Shown one piece after another: positions 1 through 64,000 of a DNA stretch of 64,000 nt. The stretch is from the IMG/VR virus record IMGVR_UViG_3300032307_000691, one strand, 5' to 3'. The notes beneath the pieces were generated by a model. That model searched no databases. It was not told the DNA's origin and saw nothing but the letters and a program-made list of their open reading frames with translations. The stretch is from a virus (taxonomy: Duplodnaviria; Heunggongvirae; Uroviricota; Caudoviricetes). Every line of letters starts with the position of its first letter. Within the stretch, counting starts at the first letter, position 1. The translations under genes were made by a program, and so were the position numbers.

Positions 1-165
1 AAGATTATTGGAATCTCATGGGACGGTAACATTATGAGTGAAGATATGGAAGGTAAGGAGATATACCTGAGATATCGGGATGTATCCTTAGAGAACTTAG
101 ATATGATGTTAGTATACCTTCGACGGGGAGAATTTTCAAAATCAGGGCTAACACTGTCAATTTAG
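1..165 (+). CDS. hypothetical protein, C-terminal fragment (gene begins upstream of window)
   Basis: Open frame from window edge to TAG at 163-165; the stop lies inside the first TTAGTTTGGCAA motif. Confidence 0.35.
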   Translation, partial: KIIGISWDGNIMSEDMEGKEIYLRYRDVSLENLDMMLVYLRRGEFSKSGLTLSI

Positions 166-173
166 TTTGGCAA
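162..173 (+). promoter_or_regulatory. TTAGTTTGGCAA junction motif, copy 1
   Basis: Exact 12-mer; contains TAnnTTTG (TAGTTTGG); 27 nt upstream of ATG at 200. Confidence 0.5.
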
Positions 174-199
174 TTTTATAAACAGTTAATTTTTAAATC

Positions 200-391
200 A
201 TGAAAAGAAATCAAATTTTAATTACGGTAATTGCTTGGGCAATGCAAGTGTTCTTATTCTGTCAAATCCCTGCGGATTTCACAACCAACACACTCTTGGC
301 ATTCATATGTATGGGGTTATTTTTCCTCGGGTGGTTACCATACTACATCTACTTCACGAAACAGAACCTGAAGGAAACAGGGGAGAATTAG
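200..391 (+). CDS. small membrane protein (63 aa, two hydrophobic segments)
   Basis: ORF track; ATG start; hydrophobic stretches; preceded by motif copy 1. Confidence 0.5.
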   Translation: MKRNQILITVIAWAMQVFLFCQIPADFTTNTLLAFICMGLFFLGWLPYYIYFTKQNLKETGEN

Positions 392-399
392 TTTGGCAA
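388..399 (+). promoter_or_regulatory. TTAGTTTGGCAA junction motif, copy 2
   Basis: Exact 12-mer overlapping stop TAG of 200..391. Confidence 0.5.
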
Positions 400-414
400 A
401 AAAATATTCTAGTA

Positions 415-433
415 TTTGTTTGGATATTCCAAA
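415..433 (+). promoter_or_regulatory. TTTGGATATTCCAAA box (plus-strand copy of the GAATATTC-type motif)
   Basis: tttgtttggatattccaaa; same core as the boxes upstream of minus-strand genes; 38 nt before ATG 472. Confidence 0.4.
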
Positions 434-471
434 TCAAATGAGTAATTTCGAACAACTAAACTTTTATAACT

Positions 472-1068
472 ATGACAAAATTTAAATTAGGTACTCAGGT
501 CGTTGTATCTGACCCTTGTTACACCATCCCTACTTGGTGTCAAATCATTGTAGAGAATGTTCTACCCGGTTACTATGAACCCCATGTCAAGAAAACTGAT
601 TTGGGAGATTGGGGTAATCGTATCGGAGCTCTACTGGCAATCCACGAGGATTACATAGGTAAGGAAGATGAATTGAATTTAACTTGGGTTGACCACGCTG
701 GTGAAGTTGGTGTGGATTCAGGTCAAGCTGGTATCTTCTCAAGAGAATCTTATCGAAACGATTCCATCACGGACCGTATTGGTTTGGGAGAAGGTGATAT
801 ATCTTTCTTCAAGGATTTCCCAAATGATGAGGAGGGACAGAAATGGTATACCCATATGGCGTCCCGTACACTTGGTGTATCACATTGGGGGATGTATGAC
901 GAGGGTGTAGTTTCATCATCAGGTATTGGGGACGGAGGATATGACCTCTATGTTCTTACCACAGAAGATGGGGTGGTAGTTGGTTTTTGTATCGATTACC
1001 TCATCGATGATGAAGGATTTATGTTCGATTTTTATATGGACCCATTAATTGTAACAGAACAGAAATGA
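472..1068 (+). CDS. hypothetical protein (198 aa)
   Basis: ORF track; ATG start; ATGA overlap with next gene. Confidence 0.6.
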   Translation: MTKFKLGTQVVVSDPCYTIPTWCQIIVENVLPGYYEPHVKKTDLGDWGNRIGALLAIHEDYIGKEDELNLTWVDHAGEVGVDSGQAGIFSRESYRNDSITDRIGLGEGDISFFKDFPNDEEGQKWYTHMASRTLGVSHWGMYDEGVVSSSGIGDGGYDLYVLTTEDGVVVGFCIDYLIDDEGFMFDFYMDPLIVTEQK

Positions 1069-1358
1069 GAAAAATAGTTTTCCCCCTAAGTGTGATGGTG
1101 ATGGGATTGATGTCATGTCAGTCCCACACATCCTTAGTTCAGGTTTCAGATTACACTGTAATGAAACAGGACTCAACAACATTATTCATTAAGGATTGTG
1201 AATTCGGTCGAACCATTTATAATTCTTGGCAATCAGGTGGTCCATATGTCCCCACGAAAACCAAAGTAGTTTTGGTGGATACCACTGAGTTCAAGAATTT
1301 GTGTGGCAAAGCGGAACCTCACAAGAGTTACCTCCCTCAGGTGACGACGAATCCGTAA
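1065..1358 (+). CDS. putative lipoprotein (97 aa)
   Basis: N-terminal signal with lipobox-like LMSC; ORF track. Confidence 0.5.
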   Translation: MRKIVFPLSVMVMGLMSCQSHTSLVQVSDYTVMKQDSTTLFIKDCEFGRTIYNSWQSGGPYVPTKTKVVLVDTTEFKNLCGKAEPHKSYLPQVTTNP

Positions 1359-1359
1359 A

Positions 1360-1371
1360 TTAGTTTGGCAA
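1360..1371 (+). promoter_or_regulatory. TTAGTTTGGCAA junction motif, copy 3
   Basis: Exact 12-mer directly after stop TAA of 1065..1358 and abutting ATG at 1371. Confidence 0.5.
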
Positions 1372-1814
1372 TGGAAACAAATGAACATGTAGTAACTCTT
1401 CAACCATCTCAGTGGATTAATGCCGGATGGTTCATCCTCCCTGTAGTTGCGGGTTACGTATACCTACCACTTGGTGGAGTCGCAGCTGTGGTAGCTCTAT
1501 ACAAATATTTGGAGGTGGCCACATGGAAGTACAACTTAAACATGAGGACCATAGAAGAAAAGAAAGGAGTCTTCAGTGTCTCTACTGAAGAGATTCAATA
1601 TTATCGAATCAAATCCATCATGGTAGATGAACCGTTATGGATGAGAATCTTTGGATTATCTATTGTACGTGTTGTGTCATCAGAACAGTACAAACCAAAT
1701 CTAGTTCTTTATGCAATCTCCAACGGGGAGTATGTTAAGAATCTACTTAGTGAACATGCATATGAGTGGAGGAAAGAACTTGGTATCCGTGATTACGACA
1801 TCTTTAATTCTTAA
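1371..1814 (+). CDS. hypothetical membrane protein
   Basis: ORF track 1365..1814 begins at TTG inside the motif; first ATG is at 1371; hydrophobic N-terminus. Confidence 0.55.
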   Translation: METNEHVVTLQPSQWINAGWFILPVVAGYVYLPLGGVAAVVALYKYLEVATWKYNLNMRTIEEKKGVFSVSTEEIQYYRIKSIMVDEPLWMRIFGLSIVRVVSSEQYKPNLVLYAISNGEYVKNLLSEHAYEWRKELGIRDYDIFNS

Positions 1815-1817
1815 GCA

Positions 1818-1991
1818 ATGGCAAGTTTCGAAAAAGTAGGTATTGACAAAAGTATCCTCCATGGATGGGTGAAAGCTCAGATGGAGAAGGTAACTTCAGA
1901 AGACGCAAAGGAAGTACTTGACGCTCTCTTTGAAGATTTCTATCTTGAGGAGGTCGATGAAACTCAGGACGGAGTCCCACTGTTCATTTAG
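1818..1991 (+). CDS. small acidic protein (57 aa), not in ORF track
   Basis: ATG at 1818 (MASFEKVGID...); stop TAG 1989-1991 falls inside motif copy 4. Confidence 0.35.
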   Translation: MASFEKVGIDKSILHGWVKAQMEKVTSEDAKEVLDALFEDFYLEEVDETQDGVPLFI

Positions 1992-1999
1992 TTTGGCAA
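1988..1999 (+). promoter_or_regulatory. TTAGTTTGGCAA junction motif, copy 4
   Basis: Exact 12-mer. Confidence 0.5.
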
Positions 2000-2039
2000 A
2001 TTAAGGGTTTACCTTCAGGTGACCCCGGTCATCCCGATT

Positions 2040-2050
2040 TTGCTTGGCAA
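2040..2050 (+). promoter_or_regulatory. TTGCTTGGCAA degenerate motif copy
   Basis: Variant lacking the TA; upstream of 2131 gene. Confidence 0.3.
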
Positions 2051-2110
2051 ATCGTTCTTTGAAATATTTCTCACAGATATTTGGAATTGTGGGTATTTCT
2101 TGTTATATTT

Positions 2111-2127
2111 TATATATAAATATATAT
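2111..2127 (+). promoter_or_regulatory. TATATATAAATATATAT box (T4-late-like TATAAATA core)
   Basis: AT box 4 nt upstream of ATG 2131. Confidence 0.35.
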
Positions 2128-2130
2128 TAT

Positions 2131-2331
2131 ATGGCAACTAAGAAAACAACCACAAGCAAAGTGACCCGTACTCCGGTTACCACCTATGTACCGGTGTCAC
2201 ATCACATTTACCATGACGGTACCTCGTACCGTGTACGTGTAAGTGTTAACGGAACTCGCTACAGCCAGAACTTCTCTAGTAAGAAGAAAGCAATGGCGTT
2301 CCGTAAGAGTTTGTTGTCCCCGACGGTATAA
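2131..2331 (+). CDS. small DNA-binding protein, AP2/Arm-type-like (66 aa)
   Basis: YRVRVSVNGTRYSQNFSSKKKAMAFRK resembles AP2/integrase-arm DNA-binding fold; internal ATG (MATKK) of ORF 2044..2331. Confidence 0.45.
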   Translation: MATKKTTTSKVTRTPVTTYVPVSHHIYHDGTSYRVRVSVNGTRYSQNFSSKKKAMAFRKSLLSPTV

Positions 2332-2355
2332 TATACCGAACAACTAATTCACCCA

Positions 2356-2394
2356 AGGACCTGTGAGAAATACTCATGGGTCCTTTTTATTTTC
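2356..2394 (+). terminator. rho-independent terminator
   Basis: aaggacctgtgag...ctcatgggtcctt hairpin followed by TTTTTATTTT. Confidence 0.55.
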
Positions 2395-2440
2395 GGGGGT
2401 TCACCTCCGACGGGACCTGAGATGGTAGAATTAGTTTGGC

Positions 2441-2452
2441 AAAATCGATGTT
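2441..2452 (+). promoter_or_regulatory. TTAGTTTGGCAA junction motif, copy 5
   Basis: Exact 12-mer. Confidence 0.5.
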
Positions 2453-2488
2453 CAACCATCGTTGTTCCAACAACCTTCGGGGGGAGAT

Positions 2489-2500
2489 TTAGTTTGGCAA
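2489..2500 (+). promoter_or_regulatory. TTAGTTTGGCAA junction motif, copy 6
   Basis: Exact 12-mer, 16 nt upstream of ATG 2516. Confidence 0.5.
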
Positions 2501-2515
2501 AAAGTATTTATCTAT

Positions 2516-3316
2516 ATGAAGCACAAAATGTATGACATAGTATCCGAAGCGGTTAAGGGGGAAGATAACATCAAGAAACTTAAAGAGATGATATCTTATC
2601 TAGTGGATTACAAAAGAAAACAAACCGACACATATAGATTAAGAACCTCAGTACTTGCTGAAAGAAGTGAAGGTTCGGATAATGGTGAACCATTCAAGGA
2701 AGGACCGTTGGTCCTGATGGGTATAGATTTATTCCAACCTGATTTGAACCTCATCAATGGGGTGTTAAAAGATTTGGGTCAAGATATCCAATCCAAAGGT
2801 TACGGGGATATGGAATGTGCGTTCTCCATACATGAAATCATGGTAGAGGTCGGAGGGGTTAAAGTAGATGTGATGACCCTTCTTCCAGCAAACATTAAGA
2901 ATGACCTTAAATATGAACACCCCACACTTCAGGAGGTTCTGTTAGGGGATAATATATTCGAACTAAATAACGATGTATTACCTAAGGTTTCAGAATCACT
3001 CTCCGAGTGGATTGTTAAAATCAAAAAGAAAGGGGTCATCGGTTACGAAGCGTTAAAGAGGGGTACAATTAATGGGGTGTCATACACCCTGTCCCCGAGA
3101 AGGGGTGAAACAGAAGTGACCCCTGAAATTCATGTTACCTTCGGTAAATTAAATCCGGGTCAACAAATCACCCCTAAGATGGTGTACCCCATAATTCATG
3201 TTCGTATTACGTCGGTATCCGACAGAGATAAGTTGTACGAAACCATGGATAAAATCACCGACAAGTACTATAAGATTACCGGTGGTAAAATGGAAATCAG
3301 TACCGGTTTAAGTTAA
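2516..3316 (+). CDS. hypothetical protein (266 aa)
   Basis: ORF 2462..3316 trimmed to first ATG after motif copy 6 (MKHKMYD...). Confidence 0.55.
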   Translation: MKHKMYDIVSEAVKGEDNIKKLKEMISYLVDYKRKQTDTYRLRTSVLAERSEGSDNGEPFKEGPLVLMGIDLFQPDLNLINGVLKDLGQDIQSKGYGDMECAFSIHEIMVEVGGVKVDVMTLLPANIKNDLKYEHPTLQEVLLGDNIFELNNDVLPKVSESLSEWIVKIKKKGVIGYEALKRGTINGVSYTLSPRRGETEVTPEIHVTFGKLNPGQQITPKMVYPIIHVRITSVSDRDKLYETMDKITDKYYKITGGKMEISTGLS

Positions 3317-3344
3317 GAATATAACATATATATTTATATATACA

Positions 3345-3372
3345 CCCTGTCATACGACGGGGTTTTTTTATT
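3345..3372 (+). terminator. rho-independent terminator
   Basis: ccctgtcatacgacgggg hairpin followed by TTTTTTTATTTT. Confidence 0.55.
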
Positions 3373-3611
3373 TTATAACGTTATAAACCTGATACATTTC
3401 CAAAAAAAATAAAATAGTGTTCGTGATTCACACACAGGACAATTCCCGTGGTAGTGTCACAAAGTGGGGAATAGTGGGAGAATCTGGTTTTGTAATACGC
3501 CCAGCTGGAAATATAAAGAAAATATCCGTATATTAGTATATATTTTTCACTACGACAAAAAATGTTCAGATAGTGGGGTTAAAATCGGGGGTTTTTTACC
3601 ATTAATTTGTA

Positions 3612-3806
3612 TTACATATCGGTCGGGGGTTCTTCGAACCCAACCGACGAGTAACTCATAACGGAGGGTAAACCGCTGTACTGACAAATTTCTTCTTCCC
3701 TCTTTTTAACCAGTAGTTCCTTTATATGGGGGTCAAAGTAAACACCATTATCTTCCATATCGGATAGAGGTCGGTGGAGCATGTATTTTGGATTTTCCAT
3801 GACCAT
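3612..3806 (-). CDS. hypothetical protein (64 aa)
   Basis: ORF track; first gene of the long minus-strand block. Confidence 0.35.
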   Translation of the reverse strand: MVMENPKYMLHRPLSDMEDNGVYFDPHIKELLVKKREEEICQYSGLPSVMSYSSVGFEEPPTDM

Positions 3807-3814
3807 ATAACAAA

Positions 3815-4141
3815 TTAAACTACAAAAGGTTCATCACAGTTCGGACATTCTGTAAGGGTGAGTAACTTATTCTTTCTAAACGACCATCCTTCCACCATGG
3901 GTAGTTCCTGTGGGGAGAGTTTTGAATATCCATCCATACATAATACTTCTCCATCTATATCATAGAACCTTCCCTTATATCTGGTTACTATATGGTTTTT
4001 CTCTTTGGAGATATATGGGGTACATCCTTTATACATCTTCTTTAATAAGAGGTGGAATCTATAGCAACCTCCTTCTGTATAGATGTATCTTATGTACCCA
4101 TCTGTATTTCTCAATTCTTCTATGAATGATTCTATATCCAT
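3815..4141 (-). CDS. hypothetical protein (108 aa)
   Basis: ORF track. Confidence 0.5.
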   Translation of the reverse strand: MDIESFIEELRNTDGYIRYIYTEGGCYRFHLLLKKMYKGCTPYISKEKNHIVTRYKGRFYDIDGEVLCMDGYSKLSPQELPMVEGWSFRKNKLLTLTECPNCDEPFVV

Positions 4142-4162
4142 CTTATACTTTATGGTATTATA

Positions 4163-4375
4163 CTATATGGTATTATTCTCTATAGTATCTTCATTATTAT
4201 TTAATCCTCTTACTCTTATATAATCCATTGGAATTTCTCTTCTTAATGACTGTCTTAATCTATTTGTGAACCATTCAACATCATTGGGATTTATTTCTCC
4301 TAAATTGATATTATATGCATTACCTTCTACAGTATCATCATTGATATATCCCCTGCCGAATTTGATATGTTTCAT
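4163..4375 (-). CDS. hypothetical protein (70 aa)
   Basis: ORF track. Confidence 0.4.
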   Translation of the reverse strand: MKHIKFGRGYINDDTVEGNAYNINLGEINPNDVEWFTNRLRQSLRREIPMDYIRVRGLNNNEDTIENNTI

Positions 4376-4387
4376 ATATGGGTTATT

Positions 4388-5776
4388 TTATATTAATTCA
4401 AGTTGTATTTGCATTGTTTCTTGTTTCCACCCGTTTTTTATTAATCTTTTTCTTACCAACCAAACCACATTCGTGGATACACCCGTTATTTTACGAATAT
4501 CCTTATTTTGTACATTTTTTTTCAATAATTTAATTACTTCGGGGTACTTTTCTTCATAATACTCCATAGTTTTCATATATTCTTTATATCTTAGTAATGG
4601 AGATAATAATTCCTCCCATTTTTCATTTTTTATTCTACAATAATATCCATTTGCATTTTCGTAAAAATCTTTTAATGTTTTATATTCGGATACCTTGTTT
4701 TTACATTGTTCATATGTGTATTTATTCTTTCCCCCACCCAACGAACCACCTTTATTACCGTTTAATATCTTCCAACCATTTTCTTTATATTGACGAATAT
4801 AACGACGTTCTTCATGAGATGCATCCAACATTACCAATTTATCGGTTAAAATCTTAAAATCGAATGATAACCCGGTACTCTCATGATATTCCCTAACTTT
4901 GGATGTTGAACCTTCACACAGGTGGTCGGTTTTTCTTTTCTCAGGATTGTAACTCAAACCAACATAAACAGAACCATCAGGGAATTCAAAAGAGTAAACG
5001 TATCTATAACCCAATGTTGGTAATTTTACCATATGGTCAAGCAACTCATACCACCCATTTCTATAAATGGTCGTTTTAGGTACGTGTGGTAATTCCTTCC
5101 TATTATTATATTTTAACGCACATTCTTTGCATCTCTCATATGTCCAATAACCCGATTTATTCTGTCTCCGTTCAAGAGTATCTAATAAATCTTTCCACCC
5201 ATGTCTGCGAATGTTATCATATAAACTGTAATCCTTCTCCCTTAACTCATAAAGAGATTTATATTTGGTAATCAATTCTTTACATTCATCATATGTTCTT
5301 GATGGAGTTGGTTTTTTATAGTTTGGAAAAAATTCCTCCAACCACCCATTTTGATTACAAACATTATACACGGGTCGATTATTTTCAAAAAGTTCACCGG
5401 GGGATTTGTACATCCCTGAAATACTCTGACATTTTTCATATGTAAATGATTCGTAATCCGCCCTTTCTTTAGGGGTTTTCCGATTCGGATAAAAATCATT
5501 TAACCAACCATATTTCCTAATTGCCTTAGATGCCCCCGGATAATCTCTACTTAGATATGTTATATTTTTATATTTTTTAGATATCTCACTACATTTATCA
5601 TATGACCAAATATCGGGCTCATCGTGATTTGGGTATTTAACAGGGAATAGGTCATCTAAAAGATTATTCTTTTTCGCAAACTTAAATGCTCCACTCCATT
5701 TATTCTGGAGTTCACTACGATGTTTACAGGTTTTCGAAACCTTTAACAACTCCTCGTATGTCCACGTTATCGGCAT
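4388..5776 (-). CDS. GIY-YIG nuclease-domain protein with tandem ~45-aa repeats
   Basis: YVYSFEFPDGSVYVGLS...KRKTDH...NGWKILN matches GIY-YIG; five N-terminal and one C-terminal repeat of the type W/Y-x-Y-E-x-C...KYK...NGW(L/Y)E(E/L)(F/L). Confidence 0.6.
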   Translation of the reverse strand: MPITWTYEELLKVSKTCKHRSELQNKWSGAFKFAKKNNLLDDLFPVKYPNHDEPDIWSYDKCSEISKKYKNITYLSRDYPGASKAIRKYGWLNDFYPNRKTPKERADYESFTYEKCQSISGMYKSPGELFENNRPVYNVCNQNGWLEEFFPNYKKPTPSRTYDECKELITKYKSLYELREKDYSLYDNIRRHGWKDLLDTLERRQNKSGYWTYERCKECALKYNNRKELPHVPKTTIYRNGWYELLDHMVKLPTLGYRYVYSFEFPDGSVYVGLSYNPEKRKTDHLCEGSTSKVREYHESTGLSFDFKILTDKLVMLDASHEERRYIRQYKENGWKILNGNKGGSLGGGKNKYTYEQCKNKVSEYKTLKDFYENANGYYCRIKNEKWEELLSPLLRYKEYMKTMEYYEEKYPEVIKLLKKNVQNKDIRKITGVSTNVVWLVRKRLIKNGWKQETMQIQLELI

Positions 5777-6141
5777 TAGAAGTGATAGTTGAATATCTTA
5801 CAGTATGGATTAAGGTTAGATAAATCAGGGAAGGTTACATCTCCAATACTATTATCATTTATATGGGATATATGGAGTTCAGTGAAATGTTCACAATACT
5901 TCTCATATGTTTTCTTCCCCCCGATGCACCAATCCACGTTTAGATTGATATTATCCCTTATATCAACAATTAGTTCCCTGTCCTTTAGTGTGGGTAGAGA
6001 TTGATATGTCCTATATCCCACCAGAAGTTTGGAATTCAAGGTTAATTTCCTGAAATGTATCAAATCATCAGGGTTCCTCCATAAAAGGTCCTCCCCGATT
6101 CCAATAAACCCGAGATTGTTTGTTGCGATGATTGCTTTCAT
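5776..6141 (-). CDS. folA: dihydrofolate reductase (compact, 121 aa)
   Basis: IIATNNLGFIGIGEDLLWRNPDDLIHFRKLTLNSKLLVGYRTYQSLP...CIGGKKTYEKY aligns with the DHFR N-terminal and GGxxxY motifs. Confidence 0.8.
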   Translation of the reverse strand: MKAIIATNNLGFIGIGEDLLWRNPDDLIHFRKLTLNSKLLVGYRTYQSLPTLKDRELIVDIRDNINLNVDWCIGGKKTYEKYCEHFTELHISHINDNSIGDVTFPDLSNLNPYCKIFNYHF

Positions 6142-6518
6142 TTCTTTTTGGATAGTTCCACCTTAATTCCTTTTATAAGGTATGAAGCGGTCATATAGTT
6201 TGTTGCCAATGGAATATTATATACATTACAGATACGTAATAACATATTCACATCCACCTGATGGGGATGAACATCCAATGGGTCAATAAAGAATAGAACG
6301 GCAGAGATTTCCCCGTCAGCAATCATTGAAGCAATCTGAGCATCACCACCCAACGGACCGGATTTTAAACAGTTTACATCCAATCCCGCATGTTCAATGT
6401 GTTTACCGGTAGTTCCCGTGGCAATTACATCCACCGTTTTGAAGAACTCCAACCTCTTCATGATGAACGCAACCATGTCCGCCTTCTTCCCATCATGAGC
6501 AATTACCGCAATTTTCAT
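6138..6518 (-). CDS. mgsA: methylglyoxal synthase
   Basis: MKIAVIAHDGKK...ATGTTG...SGPLGGDAQIASMIADGEISAVLFFIDPLDVHPHQVD...YNIPLATN aligns along the whole length with E. coli MgsA; catalytic His/Asp/His/Asp positions conserved; start trimmed to the internal ATG of ORF 6138..6566. Confidence 0.8.
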   Translation of the reverse strand: MKIAVIAHDGKKADMVAFIMKRLEFFKTVDVIATGTTGKHIEHAGLDVNCLKSGPLGGDAQIASMIADGEISAVLFFIDPLDVHPHQVDVNMLLRICNVYNIPLATNYMTASYLIKGIKVELSKKK

Positions 6519-6519
6519 A

Positions 6520-6741
6520 TTATTTATTTTTCCTCCATCCCCACGGTTCAGGTGCATTACTAGCAAGTGACGCTACATCGACATCTAATGTTTTATCATA
6601 AACAGCAACGTAAGAGTTTCCTCTTTGGGTATCAAGAGTTCTCTCAACTTCCTTTTCGGTATAGAGGGGTTCCAACTCAACCTCACCGTTCTTCCAAGAT
6701 TTCCATACATCGAAATCTTTTAGTTCTTCTAATGTAATCAT
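6520..6741 (-). CDS. hypothetical protein (73 aa)
   Basis: ORF track. Confidence 0.4.
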   Translation of the reverse strand: MITLEELKDFDVWKSWKNGEVELEPLYTEKEVERTLDTQRGNSYVAVYDKTLDVDVASLASNAPEPWGWRKNK

Positions 6742-7085
6742 ATTTCAATGTATGGATTGTCCTTTACAATCTCTTTAACATAGTTGTTTAGTTCTTCCTC
6801 AGTTTTAAAATAAACCGTTGATGAATAAGTTCTATCGTTCATATAGATGTCCACATGTGGTTGATAATAAACCTTATCATCTTCTATGTATTGATTTGGT
6901 TCATTGAAATCCTCGATGAAACATCTGAATTCACCCCAATGATATAGTGCGGGTTTCTTCTCGTATACCGGAATAAAACCATATTTGAATCCAACACGCT
7001 TTCGTTTCGTACCAATTCTGCTATTACGAACCTCGTGTTTGGGTTGTACCGATAATCGTGTGATGTTGTTCTTAAATAAAATCAT
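6738..7085 (-). CDS. hypothetical protein (115 aa)
   Basis: ORF track; ATGA overlap. Confidence 0.5.
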   Translation of the reverse strand: MILFKNNITRLSVQPKHEVRNSRIGTKRKRVGFKYGFIPVYEKKPALYHWGEFRCFIEDFNEPNQYIEDDKVYYQPHVDIYMNDRTYSSTVYFKTEEELNNYVKEIVKDNPYIEI

Positions 7086-7215
7086 TTCTTCTTTTTGGTG
7101 TTAAAGGTTTTCATGTTCTGTTTTATTCGCTCTCTACTTTCTGCAACCTTTTCAGGTGGTATTATCTCGTACTTTCCCTTGTTTATGATTTCAAAATTTA
7201 TTTTAACTCGTTTAC

Positions 7216-7434
7216 TCATAATCGTTGGTTCAGTTGTAAAGAATTACTTACAACTCTCATTTGTCGCACAATAAACACCATTAATGCCGCAATAAGGATA
7301 AACCCTGTTAAGGGCCACAGTAACGCAATTCCTCTTTGAGCAGGGTCATCCTCAATACCATCATGTGTCGGACCTACAACCCAATGGGTTACAAAGAACC
7401 CTATGATGTAGATTAGTAAAATAATTAGTATCAT
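7216..7434 (-). CDS. small membrane protein (72 aa)
   Basis: Two hydrophobic helices; ORF track. Confidence 0.45.
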   Translation of the reverse strand: MILIILLIYIIGFFVTHWVVGPTHDGIEDDPAQRGIALLWPLTGFILIAALMVFIVRQMRVVSNSLQLNQRL

Positions 7435-7440
7435 ACCTTC

Positions 7441-7719
7441 TTATTCTTCTAAATCTTCAACATCAATTTCATCCCCGACATTCACAAATAAATCTGCTTT
7501 ACATGAGTAAGCAATTTTATCTGCCAGTTCAACCAATTCGGCGTCCTCAACCTCATATGATTTCAAAAGTTCTCCGTCGTTAATACGGATATATGTTTCT
7601 GAACCTTCCCATCCTTCGTAGTAACGGACGGTGATGTCTCTTTCTCCGTCATTGACGGTAACTTCTATGGTCTCTGCCGACCAAATAACCCTTTGGGATT
7701 CTTTAACTGTTAGTTTCAT
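7441..7719 (-). CDS. hypothetical protein
   Basis: ORF 7441..7806 trimmed to an internal ATG to avoid overlap with 7733..8275. Confidence 0.4.
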   Translation of the reverse strand: MKLTVKESQRVIWSAETIEVTVNDGERDITVRYYEGWEGSETYIRINDGELLKSYEVEDAELVELADKIAYSCKADLFVNVGDEIDVEDLEE

Positions 7720-7732
7720 TTTGTTTTTGTTT

Positions 7733-8275
7733 TTAAAAAAGATAAAAGAAACATCCTTTGGACCAATAATCTCCGTATTCATCCAACTCCAAAGATTGTC
7801 CGTCATATTTTAAATCAGTAATGACTTCAACGTACTCATGAACATCAACACGCTTGAATGAAAGTTTCTCAGGGTCAAACTCATCTTCGATATTCAATTC
7901 ATATTCCTTGAAGGTACCTTTCACGTAATGTTCAATCACAAGAATGTTTTCCTTCTCAATGAATGTGTAATCACCTTCATCTTCTCCCTCGTTCATATAG
8001 AAATCATTATCTGACTTCCACACAACTTCCTCATTCTCATCCAAAACTTGGATGTGGTAACTCTCAGGAGAACAGTACGAACCTGTGTAGGTTTCATCCG
8101 CGTAATCCCAACTGTCAACCTCCAACAAATCTGTTAAATCGTCGAGGTCAATATCCGATTCGGGAGAATCGTTATCAACTCCCCATTCCTGAAGTTGTTG
8201 TTTTTGTTCTTCATTGACCGGATGGATATAGATATCCGCGCCACGTCCACTGAAAATAAGTTTATATTTTTTCAT
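7733..8275 (-). CDS. acidic hypothetical protein (180 aa)
   Basis: ORF track; D/E-rich. Confidence 0.5.
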   Translation of the reverse strand: MKKYKLIFSGRGADIYIHPVNEEQKQQLQEWGVDNDSPESDIDLDDLTDLLEVDSWDYADETYTGSYCSPESYHIQVLDENEEVVWKSDNDFYMNEGEDEGDYTFIEKENILVIEHYVKGTFKEYELNIEDEFDPEKLSFKRVDVHEYVEVITDLKYDGQSLELDEYGDYWSKGCFFYLF

Positions 8276-8277
8276 GA

Positions 8278-8451
8278 TTAGTTTTCTTTAAAGAGTGAAA
8301 GGTACATTAAGTATAGTGCCAGTATTCCCATACCAACAAACATACTCATAACAACAAGGGTGTATAATTCGAACCATAGTAAGATTGGTCCGACCATTAA
8401 CCCCAACGATAATGCCCCAATAGCATTAATTCTTGATTCCCACTTTTCCAT
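8278..8451 (-). CDS. small membrane protein
   Basis: ORF track start is TTG; first ATG gives MEKWESRI...; two TM helices. Confidence 0.4.
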   Translation of the reverse strand: MEKWESRINAIGALSLGLMVGPILLWFELYTLVVMSMFVGMGILALYLMYLSLFKEN

Positions 8452-8475
8452 GATGTTGAACAAATATACGAAATG

Positions 8476-8497
8476 TTTTTGAATATTCCAAAAAATT
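8476..8497 (-). promoter_or_regulatory. GAATATTC-type promoter-like box (minus strand reads AATTTTTTGGAATATTCAAAAA)
   Basis: Followed on the minus strand by TATATTTG (TAnnTTTG) just before the start of 8278..8463. Confidence 0.5.
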
Positions 8498-8849
8498 ATG
8501 AATCCAAATATACAACTGATGCTCTAATAAACATTCCTGATTGGTCCATCGGCATTTGTTCTATGTTTCCATTATCCGATGAATATATTGTCCCGTCTTG
8601 GGTTGAGATTGCTTGATAAAAGAAAACTCGGTTACCAATGTTTGAACTAAAAAAATCTGCAATTGTTGATTGTAACCTAAACAACTCAACCGGAACCCTT
8701 CGTTCAACTATTTGTCCCATATATTCGTTACATGTGTAATAACAAACAATCGGTCGATTGACGAGGGTAATCCCTGACGCTAATCGACCGGTAACATCCC
8801 CAAATACGGGACCATTATCATAACCTCTACCAAATTTAAATTCTCTCAC
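8496..8849 (-). CDS. hypothetical protein (117 aa)
   Basis: ORF track. Confidence 0.5.
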   Translation of the reverse strand: MREFKFGRGYDNGPVFGDVTGRLASGITLVNRPIVCYYTCNEYMGQIVERRVPVELFRLQSTIADFFSSNIGNRVFFYQAISTQDGTIYSSDNGNIEQMPMDQSGMFIRASVVYLDS

Positions 8850-8852
8850 AAA

Positions 8853-9500
8853 TTAGTTAACTGCCTGATATTGTGAAGTACTAATAAAATTTTTATTTTC
8901 TATTTCTAAATCAAAAGAGTGGACATCACCAAATTCCTTTGTTATGAAGTAATTTTTATATAACATTCGTGGTAGTAATGCCCCAATTGCCTTATTATAT
9001 TCTCCACCTTTAGTGATTCTAAAATTAGAATGGGTAATTAAGTTACGTAAAATTGGTGATTCGCCAATCCAAATTTCTCGTTTAAAGAAGAGAATTGTTA
9101 TGTAATAATCTGAAGTAGTGGCAATAATACCTGACTTGTGTCCTTTATGTTCAATTTCCATAAAAAGATTACCAGTTTCGTTACCGGGAGAAATAAGTAA
9201 GTCGGTTTTTACCTCAAATCTTTTTTCTATACCATTCTTAGTTGCCCTTATATCGAATTTTATATATTCTGTTTTGTCAATATGTGTCATTTCAGAAGAT
9301 ACCACTTTCCATCCTCTTTGTTTAAGGAATTGGGTGATTATGTTCTCACCAATCTTACCCACTTTATTATCTAATTTGTGGAAATCGTAATCCTCTTTAG
9401 TATCTCTTTTTCTTTTTACTTCTAAAATGAAGAAATAATCTTTTTGACTTATCTTAAAACTATATTTTTTCATATAAATAAGTACCCATTTATTAATCAA
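8853..9500 (-). CDS. hypothetical protein (215 aa)
   Basis: ORF track; possible PD-(D/E)xK-like D...EVK segment, not verifiable by eye. Confidence 0.5.
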   Translation of the reverse strand: MINKWVLIYMKKYSFKISQKDYFFILEVKRKRDTKEDYDFHKLDNKVGKIGENIITQFLKQRGWKVVSSEMTHIDKTEYIKFDIRATKNGIEKRFEVKTDLLISPGNETGNLFMEIEHKGHKSGIIATTSDYYITILFFKREIWIGESPILRNLITHSNFRITKGGEYNKAIGALLPRMLYKNYFITKEFGDVHSFDLEIENKNFISTSQYQAVN

Positions 9501-9501
9501 G

Positions 9502-9699
9502 TTATTTAGTTTTCTCTTCGATGTATGCTAAAGCTTCGTCTCTATCATTTGCTGGAAATGGGTAAACCACTTGGGCAACAAAAGGACTTTCTTCTGCTTC
9601 ATCGGTATCTCTTTTATCCCAATACCTTTTAGCTTGTAAGGTTCCTGATACATGTCGATAACCCCACCATAGATTTTTAACTTCTTCTGTTTGTGTCAT
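9502..9699 (-). CDS. hypothetical protein (65 aa)
   Basis: ORF track. Confidence 0.4.
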   Translation of the reverse strand: MTQTEEVKNLWWGYRHVSGTLQAKRYWDKRDTDEAEESPFVAQVVYPFPANDRDEALAYIEEKTK

Positions 9700-10031
9700 A
9701 ACACTTCAGTTAAAACTCTCCACTCTTTTAATAGGTTGCCGTCGAATATTACTTCAACAGGAATACCCTTTAGTTTATCAACACTATCAACTTTTGCATC
9801 TTTTAAAAGTTTTGATAAAAAACGAACCGTTTCACCAATGTTATTGGTTCTATCTTCCTCGGTCCACTTAGTGTGTTCAGAGCATTTAATCATTTCAGGG
9901 TCCCATGTACCCTTGAAGTCACCAACACCCCAACTACCGTTGCCAAGTGTAACCGATAAACCAATACAAGCGTCTTGGTATCCGCCGTGTCCGAATCTTA
10001 CTGATTCGATTTTTCCTAATTTCTTTTCCAT
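9696..10031 (-). CDS. hypothetical protein (111 aa)
   Basis: ORF track. Confidence 0.5.
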   Translation of the reverse strand: MEKKLGKIESVRFGHGGYQDACIGLSVTLGNGSWGVGDFKGTWDPEMIKCSEHTKWTEEDRTNNIGETVRFLSKLLKDAKVDSVDKLKGIPVEVIFDGNLLKEWRVLTEVL

Positions 10032-10037
10032 ATTTTT

Positions 10038-10259
10038 TTATTGAGGACTAATACCACATTTATGTTTATGTTCAACATACCACATGATTCTAAATGTACC
10101 TAACACAAAGAAGTATGTGTCGAATTCATTAATATCATCGGTTGATTTACAAATACCTGTGTGATATGCAGGTACTTTGGTTTGTACCGTCTTTGCACTC
10201 TTCGGGAATTTGTTAAATGCAATACTATGTCGTTTAGTTAATTTGAATGATTTATACAT
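10038..10259 (-). CDS. hypothetical protein (73 aa)
   Basis: ORF track. Confidence 0.4.
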   Translation of the reverse strand: MYKSFKLTKRHSIAFNKFPKSAKTVQTKVPAYHTGICKSTDDINEFDTYFFVLGTFRIMWYVEHKHKCGISPQ

Positions 10260-10491
10260 AATTTATCTTGTTATTAAAAGTGCGGCAATTATTATGATGA
10301 TGGCAACGATTGACCAAAACGCAACAGTTTCACTGAATTGTACTTGGTCCTTTCTTCGTCCTTGTCTGTCTTTTCTGCTCATAGGTCGTCAATTTTATCC
10401 ATTATTACGGTTATCAACCAGAGGATTACAAGAATAATTCCTCCGAAAATCATGAATCCCCAAAACACATTTCCCATCTCACAATTGATTT

Positions 10492-11190
10492 TTAGTTGTT
10501 AATCTTTACATCGAACTTTTCCACCTCATTTGCATTAACCATGTTACCCATGATTAGAATAAACATTTTTTCATTTGGAATGCCAAAGAATGTTTTAATA
10601 TCAGAATCAGTAGAATAAACATCCAATTCTTCGACACCAACATGTTTTAGGTTGTCAACCACTTCTCTCATTTCACCAAGAGATAGATGGTTACCATGAA
10701 TTTTTATGTAATGATTTTCAGGATAACGGTATTCACCTGTTTCTTCTTCACCACACTCGATTTTACCTTCACCATCACATTCATCACATTCGTTAATGTG
10801 ACCACAGCAATTACATTCTACTTCACCTTCACCATCACATTCATCACAATCCCTGTACTTTTTATCATACTCGGGCATCATCTTGATGTCATCAAAAATC
10901 TTTTCGACATCGGAAATCAAAATTTTACCAAATCGACCCATACCTTTTTCGTAAATCCTTTCGTATTCCTCCATGATTTTTAGTGCATTGGCACCGTCAC
11001 CTTTTGAGAAATCATGAACATTTTCACGATTAATAAACTCGGGGTCATAAACCCACAATAATTTGTGGGAGTTGGTTGATGCTAACCAACCGTTGGGATA
11101 ACAAATAGGTTTGAAGATTGGGTCTCTCCAATCATTATCTGAAGCCCACGACCTAACAAAGGCTTCGTATTTTGGATTATCCTTTATCAT
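10492..11190 (-). CDS. protein with DnaJ-type CxxCxGxG zinc-finger repeats
   Basis: CDECDGEGEVECNCCGHINECDECDGEGKIECGEEETGE: two CxxCxGxG units. Confidence 0.55.
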   Translation of the reverse strand: MIKDNPKYEAFVRSWASDNDWRDPIFKPICYPNGWLASTNSHKLLWVYDPEFINRENVHDFSKGDGANALKIMEEYERIYEKGMGRFGKILISDVEKIFDDIKMMPEYDKKYRDCDECDGEGEVECNCCGHINECDECDGEGKIECGEEETGEYRYPENHYIKIHGNHLSLGEMREVVDNLKHVGVEELDVYSTDSDIKTFFGIPNEKMFILIMGNMVNANEVEKFDVKINN

Positions 11191-11749
11191 CTACTTTCTG
11201 ACTAATTTGTTCAACAATATTTTTCATAAACGACATTACTTGTTCGTTTGGTTCTTTACCATTTTCCATATCTTGGATTTCTTTTTGGAACTTCTCACTA
11301 ACAGTTTCCAACTTACCGGTCTTAACTCCGTCAAAGAAATCAATTACAATTTGTGGTGCTTTAAATTCAATGTAAGCATATGTTGAATCAAAGTCATCAT
11401 CATAGTTTTGAATGTACAATGGATGTTCTGATAGTAATTCGAAAACATAAGAATACCAATCACGATTACCTCCACCATTTCTTGTATACAAAACGATTTT
11501 AGGTTCACTACCCTCTTCATTTTGAAAAAAGATATCACGGAATCTACCGGTTGGGTAGTATCTATTCTTCTTACAGTCATTCATCAGAGCAATACCATCT
11601 TCGCAATCCCAATTTGGTTCACCCCAAGTGTCAGTGATTTTTTCATAACGTTCCTCCCAATTCTCAGGAACATTCTTATCCAATTCCAATGCGCCGATTA
11701 GAAGTGGTGTTGCCGGATTTACTCCGAACAATGTATTGTACAAACTCAT
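11177..11749 (-). CDS. hypothetical protein (190 aa)
   Basis: ORF track. Confidence 0.5.
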   Translation of the reverse strand: MSLYNTLFGVNPATPLLIGALELDKNVPENWEERYEKITDTWGEPNWDCEDGIALMNDCKKNRYYPTGRFRDIFFQNEEGSEPKIVLYTRNGGGNRDWYSYVFELLSEHPLYIQNYDDDFDSTYAYIEFKAPQIVIDFFDGVKTGKLETVSEKFQKEIQDMENGKEPNEQVMSFMKNIVEQISQKVDDKG

Positions 11750-12009
11750 TTTAGTTCTTTTAACTTATTGGTCAGTTCTTCAGCCAAAATATCTTTTCGG
11801 GTGAGGGTTGGTTTCTCGACAACATTAACTGTACTTCCACACCACGTGTTAATATATTCGTGTGGTAAGAATGTTGAGCCCGAGAAGTAAACTTCTTGTG
11901 GTGTTTCTTCGATTGGTTCCATATTTTCTAATAGTTTTTTAGTTGCTCCCATGTTTCTTATTGTTTTGTAAAGTTGGTACGGTGCGAATGATTCGAATAA
12001 CTTTTTCAT
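11746..12009 (-). CDS. hypothetical protein (87 aa)
   Basis: ORF track. Confidence 0.45.
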   Translation of the reverse strand: MKKLFESFAPYQLYKTIRNMGATKKLLENMEPIEETPQEVYFSGSTFLPHEYINTWCGSTVNVVEKPTLTRKDILAEELTNKLKELK

Positions 12010-12335
12010 ATGTTGGTTACTTTATCAGTTACCCAAAGTTCTCTCGGCATACCAACATTACTCATCATCACCACATAAAAATAAATGCATTGGCGATTAA
12101 CACTGTCGGCGTTGGCAAATGAACCGTACAAATCATTTTTAACCAATGATTGAACGAAGGAACCACCGGGGTAACCGACGTTCCATTTGGTACATAGTAT
12201 ACTAACGGCAATGGATTTAACGTGGTCCATTGATTCAGTGTCTCCCAATATGTTTAATGGGAGTAGTTGACGATTCTCAAAAAGGAACTTCGTAACAGCT
12301 CCTTCGACAGCGGTGATTTGTTCATCTATGTTCAT
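12006..12335 (-). CDS. hypothetical protein (109 aa)
   Basis: ORF track; ATG confirmed at 12333-12335. Confidence 0.5.
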   Translation of the reverse strand: MNIDEQITAVEGAVTKFLFENRQLLPLNILGDTESMDHVKSIAVSILCTKWNVGYPGGSFVQSLVKNDLYGSFANADSVNRQCIYFYVVMMSNVGMPRELWVTDKVTNI

Positions 12336-12351
12336 GATACAATAATAAGAA

Positions 12352-12380
12352 TTTTTTTGAATATACCAAAAATTTTTTTT
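12352..12380 (-). promoter_or_regulatory. GAATATTC-type promoter-like box (variant GGTATATTC)
   Basis: tttttttgaatataccaaaaatttttttt, 17 nt upstream of start 12335. Confidence 0.45.
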
Positions 12381-12599
12381 CTAATCACATAATCTCTTGT
12401 GTGTCAGGTTCATACATTTGAGTGAACAGTACTTCATACTACCATTTTTTACCTGATACACATTACCACAACAAATACAAATTCTTTTTGTGTTATAACG
12501 TTTCATTTCCTCCGAATTAGGTTTTTCGGTTTCAAATAGATTACTAAAGAAAGTTTTAATTCGTTTCCACATATTAAAAAGGAAGTTCTTCTCTATCAT
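12381..12599 (-). CDS. small zinc-ribbon protein (72 aa)
   Basis: CICCGN...CSLKC pairs of cysteines. Confidence 0.45.
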   Translation of the reverse strand: MIEKNFLFNMWKRIKTFFSNLFETEKPNSEEMKRYNTKRICICCGNVYQVKNGSMKYCSLKCMNLTHKRLCD

Positions 12600-13473
12600 C
12601 TATCGAACCTGTTCGGAGAGAGTTAGTTATTACTTGATTTATATCCACACCCAAAACCCCCATCAATTGATTTAAATCTAATGAAGTGTTACCAGCCATT
12701 GTTGCTATACTCGCCCCGTTGTTTGATGAAATTGCTTGGGCATATTCTCCCACCGTCAGGTCTTTCTTTTTTATAACCCCTTCAATCTCTTTGTTTTTAC
12801 TAAGGTCATCAACTGTTTCGGATTTCTGAACCTCTTCCGCAAGGATACCGAAGATGTCTGGTGGTAGTGGGAAATTAAACGGACTTGATTCTTTATCATT
12901 TGCTAACCAACCCTGAACGGCACCGCCATGTGAATCACATGAAACCGCCCACTTTCCATTGGTTCTTTTATTGATAATATAAATTAATTTATATCTACTA
13001 CGGTAGTTGTTCCAATGTTGTTGTTGGGTGGTGCACCATTTTGTATTTGAACCATACACTTTTGATGCCTCGTATGAAAGAGGAATCAATACCAACCACG
13101 TATCGGTTTCATATAGTTTCTTAACTTGTTTCTCAACTTCTTTTAATCGAACAATATCATCTGCTTTCTTAACCGCTGTGGTGATGTCCTCAAAGTTTCT
13201 ATATGTTCCAATGTCTGGTTTCTCAATACGATTTGCTCTTGAGTGCTTTTCAAAATCGACAAGTGCGGATAGATTATCATAACCAAAGAGAGTGATGCAA
13301 ATTCCTTTATAAAATGCATCGTAGTTACCCTTCTTCAGGTATTCATCCTTGAGAACCTTGACAAGAAATTGTACATACTTGTAACTGTCAGTTGGTTCAA
13401 CCGATGTAATGATATCCAGTAGTGAAACATTCAACTCAGGATTCTGCTCTTTGATTTTATCTAACCTACTCAT
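12574..13473 (-). CDS. conserved phage protein, paralog of 27881..28861 (family A)
   Basis: Shared block WLVLIPLSYEASKVYGSNTKWCTT vs WVVLRPLTYLASRKYGSSTKWCTA. Confidence 0.55.
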   Translation of the reverse strand: MSRLDKIKEQNPELNVSLLDIITSVEPTDSYKYVQFLVKVLKDEYLKKGNYDAFYKGICITLFGYDNLSALVDFEKHSRANRIEKPDIGTYRNFEDITTAVKKADDIVRLKEVEKQVKKLYETDTWLVLIPLSYEASKVYGSNTKWCTTQQQHWNNYRSRYKLIYIINKRTNGKWAVSCDSHGGAVQGWLANDKESSPFNFPLPPDIFGILAEEVQKSETVDDLSKNKEIEGVIKKKDLTVGEYAQAISSNNGASIATMAGNTSLDLNQLMGVLGVDINQVITNSLRTGSIDDREELPF

Positions 13474-13655
13474 CTTATATAATGTAAATAATTTTTTCTA
13501 AAATTCAAAATATTATCCAATCAAAGAACAGATTTGCTCATTCATCTTTCTTTTATTGTTGATAACCAATAACTTTTTCTTACAAGTGGGACCACAGGTT
13601 TTCTTATTAGAATAACCGGTAATTTCCTTTTTACAGATTTGGCAATTCTTTACCA

Positions 13656-13874
13656 TCACTTCTTCTTTTTCTTTTTGAACTTGTTCTTGAATTTGGTAAC
13701 CTTTGATTTGAGCTTTGAAACTTTGTTCCCTAACTCCTTTTCCCTTTCAATGAAAATACCTTCGTTCTCTAAGAATTCAAAGTGACGTTTTTTCATCATT
13801 GGGATTGACAACAGGAACCCTCCCGCAAGAAGTGTAATAGAGAGAGTAATCAGCGCAATGACTTCGTTGTTCAT
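13656..13874 (-). CDS. small membrane protein with K-rich tail (72 aa)
   Basis: Single TM helix; ORF track. Confidence 0.45.
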   Translation of the reverse strand: MNNEVIALITLSITLLAGGFLLSIPMMKKRHFEFLENEGIFIEREKELGNKVSKLKSKVTKFKNKFKKKKKK

Positions 13875-13916
13875 TTGATACGTTATTAAAAATTCAACGC
13901 ATCAAATCTAAAAAAA

Positions 13917-13941
13917 TATTTTCGAATATCCAAACTATTTT
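13917..13941 (-). promoter_or_regulatory. GAATATTC-type promoter-like box (minus strand reads AAAATAGTTTGGATATTCGAAAA)
   Basis: Contains TAGTTTGG, the same core as the plus-strand TTAGTTTGGCAA motif. Confidence 0.45.
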
Positions 13942-14396
13942 CCGATGGCATCCTTTTCCGATATTGTGATGGGGTGATGACCAACATAACCTTTCACAAT
14001 ATCAAACACTTCCTTGTTTTGAGACCAAACTATTGAGTGTTCAGATGATGGATTATATTCACCATGAACTAAGTAAACAACAATCGTATTGGGTGTTAGT
14101 GTAAGGAACCCGTGAGCTTTATCATCGGGAATGTAAACCGCATAACCTGAAGTAACATGTTCGTGGTCGACTTCTCCGGTGTTTAAATCCACAGCAAAAT
14201 CTATAATCTCACCTTGGATTACTTTGATGTACTTTCTTTGTGGTGGGTCAGTTTGATAATGTAAACCACGAAAGGTGAAAGGTTTATCGTTGACACTAAT
14301 GGAACATTGTGTCCAGTCCATATCCATAGCTCTTAACCCCACTGGCGTATAAGAACCTCTTTCATCAAAGAATGTTGGGTGTATAATCTTTTCCAT
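13935..14396 (-). CDS. dTDP-4-dehydrorhamnose 3,5-epimerase-like cupin (RmlC family)
   Basis: DERG...RGLHYQ...KYIKVIQGEIIDFAVDL...AHGFLTL...YNPSSEHSIVW match the RmlC His/Lys/Tyr catalytic motifs. Confidence 0.7.
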   Translation of the reverse strand: MEKIIHPTFFDERGSYTPVGLRAMDMDWTQCSISVNDKPFTFRGLHYQTDPPQRKYIKVIQGEIIDFAVDLNTGEVDHEHVTSGYAVYIPDDKAHGFLTLTPNTIVVYLVHGEYNPSSEHSIVWSQNKEVFDIVKGYVGHHPITISEKDAIGK

Positions 14397-14397
14397 A

Positions 14398-14601
14398 TTA
14401 CCAAGAATCTGTATCTGTTAAATCTAATTCCAATTTAAGGTCATGACTGTAAACCTTAATCTCGGGACCAATACCGAAATTGGTAATTTTCCATGTTAAT
14501 ATCCCGATTTCGCCTCGGAGTGCTTTTATATGACCACACCACTCCTCAAACCTGAGTTGTTGTTTGTCATTTAATTCAATATGAATTACTTTATTTCCCA
14601 T
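14398..14601 (-). CDS. hypothetical protein
   Basis: ORF 14398..14673 trimmed to an internal ATG (MGNKVIH) adjacent to the upstream gene. Confidence 0.4.
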   Translation of the reverse strand: MGNKVIHIELNDKQQLRFEEWCGHIKALRGEIGILTWKITNFGIGPEIKVYSHDLKLELDLTDTDSW

Positions 14602-14602
14602 A

Positions 14603-15328
14603 TTAAAATAGTTTTCCTTGTATATATTCTTTCTTTTTATTGACGATGGTTGGTACTGAGTTAACACTACCATCCAAGTATCTCTCTAATATTATATTCA
14701 CATTGTTTTCTGTTGGGTCATATATTGAATTGGCAATATTATTCCCATCAATTATATGAGGTCGAGCATAATAAGTTAGTTTCTGAAACGCCTCACCGTA
14801 CTTGTGGAACTGCTTTTTAAATTCTTCTGCAGCAAGCTCCTTAATCCGTTCTTTAAATCTATAATACTCATCACCAATCTCCTTTGTCCATCCGTACTCC
14901 AAACTTGTGAAAAGATAAATCTTCTTCTCAGTTTTGTGGAAGAAGGTTATAATTTTATCCTCACCGGGTGAACCAGTGTTCCATTCAATCTTCTCTTGGT
15001 TATTGGATTTATCTTCGACACCAAAGATTCCGTTTGGTGTGATGAAAAGATAATCAGGTGAACATTTAGAACCGAAGGGTTCGTGGATAACAAAGTAACC
15101 TCCACCTAATCTCTCTGAGGTAAAATCACCGTGTTCACATCTGAAATAGATACCTTTTAATTCGTCCCTATTTTTCTTATTTTCAACATAGAAGGAACCA
15201 TCATTCAACCATGATAATTCTAAGAACTTCTCCATGGTGTGGGTTTCTCGTTCCTTACTATTCCAATCGTTTTCTATTTCGGTAACGATACCCTTCAGAA
15301 TCGATTTAACCTCCTCGCTTTTATTCAT
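14603..15328 (-). CDS. hypothetical protein (241 aa)
   Basis: ORF track. Confidence 0.55.
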   Translation of the reverse strand: MNKSEEVKSILKGIVTEIENDWNSKERETHTMEKFLELSWLNDGSFYVENKKNRDELKGIYFRCEHGDFTSERLGGGYFVIHEPFGSKCSPDYLFITPNGIFGVEDKSNNQEKIEWNTGSPGEDKIITFFHKTEKKIYLFTSLEYGWTKEIGDEYYRFKERIKELAAEEFKKQFHKYGEAFQKLTYYARPHIIDGNNIANSIYDPTENNVNIILERYLDGSVNSVPTIVNKKKEYIQGKLF

Positions 15329-15409
15329 ATATAAAGTATAAGAAATATTTTTCTTTATGTCAAATTATTTCTCAAAACCGAATATATATGAAATGTAAAA
15401 TTTACTACA

Positions 15410-15814
15410 TTGGAATTAAGAGAAGAATTTAAACCGTACCATCAACACTTATTGATGAAGGTTTGGGTCGAGAATCCGCCCAAGGACGCAAGTGTCCTAA
15501 ACGAATGGTTCATTAACTTGGTTCACGCTGTTGGCATGGAAGTCGTAGGGGGACCTACCAGTGTCTATGTCGATTACCCGGGTAATGAGGGATTAACAGG
15601 TACTGTAACCTTAGCAACATCCCATTCATCAATCCACATTTGGGACCATTATGAACTACCAATGGCTCAGTTTGACATCTACAGTTGTAAATGTTTCACT
15701 TTGGAACAAGTCATGGAATGTTTTAAACCATGGGGACTTGTAAAAGCCGAATGGGTAATGATTGATAGAAACGAATTCCCACAGATTACCGAAACCGGTA
15801 CGTGGGGTGTTTAA
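15410..15814 (+). CDS. speH: pyruvoyl-dependent decarboxylase of the SpeH/AdoMetDC class-1 family
   Basis: VDYPGNEGLTGTVTLATSHSSIHIWDHYELPMAQFDIYSC aligns with B. subtilis SpeH ...[29 protein letters not shown]; lone plus-strand gene in a minus block. Confidence 0.7.
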   Translation: MELREEFKPYHQHLLMKVWVENPPKDASVLNEWFINLVHAVGMEVVGGPTSVYVDYPGNEGLTGTVTLATSHSSIHIWDHYELPMAQFDIYSCKCFTLEQVMECFKPWGLVKAEWVMIDRNEFPQITETGTWGV

Positions 15815-16818
15815 ATCCCATATGGAGTTACACTGAACTTAACTCCCATCACCGAGGGACAGTTCTGTAGTATGTGCATTTCAACCAACTCTTGGAAGTA
15901 TTTGACATCTAATGCATCTCTAAGGACACCGTCGTGATAGTATTTTAATGCTCCCGCATCCTCAAGAATATCTAACTTATTAATGATTAATTCAGTAACA
16001 CCATTGATGTTACACGCTTTAATTAAATCATTAACATTTAACCAATCTATTTGTCTCTTTCTACCGGTGGTTGCGCCGTATTCCTGTCCCAGCTCCCTGA
16101 TGGTTTCAAACACCGGGTCATCACCTTCAAAGTCCTTTGCCCCGACATACGTTCTATATGCCTTGGCAATACCATATACGTTTCTAATACTTTGAGGAGG
16201 AACCCCATTAAGAACCGCACTACCAACGGTACAATGTGATGACGTTACATATGGATAATCACCCCAATCAATATCGAGTTCAAACCCTTGAGCTCCCTCA
16301 AATAGAATGGTACACCACTCTTTACCGTGGAACTCTTCGTAAACATCTATCACCATAGAATTAAGGAACGGAGCGTCAATCGCTCTGATACCTTTACGAT
16401 AGTACTTATCTCGGTAGCAAGGACCATTACCTGTTTTAGTTGTACCAATCTGAGTATCCTTTGAATCCTCTTCAATATGTGAATTGGTAATGATATGTGC
16501 ACGTTTATCGATGAAAAGATAATCCTTTACATTTACCCCATTGTCTTGGAGTTCATTTATCTCTTTTACCAATTTATCGATGTTGATAACACAACCTAAT
16601 CCAATGATTGATTTGATTCCATAGAACACACCAACCGGAACCAAATGGGTTACGAATTTCTTATCGTTATGGTAAACAGTGTGTCCCGCATTACCACCAC
16701 CATTGTATCGAACAACGTGTGTGTATCGATTGGGTTCTTTGGCAAGTGCGTGGGCAACTTTACCCTTACCCGTGTCACCGGCTTGGAGGTCGACAATAAC
16801 GTCTGAATATGAAATCAT
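15811..16818 (-). CDS. purA: adenylosuccinate synthetase (shortened)
   Basis: QAGDTGKGKV...GGNAGHT...IGTTKTGNGPCY...FEGAQG...YPYVTSS...GATTGRKR match the PurA GDEGKGK, GHT, GTTxxGIGP and TTGRxRR motifs. Confidence 0.85.
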   Translation of the reverse strand: MISYSDVIVDLQAGDTGKGKVAHALAKEPNRYTHVVRYNGGGNAGHTVYHNDKKFVTHLVPVGVFYGIKSIIGLGCVINIDKLVKEINELQDNGVNVKDYLFIDKRAHIITNSHIEEDSKDTQIGTTKTGNGPCYRDKYYRKGIRAIDAPFLNSMVIDVYEEFHGKEWCTILFEGAQGFELDIDWGDYPYVTSSHCTVGSAVLNGVPPQSIRNVYGIAKAYRTYVGAKDFEGDDPVFETIRELGQEYGATTGRKRQIDWLNVNDLIKACNINGVTELIINKLDILEDAGALKYYHDGVLRDALDVKYFQELVEMHILQNCPSVMGVKFSVTPYGI

Positions 16819-16888
16819 TTCTTATTGGATAGTTTTTTGTTAATCGATAATAGAACGATTAAGATAACGACAAGTAGTAATCCAATCA

Positions 16889-17062
16889 TTATTGGAGAAA
16901 TTGATAGATTGTTGCCAAAATAAAACACGCAAGCCCAAAACCATTTAGGGTCCCTGAAACATATGCGTGTACTCTTTCATTGTTTTTAATAAGTTTAGGT
17001 ATGGTCCACGAACCAACAAGTCCGAACCAACCAATAATCATCGCTATTGTGTGAAATTCCAT
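16889..17062 (-). CDS. small membrane protein (57 aa), not in ORF track
   Basis: ATG at 17060-17062 (MEFHTIAMIIGWFGLVGSW...), stop TAA 16889-16891; fills a gap in the operon. Confidence 0.3.
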   Translation of the reverse strand: MEFHTIAMIIGWFGLVGSWTIPKLIKNNERVHAYVSGTLNGFGLACFILATIYQFLQ

Positions 17063-17078
17063 TTTGTTTAATCTTTTT

Positions 17079-17816
17079 TTATTTTACTTCAACAAAATCA
17101 TCGGTATCATCGAGAGTAATTTCTTGAATCACCTTTTCTTTTGGTGAATATGTTTTGATTATAGTTATTTTTTCCTCACCATCAGAAGGTAAATGATGGT
17201 AAATGCTGTTTGGGTTTGGTAATCCGCTTGGGTAATTGTTATTGACAACAATTGCCTCACCCTTTATTGATTTGAATTTCATATCAACCTTCGGAAATTC
17301 AATCTCACCTCCTTCAATAATACTATTTAAAAATATAATGGCCGTCCAAGTACCGGAGATAGTACTGTAAACGTCTTCATCATTGTGTTTCTGAACTTCA
17401 ATGATGTCCTGTTCTCCCGATTCAATTCCGGTTAAAACATTGATTCTCTTTTCGATGATGTCAAGGAATTCTTGATTCATTTCAATGACACTATCGCACT
17501 CGGCATATGTTAGAAACTCAGGTACTCGATAAATTTCGAGAGATGTGTTTTCAATTAGATATGCATTAGGATTATCACATAATGTTCGATTTAACGGTAC
17601 CAATGTGACTTCAGGAGTTTTTTGTAACTCCGTTTGTGTATACTGTCGTCTCCATATCATAGGATTCACAGGTTCAATATCTAATTCATTTTTCACAAGT
17701 TCATAACTAAAACCGTGATTTAAAAGAATGTTGAAGATGGATTCTTTATTAAAACCATTAACCACATTGGTCCAAATCCATAGTTTCCACTCGGGAGAAA
17801 ATTTTGTAATGTACAT
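17079..17816 (-). CDS. 2OG-Fe(II) oxygenase, prolyl-4-hydroxylase-like
   Basis: HND...IIEGGEIEFP...YHHLP...K matches HxD...GGxxxFP...H...K/R. Confidence 0.5.
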   Translation of the reverse strand: MYITKFSPEWKLWIWTNVVNGFNKESIFNILLNHGFSYELVKNELDIEPVNPMIWRRQYTQTELQKTPEVTLVPLNRTLCDNPNAYLIENTSLEIYRVPEFLTYAECDSVIEMNQEFLDIIEKRINVLTGIESGEQDIIEVQKHNDEDVYSTISGTWTAIIFLNSIIEGGEIEFPKVDMKFKSIKGEAIVVNNNYPSGLPNPNSIYHHLPSDGEEKITIIKTYSPKEKVIQEITLDDTDDFVEVK

Positions 17817-17827
17817 TATAATATCAA

Positions 17828-18316
17828 TTAATTATCAAACCAAAAAACAACTCTGAAAGCATTCTCTTTTACAGTATATCTTTTTTCATCGTCATTTGTA
17901 ATCCAAAACTCATCTCTAAATCTATTTTCCATCAGTTCAACGAATCCTCTTAACGTTTCCGTCACTTCCTCGTCTTCCGAATTATTATAGAGGTAATCTT
18001 TGAGTTCTTTTAATGTATAATAAGATGGTGTGTGAGCATCTATACCCCATCTTTCAAACTCTTTTCGTGTGGCATCTGTCACATCCTCTGGTAATCCACG
18101 AGGGTCATCAATTGGGTCATAAGAACCTCTAACCTCAGCGAGAATACTGAACAAATCATAGTTCCTTCCCCAATAGAATGGTATTAAATCATATTCTCGT
18201 TCATTCTCATGTGAACTGAAGTCCGGATTTAATTGCCAATGGTCAACATTGACCCATTTGTATTCACCATTTACTGAGGTGTACTTCTCTAAATAAACAT
18301 GTATATCGCATCCCAT
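17828..18316 (-). CDS. hypothetical protein (162 aa)
   Basis: ORF track. Confidence 0.5.
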   Translation of the reverse strand: MGCDIHVYLEKYTSVNGEYKWVNVDHWQLNPDFSSHENEREYDLIPFYWGRNYDLFSILAEVRGSYDPIDDPRGLPEDVTDATRKEFERWGIDAHTPSYYTLKELKDYLYNNSEDEEVTETLRGFVELMENRFRDEFWITNDDEKRYTVKENAFRVVFWFDN

Positions 18317-18352
18317 ATCTAAAAGATAATAAATAAAATTTGAAAAACCAAA

Positions 18353-19324
18353 TTAGAATACGTTTAATTGTTTAACTAATGAATGAATGGTTTTGTGTCT
18401 TGAGAACGTATCTACAATGGTTCCGTCTTGGATATCTTTTACACTATTCGTACAGTAGATACCATCAAAGTATTGTACTAAGAAGTCAAACCCCACACTA
18501 AAAATACCATGGGTAACCACTAAGTAGTTCTTACCATAATGTTGTGGTTGAACTGAACTTGATAACTTTCTTTTCTCTTCGATTGCCTTAGCAATTTCAA
18601 TAAAGGTTCTACCACCATCACAAATGTCATCAAAGATGAAGAAGTCCTTATCGGCATCATGTACTGACATTGGTACATCGGTGTAATCAATTGCACCTGT
18701 TTCAATATTACGATGTTTTGATGAGATGATAACGTTGTGTTTGTATTTTACATTCTCAGCAACATGGAATACTTTTTTCAATGCACCAGCGTCAGGAGAA
18801 ACAAACCGAACCTTTTCAAAATTATCGGTACTCCATGTTTCAAATCCTTTTGAAATGAAATAATCACGTAACGCAAAATCGGCAAGGTCTATGTTATCAA
18901 TTTTCTTGAAGTTGCCAATACACGCCTCAAGTACATCACTATGTGGGTCTATGACGGTAACACTATTATAGCCCTGTGAGTTAATAATTGGTGCAATAAC
19001 ATGTTTGATGTAATTAATACCACCATCCATGAATTTTCTATCACTTCTACCACCAATACAATATGGAATGTAGAGGTCAATGTTTTTAACACCAACTTCT
19101 TTCAATGCTTGTGTTGCACAGATGATAAGTTCAAGGTCACTGAATGTATTCAATCTTGATTTGATTTCGATGCCATGGGTCTTATCTGAATCTCTAAGAG
19201 ATTCAAATGTATTGTACCCGTCTTCAATCAATCTTACCGATTGTTGACCATCAGGAAAACGACTAATTTCATATTTGAATGAGAATCTGTCGTTTGGATT
19301 TACGAGATTTAAAGTTTCTGCCAT
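18353..19324 (-). CDS. prs: ribose-phosphate pyrophosphokinase (PRPP synthetase)
   Basis: VRFVSPDAGALKKV and DDICDGGRTF match the Prs VSPDxGGxxRA and DDxxDTGGT PRPP-binding motifs. Confidence 0.75.
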   Translation of the reverse strand: MAETLNLVNPNDRFSFKYEISRFPDGQQSVRLIEDGYNTFESLRDSDKTHGIEIKSRLNTFSDLELIICATQALKEVGVKNIDLYIPYCIGGRSDRKFMDGGINYIKHVIAPIINSQGYNSVTVIDPHSDVLEACIGNFKKIDNIDLADFALRDYFISKGFETWSTDNFEKVRFVSPDAGALKKVFHVAENVKYKHNVIISSKHRNIETGAIDYTDVPMSVHDADKDFFIFDDICDGGRTFIEIAKAIEEKRKLSSSVQPQHYGKNYLVVTHGIFSVGFDFLVQYFDGIYCTNSVKDIQDGTIVDTFSRHKTIHSLVKQLNVF

Positions 19325-19336
19325 TTTGATTTTGTT

Positions 19337-20128
19337 TTAACTTGACCAATGAAGGTAATATTGTTCTTTATTTTCTTTTGATAGCACGTACTTAATTGTG
19401 TCACGAACAATTTCAAGTGCTTGGATGTACCAAGTATTATCACTTTCAGTTACTACATATACACATGGTTGTTCGTTGAAAATCTTGTAGGTACCGGGAA
19501 TCATCGCCAAAACCTTTAGTGGTTCCGCCATATTAAATTCTCCACGTGAGCTTGAATAGTTGTACTTTTCTCTATCATGGTTACGTTCTTTATCCAACTC
19601 TTCCAAGAAGATATCTAACGCATCTTTTTCAGAGTGTACATCAGGTTCTTTAAACATATTTCCTGATACCTGATGGACACGGTATGCCCCTTTCTTTTTG
19701 AATTCTTCAATGGTTTCTTCACAACGAACCAAACAATCTTCCCATTTTGGTTTAAATACGTAATCCTCTTCTTCCTTGTTGAAAATGTCATAGAGGGTTG
19801 GTAAATCTAAATTTCTAAGAATCCTTTCAATACCACTTTCATTGTATGAACTCCTGAAGTAACCAATTTTAAAGTGGTGGTCAGGATAATCGGGATGAGA
19901 CTCTTCAATTTGTTCTTTGTTTGTGTCATCGTCTCCCCATTCATCTAAACCAAGTGATTCGGCGTATTCTTTACACTTTGTTCTAATCTCATCTTTTGTT
20001 TGTTGAGATAGTGTATCGTATTCACCAACTTCACCCCACAATTTATCACTATACTCTTGGTATTTGGTTTGAAGTTCCTGTGTCTTGTTGATATCGTCAT
20101 AACGATATAAATAAATGTCAAGTCCCAT
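19337..20128 (-). CDS. hypothetical protein (263 aa)
   Basis: ORF track; no NMNAT (H/T)xGH motif seen. Confidence 0.5.
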   Translation of the reverse strand: MGLDIYLYRYDDINKTQELQTKYQEYSDKLWGEVGEYDTLSQQTKDEIRTKCKEYAESLGLDEWGDDDTNKEQIEESHPDYPDHHFKIGYFRSSYNESGIERILRNLDLPTLYDIFNKEEEDYVFKPKWEDCLVRCEETIEEFKKKGAYRVHQVSGNMFKEPDVHSEKDALDIFLEELDKERNHDREKYNYSSSRGEFNMAEPLKVLAMIPGTYKIFNEQPCVYVVTESDNTWYIQALEIVRDTIKYVLSKENKEQYYLHWSS

Positions 20129-20129
20129 G

Positions 20130-21650
20130 TTACAATCTATTTAAACGTTTACGAATTTCTGTTAAAGTTATTTGATTATGGAACTGTCCATTCTCATAAA
20201 TCGTTTGGAGAATACCCTGTGATTCTTGCTCCCAAGTACATTGTGTTAATACTTCATGTTCTTCAGTTACACAAATCAAACCCTTCAGGGATTTCTTGGT
20301 ACCATCATCAGTAACTGGGTCCTTATAGATGTCGTAAGAATGATATGTTTCTATCCCCACCTCATCTATTGTTTTTACCTCAAACCAAGCACCTTTAGCT
20401 GCGAAACCTAATGTGTCACGGGTATTCATTTGGTAAGTGAATGAACCAACACCTAATACGATGTTTGTTGCCGCAAATCCTTTAGCTTCTAATCTTCTAT
20501 AGATTTCCAATTGACGTTCTAACGTGATTGAATCACCGTAGATTGCTCCGATGTGTGGGTCAAGAACTTTGTAACCTTTATCATTGATTGTTCCACCAAA
20601 GATGTCCCAAAGTAATTCGATAACACCCTTAGCAGCAGGGTCCGTGACATTCTTATTTTCAGTGTACTGTAGTTCGTCATCGATAGAATAACTAAATCCA
20701 TAATCACCACAAATAATATCCACCGGATTACCTGAGTCAGGACGGATAACCAACTTACCGTCACGAGCCATGATAGCTTCTTTGTTTGCTGGTAAGTATT
20801 CGGTAATCAACTTCCACAAGTCAAATGTGTCAGATACGATTGAAAGGATTCCTTTAGGAAAATCAACCAACCAATCGGCAATCATTTGTTGTTCACCAAC
20901 CGTAAAGATTTTAGTTGTTGATACTGAGTGTTCAGATGCGTTTACTGAGTACACACATACTTGGTCTTCAGGTTCGTTGTAGAAGTAACGAGCACCGGGG
21001 ATGCAAATGATTGTATCAGAACCAAGGAATGAAGATGCGTGTCCTAATCCACTTGATAACATATCCCAAGGACTTAATCCACGTGCGGAGAAGTCATGAC
21101 AAAGGAAAGGAATCAAGAAAGCATTTGACGGGTCTGTCTTCATAACCCACTCAACAACATTACGTCTGTATTGTAGGGCAATTGTTGCTGATGTTGAAGG
21201 TTTCCATGACAATGAACTGATGATTGTTTCCAAGTACAAAGTCAACCATGCAAATCCATCAACAGTATTGATGAAAGTCATGTGAGGTACGTTTGGATTC
21301 GTTTCAATACCTTCGGGTAATGACTTAACACGGATAGGTAGGTACCCTAACTTGTGTAACTCAACGAAGTGTGTTGCATCGTAATCCATTCCAAGATACA
21401 TCGACATATCCTTTCCGAATCTTTCTGCAACCTCAATTGGTTGGTTGAAGAAGTTCTCTTGGAACTCGTCATGTAACCATTTAACAACAAGTTGTTGTCC
21501 GAATGATACAATTTTACTTACACCTCTTGGTGCATACTTAACACTACGTGGAATCCATGTTCCGTACAAACGTGTTGTGTCTTTTGCTAACATTCTTTTG
21601 TGGCCAATCTTATAGCCATCAGTGTAGAATAATGAATTTGGTTTAAACAT
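20130..21650 (-). CDS. nadV: nicotinamide phosphoribosyltransferase
   Basis: TDGYKIGH, KSLPEG, HDFSARG, IRPDSGNP, KDPVTDDGTKKSLKG align with NAMPT. Confidence 0.85.
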   Translation of the reverse strand: MFKPNSLFYTDGYKIGHKRMLAKDTTRLYGTWIPRSVKYAPRGVSKIVSFGQQLVVKWLHDEFQENFFNQPIEVAERFGKDMSMYLGMDYDATHFVELHKLGYLPIRVKSLPEGIETNPNVPHMTFINTVDGFAWLTLYLETIISSLSWKPSTSATIALQYRRNVVEWVMKTDPSNAFLIPFLCHDFSARGLSPWDMLSSGLGHASSFLGSDTIICIPGARYFYNEPEDQVCVYSVNASEHSVSTTKIFTVGEQQMIADWLVDFPKGILSIVSDTFDLWKLITEYLPANKEAIMARDGKLVIRPDSGNPVDIICGDYGFSYSIDDELQYTENKNVTDPAAKGVIELLWDIFGGTINDKGYKVLDPHIGAIYGDSITLERQLEIYRRLEAKGFAATNIVLGVGSFTYQMNTRDTLGFAAKGAWFEVKTIDEVGIETYHSYDIYKDPVTDDGTKKSLKGLICVTEEHEVLTQCTWEQESQGILQTIYENGQFHNQITLTEIRKRLNRL

Positions 21651-21686
21651 ATTTTTTATTTTTGGTTAAAGAATTTACAATCTATA

Positions 21687-22214
21687 TTATGTGTGCATTG
21701 GGTTACCAACTAAACCACAAAGAAACTCTGAAACTAAATCTGCCTCAGAATTTCTCCAAGAATGATTTAAATAAACATCGGCGTTTTTGTGGTAATGATA
21801 ATAGTTTGAATCGAGGTGTTCTTGTGCCGCTTTGGCGGTCAAGAATGAATTAACATAAACCGGTTCTAAAGAATAAGAATGTCGTTCTAAATCCTTACAA
21901 TTCTCTTCAATCCAATCAGGTAAACCGAAGTCACAATCATTAACCCACATGTCCCTAATTTCATCTTCATTGAATTCAATCTCAGAATCTTTAAGGTAAT
22001 CGATTAATTGTTCGACGGTTTCAATTTCAATACCATAACCTCTATCCAAATAAATGTGTGTGTCACCATTTAAATCAGCATCGTATACTTTTTTCCAATC
22101 TCTAATTTGAAATAGGTGTGGCATACGAGTACCTCTTGGGTCCTGTGTTGTCATCTCTGTTGCGAGTTTAATCAACTTCGCATACATTTCATCAGATACT
22201 TCTATTGTTTTCAT
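21687..22214 (-). CDS. hypothetical protein (175 aa)
   Basis: ORF track. Confidence 0.5.
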   Translation of the reverse strand: MKTIEVSDEMYAKLIKLATEMTTQDPRGTRMPHLFQIRDWKKVYDADLNGDTHIYLDRGYGIEIETVEQLIDYLKDSEIEFNEDEIRDMWVNDCDFGLPDWIEENCKDLERHSYSLEPVYVNSFLTAKAAQEHLDSNYYHYHKNADVYLNHSWRNSEADLVSEFLCGLVGNPMHT

Positions 22215-22813
22215 TATGATAAAGAATTTGGTAAGTACAATAATGTGGGATTCTTCTTTTGAATATCAACGTCAGGATACACATTCTTAAACTGCAACAC
22301 ATCAAACCTTGAGGTAATAAAATGATAACCGTTCTTTGTTGGAATGATACATTCAATTTTATCTCCTTCGGGTCTGGTTGCGTTAATAACTTTCGTCATT
22401 CTCACAACTTCATTTTCATCTGTTGTATCCAAATCAACAATCCATCTTTTCTCTTGAGTTTTTATCTGACCAACAACAGAATCAAACAATCCTTTCTGAT
22501 TGTGTTGTCCATTCTGAATACGTTGTGCTAAGTCAACCATCATACTCAATGAAACATTAAAATGATTTTGTTTCTGAACATGGATGTATGCTCTTGCCTT
22601 AAACATCTCACATAGTTGTTTAATCTCGTCGTATCTCCTGTCAAGATGTTCGATACTTTCAATACAGTAAGTTTTAATTGTTCTTACTGATTGGTGATTA
22701 TCTCTTTCATCTTCGGGCTGGTCTTTCTTTCTTTTGAATACATAAAGCATGTAGAAGTCTCCTTTCTCTGAGAAGTTCAAAAGACCTTTTACTAATTCAA
22801 TATTATCAATCAT
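22214..22813 (-). CDS. hypothetical protein (199 aa)
   Basis: ORF track. Confidence 0.5.
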   Translation of the reverse strand: MIDNIELVKGLLNFSEKGDFYMLYVFKRKKDQPEDERDNHQSVRTIKTYCIESIEHLDRRYDEIKQLCEMFKARAYIHVQKQNHFNVSLSMMVDLAQRIQNGQHNQKGLFDSVVGQIKTQEKRWIVDLDTTDENEVVRMTKVINATRPEGDKIECIIPTKNGYHFITSRFDVLQFKNVYPDVDIQKKNPTLLYLPNSLS

Positions 22814-22814
22814 A

Positions 22815-23546
22815 TTACTGTTCTAATGTTGGTTTAAGCCACAAAATATTTTCCTTGAAAATGTAATTTCTAAGTGCAGGATAATCGTTGAGAATTTTTA
22901 ATGTTTTAATCGTATCGTGTTTGAAACATTTAAATAACTCTTCCCTAATCCTTTCAATTGAAACTACTTTCATTTTTGTTTCGTAATCATAATCTTGGAT
23001 TACCCCGTCCATGAATGGTCCAATCCAAAATCCTTTGGTTACACAAAAACGAATTGCTCTGAGTATCCTCAATGGGTCATCATCAAAGGTTACTTTACAA
23101 TCCAACGGTGTTCTCAAGTAACCTCGTTTTAAATCTTCGATTCCGTTGAAGTAATCGATTAGGTTACCATCGGTATCTTTAGCAATCGCATTTAAAGTGA
23201 AGTCCCTACGAATCAAATCATCGTATAAAGTGCCAGGTTCAATTATTGGTTGTCTTGTGCCGGGAATGTAACCAACCTCTTTACGAGCCATTACAAAATC
23301 GGCAACACCCTGATGTTTATGTCCCACCGGAAACTTTGCTCGTATGGTAAAACAATCAGGTGTAACCAAAAATAATTCAAACCCTTCCTGTTTAAGATAT
23401 TCTTCAAGAATGCCAAACATGGTATGAGCAGAACTAACGTCTTTTAATAAATCATCTGATGGTACTGCAACGTAATCGACATCCTTAGATTCTAATTCAA
23501 GAATCTCGTCTCTAACCTTACCACCCACTTCATAAAATGTAAACAT
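22815..23546 (-). CDS. minimal nucleotidyltransferase (CCA-adding / polyA-polymerase head domain)
   Basis: N-terminal YEVGGKVRDEIL...DVDYV matches the GGxVRD...DxD head-domain motif. Confidence 0.6.
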   Translation of the reverse strand: MFTFYEVGGKVRDEILELESKDVDYVAVPSDDLLKDVSSAHTMFGILEEYLKQEGFELFLVTPDCFTIRAKFPVGHKHQGVADFVMARKEVGYIPGTRQPIIEPGTLYDDLIRRDFTLNAIAKDTDGNLIDYFNGIEDLKRGYLRTPLDCKVTFDDDPLRILRAIRFCVTKGFWIGPFMDGVIQDYDYETKMKVVSIERIREELFKCFKHDTIKTLKILNDYPALRNYIFKENILWLKPTLEQ

Positions 23547-23567
23547 AGTACAAAAATAAAAAATTAT

Positions 23568-23588
23568 TTAGAATATCCAAAAAAAATA
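23568..23588 (-). promoter_or_regulatory. GAATATTC-type promoter-like box (GGATATTCTAAA)
   Basis: 22 nt upstream of start 23546. Confidence 0.45.
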
Positions 23589-23609
23589 AAACCCCTTTCG
23601 GGGTTTTTT
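23588..23609. terminator. bidirectional rho-independent terminator
   Basis: AAAACCCCTTTCGGGGTTTTTT. Confidence 0.7.
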
Positions 23610-23644
23610 ATTCATCGTAGAAATCTACGTAATCAATATGTTCC

Positions 23645-23935
23645 TCATCCATGGTATTCGTATATGTCCCATTCGGGTTTGTTGAAACCGTACATTCTGT
23701 GAATGTGAGAATTCTCAGACCAATCCGCCTTTGCTTGACGTTTGATTTCAGTTAGGAATCGTTTAGCGTCCTTCATATTATCAAACAACTTAGGTCGGTA
23801 ATCCCCATCCTTTTCTTTTTTCTTTGGCCACATCGTAGTCCAAATGTTTTCCAAATCATTAGTGTCTTCATTAATGAATTGGATTGTGTCTTTACTGTGG
23901 TAAAGGTCTTGGATGATATATTTCTTATCAGACAT
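23645..23935 (-). CDS. hypothetical protein (96 aa)
   Basis: ORF track. Confidence 0.5.
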   Translation of the reverse strand: MSDKKYIIQDLYHSKDTIQFINEDTNDLENIWTTMWPKKKEKDGDYRPKLFDNMKDAKRFLTEIKRQAKADWSENSHIHRMYGFNKPEWDIYEYHG

Positions 23936-23984
23936 TTTGTTTTGAATTAATGTTTTACTAAATGTAAGAAAAAAATTTTAATAA

Positions 23985-24551
23985 TTAAAATAACGATTTG
24001 AGGTCTTCTCTCTCAACCGCTTTCTTCACTGCTTCGACGTATCCATCACCGGCTTCAGCATATACCGAAGAAAGGTATTGATAGTATTCACGTTCATTCC
24101 TGATATCAGAAAGATATCTACACTGATAAAAAGCATAATCATAAAGTGACTCATACCAGTTATCATAGTATGCGTGCCCATGTTGAGTGCCCTTTGCGGT
24201 GTTGATTCTAACTGTTGCTTGTTTCATTCCAAAGAGATTATGGTTCTCTTTGAATATTCTACTATTGAAGTTACCTGTCTCAATAATAGATTGTGCCATC
24301 ACGATGTGGGGGAATCTAACGTTCAATCGTTTCAATTCATCAACCATCTTTTCTTTACTGAATTTATTCTTTTCGGCTTCTAAACTAATGACCAGTAATT
24401 CTTTTTCGTAATGGTCAAGAGTACTGAACCTTTGGAATCTTCCAAGTAAGAAGGAGCCAATCATTAAAATCGCTATCGAAGAGAAAAACCATTTTGTCTT
24501 CTTTGTGTCTTTTTTCCAACGTAGGGACTTTTCATCAAATCTATAAAACAT
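23985..24551 (-). CDS. membrane-anchored peptidoglycan hydrolase, glucosaminidase (FlgJ-type) domain
   Basis: N-terminal TM helix; AQSIIETGNFNSRIFKENHNLFGMK matches the AQAxxESGWGxS...NNLFGIK glucosaminidase signature. Confidence 0.6.
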   Translation of the reverse strand: MFYRFDEKSLRWKKDTKKTKWFFSSIAILMIGSFLLGRFQRFSTLDHYEKELLVISLEAEKNKFSKEKMVDELKRLNVRFPHIVMAQSIIETGNFNSRIFKENHNLFGMKQATVRINTAKGTQHGHAYYDNWYESLYDYAFYQCRYLSDIRNEREYYQYLSSVYAEAGDGYVEAVKKAVEREDLKSLF

Positions 24552-24591
24552 AATATTAGTTTTTAAAGTTAAACAAAAAATAAGCCAAAAG

Positions 24592-24753
24592 TTACAATGT
24601 CACATAATGTGAATCGTAATATGTTTTAGTCATTAAATGACCTCTAGTAACTTGTGAGAATGAGAGAGCTTCTTGGAATGTGTCAAAGTAGTATACCGTT
24701 TTACCGGTAACAATAACCCATCCTTTCTCTTTTCTTAAATCGGGACGTTCCAT
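24592..24753 (-). CDS. small hypothetical protein (53 aa), not in ORF track
   Basis: ATG at 24751-24753 (MERPDLRKEKGWVIVTGK...), stop 24592-24594. Confidence 0.25.
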   Translation of the reverse strand: MERPDLRKEKGWVIVTGKTVYYFDTFQEALSFSQVTRGHLMTKTYYDSHYVTL

Positions 24754-24754
24754 A

Positions 24755-24937
24755 TCATACTTTATTTGGATGAGAAAATGGGTAATCCTTAATATTCTTT
24801 ACCCGAGCACTCCATGAATATTTTCGAATCCAAGTGACAGCATCACGAGGGTCCTCGAAAACAACATTACGACGTTCCCAAGCTCTTACCTTGGGGTCAT
24901 CATTGAAGAAATCATAAAAAATGTGAACCTTGTTCAT
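24755..24937 (-). CDS. hypothetical protein (60 aa)
   Basis: ORF track. Confidence 0.4.
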   Translation of the reverse strand: MNKVHIFYDFFNDDPKVRAWERRNVVFEDPRDAVTWIRKYSWSARVKNIKDYPFSHPNKV

Positions 24938-24976
24938 TGTTTGTTAGATTTAATTTCATAACAAACATAAAACATA

Positions 24977-25002
24977 TTTTTGGAATATCCAAAAAAATAT
25001 TC
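24977..25002 (-). promoter_or_regulatory. GAATATTC-type promoter-like box (minus strand reads GAATATTTTTTTGGATATTCCAAAAA)
   Basis: 40 nt upstream of start 24937; abuts the stop of 25002..25307. Confidence 0.45.
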
Positions 25003-25307
25003 TAAAAACTTTTATAGGGAACGTCGACTTCTATTTCCCAACTTGGGTGACGTAATCTGAAATACTTGATTAAACCAAGTACATGTTCGTTGTGTTCATC
25101 ATTTACCAAACGGTAGGTAACTTCCTTTACGATTTTACCATCGTCATAAGCGAACTCGACATTCGACATGATAGCCATTAGTTTTCCATCATAATAGATA
25201 TCAGTTCCTATGAAACTGAATTTAGCGGTGCTAATGTTACGCAGGGGGTTAGAAGCACAACCTAAAACAATTAAGGTTGTGACAAAAAGGAGTGTGAATT
25301 TTTTCAC
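25002..25307 (-). CDS. lipoprotein (101 aa)
   Basis: Signal peptide with lipobox VLGC. Confidence 0.55.
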   Translation of the reverse strand: MKKFTLLFVTTLIVLGCASNPLRNISTAKFSFIGTDIYYDGKLMAIMSNVEFAYDDGKIVKEVTYRLVNDEHNEHVLGLIKYFRLRHPSWEIEVDVPYKSF

Positions 25308-25717
25308 GGTCTTGAGTTCAGTTGTTGGGTTAGTCGTTCACGAACTTTATCACTGATTGGAATGGAGTTTCCATCCTCATCAATACGTACAAATGTAATA
25401 TTGGTGGACAACAATACATCCTCTTCATGTGTATACACATTAAAGGAACGAGCTTCTAAGTATAGTGTGATTGAGGTGCTACCAATCTTGGCTACCTCAC
25501 CATAGATTTTAAGTAGAGAACCTTCTTTTGCTGGTTTCTTAAACACGCACTTATCTATACAGATGGTAACCATTCGTCTGTTATGACAAACCTCCATAGC
25601 ATATGCTGCAGCCGACGCGTCAATCCACGCCATTAATTTCCCCCCGAAGAGATTACCGTGAAACCCTAAGTCGGATTTCTTAATCGGGTGCATGTTAATT
25701 AAATTCAATTTCTTCAA
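25304..25717 (-). CDS. acyl-CoA thioesterase, hotdog fold (YciA-like)
   Basis: HPIKKSDLGFHGNLFGGKLMAWIDASAAAYAMEV matches the 4HBT/YciA N-terminal region. Confidence 0.65.
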   Translation of the reverse strand: MKKLNLINMHPIKKSDLGFHGNLFGGKLMAWIDASAAAYAMEVCHNRRMVTICIDKCVFKKPAKEGSLLKIYGEVAKIGSTSITLYLEARSFNVYTHEEDVLLSTNITFVRIDEDGNSIPISDKVRERLTQQLNSRP

Positions 25718-25719
25718 AA

Positions 25720-25914
25720 TTATAAATTACCGAGATTAAAACGCTTTACTAAGATGTCGTAAAGTGATTTTAATTTGAACGATTTAAACGAATCGTTTTT
25801 GTCAATCACATTTAAGATTACAACATCGTTTTCAACTTCTTTTCTCTTTTCGAATTCGTTAAAAGATTTCTCAAGAGTTTCATCAATCCAATTTTTCATG
25901 TCTTTAGTTTTCAA
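25720..25914 (-). CDS. hypothetical protein (64 aa)
   Basis: ORF track. Confidence 0.4.
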   Translation of the reverse strand: MKTKDMKNWIDETLEKSFNEFEKRKEVENDVVILNVIDKNDSFKSFKLKSLYDILVKRFNLGNL

Positions 25915-26396
25915 AACAAATAAATTTTTGCCCCAAGTGTGAGATTAGTATTTCCATCTCGATACATTTCCTGAAAGGTGTGCAAAGATAGGTATATTGG
26001 ATTTACAATTCTAAAATCAATACCAACCTTACCGACCATCCCATTGTATGTTTTATAGATAGAAGGACCAATCCCGCCACTAATAAACAATCTTTTCGTC
26101 TTTTTGTTCTGATAAACATAGTTTATTAAATAATAAAAGTTTACCGGTTGACTGTTTAGTACAAATGGTTCATTCTGAACAATGTACATGCCCAAAGAAA
26201 TTGGTCTATGACCTAATTCAATTGATGATATGGAATTCTTAGAATTGAATCCATACCCAATGGAATAGAATGTGTTATAGTTTCTCGGTCCATATGATAG
26301 TGAATGGTTAAACAAACGAGAACCAATACCCGGATTTAATTGTGCGGATACTTGAACGCTTGTCAATACCAATAAAACTATAACTAATCTTTTCAT
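25911..26396 (-). CDS. small outer-membrane beta-barrel-like protein
   Basis: Signal peptide ending VSAQ; Y/G/N-rich alternating pattern; C-terminal ...KIYLF aromatic terminus. Confidence 0.5.
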   Translation of the reverse strand: MKRLVIVLLVLTSVQVSAQLNPGIGSRLFNHSLSYGPRNYNTFYSIGYGFNSKNSISSIELGHRPISLGMYIVQNEPFVLNSQPVNFYYLINYVYQNKKTKRLFISGGIGPSIYKTYNGMVGKVGIDFRIVNPIYLSLHTFQEMYRDGNTNLTLGAKIYLF

Positions 26397-26830
26397 TTCA
26401 TTAATGGTTCTAAACCTACTTTATCAAATACAATATTAGACAGTTTCCTGAATGAAACATCGGTTTCATAAACGTCCTCAAACTTTCTTACGTTATGAAT
26501 CGCGGTGGTGTGGTCCCTGTTACCAATCTTATGACCGATATGGGTATATGTTAACCTACATTTTTTTCTTAAAATGTATGCAACTATAAGACGAGCATCT
26601 ACAAACTCACGATTCCTATTTTTAGAAACCATTTGTTCATGAGTAATCCCAAACCTCTCAAGAATAATCTTAATTATTACGTCTTCATTCATTCGGTCTT
26701 TTAATTTGTACAAATATGGATGTTTACTCACATCCAACATTTCAACTTTAAGACCGGGATATATGTAAGGACTAATTTTATTACTCATTAGGTAGTTCTT
26801 GAATTTGAGCCAGATAATCGGTAACCTCAT
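26393..26830 (-). CDS. DnaA domain-IV-like helix-turn-helix protein
   Basis: [13 protein letters not shown]...[23 protein letters not shown] matches the DnaA C-terminal DNA-binding motif (GRDHTTVLHAxRKI). Confidence 0.6.
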
Positions 26831-27050
26831 CTTCTGTTAGATACCCAATCACATCGTTGGTAATTGGTGTATCATAAGTTAAGTTACCATTAGAATCCAA
26901 AACCGCCATCTCGTACTGACCATTACTACCACCATAGGTATATGGTCCTTTAACCACGGATGCTCCGTATCCGTTATCAAATTGAATGCGAGCAGCTATT
27001 CCCATGTTGTGGGGTTTATCTTCAAAAACTAAATCCTTAAAGGTTTTCAT
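26781..27050 (-). CDS. hypothetical protein (89 aa)
   Basis: ORF track; overlaps the start region of 26393..26830, so one of the two starts is probably downstream. Confidence 0.4.
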
Positions 27051-27256
27051 TAATCTACAATTTTACGTACAAAATAAGAGTGTCCCGAATCAGTGTTTGC
27101 GTTAAGTATTTCTACCATTTTGTTTACCTCATCTTCATTTTCGAATTCCTCAACTTCTCCTTGTGAGTCATTCATGATTACGTGGACATAGTGAGGTTCC
27201 CCATCAGCGTGGAGTTTGTCCGTAACCATTTTCTTTACGATAATGTATCTTGCCAT
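27050..27256 (-). CDS. hypothetical protein
   Basis: ORF 27050..27316 trimmed to an internal ATG (MARYIIV). Confidence 0.4.
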
Positions 27257-27257
27257 T

Positions 27258-27806
27258 TTAGAGTGATAAATAAAGTCGGTTATGATTATACAAGGCGACG
27301 GGATTAGAATCGGCAATCAGACCGTACTTATCCATTACGTGCTCGTAAGCTTTCTCTTGTGGTTCATTAATAACCTCAGATAAGATGTTACAGAAACCAA
27401 AATTGGATTCGTCAACAACATCTTGTTTTGTACCAGGTAAACCACAGTAGTAAGCTTCTCCAACCTCGGAGATAAACATCCCGGAGTAGAATCCTTTAAG
27501 TCCGTGGAGGTCCACAAACCTGTCGGCATTACACCAAATAAAAACTGAGTTGTCTTTTTCCTTTAACAAAGGAACCATAGTTTGGTCGATGATGTAACCA
27601 CCGGCTCCACCAAATCTTCCAATACTAAACAATCCACCGGGTGAACCGTGACCCATCATCATAACGCGGTCATGTTCCTTTATTAACTTTTTTATGTCTT
27701 CTTTACTAACCCCACCAGTAACTACTGTCTTGTTAGGAATTGGGTTGTAGACGATATCCAAGAAAGACGTTGATGAGTCTTCAGGATGTATAATTAATGT
27801 TTTCAT
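27258..27806 (-). CDS. hypothetical protein (182 aa)
   Basis: ORF track. Confidence 0.5.
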   Translation of the reverse strand: MKTLIIHPEDSSTSFLDIVYNPIPNKTVVTGGVSKEDIKKLIKEHDRVMMMGHGSPGGLFSIGRFGGAGGYIIDQTMVPLLKEKDNSVFIWCNADRFVDLHGLKGFYSGMFISEVGEAYYCGLPGTKQDVVDESNFGFCNILSEVINEPQEKAYEHVMDKYGLIADSNPVALYNHNRLYLSL

Positions 27807-27827
27807 ACCACAAAGATATTAACAACA

Positions 27828-27851
27828 TTTGAATATTCCAAAAAATATTTC
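27828..27851 (-). promoter_or_regulatory. GAATATTC-type promoter-like box (GGAATATTCAAA)
   Basis: 22 nt upstream of start 27806. Confidence 0.5.
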
Positions 27852-27880
27852 AAATATTTTTATATAAATCTATTTTTGTT

Positions 27881-28861
27881 TTATCCTCTACCCAAGTTGA
27901 TTTCAGGCATTGCTTCTGACATTACCTCACGAATTGTTCGAACTTCGTTCCCCACCAGTCTTTCCTCCATTGGTGCTTCATTCATTTCCATCATTGGTTC
28001 TTGTTCAGTAACCGCCATTTCCATATCCATAGGTTCAGGTTCAATCATACGTGACTTTTCATAAACTTGGGCGAAACTCTCTTCGATTTTTCTATCTTCT
28101 TCACTCAAGAATTGCATGTTTGGTACCGCAAGAACATTTTGAAATTCCTTTCTGATGATTTCCAAAATGAATGTTGGTAATGTTGTTTCCATTGAATCAA
28201 TTCGGTTATCGGTTTGATTCCAAAATGAAAGTTCGGGGTCATCGGCTCTTAACGATTTAAATGCGGCAACTTTTAATCCGGTAAGTTTGTTAATCACATA
28301 AACCAAGATACCTTTCTTTGAATAACGAAGGAAGTATTCAGGATTGCTCTCAGATGCAGTACACCATTTTGTTGATGAACCATATTTGCGAGATGCCAAG
28401 TATGTTAATGGTCTCAATACCACCCACTCATTGTCATTGTGTAATTTAATAACCTGTTTTTCCAAATCCTTCTCCATGGTTTTGATTTCCGCCAAACTAT
28501 TGGCACTCATTACCATTTCGAAATTGGTATACTTTGAAAGGTCATTGTCGGCAATCAAGCCTCTCTCATTGTACTCACAGAATTTTTGAAAAGCTTTGAT
28601 ATCTGATTGGTTGAACATCGTGTCAATCATACGATAGAAGAATATCATTTGGAAGTCGGATATCTCATCTAATTTATTCGGTGAAACATCGAAAGTGTTT
28701 GTGAATTCTCTTTTTATATCTCTAATGTAACTATCGGAATTACGGGTCTTCCTCATTATTCGAAGAAGTGTTTCAACATACTTTGGTTTACCCTCAGGTA
28801 CAAAGATTTTTAAAAGTTCAGCGACGTTGATAACGTTTTCAGAGTTATTTCTTAGATTCAT
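27881..28861 (-). CDS. conserved phage protein, paralog of 12574..13473 (family A)
   Basis: Shared YGSSTKWCTA block. Confidence 0.55.
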   Translation of the reverse strand: MNLRNNSENVINVAELLKIFVPEGKPKYVETLLRIMRKTRNSDSYIRDIKREFTNTFDVSPNKLDEISDFQMIFFYRMIDTMFNQSDIKAFQKFCEYNERGLIADNDLSKYTNFEMVMSANSLAEIKTMEKDLEKQVIKLHNDNEWVVLRPLTYLASRKYGSSTKWCTASESNPEYFLRYSKKGILVYVINKLTGLKVAAFKSLRADDPELSFWNQTDNRIDSMETTLPTFILEIIRKEFQNVLAVPNMQFLSEEDRKIEESFAQVYEKSRMIEPEPMDMEMAVTEQEPMMEMNEAPMEERLVGNEVRTIREVMSEAMPEINLGRG

Positions 28862-28878
28862 GTTATTTTGGTTTTTAA

Positions 28879-29544
28879 TTAGTATTGTGTTCTTAAAATT
28901 TCAATTACATCCCAAGCATCTTCAAGTGCATTATGTGTAACAATACCGTTGATGTTTGCTCGTTCTTTACAGGTTGTTAATGATGGAAGTGATTTATCTT
29001 CTTTCCAATCAACAAATAAAATTGCCGGGTCAAGGACTCTTTGTCGAGTTCTAATTAGTTTCTTCCACCATGGAAGGTCTTCAAGGAATAACTTATCAAA
29101 TGTTCCGAAGTTTTTACCTGCAACATTGATAGTGATTGACGGTGTGTTACTACCGAATACGGGAAATGGAACACCATCAACGATTCTAACGGTCTTTAAT
29201 GATTCAACATGCATCATGTAACCATTTGCCCACAAGAAATCGTAGAACTTCTGTACAACTTCATCTTCAGTACAAAAAATGTAATCACCCTGATTGTTCA
29301 TGTTTGCCTTAGTTTCATCATCACCTTCCAAGTAATCACCAATCATCCCAATGATTTCTTTATTCATTGTAATTGCTCTTGGTGAACCCTGAATATTGTG
29401 TTGTAGAACTATGGTATTAAACTTTGGTAGTTCCTCGTATGGTAACTTCTTTTCGGTGTCTTCAATTATGGCACCAATTGATAAGATATTGTTCATATCA
29501 GGATTCAAACCTGACGTTTCAATATCGATACTTACATATTTCAT
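28879..29544 (-). CDS. DEDDh 3'-5' exonuclease (DnaQ-like)
   Basis: VSIDIETSGLNP (Exo I DxE) and HNALEDAWDV (Exo III HxxxxD). Confidence 0.65.
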   Translation of the reverse strand: MKYVSIDIETSGLNPDMNNILSIGAIIEDTEKKLPYEELPKFNTIVLQHNIQGSPRAITMNKEIIGMIGDYLEGDDETKANMNNQGDYIFCTEDEVVQKFYDFLWANGYMMHVESLKTVRIVDGVPFPVFGSNTPSITINVAGKNFGTFDKLFLEDLPWWKKLIRTRQRVLDPAILFVDWKEDKSLPSLTTCKERANINGIVTHNALEDAWDVIEILRTQY

Positions 29545-29735
29545 TAATCAAACATTTTAATAAATGCAACAATCATAACAAATAAAAAGATAAGAGCAAA
29601 TCCACCCCACAAAGGTGCGGTTACCCACCACCATGACCAATCAATATAATTGGTGAGTTTTAAGGTCATAAAAATTAAAAACATCAGACCGAAGAATCCC
29701 ACTCCTCCTGATGAACTTGAGTTGTTGTTCGACAT
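29544..29735 (-). CDS. small membrane protein (63 aa)
   Basis: Two TM helices. Confidence 0.45.
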   Translation of the reverse strand: MSNNNSSSSGGVGFFGLMFLIFMTLKLTNYIDWSWWWVTAPLWGGFALIFLFVMIVAFIKMFD

Positions 29736-29736
29736 A

Positions 29737-30210
29737 TTAAACTATATTATATTTCTCTCTTAATGTTCTAATTGTATCTGCAGCAGATACATGAAGGATT
29801 CCTTCACCACCATCTTCAATCCAACCTTGGATATTATCTGAACGGTCATCAATAAGGATGTGATTGGGTGCCGCAAATTCTCTTTTGCGGGATGCACTTC
29901 TTAGAATCAATTCAACACCGGGTAATTCTCTTTGAACCCAATCAAATTTACCAACTCGTGAATCGTTATTTCTTGATGGTGCAGATAAAAGTATTGGACT
30001 GTATTTTGATATGACTTTCCACAAATCATTTCCGTCGGGCATCCATTCCATGTTTACCCAAAAGTCATATCCCGCATCATTAATGGGGTCCCAAAAATTC
30101 TTATCGTTGAAGTGTTGTCCGGTAATGTCAACACCAGTAAGGTCAAAGTATGCCTTATTGAAGTTCGTTAGAACCCCATCCATATCACAGTATATCTTGT
30201 AATCCCCCAT
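29737..30210 (-). CDS. HAD-family 5'(3')-deoxyribonucleotidase-like phosphatase
   Basis: IYCDMDGVLTNF DxDGV motif; start trimmed to MGDYKIY. Confidence 0.55.
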   Translation of the reverse strand: MGDYKIYCDMDGVLTNFNKAYFDLTGVDITGQHFNDKNFWDPINDAGYDFWVNMEWMPDGNDLWKVISKYSPILLSAPSRNNDSRVGKFDWVQRELPGVELILRSASRKREFAAPNHILIDDRSDNIQGWIEDGGEGILHVSAADTIRTLREKYNIV

Positions 30211-30277
30211 TATCTTAAAAAGGTTTTTACAAATATACAAATAAATCTTTAAAATAAAAAAATATTAGAAATGTTTT

Positions 30278-30616
30278 TTACCAATTTTCATCTTGGTCAT
30301 CGTCAAAGTCGTCATCCTCGTCTTCGTAATCATCATCTTCGTCCTCCCATAACGCATCTTCTTCTAATTCTTCAATAAGTGCATCGTAAATCAAATCTTC
30401 ATTTACCCATTCAGGTAAATCTTCGTCGTCATTGGATTCGAAATGTTTGATATCAACGTCTTCTCGACTTATGTATGGTGAATCACCGAATGAATCATCC
30501 ATATCTTCTTCTTCATTAAAGAATGTATACGTAACGTACACATCAAATTCATCATCCCCGTTTGGGTTGTAAACGGTAACGACTTTGTTGTTTAAACCTT
30601 TTTTAGATTTTCCCAT
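30278..30616 (-). CDS. highly acidic protein (112 aa)
   Basis: D/E-rich tail DEDDDYEDEDDDFDDDQDENW. Confidence 0.5.
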   Translation of the reverse strand: MGKSKKGLNNKVVTVYNPNGDDEFDVYVTYTFFNEEEDMDDSFGDSPYISREDVDIKHFESNDDEDLPEWVNEDLIYDALIEELEEDALWEDEDDDYEDEDDDFDDDQDENW

Positions 30617-30621
30617 ATCAA

Positions 30622-31173
30622 TTGTTAGTGATATTTATTACTAGAATGTTCAAATATATATCTGAAATATTATCAAAATTCACTCAGGGTCAAAGAATTA
30701 TGGCTCTTTTATTGTTATTGTTTTCAATAACATTAATATCTGTGGGTCCAAAAATCGTGGAATCTTTCACTTCAAGTAGTGAAGAACTGGAATTGAGAGT
30801 GCAATCACAAAACACACAAATCATTCAACTAAATAAAAGGGTAAATGAATTAACCACTCAAATTATTGACAATCAAAGAGAGTGTACCAATTCAATTGTG
30901 GTTAGGGAAGCAGAGATTTTGATGGAGATTGCCGAACTTGAACGTAGAATTAAGAACGAAATGAAGAACCAAAATGGTTTGGTTAAAGAAGAAGAGATTT
31001 TCGTTAATAGAATGGAGAAATATGACGGTGAATATCCGAGAGTTGCTATGTCACCTCCACCACCGGCACCTGTAAAAATAGAAACCCCCCAAACAAATCA
31101 AATGATGCTTGAGGGGTTATCCAAAATCAAATCAAATATCAAAAAGGACATCAAGTCCAAAAGTGGTAATTAA
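30622..31173 (+). CDS. membrane-anchored coiled-coil protein
   Basis: TM helix followed by heptad-rich segment; lone plus-strand gene. Confidence 0.5.
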   Translation: MLVIFITRMFKYISEILSKFTQGQRIMALLLLLFSITLISVGPKIVESFTSSSEELELRVQSQNTQIIQLNKRVNELTTQIIDNQRECTNSIVVREAEILMEIAELERRIKNEMKNQNGLVKEEEIFVNRMEKYDGEYPRVAMSPPPPAPVKIETPQTNQMMLEGLSKIKSNIKKDIKSKSGN

Positions 31174-31443
31174 TTATTTCTGACCAAGAATATTACCTGA
31201 GTTGGTATCAACAACTACAATGTTACCTTCTTTGTCCTTACCAATAACTACGTCACTGGTATCTTGAGGTTGTTCCTCATTACCCATTTCTTTTTCCAAT
31301 TCTTTCTCGGCTTCGTAATCTTCATAACCCGGTAATTCCTCAGGTTGGATTTTTGTGTCGAAATCATCGAATTGAGCTTCGCTAATCGTTTTCTTAACGA
31401 TATTTTCAATATCAGAGAGTTTTAATTTAATAACCTTAGCCAT
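31174..31443 (-). CDS. hypothetical protein (89 aa)
   Basis: ORF track. Confidence 0.5.
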   Translation of the reverse strand: MAKVIKLKLSDIENIVKKTISEAQFDDFDTKIQPEELPGYEDYEAEKELEKEMGNEEQPQDTSDVVIGKDKEGNIVVVDTNSGNILGQK

Positions 31444-31450
31444 ACTATAT

Positions 31451-31469
31451 TTTTATATATAAATATCAT
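31451..31469 (-). promoter_or_regulatory. TATTTATATATA AT-box (T4-late-like)
   Basis: Immediately upstream of start 31443. Confidence 0.35.
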
Positions 31470-31478
31470 TAGACAATA

Positions 31479-31503
31479 AAAAACCCCTCCGAAGAGGGGT
31501 TTA
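31479..31503. terminator. rho-independent terminator
   Basis: AAAAACCCCTCCGAAGAGGGGTTT. Confidence 0.65.
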
Positions 31504-31505
31504 TA

Positions 31506-32456
31506 TTACTTAATACCTAACATTATGTTCTGTCCGTTCCCTAACATGGTTTCGGGTAGTTTTCCGTTCCACTTATCAATCCATTGTTGTTGTAACAACA
31601 TCTGAGTAAGGGTTTTCTGTTTCAAAGAGTTGGCTTCCGCCTCCGCCTTAGCCGATGTCAACATTGCCTTAGCGTTACCCTCGGCGGTTGCGATTTTAAT
31701 CTTGGCTTGTGCTTCTGCGGTTTTAACCTCATTTTCTGCTCGAAGTGCCGCTTGAACCGCATTGTTCTTAGCTTCAATCGCTTTCTTAAATGTTTCAGGG
31801 TAAACCAAGTTAGAAGTAAACTGAGCAATGGTGAAACCTTCCTTCAGTAATTGAGATTCTAAGATTCTCCTAACCTCAATCTCATATTGCTGTCGGTTAC
31901 CAATCAACTCATCGGCGGTGTATTTGTTTGTTGCCAAACGGAACGCATCGAATACTGCGGTTTTAAGGAACCCTTCTTCAATACTACTTAACTCTCTACG
32001 GTACTTAGAGAAGATTGAAGGAACTTTCTCACGTTGTACTGAGTAGTTAATGATAGGGCTCACATGGAACTCACTACCGTCCTTAGAATTGACAATAAAT
32101 GAATTATCACCAACGTACTCTTTGTGTTGAACAAAGGTTGGGAACTCGTAGATACTGTGAGTAAATGGATTGTAAAATACCATACCAGTTACTTCAGTAA
32201 CATTATCCACTCCTTTATTGTCACCATAAAGGTTTACTTTGACACCAACGTGTCCTGCATCAATTCTCTCACAAGAGAAGAATAATACCATTAGTAGGAA
32301 GAAACCTACCACTCCGAAAATAATTTTTCTTACCATTTTTTTTATTTTAATTGATTGTTCTTGATTAAATTCTTCTTCTAATCTGTTTAATTCTTCCTCC
32401 GTTCTGCGATTACCATAACGGTCATATCTTTCACTGTATCTGTTAAACTTTGACAT
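31506..32456 (-). CDS. SPFH/band-7 (prohibitin-like) membrane protein
   Basis: N-terminal TM helix; SPFH-like core followed by an A/E/K-rich coiled coil. Confidence 0.6.
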   Translation of the reverse strand: MSKFNRYSERYDRYGNRRTEEELNRLEEEFNQEQSIKIKKMVRKIIFGVVGFFLLMVLFFSCERIDAGHVGVKVNLYGDNKGVDNVTEVTGMVFYNPFTHSIYEFPTFVQHKEYVGDNSFIVNSKDGSEFHVSPIINYSVQREKVPSIFSKYRRELSSIEEGFLKTAVFDAFRLATNKYTADELIGNRQQYEIEVRRILESQLLKEGFTIAQFTSNLVYPETFKKAIEAKNNAVQAALRAENEVKTAEAQAKIKIATAEGNAKAMLTSAKAEAEANSLKQKTLTQMLLQQQWIDKWNGKLPETMLGNGQNIMLGIK

Positions 32457-32826
32457 TGTTTTTTGGTTTTTTTGCTTTTGGTTTTGGTTTCTTTACCGCC
32501 TTAATTGGTGGTGTCTTCTTAGTTGGGTGTTGACCTTTGGTTACTGTTGGGTCGTAATCCAATTCCGTTTCGGGTTCTTTATCTTCGTCTATGTTTAAAG
32601 AGATAATCATTTCGGGGTCCTTAACATCAAACCAAGTATTCTTTACAAAGTAGAATACAAAGCCGAGAGTTAAGACTCCTGAAACACCACTGACGATATT
32701 TGCCATTGTATTAGCCACGGTTAAACCTGGCCAGATGACAAATTCAAATAAACCAATGACACCAACCGATACAAAGAAGGTTAGTAAAAAGGGTGATTTA
32801 CACAAATCGATAAATGATTTTTTCAT
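32443..32826 (-). CDS. membrane protein with lysine-rich tail (possible NfeD-like partner of the SPFH protein)
   Basis: Two TM helices; K/P-rich C-terminus; translationally coupled upstream of the SPFH gene. Confidence 0.45.
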   Translation of the reverse strand: MKKSFIDLCKSPFLLTFFVSVGVIGLFEFVIWPGLTVANTMANIVSGVSGVLTLGFVFYFVKNTWFDVKDPEMIISLNIDEDKEPETELDYDPTVTKGQHPTKKTPPIKAVKKPKPKAKKPKNNVKV

Positions 32827-33037
32827 AGTTTGGTTTTTAAAGGAGGATTGGGTTCAAATTCAAATTAAAAGATTAGAATGAGTGTTAAAGTTTGACGTGG
32901 GAGTTTTGAGTGTTTTGAAATCTGAGTGTTGAGTTCCAATCAAAATCATCTTATCATTTACCACTAATTGCTGAATATTTGTAGGTACGTCGGATACGAC
33001 GAATCAATTAATTATCCTTCTCCCCCAATCCAAGTTC
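32827..33037. other. 211-nt non-coding region with GAGTGTT repeats and a cgtcg-gata-cgacg hairpin
   Basis: No ORF; four GAGTGTT copies within about 50 nt. Confidence 0.4.
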
Positions 33038-33469
33038 TTATATTTCAGTGTATGTGTTGAACTTATCCAACTCATCCTGAATCAATTCGATTCTTGCCTC
33101 CATGTCTTTTACCATGGTATCTCTTTCCACAGTATTGATTTCGGCATGACGAATGATTGGTTCGTTTTCGTTCCAACGATTTCTTTCCTTACCCTGAGAA
33201 CAGTTTAAACCCCTCAAGTGTTTAATCTGACTTTTAAGTTCTGACATCATAAAAATCTTATCGTACACCGGAGCGTTTGCTCTGTGAATTCGAGTTTTCA
33301 ATGCCACCAACTCATCCGAGTATTCTTGCCATTTCTGAATTGCTTCAGTGGCGGAGTATGGACGAGCGTTACCCTCTTCAATACTATTGTATGAAGATGC
33401 TTTAGAGAACTCCTCGGAAATCAACGTTACCAATTTGTTCTTTCTTTTTAATGCTTGTTTAATATTCAT
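33038..33469 (-). CDS. hypothetical protein (143 aa)
   Basis: ORF track. Confidence 0.5.
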   Translation of the reverse strand: MNIKQALKRKNKLVTLISEEFSKASSYNSIEEGNARPYSATEAIQKWQEYSDELVALKTRIHRANAPVYDKIFMMSELKSQIKHLRGLNCSQGKERNRWNENEPIIRHAEINTVERDTMVKDMEARIELIQDELDKFNTYTEI

Positions 33470-33515
33470 CTGACTTCTTTTTTAAAATATAAAAAATTAA
33501 TTTTGATTTTCCAAA

Positions 33516-34169
33516 TTATCCAACAACATTTTGCATGTCATCCAAATGATGGTCGAGTGGACCCATCTCGGAACCAATTTCTCGTTTCTTCAACATCTTG
33601 ATTACTTCATGTAAATCATATGGTTCAAATTCAGGATTACCATCCATACCAACATCCATTCGACGACCATTACTAATCTTTTGGTTATGTGGTAAATGGC
33701 AATGTCCATGAAGATGAACACGACCTTTACGAAGGTTGTTCCAACTTGATATTGGGTAATGACAACATTCAATTGTTTCACCCATATATTCAAATTGTTC
33801 AAACCAAGACACACTCAAGAATAACTTTCGAATATCTCCACGATTCCTATCAATGTGGTGGTCATGATTACCCAAAATCAAATGGATGTTTTGACAAATA
33901 ATTCTATTTCTGAACTCCTCAATCTTTTCAAACCCACCGAATGACCAATCACCCAAGTGAATTAAAATATCATCTTGACCAACAAGTGAATTGATGTTGT
34001 TCACAATTGCGGCGTTCATCTTTTCAATGGTTGGGAAATCCCTTGTTTGATTAACAGGAACATCTCCATTGGGTAACCTCCAATTTGTCACACCACGACA
34101 TATGTTCGTATGTCCGTAATGTGTATCGGATGTAATCCAAACTTTCTTTTCTTTTTCTAACTTAATCAT
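33516..34169 (-). CDS. calcineurin-like metallophosphoesterase
   Basis: SDTHYGH, LGDW and LGNHDHH motifs (DxH...GD...GNHD/E). Confidence 0.7.
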   Translation of the reverse strand: MIKLEKEKKVWITSDTHYGHTNICRGVTNWRLPNGDVPVNQTRDFPTIEKMNAAIVNNINSLVGQDDILIHLGDWSFGGFEKIEEFRNRIICQNIHLILGNHDHHIDRNRGDIRKLFLSVSWFEQFEYMGETIECCHYPISSWNNLRKGRVHLHGHCHLPHNQKISNGRRMDVGMDGNPEFEPYDLHEVIKMLKKREIGSEMGPLDHHLDDMQNVVG

Positions 34170-34170
34170 A

Positions 34171-34671
34171 TCAACTAAAATCTGTGGATGAACTTACTCG
34201 AAGTCCATCGATTATTAAATCATCATATTTCTCATCGTCCAACCAAAAGGACCCATGTCCTCTCGCCCTTTCCGCTTTACGATATTCTTCGTTAACAACC
34301 CAACCATCTGGTTGACCCCATTCAAGAGCCATGGCAATAAACTCCTCAACGTTCCATTCTTCACCGTATTCATCAACAACTCTACCTGAACGAATGAATG
34401 AGAGTAATTCCTCTTTATTTGAATAATGTTTGTTCTTGTGGAAATTCCAACAAAACTTCCACCCGCCACTTCGTTTACCTAAATGAATGTTAGTTCCGTC
34501 AATAAAAATACCCCACGGACTTTCTCTACCCCATTGGTCATCAATGGGTTCGTTAAAACCGCACTCAATGTTAATTGGAGTTAAATCCAAATCCATAACT
34601 CGTTGAACTAGAACCTTTTTTCGTTCTTCCATTTCTTCCGCCCGTGGAATTCTATAATAGTTCGTACCCAT
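34171..34671 (-). CDS. hypothetical protein (166 aa)
   Basis: ORF track. Confidence 0.5.
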   Translation of the reverse strand: MGTNYYRIPRAEEMEERKKVLVQRVMDLDLTPINIECGFNEPIDDQWGRESPWGIFIDGTNIHLGKRSGGWKFCWNFHKNKHYSNKEELLSFIRSGRVVDEYGEEWNVEEFIAMALEWGQPDGWVVNEEYRKAERARGHGSFWLDDEKYDDLIIDGLRVSSSTDFS

Positions 34672-34701
34672 TTTTTATGATTATTGTACAAAGATATAAA
34701 A

Positions 34702-34725
34702 TTTTTTAGAATATACAAAAAAATT
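34702..34725 (-). promoter_or_regulatory. GAATATTC-type promoter-like box (variant GTATATTCTAAAAAA)
   Basis: 31 nt upstream of start 34671. Confidence 0.45.
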
Positions 34726-34727
34726 AA

Positions 34728-34758
34728 CAAAAAAAAAATCCCCGATTTCTCGGGGATT
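34728..34758 (-). terminator. rho-independent terminator
   Basis: ATCCCCGATTTCTCGGGGAT hairpin followed by a U-run on the minus strand. Confidence 0.65.
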
Positions 34759-34784
34759 CTTCTAACTAATTGAAAATCAGTTTA

Positions 34785-35129
34785 TTATTCTGAAACGTAT
34801 TCTGCAAATGTTAAATCAGGATTCTCAGTTGTGAATTTTTCAATTAAAAAATCTTGAACCGATGCTAACAACTGTTCGTATGGGTCTGTTAATGAAACGT
34901 CAAAACTTAATTCTGTTCTATCGATGTTACTCACGGTAAATTGTGAAACATTCATTAATTGTAATGATGTAACATTACCGGGATTAGTGATTTCTTTCTC
35001 CACACATAATTGACATTCAACATCCAATCTACCCATAGGTACTTGTTTAACATTCAATGTTATTACGGCATCTTTGATATAACTGTCGTTGTTTGGATTT
35101 GGGAAGAATCCAGTTACTTGTATTGCCAT
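34785..35129 (-). CDS. hypothetical protein (114 aa)
   Basis: ORF track. Confidence 0.5.
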   Translation of the reverse strand: MAIQVTGFFPNPNNDSYIKDAVITLNVKQVPMGRLDVECQLCVEKEITNPGNVTSLQLMNVSQFTVSNIDRTELSFDVSLTDPYEQLLASVQDFLIEKFTTENPDLTFAEYVSE

Positions 35130-35130
35130 T

Positions 35131-36318
35131 TTACTTATTTAATTTATTTACAATTCTCTTTATTAACTTTTCAGTTAGTGATTCATTAACCGGTCTCTTA
35201 ATTTGATACTGTTTAACTGTCGCAACTTTTAAAGTTTCTTTAGGGTCAATTGCTTCGATTTGTGATTTCAAATCCTCAATTGCTTGGAGTAATGCGTTTA
35301 CTACGTTGATGTCATCCATCACAGTATATTCATCACTAAATTGTTTTGTTGGGTCAAGTTGTGCTGTTGTGGTTGCTTGGAATAACTTATCATCTAAGAA
35401 TCCACCTCTCAATCCACTCTCATCACTTAACTTTTTACCAATCTTATTCGTCATTCTAACATTCCAAGAAAAACTCTCACCCATTTTCTCACCTGAGATT
35501 TGGAAATCCATACGGATTGAAACGTCAAGGTTTTTCTCTTCTAAACCATAAGCATCTAATTTATATACATCGGTTTTACCGGCATATTGCTTTTGATTCT
35601 TCTTATCTGCTGCCCAATTACGATAATTGTTATTGTATTGTCTTGCTAAGTGATAAGTTTTCATTTCAGGTGTGTCTCCACCCTTAACACGAGCAATTGC
35701 CGCTTTCAAGAAATCCTGAACGGTTTCGTAGGCATTGTAGTTGTGAGTTTCGTAAACGATTTTTTCGTTATCAAATCTTGTATAAAGATTGATGTGTTTA
35801 CGGTCTCTCGCAACAATGGTTGGGATACTTCTCTTGTTCAATACTTCAGAGAATTCTTCGTTAGTGAACTCACTATCGATAACTGAGAATAACTTTCTTT
35901 TAATCCTTTCCTGAGCCGACATCTTTTCACCCGAAGCATAATAAGGTGTACCTGTTTTATAACTTCTTGGTTGGTCTTTGGTTCTTTTACAAGCAACCAA
36001 TTCAGGTTCGATTTTGTGTAGAGCACCTAAACTATCTAACCACTCCTTATTCTTTTCAATGAATTCATTTAATTCATCACAATCCAAAGGAACGATTAGT
36101 TTTTCTTTACCCGCTTCTAATGTTGGGTTTAGAATCCACGCATCGGGAACTCCGTGTTCACCTGGAGGTGTTGGGTTATCCTCTCTCCACACTGGTTGGA
36201 ACTTCTTCGGTTTACCCTCGTCTCTCATTCCCTTTTGTCTTAATGCCATTTCATCGACATCGACACCATGGGATTCTCTAATGAGACTTTTCAAATATTT
36301 TTCGGTATTCTTATCCAT
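35131..36318 (-). CDS. hypothetical protein (395 aa)
   Basis: ORF track. Confidence 0.55.
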   Translation of the reverse strand: MDKNTEKYLKSLIRESHGVDVDEMALRQKGMRDEGKPKKFQPVWREDNPTPPGEHGVPDAWILNPTLEAGKEKLIVPLDCDELNEFIEKNKEWLDSLGALHKIEPELVACKRTKDQPRSYKTGTPYYASGEKMSAQERIKRKLFSVIDSEFTNEEFSEVLNKRSIPTIVARDRKHINLYTRFDNEKIVYETHNYNAYETVQDFLKAAIARVKGGDTPEMKTYHLARQYNNNYRNWAADKKNQKQYAGKTDVYKLDAYGLEEKNLDVSIRMDFQISGEKMGESFSWNVRMTNKIGKKLSDESGLRGGFLDDKLFQATTTAQLDPTKQFSDEYTVMDDINVVNALLQAIEDLKSQIEAIDPKETLKVATVKQYQIKRPVNESLTEKLIKRIVNKLNK

Positions 36319-36330
36319 CTAACGATATAA

Positions 36331-36350
36331 TTTTACTATATATAAATACC
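36331..36350 (-). promoter_or_regulatory. TATTTATATATAGTA AT-box
   Basis: Same family as the boxes at 49681 and 62243. Confidence 0.35.
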
Positions 36351-36367
36351 AACGAAAAGAGTATTTA

Positions 36368-36595
36368 TCACATTCTATTGAATATGTCTCTTACTTTTTT
36401 ACCCAATTCCATATCGTTAGGTGTTTCCCTAATTAATTCGATTGGAATGGTGATTACATCTACATTAGGGGTTTTATCAAAACAAGTTTTACATAACTGT
36501 CCCAATCCTTCAATGTAACCATGTCTTTGGTCAATGTGTGTGTCGATTTCGTATGGGGTAACTTTCCCACATGATACGCAAATTTCTTTATCCAT
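36368..36595 (-). CDS. small zinc-ribbon protein
   Basis: CVSCGKV...CKTCFDK; ORF 36368..36784 trimmed to MDKEIC. Confidence 0.4.
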   Translation of the reverse strand: MDKEICVSCGKVTPYEIDTHIDQRHGYIEGLGQLCKTCFDKTPNVDVITIPIELIRETPNDMELGKKVRDIFNRM

Positions 36596-36647
36596 GTTGT
36601 TCGTTTTAACTAAAGATAAGAAATATTTTAATAAAAAAAAATATTTT

Positions 36648-38102
36648 TTAAGCCATTGTTTCAGACCCCGATGGTTTCTTAGATACAAGTTTTGCCATAA
36701 CAGGTGCCGATATTCTATGGGCTTGTGCTGCCAATGTATTAAGGTGTTTCTCGTAATCAGGTGCCGAAGCGTATCTATTACCACTCTTGTTTACGAAATT
36801 GGTAATTAAATCTTTAGCGGTTCTTCCCTTACCTAAGTAATTCTTAGCCACCAAGTTATAGTATGCATTAATACCTGACTGAACCTCACTATGTTCAATG
36901 TTGGCACCAGAATCGGTGTTTCCTACGTTGAATGGGTTCTTAGTACGAATAGGTCTACTTTCTAACTTACCGTTACGGATACCACCTTCCAATACTAATT
37001 GACTGAGTGCCAACTCAGGTGGTACATATCTTTGGTATCTCATAAATGCATTTTTAGCCCCCTTTGCCATCATATCTCCTGTGATTCCCAATGGGTTAGG
37101 ACCATTTGCACTTATGAATTTTTGACAGATTTCGGCATATGCGTTGAAACCTTCGTTGGTATTTAAATCTAAATCGGTGAACTCGGCACTACCACCGGTA
37201 AGAACCGCGTCGATAAATACCTTTAATTCTTCTGATTTGACACCTCTCTCCTTGAGTAACTCAACCATCTTATTCAACATTTCAGGAGTTGCTTGGGTGT
37301 TGCCCGAACCTTTTGCCGTTCCGACACCGTATTGTAGATGGAAATGACCTCCTGTTGCTGCTCCCGATGGATTAGTGTACTCGTCGATATATGAGAACTT
37401 CGCGTCTTTTGATTTGTATTTGTTTAAGATATTAATAAAGGACTTAGCATTCGCTGAATTATATGGTTTTAAAACCAAATCAATTGCTTTACCTTCAACG
37501 TGCTTACTCTTATATCCTAAGTTCTTATGGAAATTATCATTACCCGCAGTAACGATAACCTTAACGTCTGGATTTGTTTGTTTGTAATCTTTTAGAACGT
37601 CACTAACTATTTTACTGATTTCATCTGTGATATTTCCTCCACTTGAGATTTCACTACCCTTTTCGTCATAACCTAAAGAATCTAAAGTACTTCTTAAATC
37701 AGACGCATCTTCTTTAAGTTCACCAACCTTTTCACTGGTGAATTTTCTAACCGCCTGTGCTGTCTCAGGTCCAAATAACCCATCAACACCGTGTTTTGGT
37801 AATTCATATCCCAAAAGGATTAAACCAATTTGCATTGATTCTACCGCCTTTTGCCAAGACATTCCACCTGAAGATTGTTGGGATAATCCACCAGTTGCTG
37901 ACGCATCTTCCAATGTTTTAAAGAATTCTGCAACATCTGTGGTAACTAAATCAGCTTTCTTTGGCTCATCTAATTTCTTATCTCCGTCAGTTTTTATACC
38001 GACTTTTTGAAGAATACTATCGATAAAACCCTCGTTGATTACATTGTTTCCATATGTAATCCCGTGGATTCTTTCTAATTCTTCCTGTAAGCTCTTCTTC
38101 AT
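36648..38102 (-). CDS. multidomain peptidoglycan hydrolase (PG-binding + M15 peptidase + glucosaminidase-like)
   Basis: LILLGYELPKHGVDGLFGPETAQAVRKF (PG_binding_1); SKHVEGKAIDL (M15/VanY SxHxxGxAxD); C-terminal ALSQLVLEGG...NPFNVGN. Confidence 0.6.
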   Translation of the reverse strand: MKKSLQEELERIHGITYGNNVINEGFIDSILQKVGIKTDGDKKLDEPKKADLVTTDVAEFFKTLEDASATGGLSQQSSGGMSWQKAVESMQIGLILLGYELPKHGVDGLFGPETAQAVRKFTSEKVGELKEDASDLRSTLDSLGYDEKGSEISSGGNITDEISKIVSDVLKDYKQTNPDVKVIVTAGNDNFHKNLGYKSKHVEGKAIDLVLKPYNSANAKSFINILNKYKSKDAKFSYIDEYTNPSGAATGGHFHLQYGVGTAKGSGNTQATPEMLNKMVELLKERGVKSEELKVFIDAVLTGGSAEFTDLDLNTNEGFNAYAEICQKFISANGPNPLGITGDMMAKGAKNAFMRYQRYVPPELALSQLVLEGGIRNGKLESRPIRTKNPFNVGNTDSGANIEHSEVQSGINAYYNLVAKNYLGKGRTAKDLITNFVNKSGNRYASAPDYEKHLNTLAAQAHRISAPVMAKLVSKKPSGSETMA

Positions 38103-38130
38103 ATCTAAATAAATATCACTAATAAATATT

Positions 38131-38153
38131 AAAAAACCCCTTTTCAGGGGTTT
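38131..38153 (-). terminator. rho-independent terminator
   Basis: AACCCCTGAAAAGGGGTT followed by a U-run on the minus strand; overlaps the stop of 38144..38719. Confidence 0.55.
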
Positions 38154-38719
38154 AAAAATTGAATTATTTTGTCTTTTATTCCTGACTGTTTTATGCCTTC
38201 ATTACCCTTGGGTGTGAGGACAAAGTTATCTAATCCCCAATCTTTCCAATCCTCACCGTTTTTACCCATATCCAAATCATCGATGGAAACCCAATGAGTA
38301 ACTTCAGGGTGGTCATGTAAGAATTGTCTTATCTCAATAACACGAGTCATCTCTAAATCCCAACGTGGGGACCAAATCCAAACCTTATCATTGTACCAAT
38401 TACATTGACCTAAGTTAGTGGTTACCGCAATTGGTTTTTTGATGATACCTTGAAGTTCATAGTATTCACCCAATTCATCCAAGTTTGCATGGTGTTTCCA
38501 ATCAGAACTTATAACGATTTCTGCACCGGTTTCTTCTAAGATTTGATTAAGTACTTCGACCGCTTTCTTGTTAAAGTTGTCAAATCGATACTGTAATGGA
38601 ATTTCTCTACTTGACATGGATAGTTTACGTCCACCCCATTTGTCTTGTTTCTTGTAACGACCCCCCCACTCTGAGGATAAACAGATTACTCCGTCATGGT
38701 CTAAAAATATAACTTTCAT
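38144..38719 (-). CDS. HAD-superfamily phosphatase (PNK 3'-phosphatase-like)
   Basis: MKVIFLDHDGVI DxDGV motif; tandem paralog of 38722..39294. Confidence 0.55.
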   Translation of the reverse strand: MKVIFLDHDGVICLSSEWGGRYKKQDKWGGRKLSMSSREIPLQYRFDNFNKKAVEVLNQILEETGAEIVISSDWKHHANLDELGEYYELQGIIKKPIAVTTNLGQCNWYNDKVWIWSPRWDLEMTRVIEIRQFLHDHPEVTHWVSIDDLDMGKNGEDWKDWGLDNFVLTPKGNEGIKQSGIKDKIIQFLNP

Positions 38720-38721
38720 AA

Positions 38722-39294
38722 TTAATAGTTCATTTCTATGACGGTTTTATCCAACATTGCCTTGGCTATTTCGTAATAGTGTTGGTTAAAACCATCTTTG
38801 TTTCTCGGTGAAGGTAACACATGGACAAAATGATTTCTTTGTCCATATAACATATCGGAATCATCATCTATGATAATGTAGTTCTCTACACCAGATTCAT
38901 CCATTATTTTTTGTTGTTCCTCTTCTGACCAATTTATATGGTGAAATTTTAAATCATTCTCTAAGTAGTACTGAATCTCTAAACCTCTTGGTATGTGTAG
39001 TTTTGATGTCCTCAATGATGGTGTGATTCCAATAATCTCACCACTCATGTTTTCGTACTCCCACACCTTTTTCATAAACTCAATTCCACTCATTCTCCAA
39101 GTGGATGAAATCACAATCTTTGCCCCCGTTTCCTCGATGAGTTTGTTTAATAGGTCTTTACTATTAACACAAAATCTTTGGTAATGGTCCTTACGACCAT
39201 CTTCCCATACCCATTCTTGGTATTGACATTCACCAGCTCGGTAAGCATTTTCACAATTCAATACACCATCAATATCTAAAAAGATTATCTTCAT
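38722..39294 (-). CDS. HAD-superfamily phosphatase, tandem paralog
   Basis: MKIIFLDIDGVLNC; ...ISSTWR / ...ISSDWK shared. Confidence 0.55.
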   Translation of the reverse strand: MKIIFLDIDGVLNCENAYRAGECQYQEWVWEDGRKDHYQRFCVNSKDLLNKLIEETGAKIVISSTWRMSGIEFMKKVWEYENMSGEIIGITPSLRTSKLHIPRGLEIQYYLENDLKFHHINWSEEEQQKIMDESGVENYIIIDDDSDMLYGQRNHFVHVLPSPRNKDGFNQHYYEIAKAMLDKTVIEMNY

Positions 39295-39296
39295 GG

Positions 39297-39644
39297 TTAT
39301 TTGAAATAAATTTTTTTAGGAAACTCACCAAACACAAATTTAGTCACGTCACAGAGCCACATCTTTAAATTGTAATCTAAACCCATATAACTCCTTAATC
39401 CATACCATGCCCCCTCACCGATTTCGGGACCTTCGAATCTACCTAAATGTAAAAACTCAAGAGTTTCTGAACCTTCGAATTCCTCGGTCGACATTCTTAT
39501 GAATACTTCATTTTCACTTTGAGATAATAAATCAAGAAATATGTCGGCACCCATTACCATTTGGAGTTCCCATTGTTCTCCTTCCCATTCAGGTAAATCA
39601 ACGAACCAACCTAATTCATTTCTATAAAATTTATATAATCTCAT
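39297..39644 (-). CDS. hypothetical protein (115 aa)
   Basis: ORF track. Confidence 0.5.
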   Translation of the reverse strand: MRLYKFYRNELGWFVDLPEWEGEQWELQMVMGADIFLDLLSQSENEVFIRMSTEEFEGSETLEFLHLGRFEGPEIGEGAWYGLRSYMGLDYNLKMWLCDVTKFVFGEFPKKIYFK

Positions 39645-39743
39645 TTTTTGGGTTTAGTTAGTAAACACTCATAACATACAATGGATAATCCACTAAGGAT
39701 TGGTATGGGTTTACCGCATTTTTTACAATTGTTAATACTACTA

Positions 39744-40427
39744 TTACTCATAAAACTTTTTAAATACCTTTTTAAATTCTTTATAATATAGTTTATATGT
39801 TATATCACTCCACATATGTAATTTACCGGTGGACATGAAAGCTTGAATCTCGTCGTCAATTATTTTTTTATCATCAACATAACCAACCTTTATCAAATGT
39901 CTTTTCAAATGATTATAATGGATTGGTTTGATATGTGATATTAAATAATCCATCTCAACTTTATAATTCAGATTGGTATAATATAAACCATGAGCAATCT
40001 CATGATTCATTGTTGAAGATTTGAGGGTGTCCGCACCAATCAAATACCACGGGTGTGGTGTGCCGTCATTCCGTATTTGCGATTCCCTATCGCAATAATT
40101 GATGATTTCATTCATTACCTCATCATAATTGGTTTCGGTTTTTCTAAACAACTTCTTCGCTTCAAATAAAATATTTGATGGGATGTTGTAACCACTCCAA
40201 TCTGCGGGATAGGTGAAAACATTCTTCTTGTTTGTTTTCGTGTAGAGTCTCATGTACTGCTCTAACGTGAAGAACTGTCTTCTTATTTCAGGGAATGGGG
40301 ATTCGTAGAACTCTTGGTATCTACAAAACAACATTGACCTGTCGTAATTATCTTTAATTACTGTTGCGAATATAAATGGTCTGATTTCTTCAACGTGTCC
40401 TTTAACTAATGGATTGTCTATTGTCAT
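39744..40427 (-). CDS. putative zinc metallopeptidase (HExxH)
   Basis: MNHEIAHGLYY HExxH motif. Confidence 0.4.
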   Translation of the reverse strand: MTIDNPLVKGHVEEIRPFIFATVIKDNYDRSMLFCRYQEFYESPFPEIRRQFFTLEQYMRLYTKTNKKNVFTYPADWSGYNIPSNILFEAKKLFRKTETNYDEVMNEIINYCDRESQIRNDGTPHPWYLIGADTLKSSTMNHEIAHGLYYTNLNYKVEMDYLISHIKPIHYNHLKRHLIKVGYVDDKKIIDDEIQAFMSTGKLHMWSDITYKLYYKEFKKVFKKFYE

Positions 40428-40750
40428 TATTTACCATTAAGAAATTCATTAGATAGAGAATCTGTTTTAATTTCATCGATGTTTTGCATCTCAATCTTTT
40501 TGTTCTCGTTTCTCAGTTTATTAATTTCTCTTCTTTGAAAATAACAAAGTAATAAAAGAGCCAGTGCTCCTGCCATTGTTAGATTTTTCTGGTTTTTCTT
40601 TAAAAAATCAATCATATTAAAAATCTCCTTCAGTGTGTGTTTTATTTTCTTCGTCCTCGTCCCACCATAAAAAATCCTCACCCTTATAATTGGGGTGATT
40701 CCTATGCATGTAATCAATTCCCCGTACCCAAAAGTACGAAACCACCCCAA
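40427..40750 (-). CDS. membrane protein (107 aa)
   Basis: ORF track; hydrophobic segments. Confidence 0.4.
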   Translation of the reverse strand: MGWFRTFGYGELITCIGITPIIRVRIFYGGTRTKKIKHTLKEIFNMIDFLKKNQKNLTMAGALALLLLCYFQRREINKLRNENKKIEMQNIDEIKTDSLSNEFLNGK

Positions 40751-40798
40751 CGAATGGTAACATCATAAGAAAAATCCAAAAATTGCCCATACTAATAA

Positions 40799-41014
40799 TT
40801 ATTTGTTTCTTTCCATTGCCTTCTTTAATTCTTCGGCATATTCTTTTTTAATCTCTTCTATTGACTTGATGATTCTACCGTGGTCGTCCACGATGTTACC
40901 TTCTTTATCAATAAGGTTACCTTTTTCATCCATCATGGGTGCTGTTAACATCCCATAAACAAAAATGACTGATGCCAATAAAACTGCGGCAATTATGTAA
41001 TATAAAATTGTCAT
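40799..41014 (-). CDS. small membrane protein
   Basis: ORF 40799..41074 trimmed to MTILYYIIAAV to avoid overlap. Confidence 0.4.
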   Translation of the reverse strand: MTILYYIIAAVLLASVIFVYGMLTAPMMDEKGNLIDKEGNIVDDHGRIIKSIEEIKKEYAEELKKAMERNK

Positions 41015-41445
41015 GGCGTAAAATATTTTGACTTCCAGAATTGATACCATTTTCTCTTCTGTACTGGTCGACATTGAGAGAATGGATTATCCCCAAAATT
41101 CACTTTACCTAAATATTTTGATGATAAAACATTCAAGAAAATTTCATGATAATCTTGGGGGATTGTATTAAAATCGGCGGTAATATCTACCTTTAAAACT
41201 ATTGGACCGTTATTGTGTTGGACTATTAATGTTTCTTGTAATTTAACAACGGTTGATGCCTTTATATCAATCCATTCACCGCCGTATCCTATTTCTAAAT
41301 GATTCTTGTTGTCCGGGTTTACTACTGTCATATCGTCTTCTTTTATGTTCGGTGTTACTTTCTTCCTTGCTCTACTCGGTTTCTTCGGAGATGATTGTTC
41401 CATATTGTTCTGCTGCTTTGGGGTTCCTTTCCATAAAAATATCAT
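41011..41445 (-). CDS. hypothetical basic protein
   Basis: ORF track; true start may be an internal ATG. Confidence 0.4.
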   Translation of the reverse strand: MIFLWKGTPKQQNNMEQSSPKKPSRARKKVTPNIKEDDMTVVNPDNKNHLEIGYGGEWIDIKASTVVKLQETLIVQHNNGPIVLKVDITADFNTIPQDYHEIFLNVLSSKYLGKVNFGDNPFSQCRPVQKRKWYQFWKSKYFTP

Positions 41446-41665
41446 AAGCCACTTGGTATCTACCTAACTCTACTTGAGCAGGAAAAACCTCCCAATAAAG
41501 AGAATCTTTTTGTGACTCTAATTTTTTAATAGTTTCATTTAATAATCCAACTTCTTTTTTTAAATCATCTATCTCTTTGGTTCTAATTATGGTTTGATTG
41601 ATTGCCCAAATTAAACTCAATAAAGTAATGACGATATAAAATCTAATGTCATTAAGAATTTTCAT
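41372..41665 (-). CDS. membrane-anchored coiled-coil protein (97 aa)
   Basis: ORF track. Confidence 0.45.
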   Translation of the reverse strand: MKILNDIRFYIVITLLSLIWAINQTIIRTKEIDDLKKEVGLLNETIKKLESQKDSLYWEVFPAQVELGRYQVAYDIFMERNPKAAEQYGTIISEETE

Positions 41666-41914
41666 ATAATGTTTTTAAAATACCTCCTCCGCTATACCAA
41701 GTATTTCAGCAATACAAAGTAGTGCTGCGGCACCAGTAAAATTTAATGTAAAGAGACAATAACATGCCCCAATTCGTATTCCTGACTTCACGATACTAAT
41801 TCGGAAGTGGACATTGGTTTTTGATTCTTTTTCCTGCATATTAAAAGTATAAATAATTTTTTTCAGTTTTCCAAATTGGTGACAAAACTAAACACTAGAA
41901 TTTAAATTAACAAA

Positions 41915-41940
41915 TATTTTTTAGAATATCTTAAATAAAA
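41915..41940 (-). promoter_or_regulatory. GAATATTC-type promoter-like box (AGATATTCTAAAAAA)
   Basis: Overlaps the stop of 41931..43319; upstream of a small unlisted ORF (~41683..41838). Confidence 0.35.
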
Positions 41941-43319
41941 TCGAATTTTTCTTTCTTTATTTCTAAATTCGAGAAGTTTTCCATCCTTTTGTTTAAGATT
42001 TCTATGGATTTGCTAAACAATTTATCTACCGGAGTATTAGCTTTACCATATGATTGTGATAGCTTACCCTTACGATATTGTAAGTTTATCGTCTTTTTAT
42101 TATGTGTCATTGAGAGATAAACATATGAGAGTGCCGTAACAAATTGTTTACCCATACAATTTTTCATATTATATCCTTCAGTTATGAAATCATCTTCAGT
42201 TTTTAAAACTCTAATCTCAAATTTTTCATCATCAATTATGATTGGTATTTCAATCTGATTAACGAAATCACCTGAGTGACTCACCCTAACTCTATAACCT
42301 TTTTTAAAGTGGTTTTTTAAACTCTCCCATTTTTTAAACATTAATTCAAAACTGTCATCATCTTTAGCAATGAATTTAACTTCCATATTTTTATTTGAAA
42401 GGAATTCTCTAATGGTGAGAACTTCATTTAATGAGTGTACCAATGAACTGGTTTGTAATCCTGACTTCTCCCAATTATTAAACAACTGCACTAAGTATTT
42501 TTTCTCGGATTCGTTTTTTAATGTGTGGTAACGGTTGTTCGCAACATTAATTCCACAACTATGTTCCATCCAATTAATTTGTTTTATATAATCAATATAA
42601 TTCTCACCAAACAATCTACAGATGTAACTCAATGTTCTAATGTTCACATCTCTTTCTTGTGCTTTGTTTATTTCACCAATTAGATATTTGTTTTTGATTC
42701 CATACGAATCAAGAACTGACGGTATGAATTTATATTCATTCTCCTTTAACCATTTTGATTTGGGGTAGTCATGTAGAAGGGAGTAGTAAACACCATCATG
42801 GCCTTTTATTTTCTTCCTATCCAAATGAAAGTCAACAATCAAATCATAGAAACTATTGAGGTTTGTTTTGTTAACGTAATCTTTATCCTTGAGGTGTTCA
42901 CTCTCAATTAATGGGGTTAATCTTGACACGAGATATCTAACAACATCATCACATGCTCGTTTATATTTTACTCCCCAATAATTGGTTCTCTTCTCACCTT
43001 TCAAACAACCATTTTCAGTTAGGTCCAATAGATAATCAAATCTATTATCGCCTCTCTTACTTTTATTCTTTATCATTTCTTCACCCAAACTTTCATTTAC
43101 CAATTGATAGTAAACGTTGAAGTTCCCACTCTTTAATTTCAAACTAAATCCATGGGAGATTAAAATCTTTTTGAGCTTGCCGAATCTTTTATAATCAAAT
43201 GAGAACTCGGAATAGAAATGTATATCTTCTGAGGTTTCATATAACCTCATCTCACAAACATATTCGAGATTTGTTTTGCGTTCTTTTTTAACTTGTCGGT
43301 GATTAACCAATAAATCCAT
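41931..43319 (-). CDS. large conserved phage protein, paralog of 43365..45245 (family B)
   Basis: Shared blocks IPSVLDSYGIKNKY / LLSVLDSYGIKSKF and EGYNMKNCMGKQF / EGSFMHHCVASYANK. Confidence 0.55.
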   Translation of the reverse strand: MDLLVNHRQVKKERKTNLEYVCEMRLYETSEDIHFYSEFSFDYKRFGKLKKILISHGFSLKLKSGNFNVYYQLVNESLGEEMIKNKSKRGDNRFDYLLDLTENGCLKGEKRTNYWGVKYKRACDDVVRYLVSRLTPLIESEHLKDKDYVNKTNLNSFYDLIVDFHLDRKKIKGHDGVYYSLLHDYPKSKWLKENEYKFIPSVLDSYGIKNKYLIGEINKAQERDVNIRTLSYICRLFGENYIDYIKQINWMEHSCGINVANNRYHTLKNESEKKYLVQLFNNWEKSGLQTSSLVHSLNEVLTIREFLSNKNMEVKFIAKDDDSFELMFKKWESLKNHFKKGYRVRVSHSGDFVNQIEIPIIIDDEKFEIRVLKTEDDFITEGYNMKNCMGKQFVTALSYVYLSMTHNKKTINLQYRKGKLSQSYGKANTPVDKLFSKSIEILNKRMENFSNLEIKKEKFDFI

Positions 43320-43364
43320 ATATAAAATATATATGGACTCACGGTCATTATGTAGTGTTAATTT

Positions 43365-45245
43365 CTAAAAACCAAATGGGTCGTGTTCTAAAAACCCGGC
43401 ACCTCCACCCGCTTGTGGGATTGGTACTTCTTTACCGTTAATTTTAACCCTAACTTTTTTAACATCAATGTGGTCGAGTAATCTCGAATACCTCAATGAT
43501 TTGATTCTATCTGACACAACACTAAGTGCTTTATTGAAATGTTCAGGTGGTATACGATTACAGAAATGACGTTCTTGTACAACGTGACCTGTTTTCTTAT
43601 CGTACTCACAGGTTACCCTATCCATTCCATTATTTAAACGAATAGATACTATCATTGACGTTTCTTTATTTGCATATGATGCAACGCAGTGATGCATAAA
43701 TGAACCTTCCTCAGCGTACTCCTCCTCCCTCTTTAATATCGTGGGATGAAATTCATAGATTTCATCATTGAATTCATAGATGATAGGGGTTTCAATCTTC
43801 CTTACCGTTCTGTTATCGTAAACATATTCTTTGGACCAACCTTTACGAATAGTTGATATTAGTTTGGTTAGCTCCAAGTGTTCAGTGTGAAACTCATCGT
43901 AGGTTGTTGACCTCAATTTATATGAAGGGTCGTACTCCTTTAATTTTTTAATCATATCAACGTGGTCCCTAAACAAACTGTATAATCCACTGACCGCTCT
44001 TAGTGGTGATTCGTTACCCGCTTTGACAAGTGAGTTGATGATTTTAATTATGTTCTCCTTTTCTGATTGTTCCAAATCATGTTGTTCAGTCAACCTTCGA
44101 GCATTAATTGGTACTGGTGACTGGTAAACATTCTTTTCTTTTTTATCAAAAAACTTTAAAACCTTTTCATCCAAATTACCCATGTACTTACTGTACTCAC
44201 TACCAAAGAAACTTGCGAAATTTCTTATCTCAAAGATGTCCATGTTGGTATTGGTATGGAATAACTTGTTTGTGAATTTTGATTTGATTCCATAACTATC
44301 CAACACCGATAATAAAAGTTTATTATCATTCCGTTTTAGGTATTTCTGACCCGGATAGTGGAATCGAATTAAGGACATGTAATCATTTGGTACCTTAATC
44401 TTCTTTGTTTTAACGAAGAAATCGATAAACCTTTTTAATAGGTCATTCCTACCCTCGTTCTCCCTGATGTTAGGTAACCACGAATTTAATTGACCCATCT
44501 CCTCCAAGATTGCTTGTATGAATTCGGTATCGTTGATTGTTTTACAAAACTCAGGATAGATTTTATGATTCCCATTTACTACACTAATGAAATTAAAGAA
44601 ACCATTTGATGTGATGAGACGCTCAACAAATGCAAAGGAGTTTTTTCTAAAACGTGTACTCCTACTATTACCAATAACATTTGTTTCACCTATTGTGAAG
44701 TTACCGGTTGATAGGTCGAATGTTAAACTCTCGGAATGAAATTTCCTTTTAAAGTATATTCTATTTACTCCTCTGTATTTTGTAAATTTCTTTGCCTTAA
44801 TAACAAGTTTTCCTTCATCGATAACAATTGTTCTTTCTATTGTTACTATAATAATAGATGATGAGGGTCTACCGTAATGTCTTTTGATGTGTTTGTCTTC
44901 GGTGGTGTAGAAATTCTCCCCACCATCAGTACCATAAAAGCTTATGAATGGAACTTTACTATGTTCCTTTGGTTCATCATTATCTAAATGATAATGATTG
45001 GTTTTCCTATTATTCTTTTTTTTGAAGAAGGTGATATCGGTAACAACTTTCCTAAATGGAGTTGGGCGTTTTTTAAGCTCATCAATTAAACGAACTGTGT
45101 TCTCACCAAATATGTCATCGAAATCGTAATTCTTGGTCTCATGTTTATTCATTCGTTTTAACATGATACCCCTATCCTGAATGTTACAATAATCCTTACA
45201 GACCTTGATTATCGCGTATTGGAATCTCTGATTTAATATTTCCAT
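43365..45245 (-). CDS. large conserved phage protein (626 aa, family B)
   Basis: Tandem paralog; HHCVASY Cys motif. Confidence 0.55.
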   Translation of the reverse strand: MEILNQRFQYAIIKVCKDYCNIQDRGIMLKRMNKHETKNYDFDDIFGENTVRLIDELKKRPTPFRKVVTDITFFKKKNNRKTNHYHLDNDEPKEHSKVPFISFYGTDGGENFYTTEDKHIKRHYGRPSSSIIIVTIERTIVIDEGKLVIKAKKFTKYRGVNRIYFKRKFHSESLTFDLSTGNFTIGETNVIGNSRSTRFRKNSFAFVERLITSNGFFNFISVVNGNHKIYPEFCKTINDTEFIQAILEEMGQLNSWLPNIRENEGRNDLLKRFIDFFVKTKKIKVPNDYMSLIRFHYPGQKYLKRNDNKLLLSVLDSYGIKSKFTNKLFHTNTNMDIFEIRNFASFFGSEYSKYMGNLDEKVLKFFDKKEKNVYQSPVPINARRLTEQHDLEQSEKENIIKIINSLVKAGNESPLRAVSGLYSLFRDHVDMIKKLKEYDPSYKLRSTTYDEFHTEHLELTKLISTIRKGWSKEYVYDNRTVRKIETPIIYEFNDEIYEFHPTILKREEEYAEEGSFMHHCVASYANKETSMIVSIRLNNGMDRVTCEYDKKTGHVVQERHFCNRIPPEHFNKALSVVSDRIKSLRYSRLLDHIDVKKVRVKINGKEVPIPQAGGGAGFLEHDPFGF

Positions 45246-45263
45246 AAAATTTGTGTTCGGTGG

Positions 45264-45284
45264 TCAAATATACAAAATTTTTTT
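45264..45284 (-). promoter_or_regulatory. weak GAATATTC-type box (GTATATTTGACC)
   Basis: Between the divergent genes 43365..45245 and 45318..45467. Confidence 0.3.
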
Positions 45285-45317
45285 GTGAAATCACTATTTA
45301 TATAAAAAATTTATAAT

Positions 45318-45467
45318 ATGGCAGCTAAAGGTTCAAAAGGCGGAAGTAAATCCAATGTTTCAATGAAAGTTAGTTTCGGTAAGAAAGGTACCGGAAAGGC
45401 TAAAAAATCATTCAACAAGCACGACCGTAAAGAGAAGAACTATAGAGGACAAGGTGGTCGTCGTTGA
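45318..45467 (+). CDS. small highly basic protein (49 aa), not in ORF track
   Basis: MAAKGSKGGSKSNVSMKVSFGKKGTGKAKKSFNKHDRKEKNYRGQGGRR; ATG at 45318-45320, TGA at 45465-45467; preceded by a TATTTATATA box. Confidence 0.4.
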   Translation: MAAKGSKGGSKSNVSMKVSFGKKGTGKAKKSFNKHDRKEKNYRGQGGRR

Positions 45468-45468
45468 C

Positions 45469-45798
45469 TCACTGAAACATCTGTAGAAGGTAGTAAGATA
45501 ACTTATATCCTGTAAATGCACCTAATGCCGACGGTATTGGGAACACTATCATTTTACCCAAATCAGTCACATATTTCGGTCGATTCACGATACGACCCAT
45601 GAAATAATAATAGATTACATAACCAATAAGAACAGCGATATCAGTTCGGGTGGCAATGAAAACAACCAACGTTGCACCAATAAACCCAAATGTGAAGTTG
45701 TCCCGTATACCCTCCCAAATTTCGTATATACTAGCATTTTTATATTCCTTTACAATCTTATTAAACTGAACCTTTTGTTTTCTTATAACTTTCTCCAT
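45469..45798 (-). CDS. membrane protein (109 aa)
   Basis: ORF track; three hydrophobic segments. Confidence 0.5.
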   Translation of the reverse strand: MEKVIRKQKVQFNKIVKEYKNASIYEIWEGIRDNFTFGFIGATLVVFIATRTDIAVLIGYVIYYYFMGRIVNRPKYVTDLGKMIVFPIPSALGAFTGYKLSYYLLQMFQ

Positions 45799-46046
45799 TA
45801 CTTATTTTTAGTTGACCTTATATTAATTGTAATCCCCGCAGGTCCGGCGGTGATATCATATGTGTTGAATCTATTGTCGGTCACATATCCAAAATCATTA
45901 AATCTGAAAATGATAATATCTTCCCCTTCGAAGTTTGCATGAATGGCATTCGTATAGTAATCGATGCTCGGGTGTTTAATCCAACCCAACTTCCAAGAGT
46001 TCCTATATTCTTCTACCAGTTCTTCAGGGGAAATAAAAAGTATCAT
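45798..46046 (-). CDS. hypothetical protein (82 aa)
   Basis: ORF track. Confidence 0.45.
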   Translation of the reverse strand: MILFISPEELVEEYRNSWKLGWIKHPSIDYYTNAIHANFEGEDIIIFRFNDFGYVTDNRFNTYDITAGPAGITINIRSTKNK

Positions 46047-46309
46047 TCGTCAATATTGAAATCATCATTCAAGTACTCTTGGTACTTTACTTGAATCATG
46101 TGTGTGTAATGTTGTTCTCTTGTGTGTCTTTGGATAGTTTCAACAACCGCATCCGCGTGTCCCTGTCCAAACTTTTCTACCATCTCGGTATACTCATCAG
46201 TATTTTCGAAGTCCAATAAATGGTCAACCACCTCATATACTTTAGTGGATGCTAATGGTTCGAAATCATCAAAGGTTAGTTTTAAATTTTCCATAACAAT
46301 AAATATCAA
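46043..46309 (-). CDS. hypothetical protein (88 aa)
   Basis: ORF track. Confidence 0.45.
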   Translation of the reverse strand: MIFIVMENLKLTFDDFEPLASTKVYEVVDHLLDFENTDEYTEMVEKFGQGHADAVVETIQRHTREQHYTHMIQVKYQEYLNDDFNIDE

Positions 46310-47508
46310 TTACTTAAAGGTGCCTTAATTGATGGGTGAGATTGGTAATTCAACAATTCAAAATTATGAATACTGTAATAATCCAAATCTAACTTATTTG
46401 GGTCCGGTTTCCCAAATTCAAATAAGGTAGGACTTATTTTTAATATGGGTAACTTAAATGGTTCTCTAGTATGTCTTGGTATTTCATATTCATCGTATGC
46501 CCAACTTAAACCTCCACCAAATGGTACCAAATCTTTTACCGCGGAATTATAATTCTTCTCACCCATTGCATTTTTTAATAACGTAATTCTCTCTTCATGA
46601 GAATACTTTCTACCAATTTGTTCTTTAGCTTGTTCAATATGATTTAGATATAAGTGTGTGTCACCCAAGTTTCCAATCAATTCATCTGGAATCATATTTA
46701 CTTCTTTTGCGATAATTTCGAGTAACAAAGCATAACTCGCTATATTGAATGGTAATCCTAAAAAAGTATCAACTGAACGTTGATTCCACATTAATGAGAT
46801 TGCTCGTTTTGGAACTCTCAAACTATCCATATGGACGTGATGATAATCCGAACTTCTACCCAACGGGTCTTTTGTTTTGTTGTAATAATCGATTCGTTCA
46901 TCCAAGTTCAACTCTCTTGTATAAACTTGAAACCCATAATGACAAGGTGGAAGTACCATTCGGTTTAATTCACCTACATTCCAAGCATTAACCATTAATC
47001 GTCTTGAGTCAGGATTTGTTTTAAGGTCGTTGATTAGGTTTACGATTTGGTCTGTGTTAGAATTTAATCCTTCCCAACTTCTCCATTGTTCACCATAGAT
47101 TGGACCTAATTCACCCCACTTTTTAGCAAACTCATCATCGGTTTTGATTTTGTTGATGAAGTCTTCTTTAGAAATTAAAATTCGAGTTTCGTGAAAATCT
47201 TTATCATTCTCATTAGGTCGACTATTGTTTAAATAATTCATATACGCATCACCATCCCAAATATGACAACCATTATCAACAAGGAACTTGATATTTGTAT
47301 CACCACGAAGGAACCATAATAACTCGGTCACCATAGTTTTCCAAGCCATCTTCTTAGTAGTTAGAAGAGGAAACCCTTCACTCATCTTATGACGGATTTG
47401 TCTACCGAATACTGAAATAGTGCCGGTACCTGTTCTGTCTTTCTTCTCCACACCATTATCTATGATGTCCTGAAGAAGTTTCTGATATTGCTTATCAATG
47501 TTATTCAT
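46306..47508 (-). CDS. thyA: thymidylate synthase family protein with large insertions (ThyA; a dNMP hydroxymethylase cannot be excluded)
   Basis: GFPLLTTKK...LLWFLRGDTN, GPIYGEQWRSW, LPPCHYGFQVYT, DTFLGLPFNIASYALLLEIIA...GDTHLY; about 400 aa versus roughly 264-316 typical. Confidence 0.75.
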   Translation of the reverse strand: MNNIDKQYQKLLQDIIDNGVEKKDRTGTGTISVFGRQIRHKMSEGFPLLTTKKMAWKTMVTELLWFLRGDTNIKFLVDNGCHIWDGDAYMNYLNNSRPNENDKDFHETRILISKEDFINKIKTDDEFAKKWGELGPIYGEQWRSWEGLNSNTDQIVNLINDLKTNPDSRRLMVNAWNVGELNRMVLPPCHYGFQVYTRELNLDERIDYYNKTKDPLGRSSDYHHVHMDSLRVPKRAISLMWNQRSVDTFLGLPFNIASYALLLEIIAKEVNMIPDELIGNLGDTHLYLNHIEQAKEQIGRKYSHEERITLLKNAMGEKNYNSAVKDLVPFGGGLSWAYDEYEIPRHTREPFKLPILKISPTLFEFGKPDPNKLDLDYYSIHNFELLNYQSHPSIKAPLSN

Positions 47509-47870
47509 TATTCAAATGTTTGAATTTTGGCGTCAACCTCTTTTAATTCTGACCATGTTCCAAGATATGTGATTGCTCTAACCTTTCGGTTATCAATCCA
47601 TACATATTCTTGACCATCTTTTATTCTTGGTTTATCCATAACTAAACCATGGTATCTAAATCCTTTTTCTTTTAACCATGTCTCAGTTACTTCTCTGTCT
47701 TTACTTTCCCTTGCGGTAAAGAAAGTAATGATATGACCTTCATCATACCATTTGTTAATTATTTCTAATGCTCTTGGGAAATGATTCGCCGTCGGGTAAA
47801 GATGTGAATCTTCATTTTTGATGTCATCACAGACCGTACCATCAATGTCAATTAAAAATACCTTATTCAT
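47508..47870 (-). CDS. HAD-like phosphatase
   Basis: VFLIDIDGTVCD DxDGT motif. Confidence 0.55.
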   Translation of the reverse strand: MNKVFLIDIDGTVCDDIKNEDSHLYPTANHFPRALEIINKWYDEGHIITFFTARESKDREVTETWLKEKGFRYHGLVMDKPRIKDGQEYVWIDNRKVRAITYLGTWSELKEVDAKIQTFE

Positions 47871-48096
47871 TTTCTTTTATAATCTCATAACCTTTTTGTG
47901 ATTGGAATCCAATCATTATAGTTAACCACCTGAAAGCAAATCCCCAAGCAGGTGTGTAGACACCGGTTTCAAGAAATGTATCTTTCCTGTAAAAAAATAC
48001 GACAGTTGGAATAATAAACCAATGGTATCTCTTATTATAGATAAAGAAATCTTTATCCCAAGTTGTCCTCATTTTCATTTTGTTCTCGCTTTTCAT
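47863..48096 (-). CDS. hypothetical protein (77 aa)
   Basis: ORF track. Confidence 0.4.
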   Translation of the reverse strand: MKSENKMKMRTTWDKDFFIYNKRYHWFIIPTVVFFYRKDTFLETGVYTPAWGFAFRWLTIMIGFQSQKGYEIIKENE

Positions 48097-48283
48097 CTTT
48101 CAATTTTGTTATGCATTTGAAAATACAATACGATTCATCTATGGTAAACGCACCTTGAATGTTGGCATGTGATAACGCTAAATCAATAATGGTAAGTGCT
48201 TGATTTGGTTCAATCTCTTCTAACCAATCAATCAAATCTTTTTTATTATCGTATTCAAATGATTCCCCAAATAAATTTGGCAT
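48053..48283 (-). CDS. hypothetical protein (76 aa)
   Basis: ORF track. Confidence 0.4.
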   Translation of the reverse strand: MPNLFGESFEYDNKKDLIDWLEEIEPNQALTIIDLALSHANIQGAFTIDESYCIFKCITKLKDEKREQNENEDNLG

Positions 48284-48294
48284 ATGTTTAAGTT

Positions 48295-48615
48295 TTAATC
48301 GTCGTAATCTCCGGTGGTTCTTCTTAGAAGTTTATCCACTTCGTCTTCTCTTTCCTTTAATTCAATGATTCTTATGTAATAAGCATTGTCATCAGATTCG
48401 GGGGCTTCCGCTTTAATGTTTTTATCAAACCACTTCGCGAACCATTTCCCCTTGTACATCAAAACTTGGCATCTTTCACCAAATTCATCAGCATCTACTT
48501 TGTCCAGTAAACCTTCATCAACAAGTTTATTCAATACGATTTCTTTAACCTTGTTAAAGTTTGACATTTCTGAAGTTAAGTCCATATCTATCGTCTTTTT
48601 TAAAATATAACACAA
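48295..48615 (-). CDS. hypothetical protein (106 aa)
   Basis: ORF track. Confidence 0.5.
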   Translation of the reverse strand: MCYILKKTIDMDLTSEMSNFNKVKEIVLNKLVDEGLLDKVDADEFGERCQVLMYKGKWFAKWFDKNIKAEAPESDDNAYYIRIIELKEREDEVDKLLRRTTGDYDD

Positions 48616-48646
48616 ATATACGAGAAATCCAAATAATTATAGAAAT

Positions 48647-49012
48647 ATGTTAGCAATAGTAAACGGAAAACAATTCCAAGGAGAATACCTAACCCAACCC
48701 CATGAGATTCAAAAAGGAATGATGGGTAGAGATTCTCTTGATGGTTGTATGGTTTTTAAAATGGGAATGGGGCATCACACGTTTTGGATGAAAAACTGTG
48801 TTATCCCATTAGATATTGTATTTGTAAACAAGAATAGAATTTCCCATATACATCAGAATTGTCCTCCCGCAGATTCACACGATATGAATCCACCGAGGTA
48901 TACTGGTATCGGTGACCACGTAATAGAATTCCCTGCAGGTACCTGTCAAGGTTGGAAGGTTGGGGATAAGGTTAACCTCTATCTTGGTACTCCACAGAAC
49001 CCTGTGGGATAA
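48647..49012 (+). CDS. DUF192-family protein
   Basis: HTFWMKNCVIPLDIVFVNKNRI matches the DUF192/COG1430 core. Confidence 0.5.
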   Translation: MLAIVNGKQFQGEYLTQPHEIQKGMMGRDSLDGCMVFKMGMGHHTFWMKNCVIPLDIVFVNKNRISHIHQNCPPADSHDMNPPRYTGIGDHVIEFPAGTCQGWKVGDKVNLYLGTPQNPVG

Positions 49013-49672
49013 AATCGTAAGTAACCTTCGGTTTCACTTTCTCGAATACCCAAAAATAACTGTGGTACTTTCTTGCGTGGTGTTGTTTTGACCACTTGGT
49101 TCCGTTAAATGCATTCACTCTGATGTTGGAAGTTAAGACAAACATATCTCTTGGATAGAATCCAAGTGAGTATGCCATGTTCATAACCATAACGTGACTG
49201 AAATATTGTTTACCACCTGACACTGTGTCCTGACATTTCATCACCACAAATCCACCATCTTCACACAACCTGTAAAGTTCTTTGAGTGTGTTGTAGTAAT
49301 TTGATTTTAAATCATCGTAGGTTCCATAACCCTCAAATCTTTTAGCGATGATAGAACTTCCTTCTCTATTGTTTCTGTAACGAGCTCCACTACCAACAAT
49401 AACGAATGGTGGGTCGTACATGATATTTTTCATTGAACCTGATTCAAACGGTAAGTCCTCTGAGTTTGCCTCAATGACATGGTCGTAATGGGGATAAAGG
49501 TCGGTCTTATGTACCGGGTCGGGTAATCCCTTCCAAAAGTTTCCTTTTGAATAGGTACAATCCAAATCGAATCGTTCAATACCGTACAAATGCATGATAT
49601 TAGTAATTGCTTCGTGGTTAGAGGTATACACACTCTTTACCATCTTAAAATCTTTATCCATAGTTATCATAT
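48972..49672 (-). CDS. DNA N6-adenine/N4-cytosine methyltransferase-like protein
   Basis: IMYDPPF motif-IV-like DPPF; start trimmed to MITMDKDF. Confidence 0.45.
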
Positions 49673-49680
49673 CGTTGAAT

Positions 49681-49713
49681 TTACTAAAATATAAATAAAA
49701 ATTTTCAAATAAC
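49681..49713 (-). promoter_or_regulatory. 33-nt conserved AT-box (copy 1 of 2)
   Basis: tactaaaatataaataaaaattttcaaataacc; 29/33 identical to 62243..62275; 9 nt upstream of start 49672. Confidence 0.5.
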
Positions 49714-49805
49714 CAAACAACCCTACACATTGTCTCAAAAACCTCGTATACTTAGATAGAAACTTTTAAGAAGTAACATAATTATAAGAAAAAGAAATCA
49801 ATATT

Positions 49806-49982
49806 ATGGGATGTGGATGTAAAAAAAGAAACCAAACTCCGGTTCAACCTTCGAACACGGTAGTGATGACTGAAGGTCAATCAACGACTCAAGAAATCAA
49901 TCTTGTTGACCAACAACAAGTGGAATTATTGGTGAAGAAAATCGAAGAAATTAACGATTCCTTAGAAGAATCTGAACAATAA
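49806..49982 (+). CDS. small protein (58 aa) with MGCGCKK N-terminus, not in ORF track
   Basis: ATG at 49806-49808, TAA at 49980-49982; followed by a terminator. Confidence 0.35.
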   Translation: MGCGCKKRNQTPVQPSNTVVMTEGQSTTQEINLVDQQQVELLVKKIEEINDSLEESEQ

Positions 49983-49992
49983 TCACAACACT

Positions 49993-50020
49993 AATCGCGA
50001 CATCATGTCGTGATTTTTTT
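49993..50020 (+). terminator. rho-independent terminator
   Basis: aatcgcgacatcatgtcgtgatt hairpin followed by TTTTTTT. Confidence 0.55.
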
Positions 50021-50078
50021 ATCTAACCTATATATATTTATTATATACAGATATAATTTTTATATAAAATATTAAACA

Positions 50079-50282
50079 ATGAGTAAAGAATCTAACACTA
50101 AGCTAACTAGCGTAAAAATCATCGACAAGAACTACTACGAATTCAAAAGAGTTACTCTCGGTTCCGATTTGACATTACAAAAATTTGTCAATAGAGCAAT
50201 TGATTTATACCTGAGAGAACACGACTTTAAGAATAAGATTGATATCCACGAAACAGGTGGAGTTAAAAATTCCAAGTACTAA
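50079..50282 (+). CDS. small putative DNA-binding regulator (ribbon-helix-helix-like)
   Basis: 67 aa; first gene of the plus-strand glycosyltransferase island; the RHH assignment is tentative. Confidence 0.35.
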   Translation: MSKESNTKLTSVKIIDKNYYEFKRVTLGSDLTLQKFVNRAIDLYLREHDFKNKIDIHETGGVKNSKY

Positions 50283-50285
50283 TTC

Positions 50286-51644
50286 ATGAAGAAAAAGATT
50301 TTATTATTATCCGATGATTTGAGAATGACATCGGGAGTCGCAACCATGTCCAAAGAAATTGTACTTGGGACCATACACAAATATGATTGGGTACAATTGG
50401 GCGGTGCATTAAACCATCCTGAAGCCGGTAAGATTGTCGACATTAATGAAGATGTGAGAAAAAGAACAGGTGTTAAGGATGCCAATTTAAAAGTGATTCC
50501 AAACAATGGTTATGGAAATATTTTCACTTTAAGAATGTTAATGGAGGTTGAGAAACCTGATGCCATTTTACATTTCACCGACCCACATTATTGGCAATGG
50601 TTGTACGATGCGGAACATGAGATAAGACAACAAATTCCTATTCTATATTATCATGTTTGGGATAACCTACCCGACCCAACCTATAACAGAAACATCTATG
50701 AGAGTTGTGATTGGATTGGTTGTATCTCTAAACAAACATATGGTTTAGTTAAACGAGTTAGTTCAATTGATACTGAGGAAACATTCCAACCATTAAAGGA
50801 TTGGCAAGTTAGTTACGTTCCTCACGGTATTAATCCTGATGTGTTTAAACCGGTGGATACGTTGTCAGATGATTTACGTAAACATATCTTCGGTGAGAAA
50901 GATTACGAATTCATTTTATTCTTCAATAACAGAAACATTAAAAGGAAACAACCAGCTGATGTGATTCTATCATATAAACTATTCTGCGATTCTTTAACGA
51001 AAGAACAATCAGAGAAATGTTTATTGTTGATGCACACAACACCAATTGATGAGAACGGGACCGACTTAACTGTCGTATCTAAATCATTGTGTCCCGATTA
51101 TGATATTAAGTTTATTGATTTAAAATTAGAACAAGATAAATTAAATGAACTTTATAATATTGTTGATTGCACCATTAACATTTCAAACAATGAAGGTTTT
51201 GGTTTAGGTACCGCAGAGAGTATCATGGCGGGAACTCCAATCATTGTAAATGTTACCGGTGGATTACAAGACCAATGTGGTTTTAATTATACCGCGGAGA
51301 ACTATGTAACATTTGGTTCATTACACAATAAGAAGGTACATGGGTCAACAAAACACGGCGAGTGGGTTGTTCCGGTATGGTCGGATGTGAACAACCTAAA
51401 TGGTTCTATCCCCACACCATTCATTTATGAAGACCGAGTTAACAATAATATTGTTGCAGGTGCAATTGGTGAAGTATATGGTTGGGGTAGAGAAGAAAGA
51501 AAACGTAGAGGTTTAGTTGGTAGGGAATGGGCAATCGAAAACCTATCAAGTAAAGTAATGTGTGATGGAATTATAGATGGAATTGAAACCACTTTAAAAA
51601 AATATAAACCCCGTAAACGATTTGATTTATATAAGATAGTATGA
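50286..51644 (+). CDS. glycosyltransferase (GT4/GT1-like)
   Basis: C-terminal EGFGLGTAESIMAGTPII matches the GT4 E(G)FG...G.P(I/V)I signature. Confidence 0.65.
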   Translation: MKKKILLLSDDLRMTSGVATMSKEIVLGTIHKYDWVQLGGALNHPEAGKIVDINEDVRKRTGVKDANLKVIPNNGYGNIFTLRMLMEVEKPDAILHFTDPHYWQWLYDAEHEIRQQIPILYYHVWDNLPDPTYNRNIYESCDWIGCISKQTYGLVKRVSSIDTEETFQPLKDWQVSYVPHGINPDVFKPVDTLSDDLRKHIFGEKDYEFILFFNNRNIKRKQPADVILSYKLFCDSLTKEQSEKCLLLMHTTPIDENGTDLTVVSKSLCPDYDIKFIDLKLEQDKLNELYNIVDCTINISNNEGFGLGTAESIMAGTPIIVNVTGGLQDQCGFNYTAENYVTFGSLHNKKVHGSTKHGEWVVPVWSDVNNLNGSIPTPFIYEDRVNNNIVAGAIGEVYGWGREERKRRGLVGREWAIENLSSKVMCDGIIDGIETTLKKYKPRKRFDLYKIV

Positions 51645-52888
51645 GTAAACCATTTTTACTTTTTAGAGGACCAGTAGAAACCGTTAGTGGTTATGGTGCA
51701 CATTCGAGAGATTTATTAAGAGCACTACGTGATATGGATTTATTTGATATTCGTATTGATTCTTGTCATTGGGGTGCAACACCAAGAACCGCGTTAAATA
51801 AGAATGATGAATTCAGTAAATGGATTTATGCAAACAAAATAACAACCTTATCTGCCACACCTGACATCTATGTTCAAGTGACGGTACCGAATGAGTTTCA
51901 AAGAGTTGGTAAGTTTAATATAGGAATCACAGCAGGTATTGAAACTACCGCAGCACCAAAGGAATGGGTTGATGGGTGTAATAGAATGGATTTGATTATA
52001 ACAACTTCTAATTTTAGTAGGGATGTTCTTCTTCAAACCGTCTTCAATGAAACCGATAAGTTAACAGGCAAACTTGTTAAACAATATAAAATCGAAAGAC
52101 CGATTGAGGTTCTCTTCGAGGGTGTCGATACCGACGTGTACAATAATAAATTCACAAGTCTCGATGTTGATATTAAGGAAGATTTTTGTTATCTTTTTGT
52201 TGGTCACTGGTTGAAAGGTGACATTGGTCAGGATAGAAAGGATGTTGGTATGTTAATTAAATCATTTGTTGAGTCGTTCAAGGATACTGAGGACCAACCA
52301 GCATTAGTTTTAAAAACATCATCAGCAGGATTTTCTGTGAAGGAAAGAGAAACCTTCAAAAAGAAAATTAAAGACTTGGTGAAGGGTATTGAGAATCCTC
52401 CATCGATTTACCTTCTGTTCGGACAACTAACCGATAACGAAATGAACGAATTATATAATCACCCAAGAATTAAAAGCATGATTACTCTTACTAAGGGTGA
52501 AGGATTCGGTCGACCACTACTTGAATTTTCAATGACAGGTAAACCAATCATCGCATCCAATTGGTCAGGACATAGAGATTTCTTACCTATGGATAAAGCA
52601 ATTATGATTGGTGGAGCATTAACAGATGTTCATTCAAGTGCGGTTGACAATTTCATTGTTAAGGATTCTAAATGGTTCACTGCAAATTATTCGGAAGCAA
52701 TAGAAGTAATGAAGATTGTAAAGAGAGATTATGATGAGTTCTATGAGAAATCTCAAATTTTGATGGAAGAAAATAAAGAGAAGTTCTCAATGGAAAGAAT
52801 GAAAGAAGTGTTTCAATCAATCATCACACCGTATGTTGTTAAACCAAAAGAAGTTAAAATAAATTTACCTCAATTAACTAAATTATAA
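51641..52888 (+). CDS. glycosyltransferase (GT4/GT1-like)
   Basis: GEGFGRPLLEFSMTGKPIIASNWSGH. Confidence 0.6.
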   Translation: MSKPFLLFRGPVETVSGYGAHSRDLLRALRDMDLFDIRIDSCHWGATPRTALNKNDEFSKWIYANKITTLSATPDIYVQVTVPNEFQRVGKFNIGITAGIETTAAPKEWVDGCNRMDLIITTSNFSRDVLLQTVFNETDKLTGKLVKQYKIERPIEVLFEGVDTDVYNNKFTSLDVDIKEDFCYLFVGHWLKGDIGQDRKDVGMLIKSFVESFKDTEDQPALVLKTSSAGFSVKERETFKKKIKDLVKGIENPPSIYLLFGQLTDNEMNELYNHPRIKSMITLTKGEGFGRPLLEFSMTGKPIIASNWSGHRDFLPMDKAIMIGGALTDVHSSAVDNFIVKDSKWFTANYSEAIEVMKIVKRDYDEFYEKSQILMEENKEKFSMERMKEVFQSIITPYVVKPKEVKINLPQLTKL

Positions 52889-53163
52889 TGGGATTAAGTA
52901 GTTTTAAATTTGGTAGAGATAACTATACAAAGGAATTTACACTAACCAATGATTATCTACCTTTATTAAGAATTGCTCCGGCAATAACATTTCAACAAAC
53001 AGAGTGGGTGTTTCAGTTTGATGATGAACAGCCGGTGGTATTTGCTTCACAACAAGAAGAACCCAACCTAACCATCACACTCAACAACACAAATCACGCA
53101 TCAATAGAATTCACAGACAATAACAGAAGATTTAAAATATTCGCAAGGGAGAGACAACAATGA
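52888..53163 (+). CDS. hypothetical protein (91 aa)
   Basis: ORF track; translationally coupled. Confidence 0.45.
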   Translation: MGLSSFKFGRDNYTKEFTLTNDYLPLLRIAPAITFQQTEWVFQFDDEQPVVFASQQEEPNLTITLNNTNHASIEFTDNNRRFKIFARERQQ

Positions 53164-53786
53164 AAATCAGCTATGGAATCACGGTATGTAATGAGTTAGA
53201 GGAAATCAAACGATTGGTACCTCTATTAATTGAGAACAAAAGAATTGAGGATGAAATCATAATTCTTTTTGATGACAAAAATGGAAGTCAAGAAGTTTTA
53301 GATTTCTTATTACCATTTAATAAATTACCAAATGTTCAAACGTGGAGAGGTTTGGTATTTGTAAATGATTTTGCGATATGGAAAAATAAACTGAATGGTT
53401 ATTGTTCAGGAGATTATATTTTCCAACTTGATGCAGATGAATTAATTACAAAAGAACTAATATTGAATTTACCGGAAGTAATCGAATCTAATCCTGAGGT
53501 GGACTTGTTTGTATTCCCACGAATTAATACCGTGAAAGGAATCACAGACGAACACATTAAAATGTGGGGATGGAGAATGGACGATAAAGGTAGAATCAAT
53601 TTCCCCGATTGGCAAGGAAGATTATATAAGAAGGGTTTAAATTGGCACGGAAAGGTTCATGAAAAGATTGTGGGTGCTAAAACCTATTCTCTCATGCCCG
53701 AAGATGAGGGGTACTGTCTTATCCACGAGAAAACAATTGAAAGACAAGAAAGACAAAATAATTTTTATTCTAAAATAACTAAGTAA
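53160..53786 (+). CDS. glycosyltransferase family 2
   Basis: YGITVCNELEEIKRL...FDDKNG...QLDADE (DxD). Confidence 0.6.
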   Translation: MKISYGITVCNELEEIKRLVPLLIENKRIEDEIIILFDDKNGSQEVLDFLLPFNKLPNVQTWRGLVFVNDFAIWKNKLNGYCSGDYIFQLDADELITKELILNLPEVIESNPEVDLFVFPRINTVKGITDEHIKMWGWRMDDKGRINFPDWQGRLYKKGLNWHGKVHEKIVGAKTYSLMPEDEGYCLIHEKTIERQERQNNFYSKITK

Positions 53787-54580
53787 TGGTTAAAATCATA
53801 TCCAATTATTCTGGTTTAGGTGGGTCCACCATAATCTTAATTAACTTAACAAATCTATTCAACAGTAAAGGTATCAAAACAACATTCTATGGTCCACACG
53901 ATTACCACATGGATAAGTGTGACGGTAAAAAACTAACAGATTTAAAATTAGATAAAGATGATATCTTACTGACCCATTTTTTTAAATTTGATAAGAGACC
54001 GAATGTGAAACGTGTGGTATTGGCATCACATGAAAAATGGTGGTTTGAGATTGCAGATTGTCCGAGATATTTTGATACAGTTGTTTTCAATCATGAGGAA
54101 CAACGAAACTATCATAGTAGATATGACGGACCATATGTTCTAATACCCAATCCAAAAGATGTTACATCACCACTTTACGCAATTGACAAACCTGAAAAGG
54201 AAATGATTGCTGGTGTTATTGGTAGTATTGAGACAAGGAAACAAACTCACCTATCAATAGAAAGAGCTCTTGAGGATGGGTGTGAGAAAGTATTGGTGTA
54301 CGGTAAGATAATGGATGATGCATATTTTAAAAAATATTGTAGAAAATATGAATACCATCCAAACGTAAAATTCATGTGGCAAACTGACAATAAACAAGAA
54401 ATGTATAATAGTATTGGTCGAGTTTATCACATGTCAAAGGGTGAAGTTTCATGTTTAGTAAAAGATGAATGTCATTACACAAATACCAAATTCTTTGGTA
54501 ATGAACAAACTGAACACGTGGTATCAGATTTAACCAATGATGATATTTTCTTATTGTGGAAAGATGTTTTAAAATTTTAA
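53786..54580 (+). CDS. hypothetical protein, possible glycosyltransferase accessory (264 aa)
   Basis: ORF track; in-operon position. Confidence 0.45.
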   Translation: MVKIISNYSGLGGSTIILINLTNLFNSKGIKTTFYGPHDYHMDKCDGKKLTDLKLDKDDILLTHFFKFDKRPNVKRVVLASHEKWWFEIADCPRYFDTVVFNHEEQRNYHSRYDGPYVLIPNPKDVTSPLYAIDKPEKEMIAGVIGSIETRKQTHLSIERALEDGCEKVLVYGKIMDDAYFKKYCRKYEYHPNVKFMWQTDNKQEMYNSIGRVYHMSKGEVSCLVKDECHYTNTKFFGNEQTEHVVSDLTNDDIFLLWKDVLKF

Positions 54581-54583
54581 TGG

Positions 54584-55687
54584 ATGGACATTAGTTTAGT
54601 ACTTGCAGTATTCAATAAATTAGATTTAACTAAGGATTGTTATAAAAGAATCCGTGAAATTTATCCCGACGCACCACTTGTTATCAGTAGTGGTGGTTCT
54701 ACAGATGGAACTAAGGAATGGTTAGAGTCACTAGCCGATGATAACCTATCTTACATTCATGACGATGATAAGTTAGTTTTTTCAGAGAACTACAATGCTG
54801 CAATCAAGTTAGTGGATACTGAAAAGTTAGTGTTGATTCACAACGATATGGTCATTGGGAGACACTTTCTTGAGAATTTGGATAGATTACTCACGCCAGA
54901 CACTTTGTTGTCTTATACGACCTTAGAACCACCGATTTTTAAGGGACATAACAGACCCGGTAAGGTAATTGTAGATATGGGTTATGGTTTCCACGATTTC
55001 AAATGGTTAGAGTTTGACAAATATGTTGAAGAGAATAAATCAGATTGTAGAATATACGATGGTGCAGTATTCTTCATGAGTGGATACAAGAAGATGTTTG
55101 AGGATGTTGGGTTCTTTGATGGGTTTAGTTTCGTACCGGCATTTGCTGAGGACGATGATTTCTTAATCAGGGCCAAACTCAAAGGTTACAAATTAAAAAC
55201 AACCACTTGTGCAATCACCTATCACTTTGTTTCTCAAACATCAAGGTTTAGTGATGACTTTAAGAATGATAGAATGAAGTATGAGATTAACTCAAATAGA
55301 AACTTTGTTCGTAAGTGGGGCATACCCATCCCCGCATTTAATGAATTGAGGTATTGGGAGGATTCTTTGTTTACTTATAAAACATTTACCATGGGCTTAA
55401 CTACCCGAAATCGTTCAAGGTTATATGAGATTGAACCATTCTTCGATAAGATTGATTTAGGGATAATTCCTGAGGATTATTTGGAGAATGAACAGAAGAA
55501 CACCCGTTATGATTTAAGGTCAAAATTTGTCCTTACTGACGTTGTGGATGTAATGGTATATGAACTAAGTCCTTTGACCGATGAGGACATTTACACCCTA
55601 CAAAAATTGCGTTTATCGATACCACATTACCCCATTGGGGAATACAAGATTGGTTCGATGAAAATAGAAATAAAAAAGGGGGTATAA
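54584..55687 (+). CDS. glycosyltransferase family 2
   Basis: ISLVLAVFNKLDLTKDCYKRI...SSGGSTDGT...IHNDMVI. Confidence 0.6.
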   Translation: MDISLVLAVFNKLDLTKDCYKRIREIYPDAPLVISSGGSTDGTKEWLESLADDNLSYIHDDDKLVFSENYNAAIKLVDTEKLVLIHNDMVIGRHFLENLDRLLTPDTLLSYTTLEPPIFKGHNRPGKVIVDMGYGFHDFKWLEFDKYVEENKSDCRIYDGAVFFMSGYKKMFEDVGFFDGFSFVPAFAEDDDFLIRAKLKGYKLKTTTCAITYHFVSQTSRFSDDFKNDRMKYEINSNRNFVRKWGIPIPAFNELRYWEDSLFTYKTFTMGLTTRNRSRLYEIEPFFDKIDLGIIPEDYLENEQKNTRYDLRSKFVLTDVVDVMVYELSPLTDEDIYTLQKLRLSIPHYPIGEYKIGSMKIEIKKGV

Positions 55688-55698
55688 ACCCCCTTTAA
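55673..55698. terminator. bidirectional rho-independent terminator
   Basis: AAAAAGGGGGTATAAACCCCCTTTAA between convergent genes. Confidence 0.65.
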
Positions 55699-55717
55699 CC
55701 ACTCTAACTACTCGAAC

Positions 55718-56182
55718 TTATTCATTTGGTTTTTGTACCAACATGAACAATAAGTTATAATCGTCCGTTGTTTCTCCGACCTTTTCCAAATCTTCCATTG
55801 TTAGTGGCGTGTATTCAATCTCCTTGTCTTCGCCTAACAAAGCATTGAATTCGTTTTGGAATTCCACATATTGTGGGTTGAGTTCTCGTGAGATGACTTT
55901 ATCGTTTTCATCTTTTTGCTCGATGAATACGCCAATTTGAATTCCACCTTTACCATCATCCTCACCATGTTTTTGAATGATTTCATCACGAAGTGTTTCG
56001 ATTGCTTTGCGTTCAGCGGCCAATCTATCACCCAACTCGCTCAACCAATATTTTGTCTTTAGAGGTAGTTTATGTTTTCTAAAACCCACGAACACTTCTT
56101 TTCCGTTCTGTGGATTTACAAACCCATTAATCTCACTTTCTAATTGTAGGACCTGTCCTAATTTTAATGTTAGTTTTGCCAT
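55718..56182 (-). CDS. hypothetical protein (154 aa)
   Basis: ORF track. Confidence 0.5.
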   Translation of the reverse strand: MAKLTLKLGQVLQLESEINGFVNPQNGKEVFVGFRKHKLPLKTKYWLSELGDRLAAERKAIETLRDEIIQKHGEDDGKGGIQIGVFIEQKDENDKVISRELNPQYVEFQNEFNALLGEDKEIEYTPLTMEDLEKVGETTDDYNLLFMLVQKPNE

Positions 56183-56234
56183 TTTAATATTTTATTTTTT
56201 CTTTATTATACGAATTATTTTTTGATTTGTCAAG

Positions 56235-56795
56235 TCAATACCACCAACCTTTACCACTAAATTCGGCGAAATCAAATAATAAATTGATTCTATCGATTGA
56301 ACCTCGATTGTTGACCTCATGTTGACGCATGTTATTCAATTCAAACATTTGTCCAATCTCAAAGAATTTACTCTCTTCTTCAACAACATATTCTACTTTA
56401 TCCCATTCACAAATTAATGGTACGTGAATACGGTGTGATAGATTGTAAGAACCCCCAACATCTTTATGAGATTTAATACTTTGTCCTGCCGGTAATCTTA
56501 CCAGAACCGCCCGAACAACATAACCCCAATTATACTCTTGTTCAAGTTTCTTTAATAATGGGTCAATTAGTTTATCAAAATCTAATCTATGGTACAACTC
56601 ATGTTTGGTTCCGTTGAAATGTCGGAAATCGTTGTCATAGATTATTGCTAAGGTCTTCGATGCTCCGTGCATTGGATTAGCATCTTGTCTCCATGTATAT
56701 CTATCCCACTCTTCGGTTGGGATTTGAGATACCTTATCCAACCATGGTTGAATATCCACCTTACCGTAATCTTTGAAGTTTTCTTTTATATTCAT
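56235..56795 (-). CDS. aspartyl/asparaginyl beta-hydroxylase-family 2OG oxygenase
   Basis: SHKDVGGSYNLSHRIHVPL...NNMRQHEVNNRGSIDR resembles the AspH H...H(L/V)GL...fDDsfeHev.N...R pattern; start trimmed to MNIKENF (ATGA overlap). Confidence 0.5.
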   Translation of the reverse strand: MNIKENFKDYGKVDIQPWLDKVSQIPTEEWDRYTWRQDANPMHGASKTLAIIYDNDFRHFNGTKHELYHRLDFDKLIDPLLKKLEQEYNWGYVVRAVLVRLPAGQSIKSHKDVGGSYNLSHRIHVPLICEWDKVEYVVEEESKFFEIGQMFELNNMRQHEVNNRGSIDRINLLFDFAEFSGKGWWY

Positions 56796-57796
56796 AAAAT
56801 TGTAAACAGTGCGTAGGTTAACATTATTGAAATCCAAATGATAAGTGCCTTTAAATAAACCATAAATCCTGTGTGGAAATATTTCTGACCTATTGGTAAA
56901 CACTTATGTGTTGGTGATATTAAATATGCGGAGTATTCCAATGTGAAGAACAATACAAAGTATTCCATGCCAAATGCCGCTGTTAATAAACTAACGATAC
57001 CAGCATACTTTGCGGATGAACCGAGTAAGAAAGATGCAAGGAAACCAAAAATAGAAACCAAAACAATATTCTTACTCAAAGCAAATTGTTTGATGAATGC
57101 TTCGATGTATGTGTAATAAGAATTAATTAAGTTTCCGAGGACAATTACAATGGCAACAATCACAACTAACTCCCAATTAATATAATCCAATAGTTTGAAC
57201 CATGACTTGGAATAACTAACCAAGTAGTATGTGAATACAATGAAAGCTAAAAAGTAATAATCAGTTACACAACTAATTAAAATGGTGGTGAGGAATGGAA
57301 CCACAACCAACCACATGTTCTTCCAATTAATTGGTTCATCATGTACCTCTATGTCAATCTCATCATCGTTTAGTGACATGATGTAAAATGAAATGTATAC
57401 CCCTGTTATCAATAACAATGGCCATATATAAGACATAAAAGTCATATATGATAAACCAAGTACCGCCATCGGAATGATAACAGTTTTCTCGAGAGGTGAC
57501 CATAGATAATAATGGTGAGTTGCCAAGTAATCAATGATACCGAACTTCTTTCTTTTCTTATTATCCACAGGCGCAATACTATTCAACATACTAGCTGATA
57601 AAGCAACTCTACCGGGTATTGGAAGTACTCCACCAAACAATGAAACAAGAAAGACGACTGCTTTCTTTGATTTGATTTTCTGTGTTAGTAATCGAAATAA
57701 GTCCGTAAGGTATCCTCTTTCTTTGAGGATACCCGTTACGAACATTATTGAAATTAAATAGATTAGGAACTCTTGTCCCTTAATTAAAATCTCCAT
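56792..57796 (-). CDS. polytopic membrane protein (about 9-10 TM), putative transporter
   Basis: 334 aa, very hydrophobic. Confidence 0.5.
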   Translation of the reverse strand: MEILIKGQEFLIYLISIMFVTGILKERGYLTDLFRLLTQKIKSKKAVVFLVSLFGGVLPIPGRVALSASMLNSIAPVDNKKRKKFGIIDYLATHHYYLWSPLEKTVIIPMAVLGLSYMTFMSYIWPLLLITGVYISFYIMSLNDDEIDIEVHDEPINWKNMWLVVVPFLTTILISCVTDYYFLAFIVFTYYLVSYSKSWFKLLDYINWELVVIVAIVIVLGNLINSYYTYIEAFIKQFALSKNIVLVSIFGFLASFLLGSSAKYAGIVSLLTAAFGMEYFVLFFTLEYSAYLISPTHKCLPIGQKYFHTGFMVYLKALIIWISIMLTYALFTIL

Positions 57797-58746
57797 GCGA
57801 ATATGATTGTGCTTCGTGATGCTTTAGAATCTTGAGTTAACCCCGGCATCACTTCCACGGTTAAATAAGCATGACCATTAAATCGATATTGAAGAAGTGG
57901 TCCGAGATAATACTCATTACTACCACCACTATAATCATTGTGACGATACATACCACTAACACCTAAAGTTAAATCGTTGTTGACGATGTGACCATACGAT
58001 GCTGTTGATGCATACTCAGGTTCTCTTTCCTCTTTAGTATTGGCTAAATTACCTTCATAGATAAGGTTCAAACCCCAAATACCATTGTTACCGATTCTAT
58101 CACCAAGTAATAGTTTTGGTTCAATACCCCAATACCCATCTAACATTTTCATTTCATAATAGATGGTTGGGTTACCCCAAATCTTACCCCAATCGGCAAG
58201 TGCATACCTTAATTCCCATGAGAAGCCCCTCCAACTGAAGGTCTTGTTGCCATTTTCACCATCATAAACGGTATGAGAGTACAGGTCTAATTGTAATCTC
58301 TTTCCTAAACCGAAGGTGAATTCATCCCTCATTCTAATTTGGGCCGGACCGTCCCTGCGGTCACGAATGTCAAACCATTTCTCATACATGACTGAACCTG
58401 GTGGGTTCATCACGTAGACCCTAGTTGAAGGGAACATCCTCATTGTACTCCACAAGGGTTGGTTGTATGGACCTACCTTTGTTTGGAGGGGATATTTCTT
58501 TGCGGTTACAATAACAGCTTCCATTTCCATCGGACCCATAATGGTATCTTTTACCTTAGTTGAATCCTTGGTTCTTGCCTGTTCTGAACCTCTACTTATA
58601 GCAGAATTGCTGTATTGTGCATTTACAGATGTTGCACCCATCAAAAGAAGGAGAAATGTCAACTTCCCCGTTTTGTTTCCCACAAACCCAATGATTGTTG
58701 AAACGACATTGACCAACCAAAATGATGGTCTTTTTTTTACATTCAT
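57784..58746 (-). CDS. outer-membrane beta-barrel-like protein
   Basis: Signal peptide ending VNAQ; Y/W/G-rich; C-terminal ...IIFAWRF aromatic terminus typical of OMPs. Confidence 0.5.
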   Translation of the reverse strand: MNVKKRPSFWLVNVVSTIIGFVGNKTGKLTFLLLLMGATSVNAQYSNSAISRGSEQARTKDSTKVKDTIMGPMEMEAVIVTAKKYPLQTKVGPYNQPLWSTMRMFPSTRVYVMNPPGSVMYEKWFDIRDRRDGPAQIRMRDEFTFGLGKRLQLDLYSHTVYDGENGNKTFSWRGFSWELRYALADWGKIWGNPTIYYEMKMLDGYWGIEPKLLLGDRIGNNGIWGLNLIYEGNLANTKEEREPEYASTASYGHIVNNDLTLGVSGMYRHNDYSGGSNEYYLGPLLQYRFNGHAYLTVEVMPGLTQDSKASRSTIIFAWRF

Positions 58747-58810
58747 TCTTTTGTTATTAATGTAATTTATGTGTCAAAGCACCTTACAATAATAACAAAA
58801 AATATTCGAA

Positions 58811-59143
58811 TTATAAAATGTTTCTAAGGATAATTGTTAGAGAAATCATTATCCACAATGTATTGAAAACGATGAGTGTGGGTAGTGATTTTTTCATACT
58901 TGCCCAAATCAATAGAGAAGATGTAAGAAGCGTAAAGAAGTGTAACCACCAAACCTCTTTTCCAAAAATTAAACCGGGTATGATAATTGCGGCTTTAGCC
59001 ATCCAAGCTGCGAATTCAATTACATTGTAATCAGTCCAATACGATTTGTATTTGTACATCAAAATCTTATCCTTTATTCTACTGTAACCAATAAAGTAAA
59101 AGAGTAATCCGATAAAAATTGTATAGCTAAGAATGTTAATCAT
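58811..59143 (-). CDS. small membrane protein (110 aa, 3-4 TM)
   Basis: ORF track. Confidence 0.5.
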   Translation of the reverse strand: MINILSYTIFIGLLFYFIGYSRIKDKILMYKYKSYWTDYNVIEFAAWMAKAAIIIPGLIFGKEVWWLHFFTLLTSSLLIWASMKKSLPTLIVFNTLWIMISLTIILRNIL

Positions 59144-59309
59144 TGATTCGGTTTAAAAGGTTTTCTTTAATCTCATTCTCATCTTTGAATAAATGAAAAT
59201 GAACGGGTTTATTACACATACAAGTGAAGTCCATATATTCGTTCACTAGTTCTTTATACTTCGTTTCTAAAAATTCAATTCGTTCTTTTAATTCTTTAAT
59301 CTCGTCCAT
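59137..59309 (-). CDS. possible small coiled-coil protein (about 57 aa) bridging the halogenase and membrane genes; coordinates approximate
   Basis: MDEIKELKERIEFLETKYKELVNEYMDFTCMCNKPVHFHLF...; overlaps the halogenase 3' end in another frame. Confidence 0.2.
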
Positions 59310-60831
59310 ATTTCTCCCTTAATTGTTCATAAAGGTTTGGTAATAACTCAGTCAAGAGTTTTGTTTCATATTTAATTAAATCTATTTTCTTTTCCATGTA
59401 AGGAAGATACTTTTCTTTGATTTCAATCCTTGGTCTTCTTCCAAATGGATTGTTGTAAAAGAATCCCGTGCCCCATAACCATTGGAACCAGTTTACTGAA
59501 CCGAAGATTCTACCTCTGAATAATTCCTCAGCAGGTCTCACGGCCATAATCTGTAACTTCTGCATCAATGTGTCAGGAATAAATGATTTGGTTTTACAAT
59601 CTCTCCAAAAAGGAGTATCGTTTCTTTGACAAGTCAGGTAGTGTGCGTGAATGAAATCACGAATATCAATCATCATATCAATATTATCCTTGTTGATAAT
59701 ATCAATTGTTTGTGAAGTGTAGTTCAAATCGTTTCTTTCAAGTTCAGTTGCCAATGTTGACATAATTCCTTGGAAGGTAGAAATGCCGGTTGATTCCATT
59801 GGTTCGGCAAATCCTCCTGCCAATCCACAAGCAACAACATTTTTAACCGCAACTCTTTCACGAGTACCAACTCTCATGTTGATTTTTAAAACATCACCTT
59901 CATAACCACCATGGAATTCTCTAAACTCCTTCTCAGCTTCTTCATCAGTAATATACTTTGATGAGTAAACATAACCGGAACCGATTCTATCATAAATTGG
60001 TGTTTTCCATAACCAACCACTATTCATCGTATACAATCTACTGTAAGGTTCCATTTCTGTTGACTTATCCTTGTATTGAATAGGTGCAGCAATCGCCTTA
60101 TCACAGAATAATGAATCTTCAAATGAGATGAATGGTTCACCCATTACCGATTCAATCAACGCACCTTTGAAACCTGAACAATCTATATAAAGGTCCGCTT
60201 TGAACTTTTGTTGGTCCCATAATTTAATATCTTGGATGAATCCAAAATCATCAAGTTTAACTTGTTTAAGGTCACCCTCAACAAACTTTACTCCATTAGG
60301 GATACAAACTTTATTTTTGATTACCTCTGCGAATTTGATTGCATCGAAATTGTAACTATAAACACTTTCAATATCGTTAAACGTTGGGATGTAACTTAAT
60401 TCATCATCAACAGTTGGTGATAGGTTTTGAAGTGCTAAGGTTGGTGAGAGAAATAACTCATTTATTTTGTGTGGGTCATTCTCATGATATTTTAAAAGAT
60501 ATTGTAAGAGATTTGTTTTTTGATTGATGTACAATGTTTGTTCGTTCTCCACCAAAACAAAATGGTCGCCCTTTTCTGACCAATTCATAAATCTCCCACC
60601 GTATTTGTAAACTGCTGAAGATTCTTCCATCCAATCTTTTTCTTCCAATCCAATGAACTTCATAAAGGAATGAAGACTTGCGGTGGAGCTTTCACCCACA
60701 CCAATTGTTCCAATTTTTTTGGAATGAATTAATGTAATATCAAGTTTATCTTTAAAAACTTTTGATAATAATGCCGCGGTCATGATACCTGCGGTACCGC
60801 CACCGACGATTAATATTTTTTTTACTTCCAT
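59296..60831 (-). CDS. flavin-dependent halogenase (tryptophan-halogenase family)
   Basis: N-terminal ILIVGGGTAG FAD fold; GWLWKTPIYDRIG matches the halogenase WxWxIP motif. Confidence 0.7.
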   Translation of the reverse strand: MEVKKILIVGGGTAGIMTAALLSKVFKDKLDITLIHSKKIGTIGVGESSTASLHSFMKFIGLEEKDWMEESSAVYKYGGRFMNWSEKGDHFVLVENEQTLYINQKTNLLQYLLKYHENDPHKINELFLSPTLALQNLSPTVDDELSYIPTFNDIESVYSYNFDAIKFAEVIKNKVCIPNGVKFVEGDLKQVKLDDFGFIQDIKLWDQQKFKADLYIDCSGFKGALIESVMGEPFISFEDSLFCDKAIAAPIQYKDKSTEMEPYSRLYTMNSGWLWKTPIYDRIGSGYVYSSKYITDEEAEKEFREFHGGYEGDVLKINMRVGTRERVAVKNVVACGLAGGFAEPMESTGISTFQGIMSTLATELERNDLNYTSQTIDIINKDNIDMMIDIRDFIHAHYLTCQRNDTPFWRDCKTKSFIPDTLMQKLQIMAVRPAEELFRGRIFGSVNWFQWLWGTGFFYNNPFGRRPRIEIKEKYLPYMEKKIDLIKYETKLLTELLPNLYEQLREKYGRD

Positions 60832-60840
60832 AAAATGTTT

Positions 60841-61572
60841 TTATCCGTTTGAAGGTGTAACCGCATCGAAACGTGAGTCACCCGGAATGATTGTTCTTTC
60901 TACTGGTAAAACCACATTGATGATTTCATCTCCTTCTGCGGTTTTTAACTGATTAACGTATGTTTCTTCGTCAACAAATAACTGAGTAACTTGGGCATTG
61001 TAATTGTCAACTGCATTGAGTACTAATGGTACTAAATCTGCAACGGTTGTATTCTTAACGGTCGCTAATGCGGATAATGTCGGTGTGTCAACAGTGTTGT
61101 CTGCAAGATACATTCTCGCTTCATCCTCTTGTAACTTCCAAGTTGCCCTTTCTTGAGGAGTTTTATTTGCCGATAAGGTTTCAAATTTATTTTTAAAATA
61201 GTTCTTAACCATTCTAATTCTCAACCATCTAATTGCTTCATATCTATCGACAACTTCTTCATCAGTCATTGGTCTTTTGATTCTGATACCTTTTAATTTA
61301 TCAAAATCTTCATCAAAGAATTCTTCCTCTTGTCCGCTAGAATAACCTTTATATAATTTAGCAGAATCTTTAGTTGCTACATAAAAAGCCAATCCATCAA
61401 TTACTTGTTGTGGACATAATTGAATGCTGTACTTATTAAGTGTTGCCAACGATATTAAATTAATATCGGGTATTGAAGCGAAGAAGGTATTGTCAGCATA
61501 TCTTACAATTTCTATTCCGCTTAAATTTGGTTGTGGTTCTCCTTGAGGGACGTTAAATGCGATGTAATCCAT
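60841..61572 (-). CDS. hypothetical protein (243 aa), possible virion protein
   Basis: ORF track; adjacent to the tail-fibre-like genes. Confidence 0.5.
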   Translation of the reverse strand: MDYIAFNVPQGEPQPNLSGIEIVRYADNTFFASIPDINLISLATLNKYSIQLCPQQVIDGLAFYVATKDSAKLYKGYSSGQEEEFFDEDFDKLKGIRIKRPMTDEEVVDRYEAIRWLRIRMVKNYFKNKFETLSANKTPQERATWKLQEDEARMYLADNTVDTPTLSALATVKNTTVADLVPLVLNAVDNYNAQVTQLFVDEETYVNQLKTAEGDEIINVVLPVERTIIPGDSRFDAVTPSNG

Positions 61573-62228
61573 TATTGTTGTTGTTTAAAATCAATTTCTT
61601 TTATTTGACCAGATTGTAATTGTTCTTGGTCGCCCACCATATCTAAATATTTTACTTGACCCTTTACTTCATTCGCAATCTTAGTAGTTTCAACCAAAGC
61701 AGCTCTAAAATTTTCAGGTCCCATCTGCATCAATGCTTCAAGGTTACCGACCCCAATACGTCCAACGGTTAAAATCTCAAGAGCCGATTGTGTTGCCAAT
61801 CGTTTAATCCAATAATCATGTTCATGCGCTTCTTGATTACTCATCATTTCATTAACATCATATTGTGCCCTGAACTCACTTTCAATCTTTTGTAGATTTT
61901 CTATTTCAGAAATAATTCTTGTTCTATTTCTTAAAATGTTTTCATATGTGATATCATTTTTCTTGATATCAAATTCATATAATTTCTTTTGTGCTGGAGA
62001 TGTTTCATTCTCCATTTTTTCAATCAATAAATCTTTTTCTAATCTATTTTTTTCAACTTCCAAATTGATTTGCTCGGCATTCGTGTAACGAACTTCTAAT
62101 TCCAATAAAATTTGTTTAAACTGTCGGTATGGATTGTGTTGGGAATTAACAACAAAATGTTTGATTTGAAACTCCGACATGGAGAAAACCATATCCTTAT
62201 ACTCTTTTGGTAACAACTCTTCTTTCAT
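61572..62228 (-). CDS. coiled-coil protein (218 aa)
   Basis: ORF track; preceded by the conserved AT-box. Confidence 0.5.
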   Translation of the reverse strand: MKEELLPKEYKDMVFSMSEFQIKHFVVNSQHNPYRQFKQILLELEVRYTNAEQINLEVEKNRLEKDLLIEKMENETSPAQKKLYEFDIKKNDITYENILRNRTRIISEIENLQKIESEFRAQYDVNEMMSNQEAHEHDYWIKRLATQSALEILTVGRIGVGNLEALMQMGPENFRAALVETTKIANEVKGQVKYLDMVGDQEQLQSGQIKEIDFKQQQ

Positions 62229-62242
62229 AATATTACTTTTGT

Positions 62243-62275
62243 ACTAAAATATAAATAAAAGTTTTCAAAAAAACA
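62243..62275 (-). promoter_or_regulatory. 33-nt conserved AT-box (copy 2 of 2)
   Basis: tactaaaatataaataaaagttttcaaaaaaac; 15 nt upstream of start 62228. Confidence 0.5.
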
Positions 62276-62277
62276 AG

Positions 62278-63864
62278 TTAATATGAACTCCACATTGGGG
62301 AAGCTGAACTAATTTGTCTCGGAGCGTCGGCAATATTAACTATTGTCTCGACATTATAGTTAATCTTATCGGTATGAGCATTTTGACCTGAGTTACAGTT
62401 ATAACCACCAGCAAAGTACCCCCAATTCATTCCCATAACTCCCGAATGTTCGTTGTTGTATAATGTTTGAGATGCAGTACTACTTAATGTCCATGTTGAG
62501 GTCACCATATCGAATTTAAAAATTGCGTTTCCTGCTGTCGTCGTACAATAGGAACCACCCCAGTTACCCGCCAAGAAAAATTTCTCGTGTTTACTATTAA
62601 CACCTTTCTCGGCACCCCCACCCGGCATCCCTAATGAACCCGGACTGTTTGTTGTTGTAATTACTGCCCACGTATCGGTTGCATGAGGCATTCTATTTGT
62701 TACGGTGTTAGAACCACCATATGAAGATGCAAATTGAAAACTATAATCTTTGTTAAACCAACCAACACCATATTGACCAAGAGGAGCACCTCCTGAACTT
62801 GACCATGTTTCTGTACTAAATCTCAGAATATCCATTTGGTCATTACCCTTACCATGTTCGAATGCTCTTGTACCATATGTTGCCACGGTATTGTAAAGGT
62901 CACCTTGGTAACTTGGTAACGATGACGGCATAAATCCAACCCCTTCTTGTGAAGATGATGGTGAGCCACCGGCACCATTTGGTCTGTTGGCAATTGATTG
63001 TACAGAATCTGTTGGGAAGTTTACCCTATCATTTGTTACATCTCCATTCTGTACGTTATGATATACATAACCATTAACCAATGAACTTGCCCATCCACCA
63101 TACTTAATTGCCTTATTTAAGTTATTTGACATTGTGGACCAAGCATCAGTGGCAAATGAAAGTTTAGTTACTTGATTATATATGGTACTACCGATGTATC
63201 CCCCACCAATAAATCCTCTAATTAGGTTTAGTGAGAAACGATATAAATCTCTATCAAATCCAAATACTTCTCTACCATTATGTCTTAAACTTGCATAGTT
63301 ATCGACGATTGTTAATGGATTACCATTTGAACCCGCTTCACCACAAATAACACAAACAGCATCTGTTGATGCAATTGTTGTACTTGATGAATTTGTGAAG
63401 TTTGTCCATGGACCGTCCGCACTAATTGTTGAGTATTGTAATGTTAATGTGTTTCCTGAACGTTGCCATTTTAACCAATAACCAGGTGCGGATGAACCAC
63501 TACTTTGTATTGGTGCGTGATATTGACCAAAGAATGTTGCAGAATAACCATTTGGGAATCCTGAGGTGTTTAATGCACCGGCATATGGTCCTGCACCATC
63601 CGCAGAGTATCCATTAAAATCAAAGTGGTGTACGTTGGGGCCGTAAACAAACCCCGCACCGATATAATCATGTGCCCAATATGCTACAATTCTAAAATCT
63701 TCACCTGCCGCAAATGTTCTGTTGTATACAACAGTGGTATAACCGCCTGATGGAGGTGTAAATGTTTTGTTACTATTTGACAAAGTACCACCTGTGTGAT
63801 AGGTCGATGCCTTTCTCCATCCAGGACTTCCATCTAATATTTCTATGTCGCCGTTTACTATCAT
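62278..63864 (-). CDS. tail-fibre-like / receptor-binding-like Gly-rich structural protein
   Basis: 528 aa, G/S/T/N-rich; C-terminus ...CNSGQNAHTDKINYNVETIVNIADAPRQ paralogous to the next gene. Confidence 0.45.
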   Translation of the reverse strand: MIVNGDIEILDGSPGWRKASTYHTGGTLSNSNKTFTPPSGGYTTVVYNRTFAAGEDFRIVAYWAHDYIGAGFVYGPNVHHFDFNGYSADGAGPYAGALNTSGFPNGYSATFFGQYHAPIQSSGSSAPGYWLKWQRSGNTLTLQYSTISADGPWTNFTNSSSTTIASTDAVCVICGEAGSNGNPLTIVDNYASLRHNGREVFGFDRDLYRFSLNLIRGFIGGGYIGSTIYNQVTKLSFATDAWSTMSNNLNKAIKYGGWASSLVNGYVYHNVQNGDVTNDRVNFPTDSVQSIANRPNGAGGSPSSSQEGVGFMPSSLPSYQGDLYNTVATYGTRAFEHGKGNDQMDILRFSTETWSSSGGAPLGQYGVGWFNKDYSFQFASSYGGSNTVTNRMPHATDTWAVITTTNSPGSLGMPGGGAEKGVNSKHEKFFLAGNWGGSYCTTTAGNAIFKFDMVTSTWTLSSTASQTLYNNEHSGVMGMNWGYFAGGYNCNSGQNAHTDKINYNVETIVNIADAPRQISSASPMWSSY

Positions 63865-64000
63865 GCCATTTGTCCGCTATACATTGGGCACCCTGCGGAT
63901 AATGCTCGAGGTGCGTCGAAAACTTTTATTACTGTGTCTGTATTATATTCCACTCTATCTGTGTGTGCGTTTTGAACACCATTATAACCACCAGCAAAAT
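63861..64000 (-). CDS. tail-fibre-like paralog, C-terminal fragment (gene continues beyond the window)
   Basis: ...GGYNGVQNAHTDRVEYNTDTVIKVFDAPRALSAGCPMYSGQMA*; stop overlaps ATG 63864. Confidence 0.4.
   Translation of the reverse strand, partial: FAGGYNGVQNAHTDRVEYNTDTVIKVFDAPRALSAGCPMYSGQMA

What the first reader, a model, noticed from the sequence alone, without database searches (positions are those of the whole stretch)
162..2500. Array of six exact TTAGTTTGGCAA(A) 12-mers plus one variant at every plus-strand gene junction in the first 2.5 kb
Exact copies sit at 162, 388, 1360, 1988, 2441 and 2489, with a variant at 2040. Each lies 0-70 nt before a start codon, and in at least four cases the TAG or TAA stop of the upstream gene lies inside or beside it. 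The core TAGTTTGG fits the Bacteroidetes sigma-A -7 consensus TAnnTTTG. This is consistent with a tandem early-promoter array in front of small, probably host-takeover, genes. Copy 3 abuts the ATG (1371) too closely for a standard leader. The motif could instead be an RNA processing, antitermination or regulator-binding site.
Basis: seen in the sequence. Interest (0 to 1): 0.6.

Follow-up and report, generated by a model that had tools for sequence, protein, structure and literature searches.

The report
Regulatory 12-mer punctuating phage gene cassettes
A 12-14 base sequence repeated at gene boundaries in the early-gene block of a giant, uncultured Bacteroidota phage is a conserved, lineage-specific control site, most likely where a phage regulator docks rather than the promoter box first proposed, and gene cassettes are gained and lost at it.

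Summary
The repeat is real. TTAGTTTGGCAA occurs six times exactly on the + strand in the first 2.5 kb (0.03 expected) and nowhere else in the 64 kb. The window lies in a 318.6-kb metagenomic jumbo-phage scaffold, and the array continues at least 9.5 kb upstream.

The full element is R-A-W-TTAGTTTGGCAA. It stays about 97% identical at orthologous junctions in five relatives whose flanks are only about 70% identical.

It is not the Bacteroidota sigma-A -7 box. Genuine TTTG-N17-22-TAnnTTTG promoters lie elsewhere in the same array. Across the family the core TTGGCAA sits 6-7, 15-17, 27-29 or 38 bp upstream of their -33 element, which is helical phasing (p about 1e-5).

Sister clades carry their own versions (TTAGTGGGGCAA, TTACTGGGG), often as hairpin-forming inverted pairs. 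One orthologous junction holds each clade's own version. Three gene-sized insertions or deletions end exactly at motif copies.

Best reading (0.45): the recognition site of a co-evolving, probably phage-encoded DNA-binding factor. It would act as an RNA-polymerase-phased upstream site at promoters and resemble a mycobacteriophage "stoperator" at cistron junctions, and it doubles as a recombination breakpoint like the T4 PeSL cassettes.

Main rival (0.25): a self-sufficient promoter. The motif fits the flavobacterial TAnnTTG (SM5) box.

No transcription start data exist, and the binding factor is unidentified.

The parts
160..173 (+). Motif copy 1 (AT-TTAGTTTGGCAA), stand-alone. Its TAG (163-165) ends the upstream 87-aa ORF. 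The ATG of the 63-aa gene lies 26 nt downstream.
   Evidence: orthologous exact copies in REL, L124 and L132
386..399 (+). Motif copy 2. Its TAG (389-391) ends ORF 200-391. It lies 19 nt upstream of an imperfect sigma-A-type promoter.
419..450 (+). Imperfect host-type promoter TTTGGATATTCCAAATCAAATGAGTAATTTCG (-7 box TAATTTCG), 21 nt before the ATG at 472.
   Evidence: G 9922, d=19; conserved in REL and L132
1358..1371 (+). Motif copy 3, stand-alone at a cistron junction. A TAA stop lies at 1356-1358. The last A of the motif is the A of the start codon of the bPH_2 membrane protein gene (1371-1814). This overlap is kept in four relatives.
1986..1999 (+). Motif copy 4. Its TAG (1989-1991) ends ORF 1818-1991. 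An ~80-aa gene cassette present in REL, L125 and L129 is missing here.
2039..2050 (+). Variant copy TTTGCTTGGCAA, 29 nt upstream of an imperfect sigma-A-type promoter.
2080..2111 (+). Imperfect host-type promoter TTTGGAATTGTGGGTATTTCTTGTTATATTTT, 19 nt before the ATG at 2131 (66-aa conserved basic protein).
2355..2385 (+). Intrinsic terminator (13-bp stem followed by TTTTTATTTT), conserved in five relatives. Motif copy 5 follows about 46 nt later.
2429..2442 (+). Motif copy 5, the distal copy of a pair. It is changed to TTTGTTTGGCAA in L125 and L129.
2487..2500 (+). Motif copy 6, the proximal copy, exact in all five relatives. It lies 15 nt before the ATG at 2516 (266-aa gene). No TAnnTTTG lies between the terminator and this ATG.
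3344..3363 (+). Intrinsic terminator closing the + strand array. Beyond it the genes run on the minus strand and the motif is absent.

Best explanation
R-A-W-TTAGTTTGGCAA is a cis-regulatory DNA site read by a sequence-specific factor that co-evolves with it. The factor is most likely a phage-encoded DNA-binding protein that recognises an asymmetric ~14-bp site, and it governs the roughly 17-kb array of small early-type gene cassettes.

Where a copy lies next to a host sigma-A promoter, it sits on one face of the helix, centred near -50, -60, -70 or -80. A bound factor there could touch RNA polymerase and either activate it or trap it.

The copies in the window are mostly stand-alone, full-consensus sites at cistron junctions inside long transcription units, oriented with transcription. 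There the bound factor would act like the 'stoperators' of cluster A mycobacteriophages, as an orientation-dependent block that lets the whole block be switched off together.

Because the same 12-15 bp recur at every cassette boundary, the copies also serve as recombination breakpoints for gain and loss of cassettes.

Shown: conservation, restriction to the array, phasing, clade-specific turnover, and breakpoints at motif copies. Inferred: protein binding, its effect on RNA polymerase, and the direction of regulation.
For: 1. Purifying selection on exactly this element. In 28 orthologous comparisons, positions -2 and 0 to 11 are about 97% identical while the flanks are about 65-75% identical. 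No second conserved block lies within +/-40 nt. Exact copies occupy the same junctions in L122/L123, L124, L125, L129 and L132, whose proteins are 67-86% identical to the window's.

2. Restriction to one gene block. The first 13.5 kb hold 12 + and 2 - exact copies. The adjoining ~60 kb hold none, although that region uses the same sigma-A-type promoters.

3. Helical phasing. In 75 non-identical sites from nine loci, the distance from TTGGCAA to the -33 TTTG is 6-7 (9 sites), 15-17 (46), 19 (2), 27-29 (14), 38 (3) or 60 (1), with nothing in between. This includes spacers that are not A-tracts. After collapsing to 15 clusters, Rayleigh R is 0.87-0.89 at a period of 10.5-10.7 bp, p about 1e-5.

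4. Sites beside a promoter tolerate a degenerate 5' half (ATTG, TTTG or TTAGA variants). The full AWTTAGT half is present in 10/34 such sites, against 27/52 stand-alone sites. That is the pattern expected for cooperative versus unaided binding.

5. Co-evolution. Sister clades use TTAGTGGGGCAA (L145, 20 + and 22 - copies) or TTACTGGG(G) (L152, 35 + and 28 -). Others keep only TTGGCAA (L138 and L144, 16 + and 0 -). The junction before the conserved 'MGRVNKT' gene carries each clade's own version.

6. Several of the element's locations are probably not transcribed, lying between a strong terminator and the next promoter. That points to action on DNA.

7. Inverted pairs and palindromes in sister clades, and at L001 920, 2025/2152 and 5984/6026, do not fit a directional promoter.

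8. Orientation follows transcription. The minus-strand copy at L001 2152 precedes a conserved minus-strand peptide gene by 16 nt. The same correlation is described for stoperators in PMC9283540.

9. Three gene-sized insertions or deletions between close relatives have both ends in motif copies.
Against: No candidate binding protein was identified. The 73.5 kb I could read is 23% of the genome, and it shows only a stand-alone DnaA-domain-IV HTH protein and a small basic beta-beta-beta-alpha protein. Neither is linked to the motif.

Inverted pairs in sister clades have very variable loops (4-66 nt). That suits a hairpin better than a fixed dimer geometry.

The 266-aa gene (2516-3316) lies between two strong terminators. 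Its only conserved upstream elements are two motif copies, so either the terminator leaks or the motif itself promotes transcription.

The stand-alone copies keep TA-nn-TTG, a known alternative flavobacterial promoter box, at a distance from the ATG typical of promoters.

Phasing could also arise from contact with RNA polymerase itself rather than with a separate factor.
Confidence: 0.45

Rival explanations
1. The motif is itself a promoter. One version is a host-RNA-polymerase promoter of the alternative flavobacterial class SM5 (TAnnTTGY at -12 to -5). The other is the compact promoter of a phage-encoded sigma factor or RNA polymerase. Transcription would start about 2 nt after the motif. 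This gives 12-25 nt leaders, or leaderless mRNAs where the ATG abuts the motif.
For: T2-A3-n-n-T6-T7-G8 of the motif matches TAnnTTG, the SM5 box. That box was validated by mutagenesis in Flavobacterium psychrophilum (PMC9723704).

Stand-alone copies lie 13-26 nt before an ATG. This includes a minus-strand copy before a minus-strand gene. In other cases the ATG starts 0-3 nt from the motif end.

The 266-aa gene sits between two terminators with only motif copies upstream. The proximal copy is exact in all five relatives, while the distal one has lost the TA in two of them.

No perfect TAnnTTTG precedes any gene from L001 8196 to 12845, the part of the array that contains the window's copies.

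Clade-specific motifs are also what co-evolving polymerase and promoter pairs look like.
Against: Helical phasing upstream of sigma-A promoters has no rationale for an independent tandem promoter.

Many conserved copies lack the TA (ATTG, TTTG and TAAG variants). The family-wide core is TTGGCAA.

The orthologous stand-alone junction site in L134 and L158 is TTTGCTTGGCAA, and in L152 it is TTTACTGGGATT. Neither is box-like.

Sister clades carry dozens of convergent inverted pairs.

The last box position is G where SM5 has a pyrimidine, and the invariant GCAA is not explained.

No phage sigma factor or RNA polymerase was seen in 73.5 kb. This is weak evidence, because 77% of the genome was not read.
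Confidence: 0.25
2. The motif is primarily a cassette-boundary recombination element or a selfish repeat. It would be the arm of a hairpin-forming intergenic repeat, comparable to REPIN elements, MITEs or integron attC sites. Its spread, homogenisation and recombination would explain its uniformity. Any regulatory effect would be secondary.
For: Sister clades, and the upstream part of this clade's array, carry inverted pairs with variable loops. These resemble imperfect palindromic repeats. The pairs fold significantly better than shuffles (z = -3.1 and -2.4).

Three gene-sized insertions or deletions end exactly in motif copies. That parallels PeSL-mediated shuffling in T4-like phages (PMC2839356, PMC4122927).

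Each genome has its own homogeneous version of the element.
Against: Single arms at orthologous positions stay identical across five diverged genomes while their flanks diverge by about 30%. That indicates selection on the sequence itself.

Phasing with promoters and orientation with transcription are not expected for a selfish repeat.

The integron core sites RYYYAAC and GTTRRRY are absent. No integrase, transposase or RAYT was seen in the readable 73.5 kb. Other insertions or deletions end in promoter repeats instead, as ordinary homologous recombination between any repeats would produce.
Confidence: 0.12
3. The motif works in RNA, as a processing site, a translational coupling signal or a small-RNA target at cistron junctions of polycistronic early mRNAs.
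For: The stand-alone copies are inside transcription units, overlap stop codons and lie 0-26 nt before start codons. Plus-strand RNA carrying the minus-strand copies (L001 2152, 6026) would contain a complementary 'anti-motif'.
Against: Many copies lie between a terminator and the next promoter, so they are probably not transcribed, and they are phased with the promoter. The distance to the ATG varies from -1 to more than 130 nt. No Rfam family matches. The double copy in the window has no significant fold (z = -1.2).
Confidence: 0.05
4. One reading: each copy is the canonical sigma-A -7 box (TAnnTTTG) of a standard Bacteroidota promoter.
For: There is a one-mismatch resemblance in two registers. 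The distance from the motif's TTTG to the ATG is 17-20 nt at three copies, similar to the 19-26 nt seen at genuine promoters here.
Against: None of the six copies matches TAnnTTTG, and none has a -33 TTTG. Genuine promoters with both elements occur in the same array and downstream of motif copies. The invariant GGCAA and A(-2) lie outside the consensus.
Confidence: 0.03

Closest known systems
Operator and 'stoperator' sites of cluster A mycobacteriophages (L5 gp71 or TipsytheTRex repressor; PMC9283540)
   Same: Both are asymmetric 12-14 bp sites present in more than 20 copies. Both lie in promoter regions and in short intergenic spaces that overlap stop and start codons. In both, orientation correlates with the direction of transcription and the motif version is specific to the clade.
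   Different: Here the copies are confined to one ~17-kb early block, not spread across the genome. Promoter-proximal copies lie upstream of the -33 element and are helically phased, rather than overlapping the core promoter. Sister clades use inverted pairs. The phage is a ~300-kb Bacteroidota phage with no sign of lysogeny, and no repressor homologue was found.
PeSL (promoter-early stem-loop) cassettes of T4-like phages (PMC2839356, PMC4122927)
   Same: Both are composite terminator and promoter spacers that flank small variable early genes. In both, insertions or deletions between close relatives end in the repeated regulatory sequence.
   Different: In PeSLs the repeated unit is the stem-loop plus the sigma-70 early promoter itself. 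Here an extra 14-bp element, distinct from both terminator and promoter, is the most conserved part, and it also occurs alone inside operons.
Upstream activator sites and UP elements phased with the core promoter (class I CAP sites, phi29 p4; from general knowledge)
   Same: The distances to the core promoter are quantised in steps of about 10.5 bp, which places the site on one face of the helix at about -50, -60, -70 or -80.
   Different: The site is G+C-containing, asymmetric and specific to a phage clade. About half of the copies have no promoter within 60 nt.
Flavobacterial alternative promoter box SM5, TAnnTTGY at -12 to -5 (PMC9723704)
   Same: TA and TTG are separated by 2 nt within the motif, and the distance to the ATG at several stand-alone copies is compatible with a promoter.
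   Different: The last position is G, not a pyrimidine. Many conserved copies and all sister-clade versions lack the TA or the TTG. Another 5-6 invariant bases are unexplained.
Integron attC sites and REPIN-type hairpin repeats (from general knowledge)
   Same: Both involve arrays of co-oriented small cassettes whose boundaries carry a host-specific repeat. Both include imperfect inverted repeats with variable central parts (here only in sister clades), and cassette gain and loss occurs at the repeat.
   Different: No RYYYAAC or GTTRRRY core is present, the single arm is not palindromic, no integrase or RAYT was seen, and cassettes mostly carry their own promoters and terminators.

Membership tests
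Bacteroidota sigma-A promoter (-33 TTTG / -7 TAnnTTTG) | Match to TAnnTTTG at the -7 box | tested here: not met
   TTAGTTTG and TAGTTTGG each have one mismatch at a specified position, so 0 of 6 copies match. Consensus as in PMC9723704.
Bacteroidota sigma-A promoter (-33 TTTG / -7 TAnnTTTG) | -33 TTTG lying 17-22 nt upstream of the -7 box | tested here: not met
   No TTTG occurs at that distance upstream of any copy. Genuine promoters with both elements occur separately in the array.
Bacteroidota sigma-A promoter (-33 TTTG / -7 TAnnTTTG) | Primary transcript 5' end about 5 nt downstream of the box | not testable with these tools
   No transcriptome exists for this uncultured phage.
Flavobacterial SM5-type promoter (TAnnTTGY) | TA-nn-TTG-Y box | tested here: inconclusive
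   TA-GT-TTG is present in all six window copies, but the last base is G, not Y. The TA is absent from many conserved variants and from orthologous sites in sister clades.
Stoperator-type repressor sites (cluster A mycobacteriophages) | Asymmetric site of about 13 bp in many copies, in promoter regions and short intergenic spaces | tested here: met
   14 exact copies plus about 12 variant copies in 13.5 kb. All lie in intergenic spaces or at gene ends.
Stoperator-type repressor sites (cluster A mycobacteriophages) | Orientation correlated with the direction of transcription | tested here: met
   12 + and 2 - exact copies in a + strand array. One of the minus copies precedes a minus-strand gene. 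The correlation does not hold in the sister clades L145 and L152, where inverted pairs dominate.
Stoperator-type repressor sites (cluster A mycobacteriophages) | Sites distributed throughout the genome | tested here: not met
   No exact copies in the adjoining ~60 kb. The rest of the genome was not read.
Stoperator-type repressor sites (cluster A mycobacteriophages) | Monomeric two-domain HTH repressor encoded by the phage that binds the site | not tested
   No homologue is evident in the readable 73.5 kb. Binding cannot be tested with these tools.
PeSL cassettes (T4-like phages) | Terminator stem-loop plus early promoter flanking small variable ORFs | tested here: met
   Eight strong + strand terminators are each followed by motif and promoter.
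PeSL cassettes (T4-like phages) | Insertions or deletions between close relatives bounded by the repeated element | tested here: met
   RELF 2593-3253, RELF 15888-16146 and L132 4220-4575 have both ends in motif copies. Two others end in promoter repeats.
Phage-RNA-polymerase or phage-sigma promoter | Strict co-orientation with the genes served | tested here: inconclusive
   Met in this clade. Violated by convergent pairs in L134, L145 and L152, and at L001 5984/6026.
Phage-RNA-polymerase or phage-sigma promoter | A phage-encoded RNA polymerase or sigma factor | tested here: inconclusive
   None found among 105 ORFs in 73.5 kb.
Sigma-54 promoter | TGGCAC-N5-TTGC (-24 / -12 spacing) | tested here: not met
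   No TTGC occurs 5 nt after TGGCAA in any copy.
Integron attC | RYYYAAC and GTTRRRY core sites, and an integron integrase | tested here: not met
   The core sites are absent from the motif and from the paired versions. No integrase was seen in the readable DNA.
Helically phased upstream activator site or UP-like element | Distance to the core promoter quantised with a period of about 10.5 bp | tested here: met
   Distances of 6-7, 15-17, 27-29 and 38 bp. R = 0.87-0.89, p about 1e-5, on 15 independent clusters.
Known RNA families (Rfam 15) | Covariance-model match | tested here: not met
   No match at gathering score in the window or L001. Only chance-level hits at E up to 1.

The most novel reading that the evidence does not exclude
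The 14-mer, together with its hairpin-forming paired versions in sister clades, is the recombination site of a dedicated gene-cassette system in jumbo phages that resembles an integron. Under this reading a phage recombinase captures, excises and reshuffles small host-takeover genes at these sites. That would explain the cassette-sized insertions and deletions that end in the motif and the concerted, clade-specific evolution of all copies.
Probability: 0.08. Interest if true: 0.85.

Novelty: new variant of a known kind. Interest (0 to 1): 0.5.

Why it matters
Almost nothing is known about how Bacteroidota jumbo phages time their gene expression. Here a whole uncultured family, with contigs up to 316 kb, shows a readable regulatory grammar:
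- host-type -33/-7 promoters;
- a clade-specific 12-14 bp element that is helically phased with those promoters;
- stand-alone copies of the element at cistron junctions;
- cassette exchange at the element.

If a phage factor reads the element, it would be a handle for switching a block of roughly 30 host-takeover genes on or off. It would also be an analogue, in a virus with no detected lysogeny genes, of the stoperator principle so far known from temperate mycobacteriophages. The paired motif and factor specificities across clades would form a natural set of orthogonal parts for Bacteroidota genetics. The finding makes testable predictions about transcription starts, protein binding and phase dependence.

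Tried and rejected
- DNA search of the phage collection with window 1-3600 found no match.
- Scanning IMG/VR with the 14-mer AATTAGTTTGGCAA gave only single chance hits: 120 loci, each with one copy, except L108 with two copies about 11.7 kb apart. Relatives had to be found through proteins instead.
- A literature search for the sequence itself returned only primer and miRNA coincidences.
- Sigma-54 reading (TGGCA as the -24 element): rejected, because there is no -12 TTGC.
- The motif's own TTTG as a -33 element with a downstream -7 box: only copy 1 has a weak TAATTTTT at N17, so this is not general.
- A conserved hairpin just upstream of the motif, or a fold across the double copy: no consistent structure, z = -1.2.
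- Shared C-terminal peptides of the upstream ORFs (QDG..L.I*): limited to one probable paralogue subfamily, and read in different frames in orthologues, so I did not pursue this.
- The 66-aa protein encoded at 2131-2331 as the reader of the motif. It has a beta-beta-beta-alpha fold (pLDDT 73.6) but no significant PDB match. Its core is nearly invariant across clades that use different motifs, which argues against it.
- Walking further upstream on the source scaffold failed, because the exact protein was not returned by the homologue search. Relatives 95% identical in this protein were used instead.
- My first promoter pattern required a -33 TTTG and so missed promoters with a weak -33, for example TACCTTTG before L001 5499. 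I corrected this by scanning for -7 boxes alone.

Full report
**What is there**

TTAGTTTGGCAA occurs six times exactly on the + strand, at 162, 388, 1360, 1988, 2431 and 2489. Shuffles give 0.03 expected. A variant, TTTGCTTGGCAA, lies at 2039. No exact copy occurs in the remaining 61.5 kb.

The TAG inside the motif ends the ORFs finishing at 165, 391 and 1991. A TAA precedes copy 3, whose last A is the A of the start codon at 1371. Two + strand junctions, 1068/1065 and 1814/1818, have no copy, so 'every junction' is overstated.

Aligning 27 exact copies from this phage and a relative shows that the element is longer than 12 nt. A at -2 and A/T at -1 are invariant, and -3 is a purine in 26/27. 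Nothing further within +/-40 nt is strongly conserved.

**Context**

The 198-aa protein of the window is encoded on a 318,562-bp metagenomic scaffold (ENA ERZ28594783). I read 9.5 kb upstream of the window as L001. The array continues there. L001 holds 14 exact copies, two of them on the minus strand, and 32 hits with up to 2 mismatches against 3.0 expected. All lie between genes or at gene 3' ends.

The genes are small and mostly of unknown function: DUF932, DUF4314, DUF1737, L5-gp82-like, bPH_2 and a DUF4241-like protein. From about 3.6 kb onward the genes run on the minus strand. They encode nucleotide and NAD metabolism functions.

No RNA polymerase or sigma factor was found among 105 ORFs. 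No Rfam family matches. No catalogued phage matches the DNA.

**Real host-type promoters are separate from the motif**

TTTG-N17-22-TAnnTTTG, the Bacteroidota sigma-A signature (box at -12 to -5; PMC9723704), occurs 19-26 nt before the ATG of every transcription unit from L001 141 to 7592. It also occurs before many minus-strand genes of the window. The minus-strand promoters lack the motif.

Eight strong + strand intrinsic terminators were found. At six of them a motif copy follows 41-57 nt later.

In the part of the array that includes the window (L001 8196-12845) no perfect -7 box precedes any gene. Only two imperfect promoters occur there, at window 419-450 and 2080-2111. Each lies 19-29 nt downstream of a motif copy. 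The other copies stand alone.

**Relatives and selection**

Five related contigs, whose proteins are 67-86% identical to the window's, carry the exact 12-mer at the same junctions. In 28 orthologous comparisons the motif positions are about 97% identical against about 70% for the immediate flanks. This indicates selection on the 14 bp themselves.

**The wider family**

A search with the DUF932 protein brought in 30 loci from contigs of up to 316 kb. In L138, L144 and their kin the exact 12-mer is gone, but the core TTGGCAA remains at 16 + and 0 - copies. It almost always lies just upstream of a canonical promoter.

Over 75 non-identical sites the distance from TTGGCAA to the -33 TTTG is 6-7, 15-17, 19, 27-29 or 38 bp, with one outlier at 60 and nothing in between. 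This holds for spacers that are not A-tracts as well. After collapsing to 15 clusters, the Rayleigh statistic peaks at a period of 10.5-10.7 bp (R = 0.87-0.89, p about 1e-5). The element is therefore helically phased with the promoter and centred near -50, -60, -70 or -80.

Promoter-adjacent copies often have a degenerate 5' half. Stand-alone copies more often keep the full consensus: 27/52 against 10/34.

**Clade-specific versions**

L145 uses TTAGTGGGGCAA, with 20 + and 22 - copies. Nearly all form inverted pairs with 15-66 nt loops, lying between a terminator and the next promoter. L152 uses TTACTGGG(G), with 35 + and 28 - copies, as palindromes and as single forward copies at cistron junctions. 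L134 and L158 pair TTGGCAA arms.

The junction before the conserved 'MGRVNKT' gene carries TTAGTTTGGCAA here, TTTGCTTGGCAA in L134 and L158, TTAGGTTGGCAC in L144, and TTTACTGGGATT in L152. The site is kept while its sequence follows the genome's own version. That is what a co-evolving trans-acting reader predicts.

Relatives 95% identical in the DUF4314 protein show that this clade's array continues at least 3.4 kb further upstream, with both hairpin pairs and phased single copies.

**Recombination**

Three gene-sized insertions or deletions between close relatives have both ends in motif copies: RELF 2593-3253, RELF 15888-16146 and L132 4220-4575. The second is an ~80-aa gene that is absent at window copy 4. 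Others end in promoter repeats. This parallels PeSL-mediated shuffling in T4-like phages.

**Interpretation**

A DNA-level recognition site for a co-evolving factor accounts for most of the evidence:
- the compact footprint;
- restriction to one block of genes;
- phasing with promoters;
- weaker sites where a polymerase could bind cooperatively;
- occurrence in spacers that are probably untranscribed;
- inverted pairs;
- orientation with transcription, including a minus-strand copy 16 nt before a conserved minus-strand peptide gene.

The closest described system is the operator and stoperator network of cluster A mycobacteriophages. This element differs from it in being local rather than genome-wide, in lying upstream of and phased with promoters, and in lacking an identified repressor.

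**The main rival**

The motif may itself be a promoter. It contains TA-nn-TTG, the flavobacterial SM5 box. Several stand-alone copies lie at promoter-like distances from an ATG. The 266-aa gene at 2516-3316 sits between two conserved terminators with nothing but two motif copies upstream.

Against the rival:
- the phasing;
- the many conserved copies without the TA;
- non-box versions at orthologous sites in sister clades;
- the convergent pairs.

I put the binding-site model at 0.45, the promoter model at 0.25, a primarily recombinational or selfish element at 0.12, an RNA-level signal at 0.05, and the literal sigma-A -7 reading at 0.03.

**Limits**

Only 23% of the source genome could be read. 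There are no transcription or binding data. The reader of the motif is unknown. Many of the sites counted for phasing are related by descent, which I mitigated by clustering them.

Noticed in passing
L001 2028-2135 (minus strand; about 7.4 kb upstream of the window): An uncalled 35-aa hydrophobic peptide gene (MIEGILYTCLFFGLIGTLGFMYALHREIKDNENLPN) lies on the minus strand between two inverted motif copies. It is conserved in REL, L134 and L138. Its stop codon lies in the reverse complement of the + copy at 2025.
   Followed up: partly
window 2131-2331 (+): A 66-aa basic protein with a K/T/A/P-rich tail and a nearly invariant core (YVPVSHHIYHDGxSYRVRVSVNG..S.NF.SKK.A..FR) is found in 74 protein clusters. 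The predicted fold is beta-beta-beta-alpha (pLDDT 73.6) and looks nucleic-acid-binding, but there is no significant PDB match.
   Followed up: partly
window 26393-26830 (-): A stand-alone 145-aa protein carries a DnaA domain IV helix-turn-helix (Pfam Bac_DnaA_C, E = 1.4e-19) and keeps the RDHTT motif. Its target is unknown.
   Followed up: no
window 15811-16818 (-): An adenylosuccinate-synthetase homologue (Pfam E = 1e-82) also hits a PHROG family of PurZ-like enzymes. It might indicate a modified purine pathway.
   Followed up: no
window 20130-21650 (-), 46306-47508 (-), 59296-60831 (-), 5776-6141 (-): A large set of auxiliary metabolic genes: nicotinamide phosphoribosyltransferase, thymidylate synthase, a tryptophan-halogenase-like protein and DHFR. 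Pfam also reports a poly(A) polymerase head domain and two 'Swiss Army Knife' RNA-repair HAD domains elsewhere in the window.
   Followed up: no
L138 3365-3580: Three tandem 72-nt repeats each carry a reversed motif-like CCGCCAATCTAATTT. They lie about 140 nt before the first TTGGCAA copy in that locus. Three independent IMG/VR contigs (L137, L143, L159) break exactly here.
   Followed up: partly
L001 920-955; L145, L134 and L165 hairpin loops: The loops of the inverted-pair versions repeatedly contain (C)GTATGACA or its complement. The same string forms the start-codon context (gtATGACA) of many genes in these phages.
   Followed up: no
L146 (e.g. 366-15363), upstream of its promoters: A sister clade without any TTGGCAA carries two tandem TTTAACAAA-like boxes instead, 7 and 18 nt upstream of the -33 element. 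These are the same phased positions as the motif here.
   Followed up: partly
window 4388-5776 (-): A 462-aa protein with a weak GIY-YIG nuclease domain (E = 2e-4) lies close to the boundary between the + array and the minus-strand block.
   Followed up: no
window 1-2000 and relatives: 20-30 nt upstream of many motif copies: A recurring CTCAGG / CCTGAG (CCTNAGG-like) string and GAAGACGACTCCGGAT-like flanks occur before motif copies of non-orthologous junctions. They are read in different frames in orthologues. No explanation found.
   Followed up: partly

Follow-up and report, generated by a model that had tools for sequence, protein, structure and literature searches.

The window, which is the whole 64-kb stretch of DNA analysed here and probably part of a much larger genome, contains eight copies of a recurrent box that are very probably the upstream halves of promoters for the host RNA polymerase carrying its primary sigma factor, of the Bacteroidota sigma-A type. 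All counts given for the box refer to this window. Bacteroidota sigma-A promoters consist of a −33 TTTG and a −7 TAnnTTTG element separated by an AT-rich spacer (PMC7366714, PMC9723704), and the same sigma-A/sigma-ABfr consensus has been applied to a Bacteroides phage (PMC13139388). The copies in the window follow this design and additionally conserve most of the spacer, in a form that recurs at tRNA and ribosomal protein genes across the phylum. For an otherwise unannotated region of 45 kb, they provide a predicted transcription map with eight host-type promoters, two terminator-promoter junctions and three putative leaderless mRNAs (Table 1).

Organisation of the boxes

The pattern TTTG-N(1,2)-ATATTC-N-AA occurs at eight distinct sites, against 0.17 expected, and none of 100 shuffles of the 64-kb window contained as many, confirming that the recurrent motif described in an earlier note on this DNA is real. 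Sequence TTTTTTGGAATATTCAAAAA, with up to three mismatches, was likewise found at six sites (0.13 expected). The eight copies share a common layout: a T-run, TTTG, G/T, (A/T), ATATTC, N, AAA(A), ca. 12 nt, and TAnnTTTG. The −33 TTTG is present in every copy, at 19 or 20 nt from the −7 box; this last element, whose presence after several boxes had already been noticed, is exact in six copies and shows a single mismatch in the two others (TATTATTG in copy 12352 and TAATTTCG in copy 415). There are eight exact occurrences of TTTG-N18-21-TAnnTTTG in the window, against 2.7 expected, and six of them are box promoters.

All eight boxes are intergenic, although intergenic DNA makes up 7.6 % of the window, and all are oriented in the direction of the next gene, with a rough chance probability of ca. 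4e-12 for both properties together. The distance from TTTG to the ATG is 35–60 nt in 8/8 copies.

Table 1. Promoter and terminator features in the window. The first T of TTTG is the lower coordinate of the box promoter on the plus strand and the higher one of those on the minus strand. Copy numbers are given where the text uses them.
Feature	Coordinates	Strand	Sequence	Spacer (nt)	Observations
Box promoter (copy 415)	419..450	+	TTTG (419–422) GATATTC C AAAT...	20	Only plus-strand copy; −7-like TAATTTCG at 443–450, one mismatch to TAnnTTTG; ATG of 198-aa ORF at 472
Box promoter	8461..8492	-	TTTGGAATATTCAAAAACATTTCGTATATTTG	20	ATG of 57-aa ORF at 8451, 9 nt past the −7 box
Box promoter (copy 12352)	12340..12370	-	TTTGGTATATTCAAAAAAATTCTTATTATTG	19	One-mismatch −7 box; ATG at 12335, exactly 4 nt on
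Box promoter	13903..13934	-	TTTGGATATTCGAAAATATTTTTTTAGATTTG	20	ATG of 72-aa ORF at 13874
Box promoter (copy 23568)	23551..23581	-	TTTGGATATTCTAAATAATTTTTTATTTTTG	19	ATG at 23546, 4 nt past the −7 box; gene tRNA nucleotidyltransferase-like
Hairpin terminator	23588..23607	-	AAAACCCCGAAAGGGGTTTT, then T-run		Directly upstream of promoter 23551..23581
Box promoter (copy 24977)	24962..24993	-	TTTGGATATTCCAAAAATATGTTTTATGTTTG	20	ATG of 60-aa ORF at 24937
Box promoter	27811..27842	-	TTTGGAATATTCAAATGTTGTTAATATCTTTG	20	ATG at 27806, 4 nt past the −7 box
Box promoter (copy 34702)	34689..34719	-	TTTGTATATTCTAAAAAATTTTATATCTTTG	19	ATG of 166-aa ORF at 34671
Hairpin terminator	34732..34763	-	14 pairs, then T-run		Directly upstream of promoter 34689..34719
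Canonical promoter without box	41883–41914	-	TTTGTTAATTTAAATTCTAGTGTTTAGTTTTG		Just downstream of the degenerate box
Degenerate box (copy 41915)	~41915–41935	-	TTTAAGATATTCTAAAAAA		Without TTTG; outside the clean class
−7-like box alone (copy 45264)	45265..45272	-	TATATTTG		

Similarity to sigma-A promoters and predicted start of transcription

The single promoter design proposed in the earlier note, a −33-like TTTGG box plus a −7 box, matches the published Bacteroidota sigma-A promoter, with the same −33 TTTG, the same −7 TAnnTTTG, an AT-rich spacer of 19–20 nt and a position upstream of genes. In this arrangement TTTG would be the −33 element and TAnnTTTG the −7 element, which lies at −12 to −5 in published maps. 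The copies fit the Bacteroidota sigma-A consensus (spacer ca. 19–21 nt). We also searched the 20–40 kb part of the window for promoters of the Escherichia coli sigma-70 type (TTGACA-N16-18-TATAAT), which were not enriched there (60 sites, against 77.7 expected from shuffles); in this part, no well-matching site of that type coincided with a box.

The first transcribed base would be the fifth after the G of the −7 box, in agreement with the published sigma-A promoters. At three copies (12340, 23551 and 27811), where exactly 4 nt separate the −7 box from the ATG, this position would be the A of the ATG, and leaderless mRNAs are predicted there. Among the phage matches, the spacing between −7 box and ATG peaks at 4 nt (10/88), with none of the 88 at 0–3 or 6–14 nt; this peak agrees with a start at the fifth base, as in PMC9723704.

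The box is shared by phages and Bacteroidota chromosomes

Matches to the exact 20-base pattern come from 64 viral contigs of IMG/VR and from at least 120 contigs of bacteria, predominantly Bacteroidota. The three real variants of the core had 64, 56 and 89 viral matches, whereas two permuted cores of equal composition had 2 and 4. Dozens of unrelated phage contigs, with 24–52 % GC, carry the identical extended box, and the host chromosomes that contain it belong to many Bacteroidota orders. Among the host matches listed, 29/119 have a tRNA gene on the same strand 10–59 nt downstream; further matches are followed by genes for S20, L25, L31, AtpD, GreA and MetK, or by SAM riboswitch leaders. In two host matches the SAM riboswitch begins just downstream of the box.

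The presence of the box in many unrelated phages, and in chromosomes across the phylum, indicates that its reader belongs to the host. Additionally, because the extended form is the same as that at Bacteroidota tRNA, ribosomal protein and other housekeeping genes, the phage would offer the unmodified host enzyme look-alikes of strong promoters.

This distribution also bears on the suggestion, made in the earlier note, that the box could be bound by a regulator of the phage, as the operator of a phage-encoded repressor or activator co-regulating one temporal class of genes. The box is indeed repeated, partly palindromic and overlapping with promoters, and its more symmetric form, TTTGGATATTCCAAA, is favoured in phages: the base after the C of the core is C in 37/64 viral matches versus 19/120 of the host matches listed, where A is found in 69/120. 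Nevertheless, numerous unrelated contigs of Bacteroidota phages share this extended box, which precedes tRNA, ribosomal protein and housekeeping genes in bacterial chromosomes, and none of the window proteins scanned could be recognised as a DNA-binding regulator. The palindromic core had, moreover, been overstated, since the window has three occurrences of GAATATTC, against 2.3 expected, and only two of the eight boxes include it. We thus consider a phage operator highly improbable. The box also lacks two traits of such an operator: a conserved dyad at fixed spacing, because the palindrome is exact in only 2/8 copies, the invariant core ATATTC is asymmetric and TTTG and the C of the core lie 7 or 8 nt apart among copies; and a restriction to the phage lineage encoding the regulator, because the box occurs in diverse phages and in bacterial chromosomes across the phylum, upstream of tRNA and housekeeping genes.

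A conserved element within the spacer

In the published sigma-A consensus the spacer is merely AT-rich and of variable length, whereas here about 12 of its positions are conserved, as G-(A)-ATATTC-N-AAAA. In the promoters of the window, the conserved G/T-(A/T)-ATATTC-N-AAAA would fill ca. −32 to −21 of the 19–20 nt spacer. Examination of the neighbouring canonical promoters in the host loci showed none with the exact box (0/92) and 4/92 within one mismatch; this rarity at ordinary host promoters implies that the extension is not required by sigma-A. We found no description of the extended element in a Bacteroidota context in the literature searched. The ATATTC-AAAA stretch could act via an extended contact with sigma or the polymerase, via DNA shape, or via a conserved host factor.

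The last of these would imply that ATATTC-N-AAAA and TTTG(G) form the site of a conserved host protein, a Fis-like or growth-rate regulator of stable RNA and ribosomal protein promoters, inside the spacer, and that phages copy the site to join this regulation. Consistent with it, the exact box marks a subset of host promoters, rich in tRNA, ribosomal protein, GreA and ATP synthase genes; permuted cores are rare; and the sequence is partly symmetric, with a dyad (TTTGG-N5-CCAAA) that copies 24977 and 415 and many phage matches show in perfect form. The symmetry is, however, loose and imperfect, as seen in the prevalence of A over C after the core in the host matches listed, and a variation of 7–8 nt between TTTG and C would be poorly tolerated by a rigid dimer. 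The region from −32 to −21 is also open to contacts with sigma region 4 or the spacer, or to DNA bending, without an extra protein. No candidate factor was found in the literature searched, we know of no host factor of this kind, and we regard its involvement as unlikely.

More generally, we tentatively propose, as a possibility still open to considerable doubt, that G-(A)-ATATTC-N-AAAA after the −33 TTTG is an undescribed Bacteroidota promoter element, functioning in sigma or polymerase recognition or as a host-factor site, which would mark strong, perhaps growth-rate-controlled promoters of tRNA and ribosomal protein genes. In large phages of Bacteroidota, it would have been taken over as a whole for genes dependent on the host polymerase, often with leaderless mRNAs. 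Promoters of Bacteroidota have so far been described by −33 TTTG and −7 TAnnTTTG alone, and the longer form is common to tRNA and ribosomal protein genes and to many phages. If functional, it would supply a rule to recognise or design strong promoters in Bacteroides and Flavobacterium, and a handle on the control of stable RNA synthesis in Bacteroidota.

Special promoters of stable RNA genes are known from E. coli, whose rRNA and tRNA promoters have UP elements, Fis sites and a GC-rich discriminator. The similarity resides in a special subclass with extra upstream or spacer elements at stable RNA and ribosomal genes, and a GC-rich start region (TAnnTTTG-CACCCGCAAA) is likewise present in the Bacteroidota tRNA copies. 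In contrast to E. coli, the extra element is here inside the spacer and not upstream of −35, and the start region of the phage copies is not GC-rich.

Conservation in relatives and terminator-promoter composites

The −33 box, its extension and the −7 box are all retained in the orthologous intergenic regions of relatives at 68–75 % nucleotide identity. The copy at 13903..13934 is kept in relative L037 as TTTTGAATATTCAAAAA...TAGATTTG, and the place of that at 34689..34719 is occupied in relatives by TTTGGTATATCCAAAA...TATATTTG. Around the copy at 27811..27842, ca. 90 nt, comprising most of the intergenic region and the gene start, are 98 % identical to L037, with an overall identity of ca. 75 % between both phages. 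For copy 24977, a stretch of 38 nt is 100 % identical in four IMG/VR loci (L006, L035, L041 and L063). By tblastx, their flanks of 11–13 kb have no similarity to the window, to which these four contigs are ca. 69 % identical in other parts.

The hairpin terminators said to precede copies 23568 and 34702 were confirmed. The first of them forms a single cassette with its promoter, in an arrangement conserved in L036, and the second terminator is conserved in L212 and others. These two copies, a hairpin terminator followed by a promoter and situated between variable small genes, resemble the PeSL (promoter-early stem-loop) cassettes of T4-type phages (PMC2839356, PMC4122927), described as composite terminator/promoter motifs (PMC4122927), as does the existence of one promoter sequence identical in otherwise dissimilar contexts in relatives. 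The copies could then be foremost recombination cassettes, with their near-identity kept through a role in modular gene shuffling and promoter activity being secondary. Also in line with this, a leader of 17 nt instead of 4 nt follows the promoter of the tRNA nucleotidyltransferase gene in L036. However, and differing from PeSL, a stem-loop is missing from six of the eight copies, and it is precisely the positions of a functional promoter, common to host genes, that are conserved, so that selection for promoter function explains the similarity without recombination. A primary role in recombination therefore appears distinctly unlikely.

Predicted expression of the downstream genes

The genes headed by the boxes are small ORFs of no known function and genes of auxiliary metabolism (nucleotide, NAD and RNA repair). 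Returning to the sigma-A-type reading, their promoters are probably strong and used by the host RNA polymerase as an early class; the features observed are sequence architecture, position, orientation, enrichment, conservation in relatives and occurrence at host housekeeping promoters, while initiation, promoter strength and early timing are inferred. The layout, with short units and two terminator fusions, would correspond to the early, host-polymerase-dependent region of a large lytic phage, and it is plausible that the box-bearing genes constitute one temporal class.

Early promoters of phage T4 have extra conserved positions beyond −35 and −10. The resemblance to them lies in the many near-identical host-type promoters before short units of small early genes and in an extended consensus that is matched more closely than by typical host promoters. 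T4 early promoters are strong and are read by the unmodified host sigma-70 polymerase (reviewed in PMC2988021); they differ from the present ones in sigma type and consensus.

By its NAPRTase, the phage has Tenacibaculum phage PTm1 as its closest cultured relative (60 % identity), and Bacteroides phages come next; PTm1 carries the box pattern as well (locus L004). This affinity to Bacteroidota phages, the prevalence of the promoter form in Bacteroidota genomes and the lack of enrichment of sigma-70-type sites would suit a host from that phylum.

The earlier note had counted at least ten copies of the box, of which the eight in the clean class stand. Copy 41915 is degenerate, and copy 45264 is reduced to a −7 box (TTTTG followed by TATATTTG), with neither the ATATTC core nor a −33 TTTG at 18–21 nt. 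A TATATAAATA box is situated at 45304, just upstream of it, and a separate class of TATATAAA type likely exists in the phage.

Eight intergenic boxes share a common layout

An earlier note on this DNA had claimed at least ten copies of a recurrent box with a palindromic GAATATTC core; here, copies are named by the position reported there. Eight of the ten places listed share a common layout, which on the coding strand consists of a T-run, TTTG, G or T, an optional A or T, ATATTC, N, AAA(A), about 12 bases and TAnnTTTG. The remaining two were excluded: the sequence at 41915 is without TTTG, and a distinct canonical promoter (41883-41914) follows immediately downstream of it; that at 45264 is a TATATTTG box alone. 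Scanning the window for TTTG-N(1,2)-ATATTC-N-AA retrieved exactly eight sites (Table), against 0.17 expected and a count reached by no shuffle, and TTTTTTGGAATATTCAAAAA with up to three mismatches identified six sites (0.13 expected), several of which match on both strands. The conserved core, invariant in the eight boxes, is ATATTC instead of the palindrome, the GAATATTC octamer occurring three times in the window (2.3 expected) and forming part of just two boxes.

All eight sites are situated within the intergenic part of the window, which amounts to 7.6% of its length, and are co-directional with the next gene, with the TTTG 35-60 nt upstream of the ATG. Both hairpin terminators mentioned next to copies were found. 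Since neither Rfam families nor tRNA genes were detected in the window, we ruled out that the boxes are parts of RNA genes.

Table. Coordinates of features in the window. Box positions are site starts in the TTTG-N(1,2)-ATATTC-N-AA scan.
Feature	Position	Strand	Remarks
Box, copy 415	419	+	
Box, copy 8476	8492	-	
Box, copy 12352	12370	-	
Box, copy 13917	13934	-	
Box, copy 23568	23581	-	
Box, copy 24977	24993	-	
Box, copy 27828	27842	-	
Box, copy 34702	34719	-	
Hairpin terminator	23588-23607	-	Confirmed
Hairpin terminator	34732-34763	-	Confirmed
Many small ORFs	4-45 kb block	-	No family match
Thymidylate synthase, NAPRTase, adenylosuccinate synthetase	4-45 kb block	-	
tRNA nucleotidyltransferase-like protein	22815-23546	-	In 4-45 kb block
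Two HAD 'Swiss army knife' RNA-repair domains	38144-39294	-	In 4-45 kb block; adjacent proteins
Exonuclease; phosphoesterase	4-45 kb block	-	
Two PcfJ-like proteins	41931-45245	-	In 4-45 kb block; adjacent
Three glycosyltransferases	50286-55687	+	
Tryptophan-halogenase-family protein	59296-60831	-	E 1.5e-108
TTAGTTTGGCAA	163, 389, 1361, 1989	+	Adjoins called ORF end
TTAGTTTGGCAA	2432, 2490	+	Inside intergenic region 2332-2515
TATATAAA(T/A)A or TTTATATA(A/T)A box	2113, 45299, 50059	+	7-19 nt upstream of ATG
TATATAAA(T/A)A or TTTATATA(A/T)A box	31459, 36346	-	7-19 nt upstream of ATG
TATATAAA/TTTATATA-type box	27866, 45304	-	Upstream of box promoters

The boxes fit promoters of the Bacteroidota primary sigma factor

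Promoters recognized by the primary sigma factor of Bacteroidota contain a -33 TTTG, an AT-rich spacer and a -7 TAnnTTTG (PMC7366714), the -7 box occupying positions -12 to -5 in Flavobacterium psychrophilum (PMC9723704). TTTG is present in all eight box sites, followed by a spacer of 19 or 20 nt and by a -7 box that is exact in six sites and contains one mismatch in two, in agreement with the single architecture of TTTG plus -7 box previously proposed. Of the only eight exact matches to TTTG-N18-21-TAnnTTTG in the window (2.7 expected), six are boxes; E. coli-type promoters were not enriched in the 20-40 kb region, with 60 matches against 77.7 expected, if anything below chance. By sequence fit, the eight sites correspond exactly to Bacteroidota primary-sigma-type promoters, and the box is therefore not a separate second signal; as judged from its position in this layout, it is the -33 element together with the upstream half of the spacer, which is conserved (approximately -32 to -21). 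This promoter type has already been used for annotating a Bacteroides phage (PMC13139388), and what is new here is a set of eight promoters of a known type in a new phage.

In copies 12352, 23568 and 27828, exactly four bases separate the -7 box from the ATG (minus-strand ATGs at 12335, 23546 and 27806). With the G of the -7 box at -5, the A of the ATG would be +1, which predicts leaderless mRNAs for these three genes. In 88 non-redundant phage promoters with the box from IMG/VR, we measured how far the -7 box is from the first ATG that opens a long ORF. This distance was 4 nt in ten promoters and 5 nt in two, with a broad spread from 15 nt up, and none of the 88 showed distances of 0-3 or 6-14 nt. 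The gap and the spike match the prediction of a fixed start 5 nt past the -7 box, providing indirect but independent support for working promoters.

The extended box is shared by phages and Bacteroidota

The GATATTC core is specific: the natural core variants GATATTC, GTATATC and GAATATTC had 64, 56 and 89 viral matches, respectively, against 2 and 4 for two composition-matched permutations of GATATTC used as controls. TTTGGTATATC, with 56 matches, was rejected as a control core, being a real variant of the box that is found in the orthologue of copy 34702.

A strict pattern of 20 specified bases, TTTGGATATTC-N-AAA-N7-10-TAnnTTTG, was found in 64 IMG/VR contigs of very different sizes and 28-52% G+C, one of them being PTm1, a jumbo phage of Tenacibaculum. 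At least 120 contigs from bacterial genomes contain it as well. Bacteroidota account for about four-fifths of the 80 record titles among the bacterial matches listed, which include Bacteroidales, Prevotella/Segatella, Sphingobacterium, Riemerella, Flavobacterium, Pontibacter and Niastella. The few other genome matches listed are mostly one conserved sequence from AT-rich Campylobacterota, with nearly identical flanks in its four loci (L085, L101, L110 and L139), and look like chance occurrences, not promoters.

Among the 119 bacterial matches listed, 29 precede a same-strand tRNA gene by 10-59 nt; others are found ahead of genes for ribosomal proteins S20, L25 and L31, ATP synthase beta, GreA, MetK, a CshA-like helicase and ArgR, and two precede SAM riboswitch leaders. 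Units of tRNA transcription number only in the dozens per genome. Set against the 4,507 start sites mapped in B. thetaiotaomicron (PMC7366714), a share of one quarter for matches next to tRNA genes thus represents a large enrichment. The box was rare among ordinary canonical promoters of these bacterial loci, occurring exactly in 0 of 92 cases and within one mismatch in four, and it was present within one mismatch in 27 of 118 further promoters of the phage loci.

This distribution bears on the binding site for a phage regulator that the earlier note had considered. Such a reading fails two tests, because the box extends beyond a single lineage, appearing in diverse phage contigs and at tRNA and housekeeping genes on Bacteroidota chromosomes, and because its dyad symmetry is loose. 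On the best-supported reading of these sequences, the eight sites serve the unmodified host polymerase as strong promoters. The phage promoters would be built on the plan of host tRNA and ribosomal-protein promoters, and would head host-polymerase-dependent, probably early, transcription units, with the ATATTC-AAAA stretch possibly providing a longer sigma or polymerase contact, or shaping the DNA. Alternatively, this stretch may be the site of a conserved host factor marking stable-RNA promoters, as could be suggested by the presence of the box on only a subset of host promoters; however, the TTTG-to-C spacing differs by 1 nt, hosts most often have the symmetry-breaking A (69 of 120 matches listed), and we know of no factor that fits the stretch. 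In the eight copies of the window, the position of the conserved C varies by 1 nt whether taken from the -33 or from the -7 box. In the literature searched, which was incomplete, we found the canonical -33/-7 description alone, and neither the extended box nor its sharing between host housekeeping promoters and many phages.

Box-bearing tRNA promoters of Bacteroidota (for example at L069, L089, L103, L115 and L183) also display a GC-rich start region right after the -7 box, TA(C/T)CTTTG-CAC(C/T)CGCAAA, which is absent from the phage copies and may act as a discriminator-like element in growth-rate control.

Conservation of the predicted promoters in related phages

Relatives in IMG/VR, with 68-75% nucleotide identity to the window, lie on contigs of 37-288 kb. 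A stretch of ca. 90 nt around copy 27828, comprising most of the intergenic region 27807-27880 (-) and the gene start, is 98% identical in locus L037, even though overall identity between the two phages is about 75% and the flanking genes have diverged. At copy 13917, L037 contains TTTTGAATATTCAAAAA where the window has TTTGGATATTCGAAAA, with no change in total length. The terminator is also retained at copy 34702, whose relatives carry TTTGGTATATCCAAAA...TATATTTG, and at copy 23568, where L036 maintains terminator, box and -7 element with a leader of 17 nt instead of 4 nt. Relatives of copy 24977 preserve the T-run, the box and the -7 element, and differ in the variable part of the spacer and by a 10-nt indel upstream.

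The 38-nt promoter of copy 24977 (24958-24995) recurs with 100% identity in four IMG/VR loci (L006, L035, L041 and L063), the contigs behind L006, L041 and L063 measuring 156-288 kb. By tblastx, the 11-13 kb on either side of these loci are not similar to the window, whereas elsewhere the contigs concerned are ca. 69% identical to it. These comparisons suggest either a mobile cassette or a very strongly constrained sequence. The box promoters recall the PeSL (promoter-early stem-loop) cassettes of T4-type phages (PMC4122927), both in the terminator-promoter composites and in the identical promoter occurring in unrelated surroundings, although promoter function by itself can account for this likeness.

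Gene content of the phage

The window has a G+C content of ca. 35%. A megablast search with 6 kb of it retrieved no nucleotide match among GenBank phages, and a tblastn search of a phage collection with the PcfJ-like protein was also negative; an exact-protein look-up identified short near-identical contigs in several metagenomes. The NAPRTase is 60% identical to its homologue from PTm1, followed by those from Bacteroides (crAss-like) phages. For the ten genes that immediately follow the reported copies, PHROGs and Pfam scans yielded hardly any functional assignment, the tRNA nucleotidyltransferase-like gene being the sole one recognized. By its gene content, the minus-strand block at 4-45 kb is a non-structural, early- or middle-type region of a large Bacteroidota phage. 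The PcfJ-like and HAD pairs, the tryptophan-halogenase-family protein and the glycosyltransferases constitute unusual cargo.

Other recurrent boxes

The window contains six plus-strand copies of TTAGTTTGGCAA, presumably the 'first' box of the earlier note, none of them with a -7 box at promoter distance. In the four that adjoin the end of a called ORF, TAG is the stop codon. Box copy 13917 and TTAGTTTGGCAA have TAGTTTGG in common.

The TATATAAA- and TTTATATA-type boxes are similar to the late promoter of T4, TATAAATA, and by this analogy may represent a second, phage-controlled promoter class; the ORFs behind the five boxes that lie 7-19 nt before an ATG begin with MATKK, MAAKG, MAKVI or MSKES. 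Intergenic region 27807-27880 (-) contains a TATATAAAAA box together with a box promoter, and the gene behind it may possess tandem promoters of two classes.

Follow-up and report, generated by a model that had tools for sequence, protein, structure and literature searches.

The DNA stretch under study (64,000 nucleotides; referred to as the window, to which all positions given here relate) carries on its minus strand a gene for a methylglyoxal synthase (MgsA; MGS) of 126 amino acids (positions 6138..6518), a short form devoid of the E. coli-type C-terminal tail; this assignment is based on the open reading frame (ORF), NCBIfam profiles, PDB matches, active-site residues and an AlphaFold (AF2) model. 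The limits of the ORF given by the initial annotation were read directly from the window sequence (ATG at 6518-6516, TGA at 6140-6138, minus strand) and agree with the public gene calls on the source scaffold, which contain the same 126-aa product. Two longer readings of 139 and 142 aa were discarded, their starts being located within the preceding gene and the homologues beginning at MKIAVIAHD. Each of the five MGS motifs named earlier was located in the window protein (ATGTTG at residues 32-37, SGPLGGD at 53-59, FFIDPL at 76-81, PHQVD at 85-89 and NIPLATN at 101-107). While Pfam assigned the generic MGS-like domain alone to the ORF (PF02142; 2.9e-15), both NCBIfam equivalogs for MGS were passed (NF003559: 163.4 bits versus a cut-off of 84; TIGR00160: 154.3 bits versus 146.9, a margin of merely 7 bits), with alignments spanning residues 1-121 of the window protein. 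A PDB sequence search retrieved methylglyoxal synthases exclusively (E-values of 6.7e-34 to 1e-25), the solved enzymes being 41-52% identical to the window MGS; profiles and PDB matches thus bear out the proposed identity as MgsA.

The conservation of functional residues was checked by alignment to E. coli MgsA, the reference sequence of which was confirmed to be identical to 1B93, and covered 14 catalytic, phosphate-binding and allosteric-path positions (E. coli H19, D20, K23, T45, T47, T48, S65, G66, D71, D91, P92, H98, D101 and R107). All 14 are kept in the window protein and are invariant among 48 unique sequences of the phage clade described below. The catalytic set is represented by D59 (Asp71, the base), H86 (His98), H8 (His19), D9 (Asp20), D79 (Asp91) and D89 (Asp101), the phosphoryl-binding set, likewise invariant in the clade, by K12 (Lys23), T34 (Thr45), T36 (Thr47), T37 (Thr48) and S53/G54 (Ser65/Gly66), and the allosteric path Pro92/Arg107/Val111 by P80, R95 and V99; the catalytic positions described as intact are, in consequence, present as a full set, both in the window and throughout the 48 clade sequences. 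The AF2 model (39-sequence alignment as input; pLDDT 94, pTM 0.88) was compared with the PDB by Foldseek: the best 26 matches were all authentic MGS (TM 0.85-0.90, rmsd 1.6-2.0, 41-52% identity), and the MGS-like domains of CarB (TM 0.66-0.70, 15-16% identity) and of PurH/ATIC (TM 0.5-0.6) ranked beneath every true MGS. An identity as the MGS-like domain of PurH or CarB, which the initial annotation had named as the outcome speaking against MgsA, was rejected, as the MgsA equivalogs were passed, the Foldseek comparison favored MGS and the product is a single 126-aa domain; profile and structure searches both assign MgsA. By every computable criterion of sequence and modeled structure, the gene product is a bona fide MgsA.

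The window MGS is without the first 11 residues of E. coli MGS and stops 14 alignment columns short at its C-terminus (E. coli residues 139-152), the helix with Arg150 being absent; an E. coli-type tail was found in none of the phage-clade members. This tail is a subtype feature and not defining for MgsA. In the E. coli enzyme, the phosphate signal is transmitted by an inter-subunit salt bridge between Asp20 and Arg150 and by the Pro92/Arg107/Val111 route (Zareian et al. 2012, PMC4133812). The tail-less MGS of Thermus, a hexamer as is the E. coli enzyme, has a Hill coefficient of 1.5 compared to 3.4 in E. coli, and a value of 1.99 resulted when the tail was grafted onto it (PMC4133812). Since the Pro92/Arg107/Val111 route is kept and the Arg150 route is lost in the window protein, a weaker phosphate cooperativity may be inferred: the phage MGS is predicted to respond to phosphate more weakly, in a Thermus-like manner (nH of 1.5 versus 3.4). 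The short form does not point to a phage-specific deregulation because the enzymes of Thermus, Bacillus and Borrelia are short, too.

The MGS gene is part of a train of co-directional minus-strand ORFs that extends from 7085 to 3815 with junctions of 0-4 nt throughout and in which a promoter/terminator scan revealed no signal beyond shuffled expectation. The start of MGS is located 1 nt past the TAA stop of its upstream neighbor, a 73-aa ORF of unassigned function (6520..6741, minus strand) that gave no Pfam, PHROG or PADLOC match and that precedes MGS also in the relatives L087-L089. Downstream of MGS follows a short dihydrofolate reductase (DHFR) of 121 aa (5776..6141, minus strand; Pfam DHFR_1 at 2e-18 in two stretches, PHROG 316 at 1.2e-20), the PDB DHFR matches of which show an internal gap of approximately 24 residues. 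Both genes share an ATGA junction (6138..6141, minus strand), in which the DHFR start ATG (6141-6139) and the MGS stop TGA (6140-6138) overlap; the initial annotation, according to which the MGS start overlaps the DHFR stop, had the order reversed, as MGS is the upstream gene. Directly after DHFR, a 462-aa ORF resembling GIY-YIG homing endonucleases (4388..5776, minus strand; Pfam GIY-YIG at 2e-4, just under the cut-off; PHROG 20046 at 3.6e-27) represents a mobile insertion into the gene train.

The suggested translational coupling of MGS and DHFR does not amount to a functional pair, as a comparison with other loci showed. When the window proteins within 22 kb of MGS were compared with 80 IMG/VR MGS loci, merely a handful recurred, and DHFR was near MGS in none of them (0/80). 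The 121-aa short DHFR, for its part, was found on 54 IMG/VR contigs, the longest of 434 kb, where its companions are ThyA, PurA-like and RmlC-like genes and where MGS is present within 4 kb in no case (0/54); one IMG/VR contig has both genes at a distance of about 35 kb. In the relative L087 (MGS 98% identical), a 356-aa ORF different from the 462-aa ORF of the window is positioned between MGS and DHFR. A functional MGS-DHFR pair was rejected on the basis of this missing co-location and of the ORF insertion in L087. The adjacency is confined to the nearest relatives of the window, and the ATGA overlap is, in view of the two counts and the L087 insertion, the gene packing usual in phages, in a region repeatedly reshuffled by mobile endonucleases, with partners that are not shared across loci.

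The window has a GC content of 35%, it consists almost entirely of small ORFs on the minus strand, and no tRNA genes were found in the 64 kb; the MGS gene has a GC3 of 0.425, approximately 1.7 SD above the window mean. Besides DHFR, the window encodes NAMPT, PRPP synthetase, a PurA-like enzyme, ThyA and glycosyltransferases as well as a DNA methylase, a CCA-adding enzyme, HAD_SAK_2 and PcfJ-like proteins and a tryptophan-halogenase-like flavoprotein. A reading of the PurA-like gene as PurZ (Z-genome) was dismissed, cellular PurA matching far better than PurZ. The best cultured matches of the accessory proteins (34-68% identity) are to aquatic T4-like cyanophages, jumbo phages of Ralstonia and Tenacibaculum and a Leptolyngbya phage, those of NAMPT to the Leptolyngbya phage and Tenacibaculum phages; at the DNA level, a search of the window against GenBank phages gave no match. 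Neither MGS and DHFR nor the flanking ORFs and the cREC neighbor matched a defense-system model in PADLOC. An ENA scaffold of 318,562 bp (the source scaffold) and a JGI contig both carry the exact MGS protein in identical gene order, and just past the window end the source scaffold encodes a 3313-aa protein with a Peptidase_S74 tail-fiber chaperone domain, after which three further large ORFs follow. PHROG-matching, phage-typical genes flank MGS on both sides; as a cellular-type gene between viral genes, MGS is an auxiliary metabolic gene (AMG) by definition.

A pattern scan of IMG/VR revealed at least 103 viral contigs that encode an MGS relative, and this number together with the tail-fiber gene on the source scaffold substantiates the earlier claim of a phage-encoded enzyme. 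The 80 retained loci (67-91% identical to the window MGS, 30-43% GC) are located on contigs of up to 294 kb, four of which are independent of one another and measure about 270 kb. In the protein database, clusters formed at 90% identity that are more than 80% identical to the window MGS number in the hundreds. No MGS family is contained in PHROGs v4, and BFVD gave no structural match to MGS at E <= 1e-3. A tblastn search of MGS against GenBank phages resulted in 22 matches, none of which was annotated or reached 50% identity; two of these records were sampled (MT835478 and OR846639, both flagged UNVERIFIED) and rejected as sources of phage MGS, being bacterial chromosome fragments with PBP2-MinD-RodA-MgsA-DacA in one and KsgA and ABC transporters in the other. 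As these sampled "phage" records are bacterial, such database matches need context checks. MGS is missing from each of the phage catalogues examined (PHROGs, BFVD, sampled GenBank records) but common in uncultured large phages; its description as unusual in a phage applies to cultured and catalogued phages and has to be withdrawn for the uncultured large ones (at least 103 contigs) and in view of published AMG lists (see below). In a full-text literature search, no paper was found in which jumbo phages, phage genomes or RNA ligases are relevantly connected with methylglyoxal synthase. The enzyme family and its viral occurrence are already known, and the large, monophyletic and strongly constrained phage clade and the correction concerning DHFR are new.

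With respect to the relationship of this clade to cellular enzymes, the 50%-identity representatives showed a break in identity to the window MGS from 63-70% to at most 56% for all others, with cellular MgsA representatives reaching at most approximately 56%. P0121 and P0123, which lie above the break and the contigs of which were checked, are in phage-like contexts; the nearest cellular-looking relative adjoins a gene for a PstS-like phosphate-binding protein and a Bacteroidota-style M43 peptidase. In a neighbor-joining tree of 120 sequences, all IMG/VR sequences and the window MGS formed a single clade, which in 30 bootstrap resamplings was joined more than three times merely by P0121, P0228, P0157 and P0126 (stray representatives joined in 1-3 of 30 resamplings each); among these high-identity joiners, P0121 lies in a phage-like context, and two are short fragments (P0228, P0157). 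When the 8-mers of the window itself were used to scan 185,579 species genomes, a procedure that is blind to distant relatives but would catch a close cellular donor, six relatives only were detected (Rikenellaceae and Alistipes, 41-46% identity). The solved MGS structures stem from different phyla, none of which stands out as donor within their common identity range. The clade has signature residues of its own (M20, K21, R22, H40, A44, V88, M92 and Y108), all of them outside the checked catalytic, phosphate-binding and allosteric-path set. Among 62 relatives that align without gaps, median pS was 0.78 (saturated) and median pN 0.13, which together mean that purifying selection has acted over the long term and that the gene is no recent passenger. 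MGS belongs to a virus-specific clade under strong purifying selection that is present on more than 100 large environmental phage contigs.

In consequence, it is highly improbable that the gene is not of phage nature, be it that errors of assembly or classification placed host DNA on the contig or that the gene is a neutral passenger acquired recently. Errors of this kind are common, as the bacterial origin of the sampled GenBank "phage" records illustrates, and the elevated GC3 of MGS would be in line with such an origin. However, the gene order is repeated on independent assemblies, MGS is embedded among overlapping phage ORFs on the scaffold that bears the giant tail-fiber gene, the clade is distributed over more than 100 viral contigs with no close cellular copy found, and synonymous change has reached saturation while the protein was conserved.

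The genes most frequently located near MGS at the 80 loci encode a metallophosphoesterase (30 loci), a cREC_REC domain protein (28), ThyA (15) and a ClpP-like protease (15); GIY-YIG endonucleases, RNA ligases of T4 Rnl1 type and of Rnl2/PHA02142 type and an AAA_33 kinase are other frequent neighbors, and an HNH endonuclease, an XPD-like helicase and a CCA-adding enzyme were found as well. No conserved partner beside MGS was detected across sublineages, the immediate neighbors varying from one sublineage to the other, and MGS itself is far more conserved at these loci than the genes around it. It behaves as a stand-alone module among early-region-type nucleotide-metabolism and RNA-repair genes of large phages.

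The prevalence of phosphoesterase, cREC_REC, RNA ligase and kinase genes in this neighborhood, together with the existence of clade-specific signature residues, might be taken to indicate that the MGS scaffold serves another phosphate-elimination or phosphate-handling chemistry, possibly tied to RNA repair. This is considered very unlikely: all residues that contact DHAP or phosphate in E. coli MGS are unchanged, the signatures are located outside of them, the identity to characterized MGS enzymes amounts to approximately 50%, and as no neighbor is kept across sublineages, the RNA-repair setting looks like a shared placement in the early region. The alternative phosphate-elimination chemistry put forward in the initial annotation therefore finds no support in the active site, and a changed substrate is unlikely because the active-site residues are all unchanged.

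The proposed interpretation, to which a rough probability of 0.55 is given, is that the gene encodes a working short-form MgsA (EC 4.2.3.3) that converts DHAP to methylglyoxal and Pi and that has a phosphate-recycling role. Phosphate is an allosteric inhibitor of MGS, and a role of the enzyme under phosphate deficiency has been proposed for cells (PMC4133812). During infection, the phage MGS would open the methylglyoxal bypass of the host and thereby might free phosphate held in triose phosphates; carbon flow could continue while the phosphate would go into nucleotides for the very large genome. Measured against the phosphorus demand of a 318-kb genome, the pool of triose phosphates is small, and it is flux, not pool size, that would have to bring any benefit. 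Methylglyoxal would have to be dealt with by host glyoxalases, given that neither the window nor its flanks yielded a detoxification gene: Pfam matched no glyoxalase or methylglyoxal-handling gene in the window, a search for GloA homologues (E <= 1) was negative for both the window and the 80 loci, and pstS, phoH, glyoxalase and DJ-1 genes were not found in the 64-kb window or the flanks examined. Phosphate recycling was ranked first on account of the phosphate demand of a jumbo phage for nucleotides and of the NAMPT, PRPP synthetase, PurA-like, ThyA and DHFR genes. With pstS, phoH and glyoxalase missing, the context gives no specific pointer to phosphate; indeed, the gene context fits the candidate roles of MGS equally and discriminates among none of them. 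In the resulting order, phosphate recycling or triose-phosphate relief is most likely, followed by a deliberate production of methylglyoxal and, thereafter, by carbon re-routing.

Methylglyoxal itself could be the aim, either by arresting host growth and macromolecule synthesis in the course of takeover or by poisoning co-infecting competitors. The toxicity of methylglyoxal is established knowledge, the enzyme is intact and strongly conserved, no detoxification gene is placed alongside it, and as it has no tail of the kind by which phosphate control is tightened in E. coli, its output would be less restrained. Nevertheless, a toxin function is regarded as unlikely, since many bacteria (Thermus, Bacillus) normally have an MGS without this tail and methylglyoxal hits guanine and arginine indiscriminately, by which phage DNA and proteins are exposed as well; the damage to DNA and proteins could hence harm the phage itself, in which no protective function was identified.

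A re-routing of carbon and energy, in which DHAP is drained to D-lactate and pyruvate without need for phosphate or ADP and sugar-phosphate stress is relieved or metabolism rebalanced in concert with the NAD and PRPP genes, would agree with the remodeled nucleotide and cofactor supply that the NAMPT, PRPP synthetase, PurA-like, ThyA and DHFR genes of the window suggest; relief of sugar-phosphate stress is, furthermore, among the roles proposed for cellular MgsA (PMC4133812). This function is rated lower than that of a toxin: the bypass gives no ATP, the window contains no other glycolytic or pentose-phosphate gene, and the idea largely overlaps with phosphate recycling, from which it is hard to tell apart.

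That a virus-specific MgsA clade has been held by purifying selection on more than 100 contigs implies that the reaction pays off during infection. The MgsA product is toxic, and there is ongoing debate on what cells gain from the enzyme. A more far-reaching proposal, advanced here only tentatively and with considerable doubt, is that the jumbo-phage clade deliberately switches on the methylglyoxal bypass of the host, be it as a toxin for takeover and competitor exclusion or for internal phosphate recycling; methylglyoxal metabolism would then become part of the phage-host conflict. If the payoff is phosphate recycling, an internal route would be added to the known phosphorus-acquisition genes of phages; if it is methylglyoxal, a new kind of virus-made metabolic toxin would be at hand. 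The phage MGS is small, readily expressible and directly testable.

In comparison with known systems, the phage MGS shares the Rossmann-like MGS fold superfamily (Pfam PF02142) with the MGS-like domains of CarB and PurH/ATIC, which in contrast sit inside large multidomain enzymes, are 12-17% identical and are without the MGS catalytic set. With E. coli MgsA (1B93/1EGH/1IK4; 41-43% identity) it has the fold, all catalytic residues and the Pro92/Arg107/Val111 path in common, whereas the N-terminal 11 residues and the Arg150 helix that forms the Asp20 salt bridge are missing in the phage form. The short-form bacterial enzymes (Thermus sp. GH5, 2X8W/2XW6; T. thermophilus, 1WO8; B. subtilis, 6F2C; Borrelia, 8U2V) come closest: they are single-domain proteins of approximately 125-135 aa without an Arg tail, 48-52% identical (TM 0.88-0.90), and their active-site and phosphate-binding residues are identical to those of the phage MGS, which differs from them in being phage-encoded, in grouping apart from them in a clade of viral sequences only and in the signature residues of that clade. 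MgsA of B. subtilis is under the control of Crh.

On viral scaffolds, the same gene family has been recorded in virome surveys: in Lake Baikal, mgsA was listed as AMG on a 120-kb scaffold typed to the T4-like Caulobacter phage Cr30, at up to 8.8% of reads (PMC8066274), and it is among the AMGs of a plastisphere virome (PMC12397222) and of a brine-pool virome (bioRxiv 2024.01.25.577265). In contrast to the present analysis, these surveys tabulated a KEGG hit, without analysis of active site, phylogeny, selection, distribution or function. Phosphate-related AMGs of aquatic T4-like phages are pstS, phoH and phoA. If the recycling role is right, the phage MGS would resemble these genes in easing the phosphorus limitation of phage DNA synthesis; it would differ from them in that Pi is released internally from a glycolytic intermediate, whereas they serve in uptake or scavenging.

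Two GenBank records filed as phage sequences, MT835478.1 ("Bacteriophage sp.") and OR846639.1 ("Enterococcus phage"), each with an UNVERIFIED flag, are pieces of bacterial chromosome that include the mgsA of the host; they are a source of false "phage MGS" matches. Three representatives in the library clustered at 50% identity (P0122, P0124, P0131) code for proteins of 332-627 aa with two to three tandem MGS domains joined by low-complexity linkers; these look eukaryotic and are without relation to the phage clade. The closest cellular-looking relative (56% identity) is encoded directly after a gene for a PstS-like phosphate-binding protein (positions 3678-5033 of its locus, L094), which is a single hint that this MgsA branch is tied to phosphate handling.

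At the MGS-DHFR locus of the window, a GIY-YIG-like ORF of 462 aa (4388-5776, minus strand) lies directly after the DHFR gene; in the relative with a 98% identical MGS (L087), a 356-aa ORF without annotation (2877-3947 of that locus) is instead positioned between the MGS and DHFR genes. The differing insert ORFs suggest a turnover of mobile elements at this locus. As a separate observation, an RNA-repair theme is common to the window and to the flanks of the related MGS loci: the former encodes two tandem HAD_SAK_2 proteins (38144-39294), a CCA-adding enzyme (22815-23546) and a metallophosphoesterase (33516-34169), all on the minus strand, and frequent MGS neighbors in the 80 related IMG/VR loci are cREC_REC, T4 Rnl1, an Rnl2-type ligase and an AAA_33 kinase.

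Among the genes of nucleotide metabolism, a short adenylosuccinate synthetase homologue (335 aa; 15811-16818, minus strand) owes its PurZ-like family name to its PHROG label. A Z-genome is not indicated by this gene, because the PDB sequence search matched the protein to cellular PurA at about 1e-58, far better than to PurZ (1e-13 to 1e-18). Genes for a PRPP synthetase and a nicotinamide phosphoribosyltransferase (NAMPT) are located close together (18353-21650, minus strand), with a 263-aa ORF between them (19337-20128, minus strand), and form an NAD salvage pair; the NAMPT shares 68% identity with its counterpart in Leptolyngbya phage Lbo-JY46, compared with 60% for those of the Tenacibaculum jumbo phages PTm1 and PTm5. 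The window also encodes an RmlC-like dTDP-4-dehydrorhamnose epimerase cupin (13935-14396, minus strand) and, on the plus strand, a small S-adenosylmethionine-decarboxylase-like ORF (15455-15814).

A thymidylate synthase homologue of 400 aa with insertions and a C-terminal extension (46306-47508, minus strand), a DNA N6/N4 methylase (48972-49730, minus strand) and a block of five plus-strand ORFs, four of which are GT1/GT2-type glycosyltransferases (50286-55687), could indicate modification of DNA or of surface glycans. Just past window position 64000, the scaffold encodes a giant protein of 3313 aa with a Peptidase_S74 tail-fibre chaperone domain (scaffold 180-188 kb; L099 1-8048); this protein and the ORFs of 326, 324 and 528 aa that come after it (the last at window 62278-63864) probably constitute a tail-fibre module.

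Further minus-strand genes code for two large, adjacent PcfJ-like proteins (41931-43319 and 43365-45245), a paralogous pair of about 300 aa each, both matching phrog_17056 (12574-13473 and 27881-28861), and an Asp/Arg beta-hydroxylase-like protein (56235-56795). The closest cultured matches of a tryptophan-halogenase-like flavoprotein (59296-60831) and a DUF401-like membrane protein (56792-57796), likewise on the minus strand, are T4-like cyanophages (34-39% identity). Two putative secreted or outer-membrane-like proteins (25911-26396 and 57784-58746, minus strand) have predicted signal peptides that end in "...SAQ" or "...NAQ"; we take such ends to be typical of Bacteroidota, a weak hint at the phage host.

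The DHFR itself (5776-6141, minus strand) comprises 121 aa, a short form that is also encoded on 54 IMG/VR contigs, the longest of 434 kb, where ThyA, PurA-like and RmlC-like genes are its usual neighbors. Compared with canonical DHFR (approximately 157-159 aa), the window protein lacks about 24 internal residues and is truncated at the C-terminus, but the Asp27-equivalent and the GG motif are both retained. The short enzyme may represent a minimal phage DHFR.
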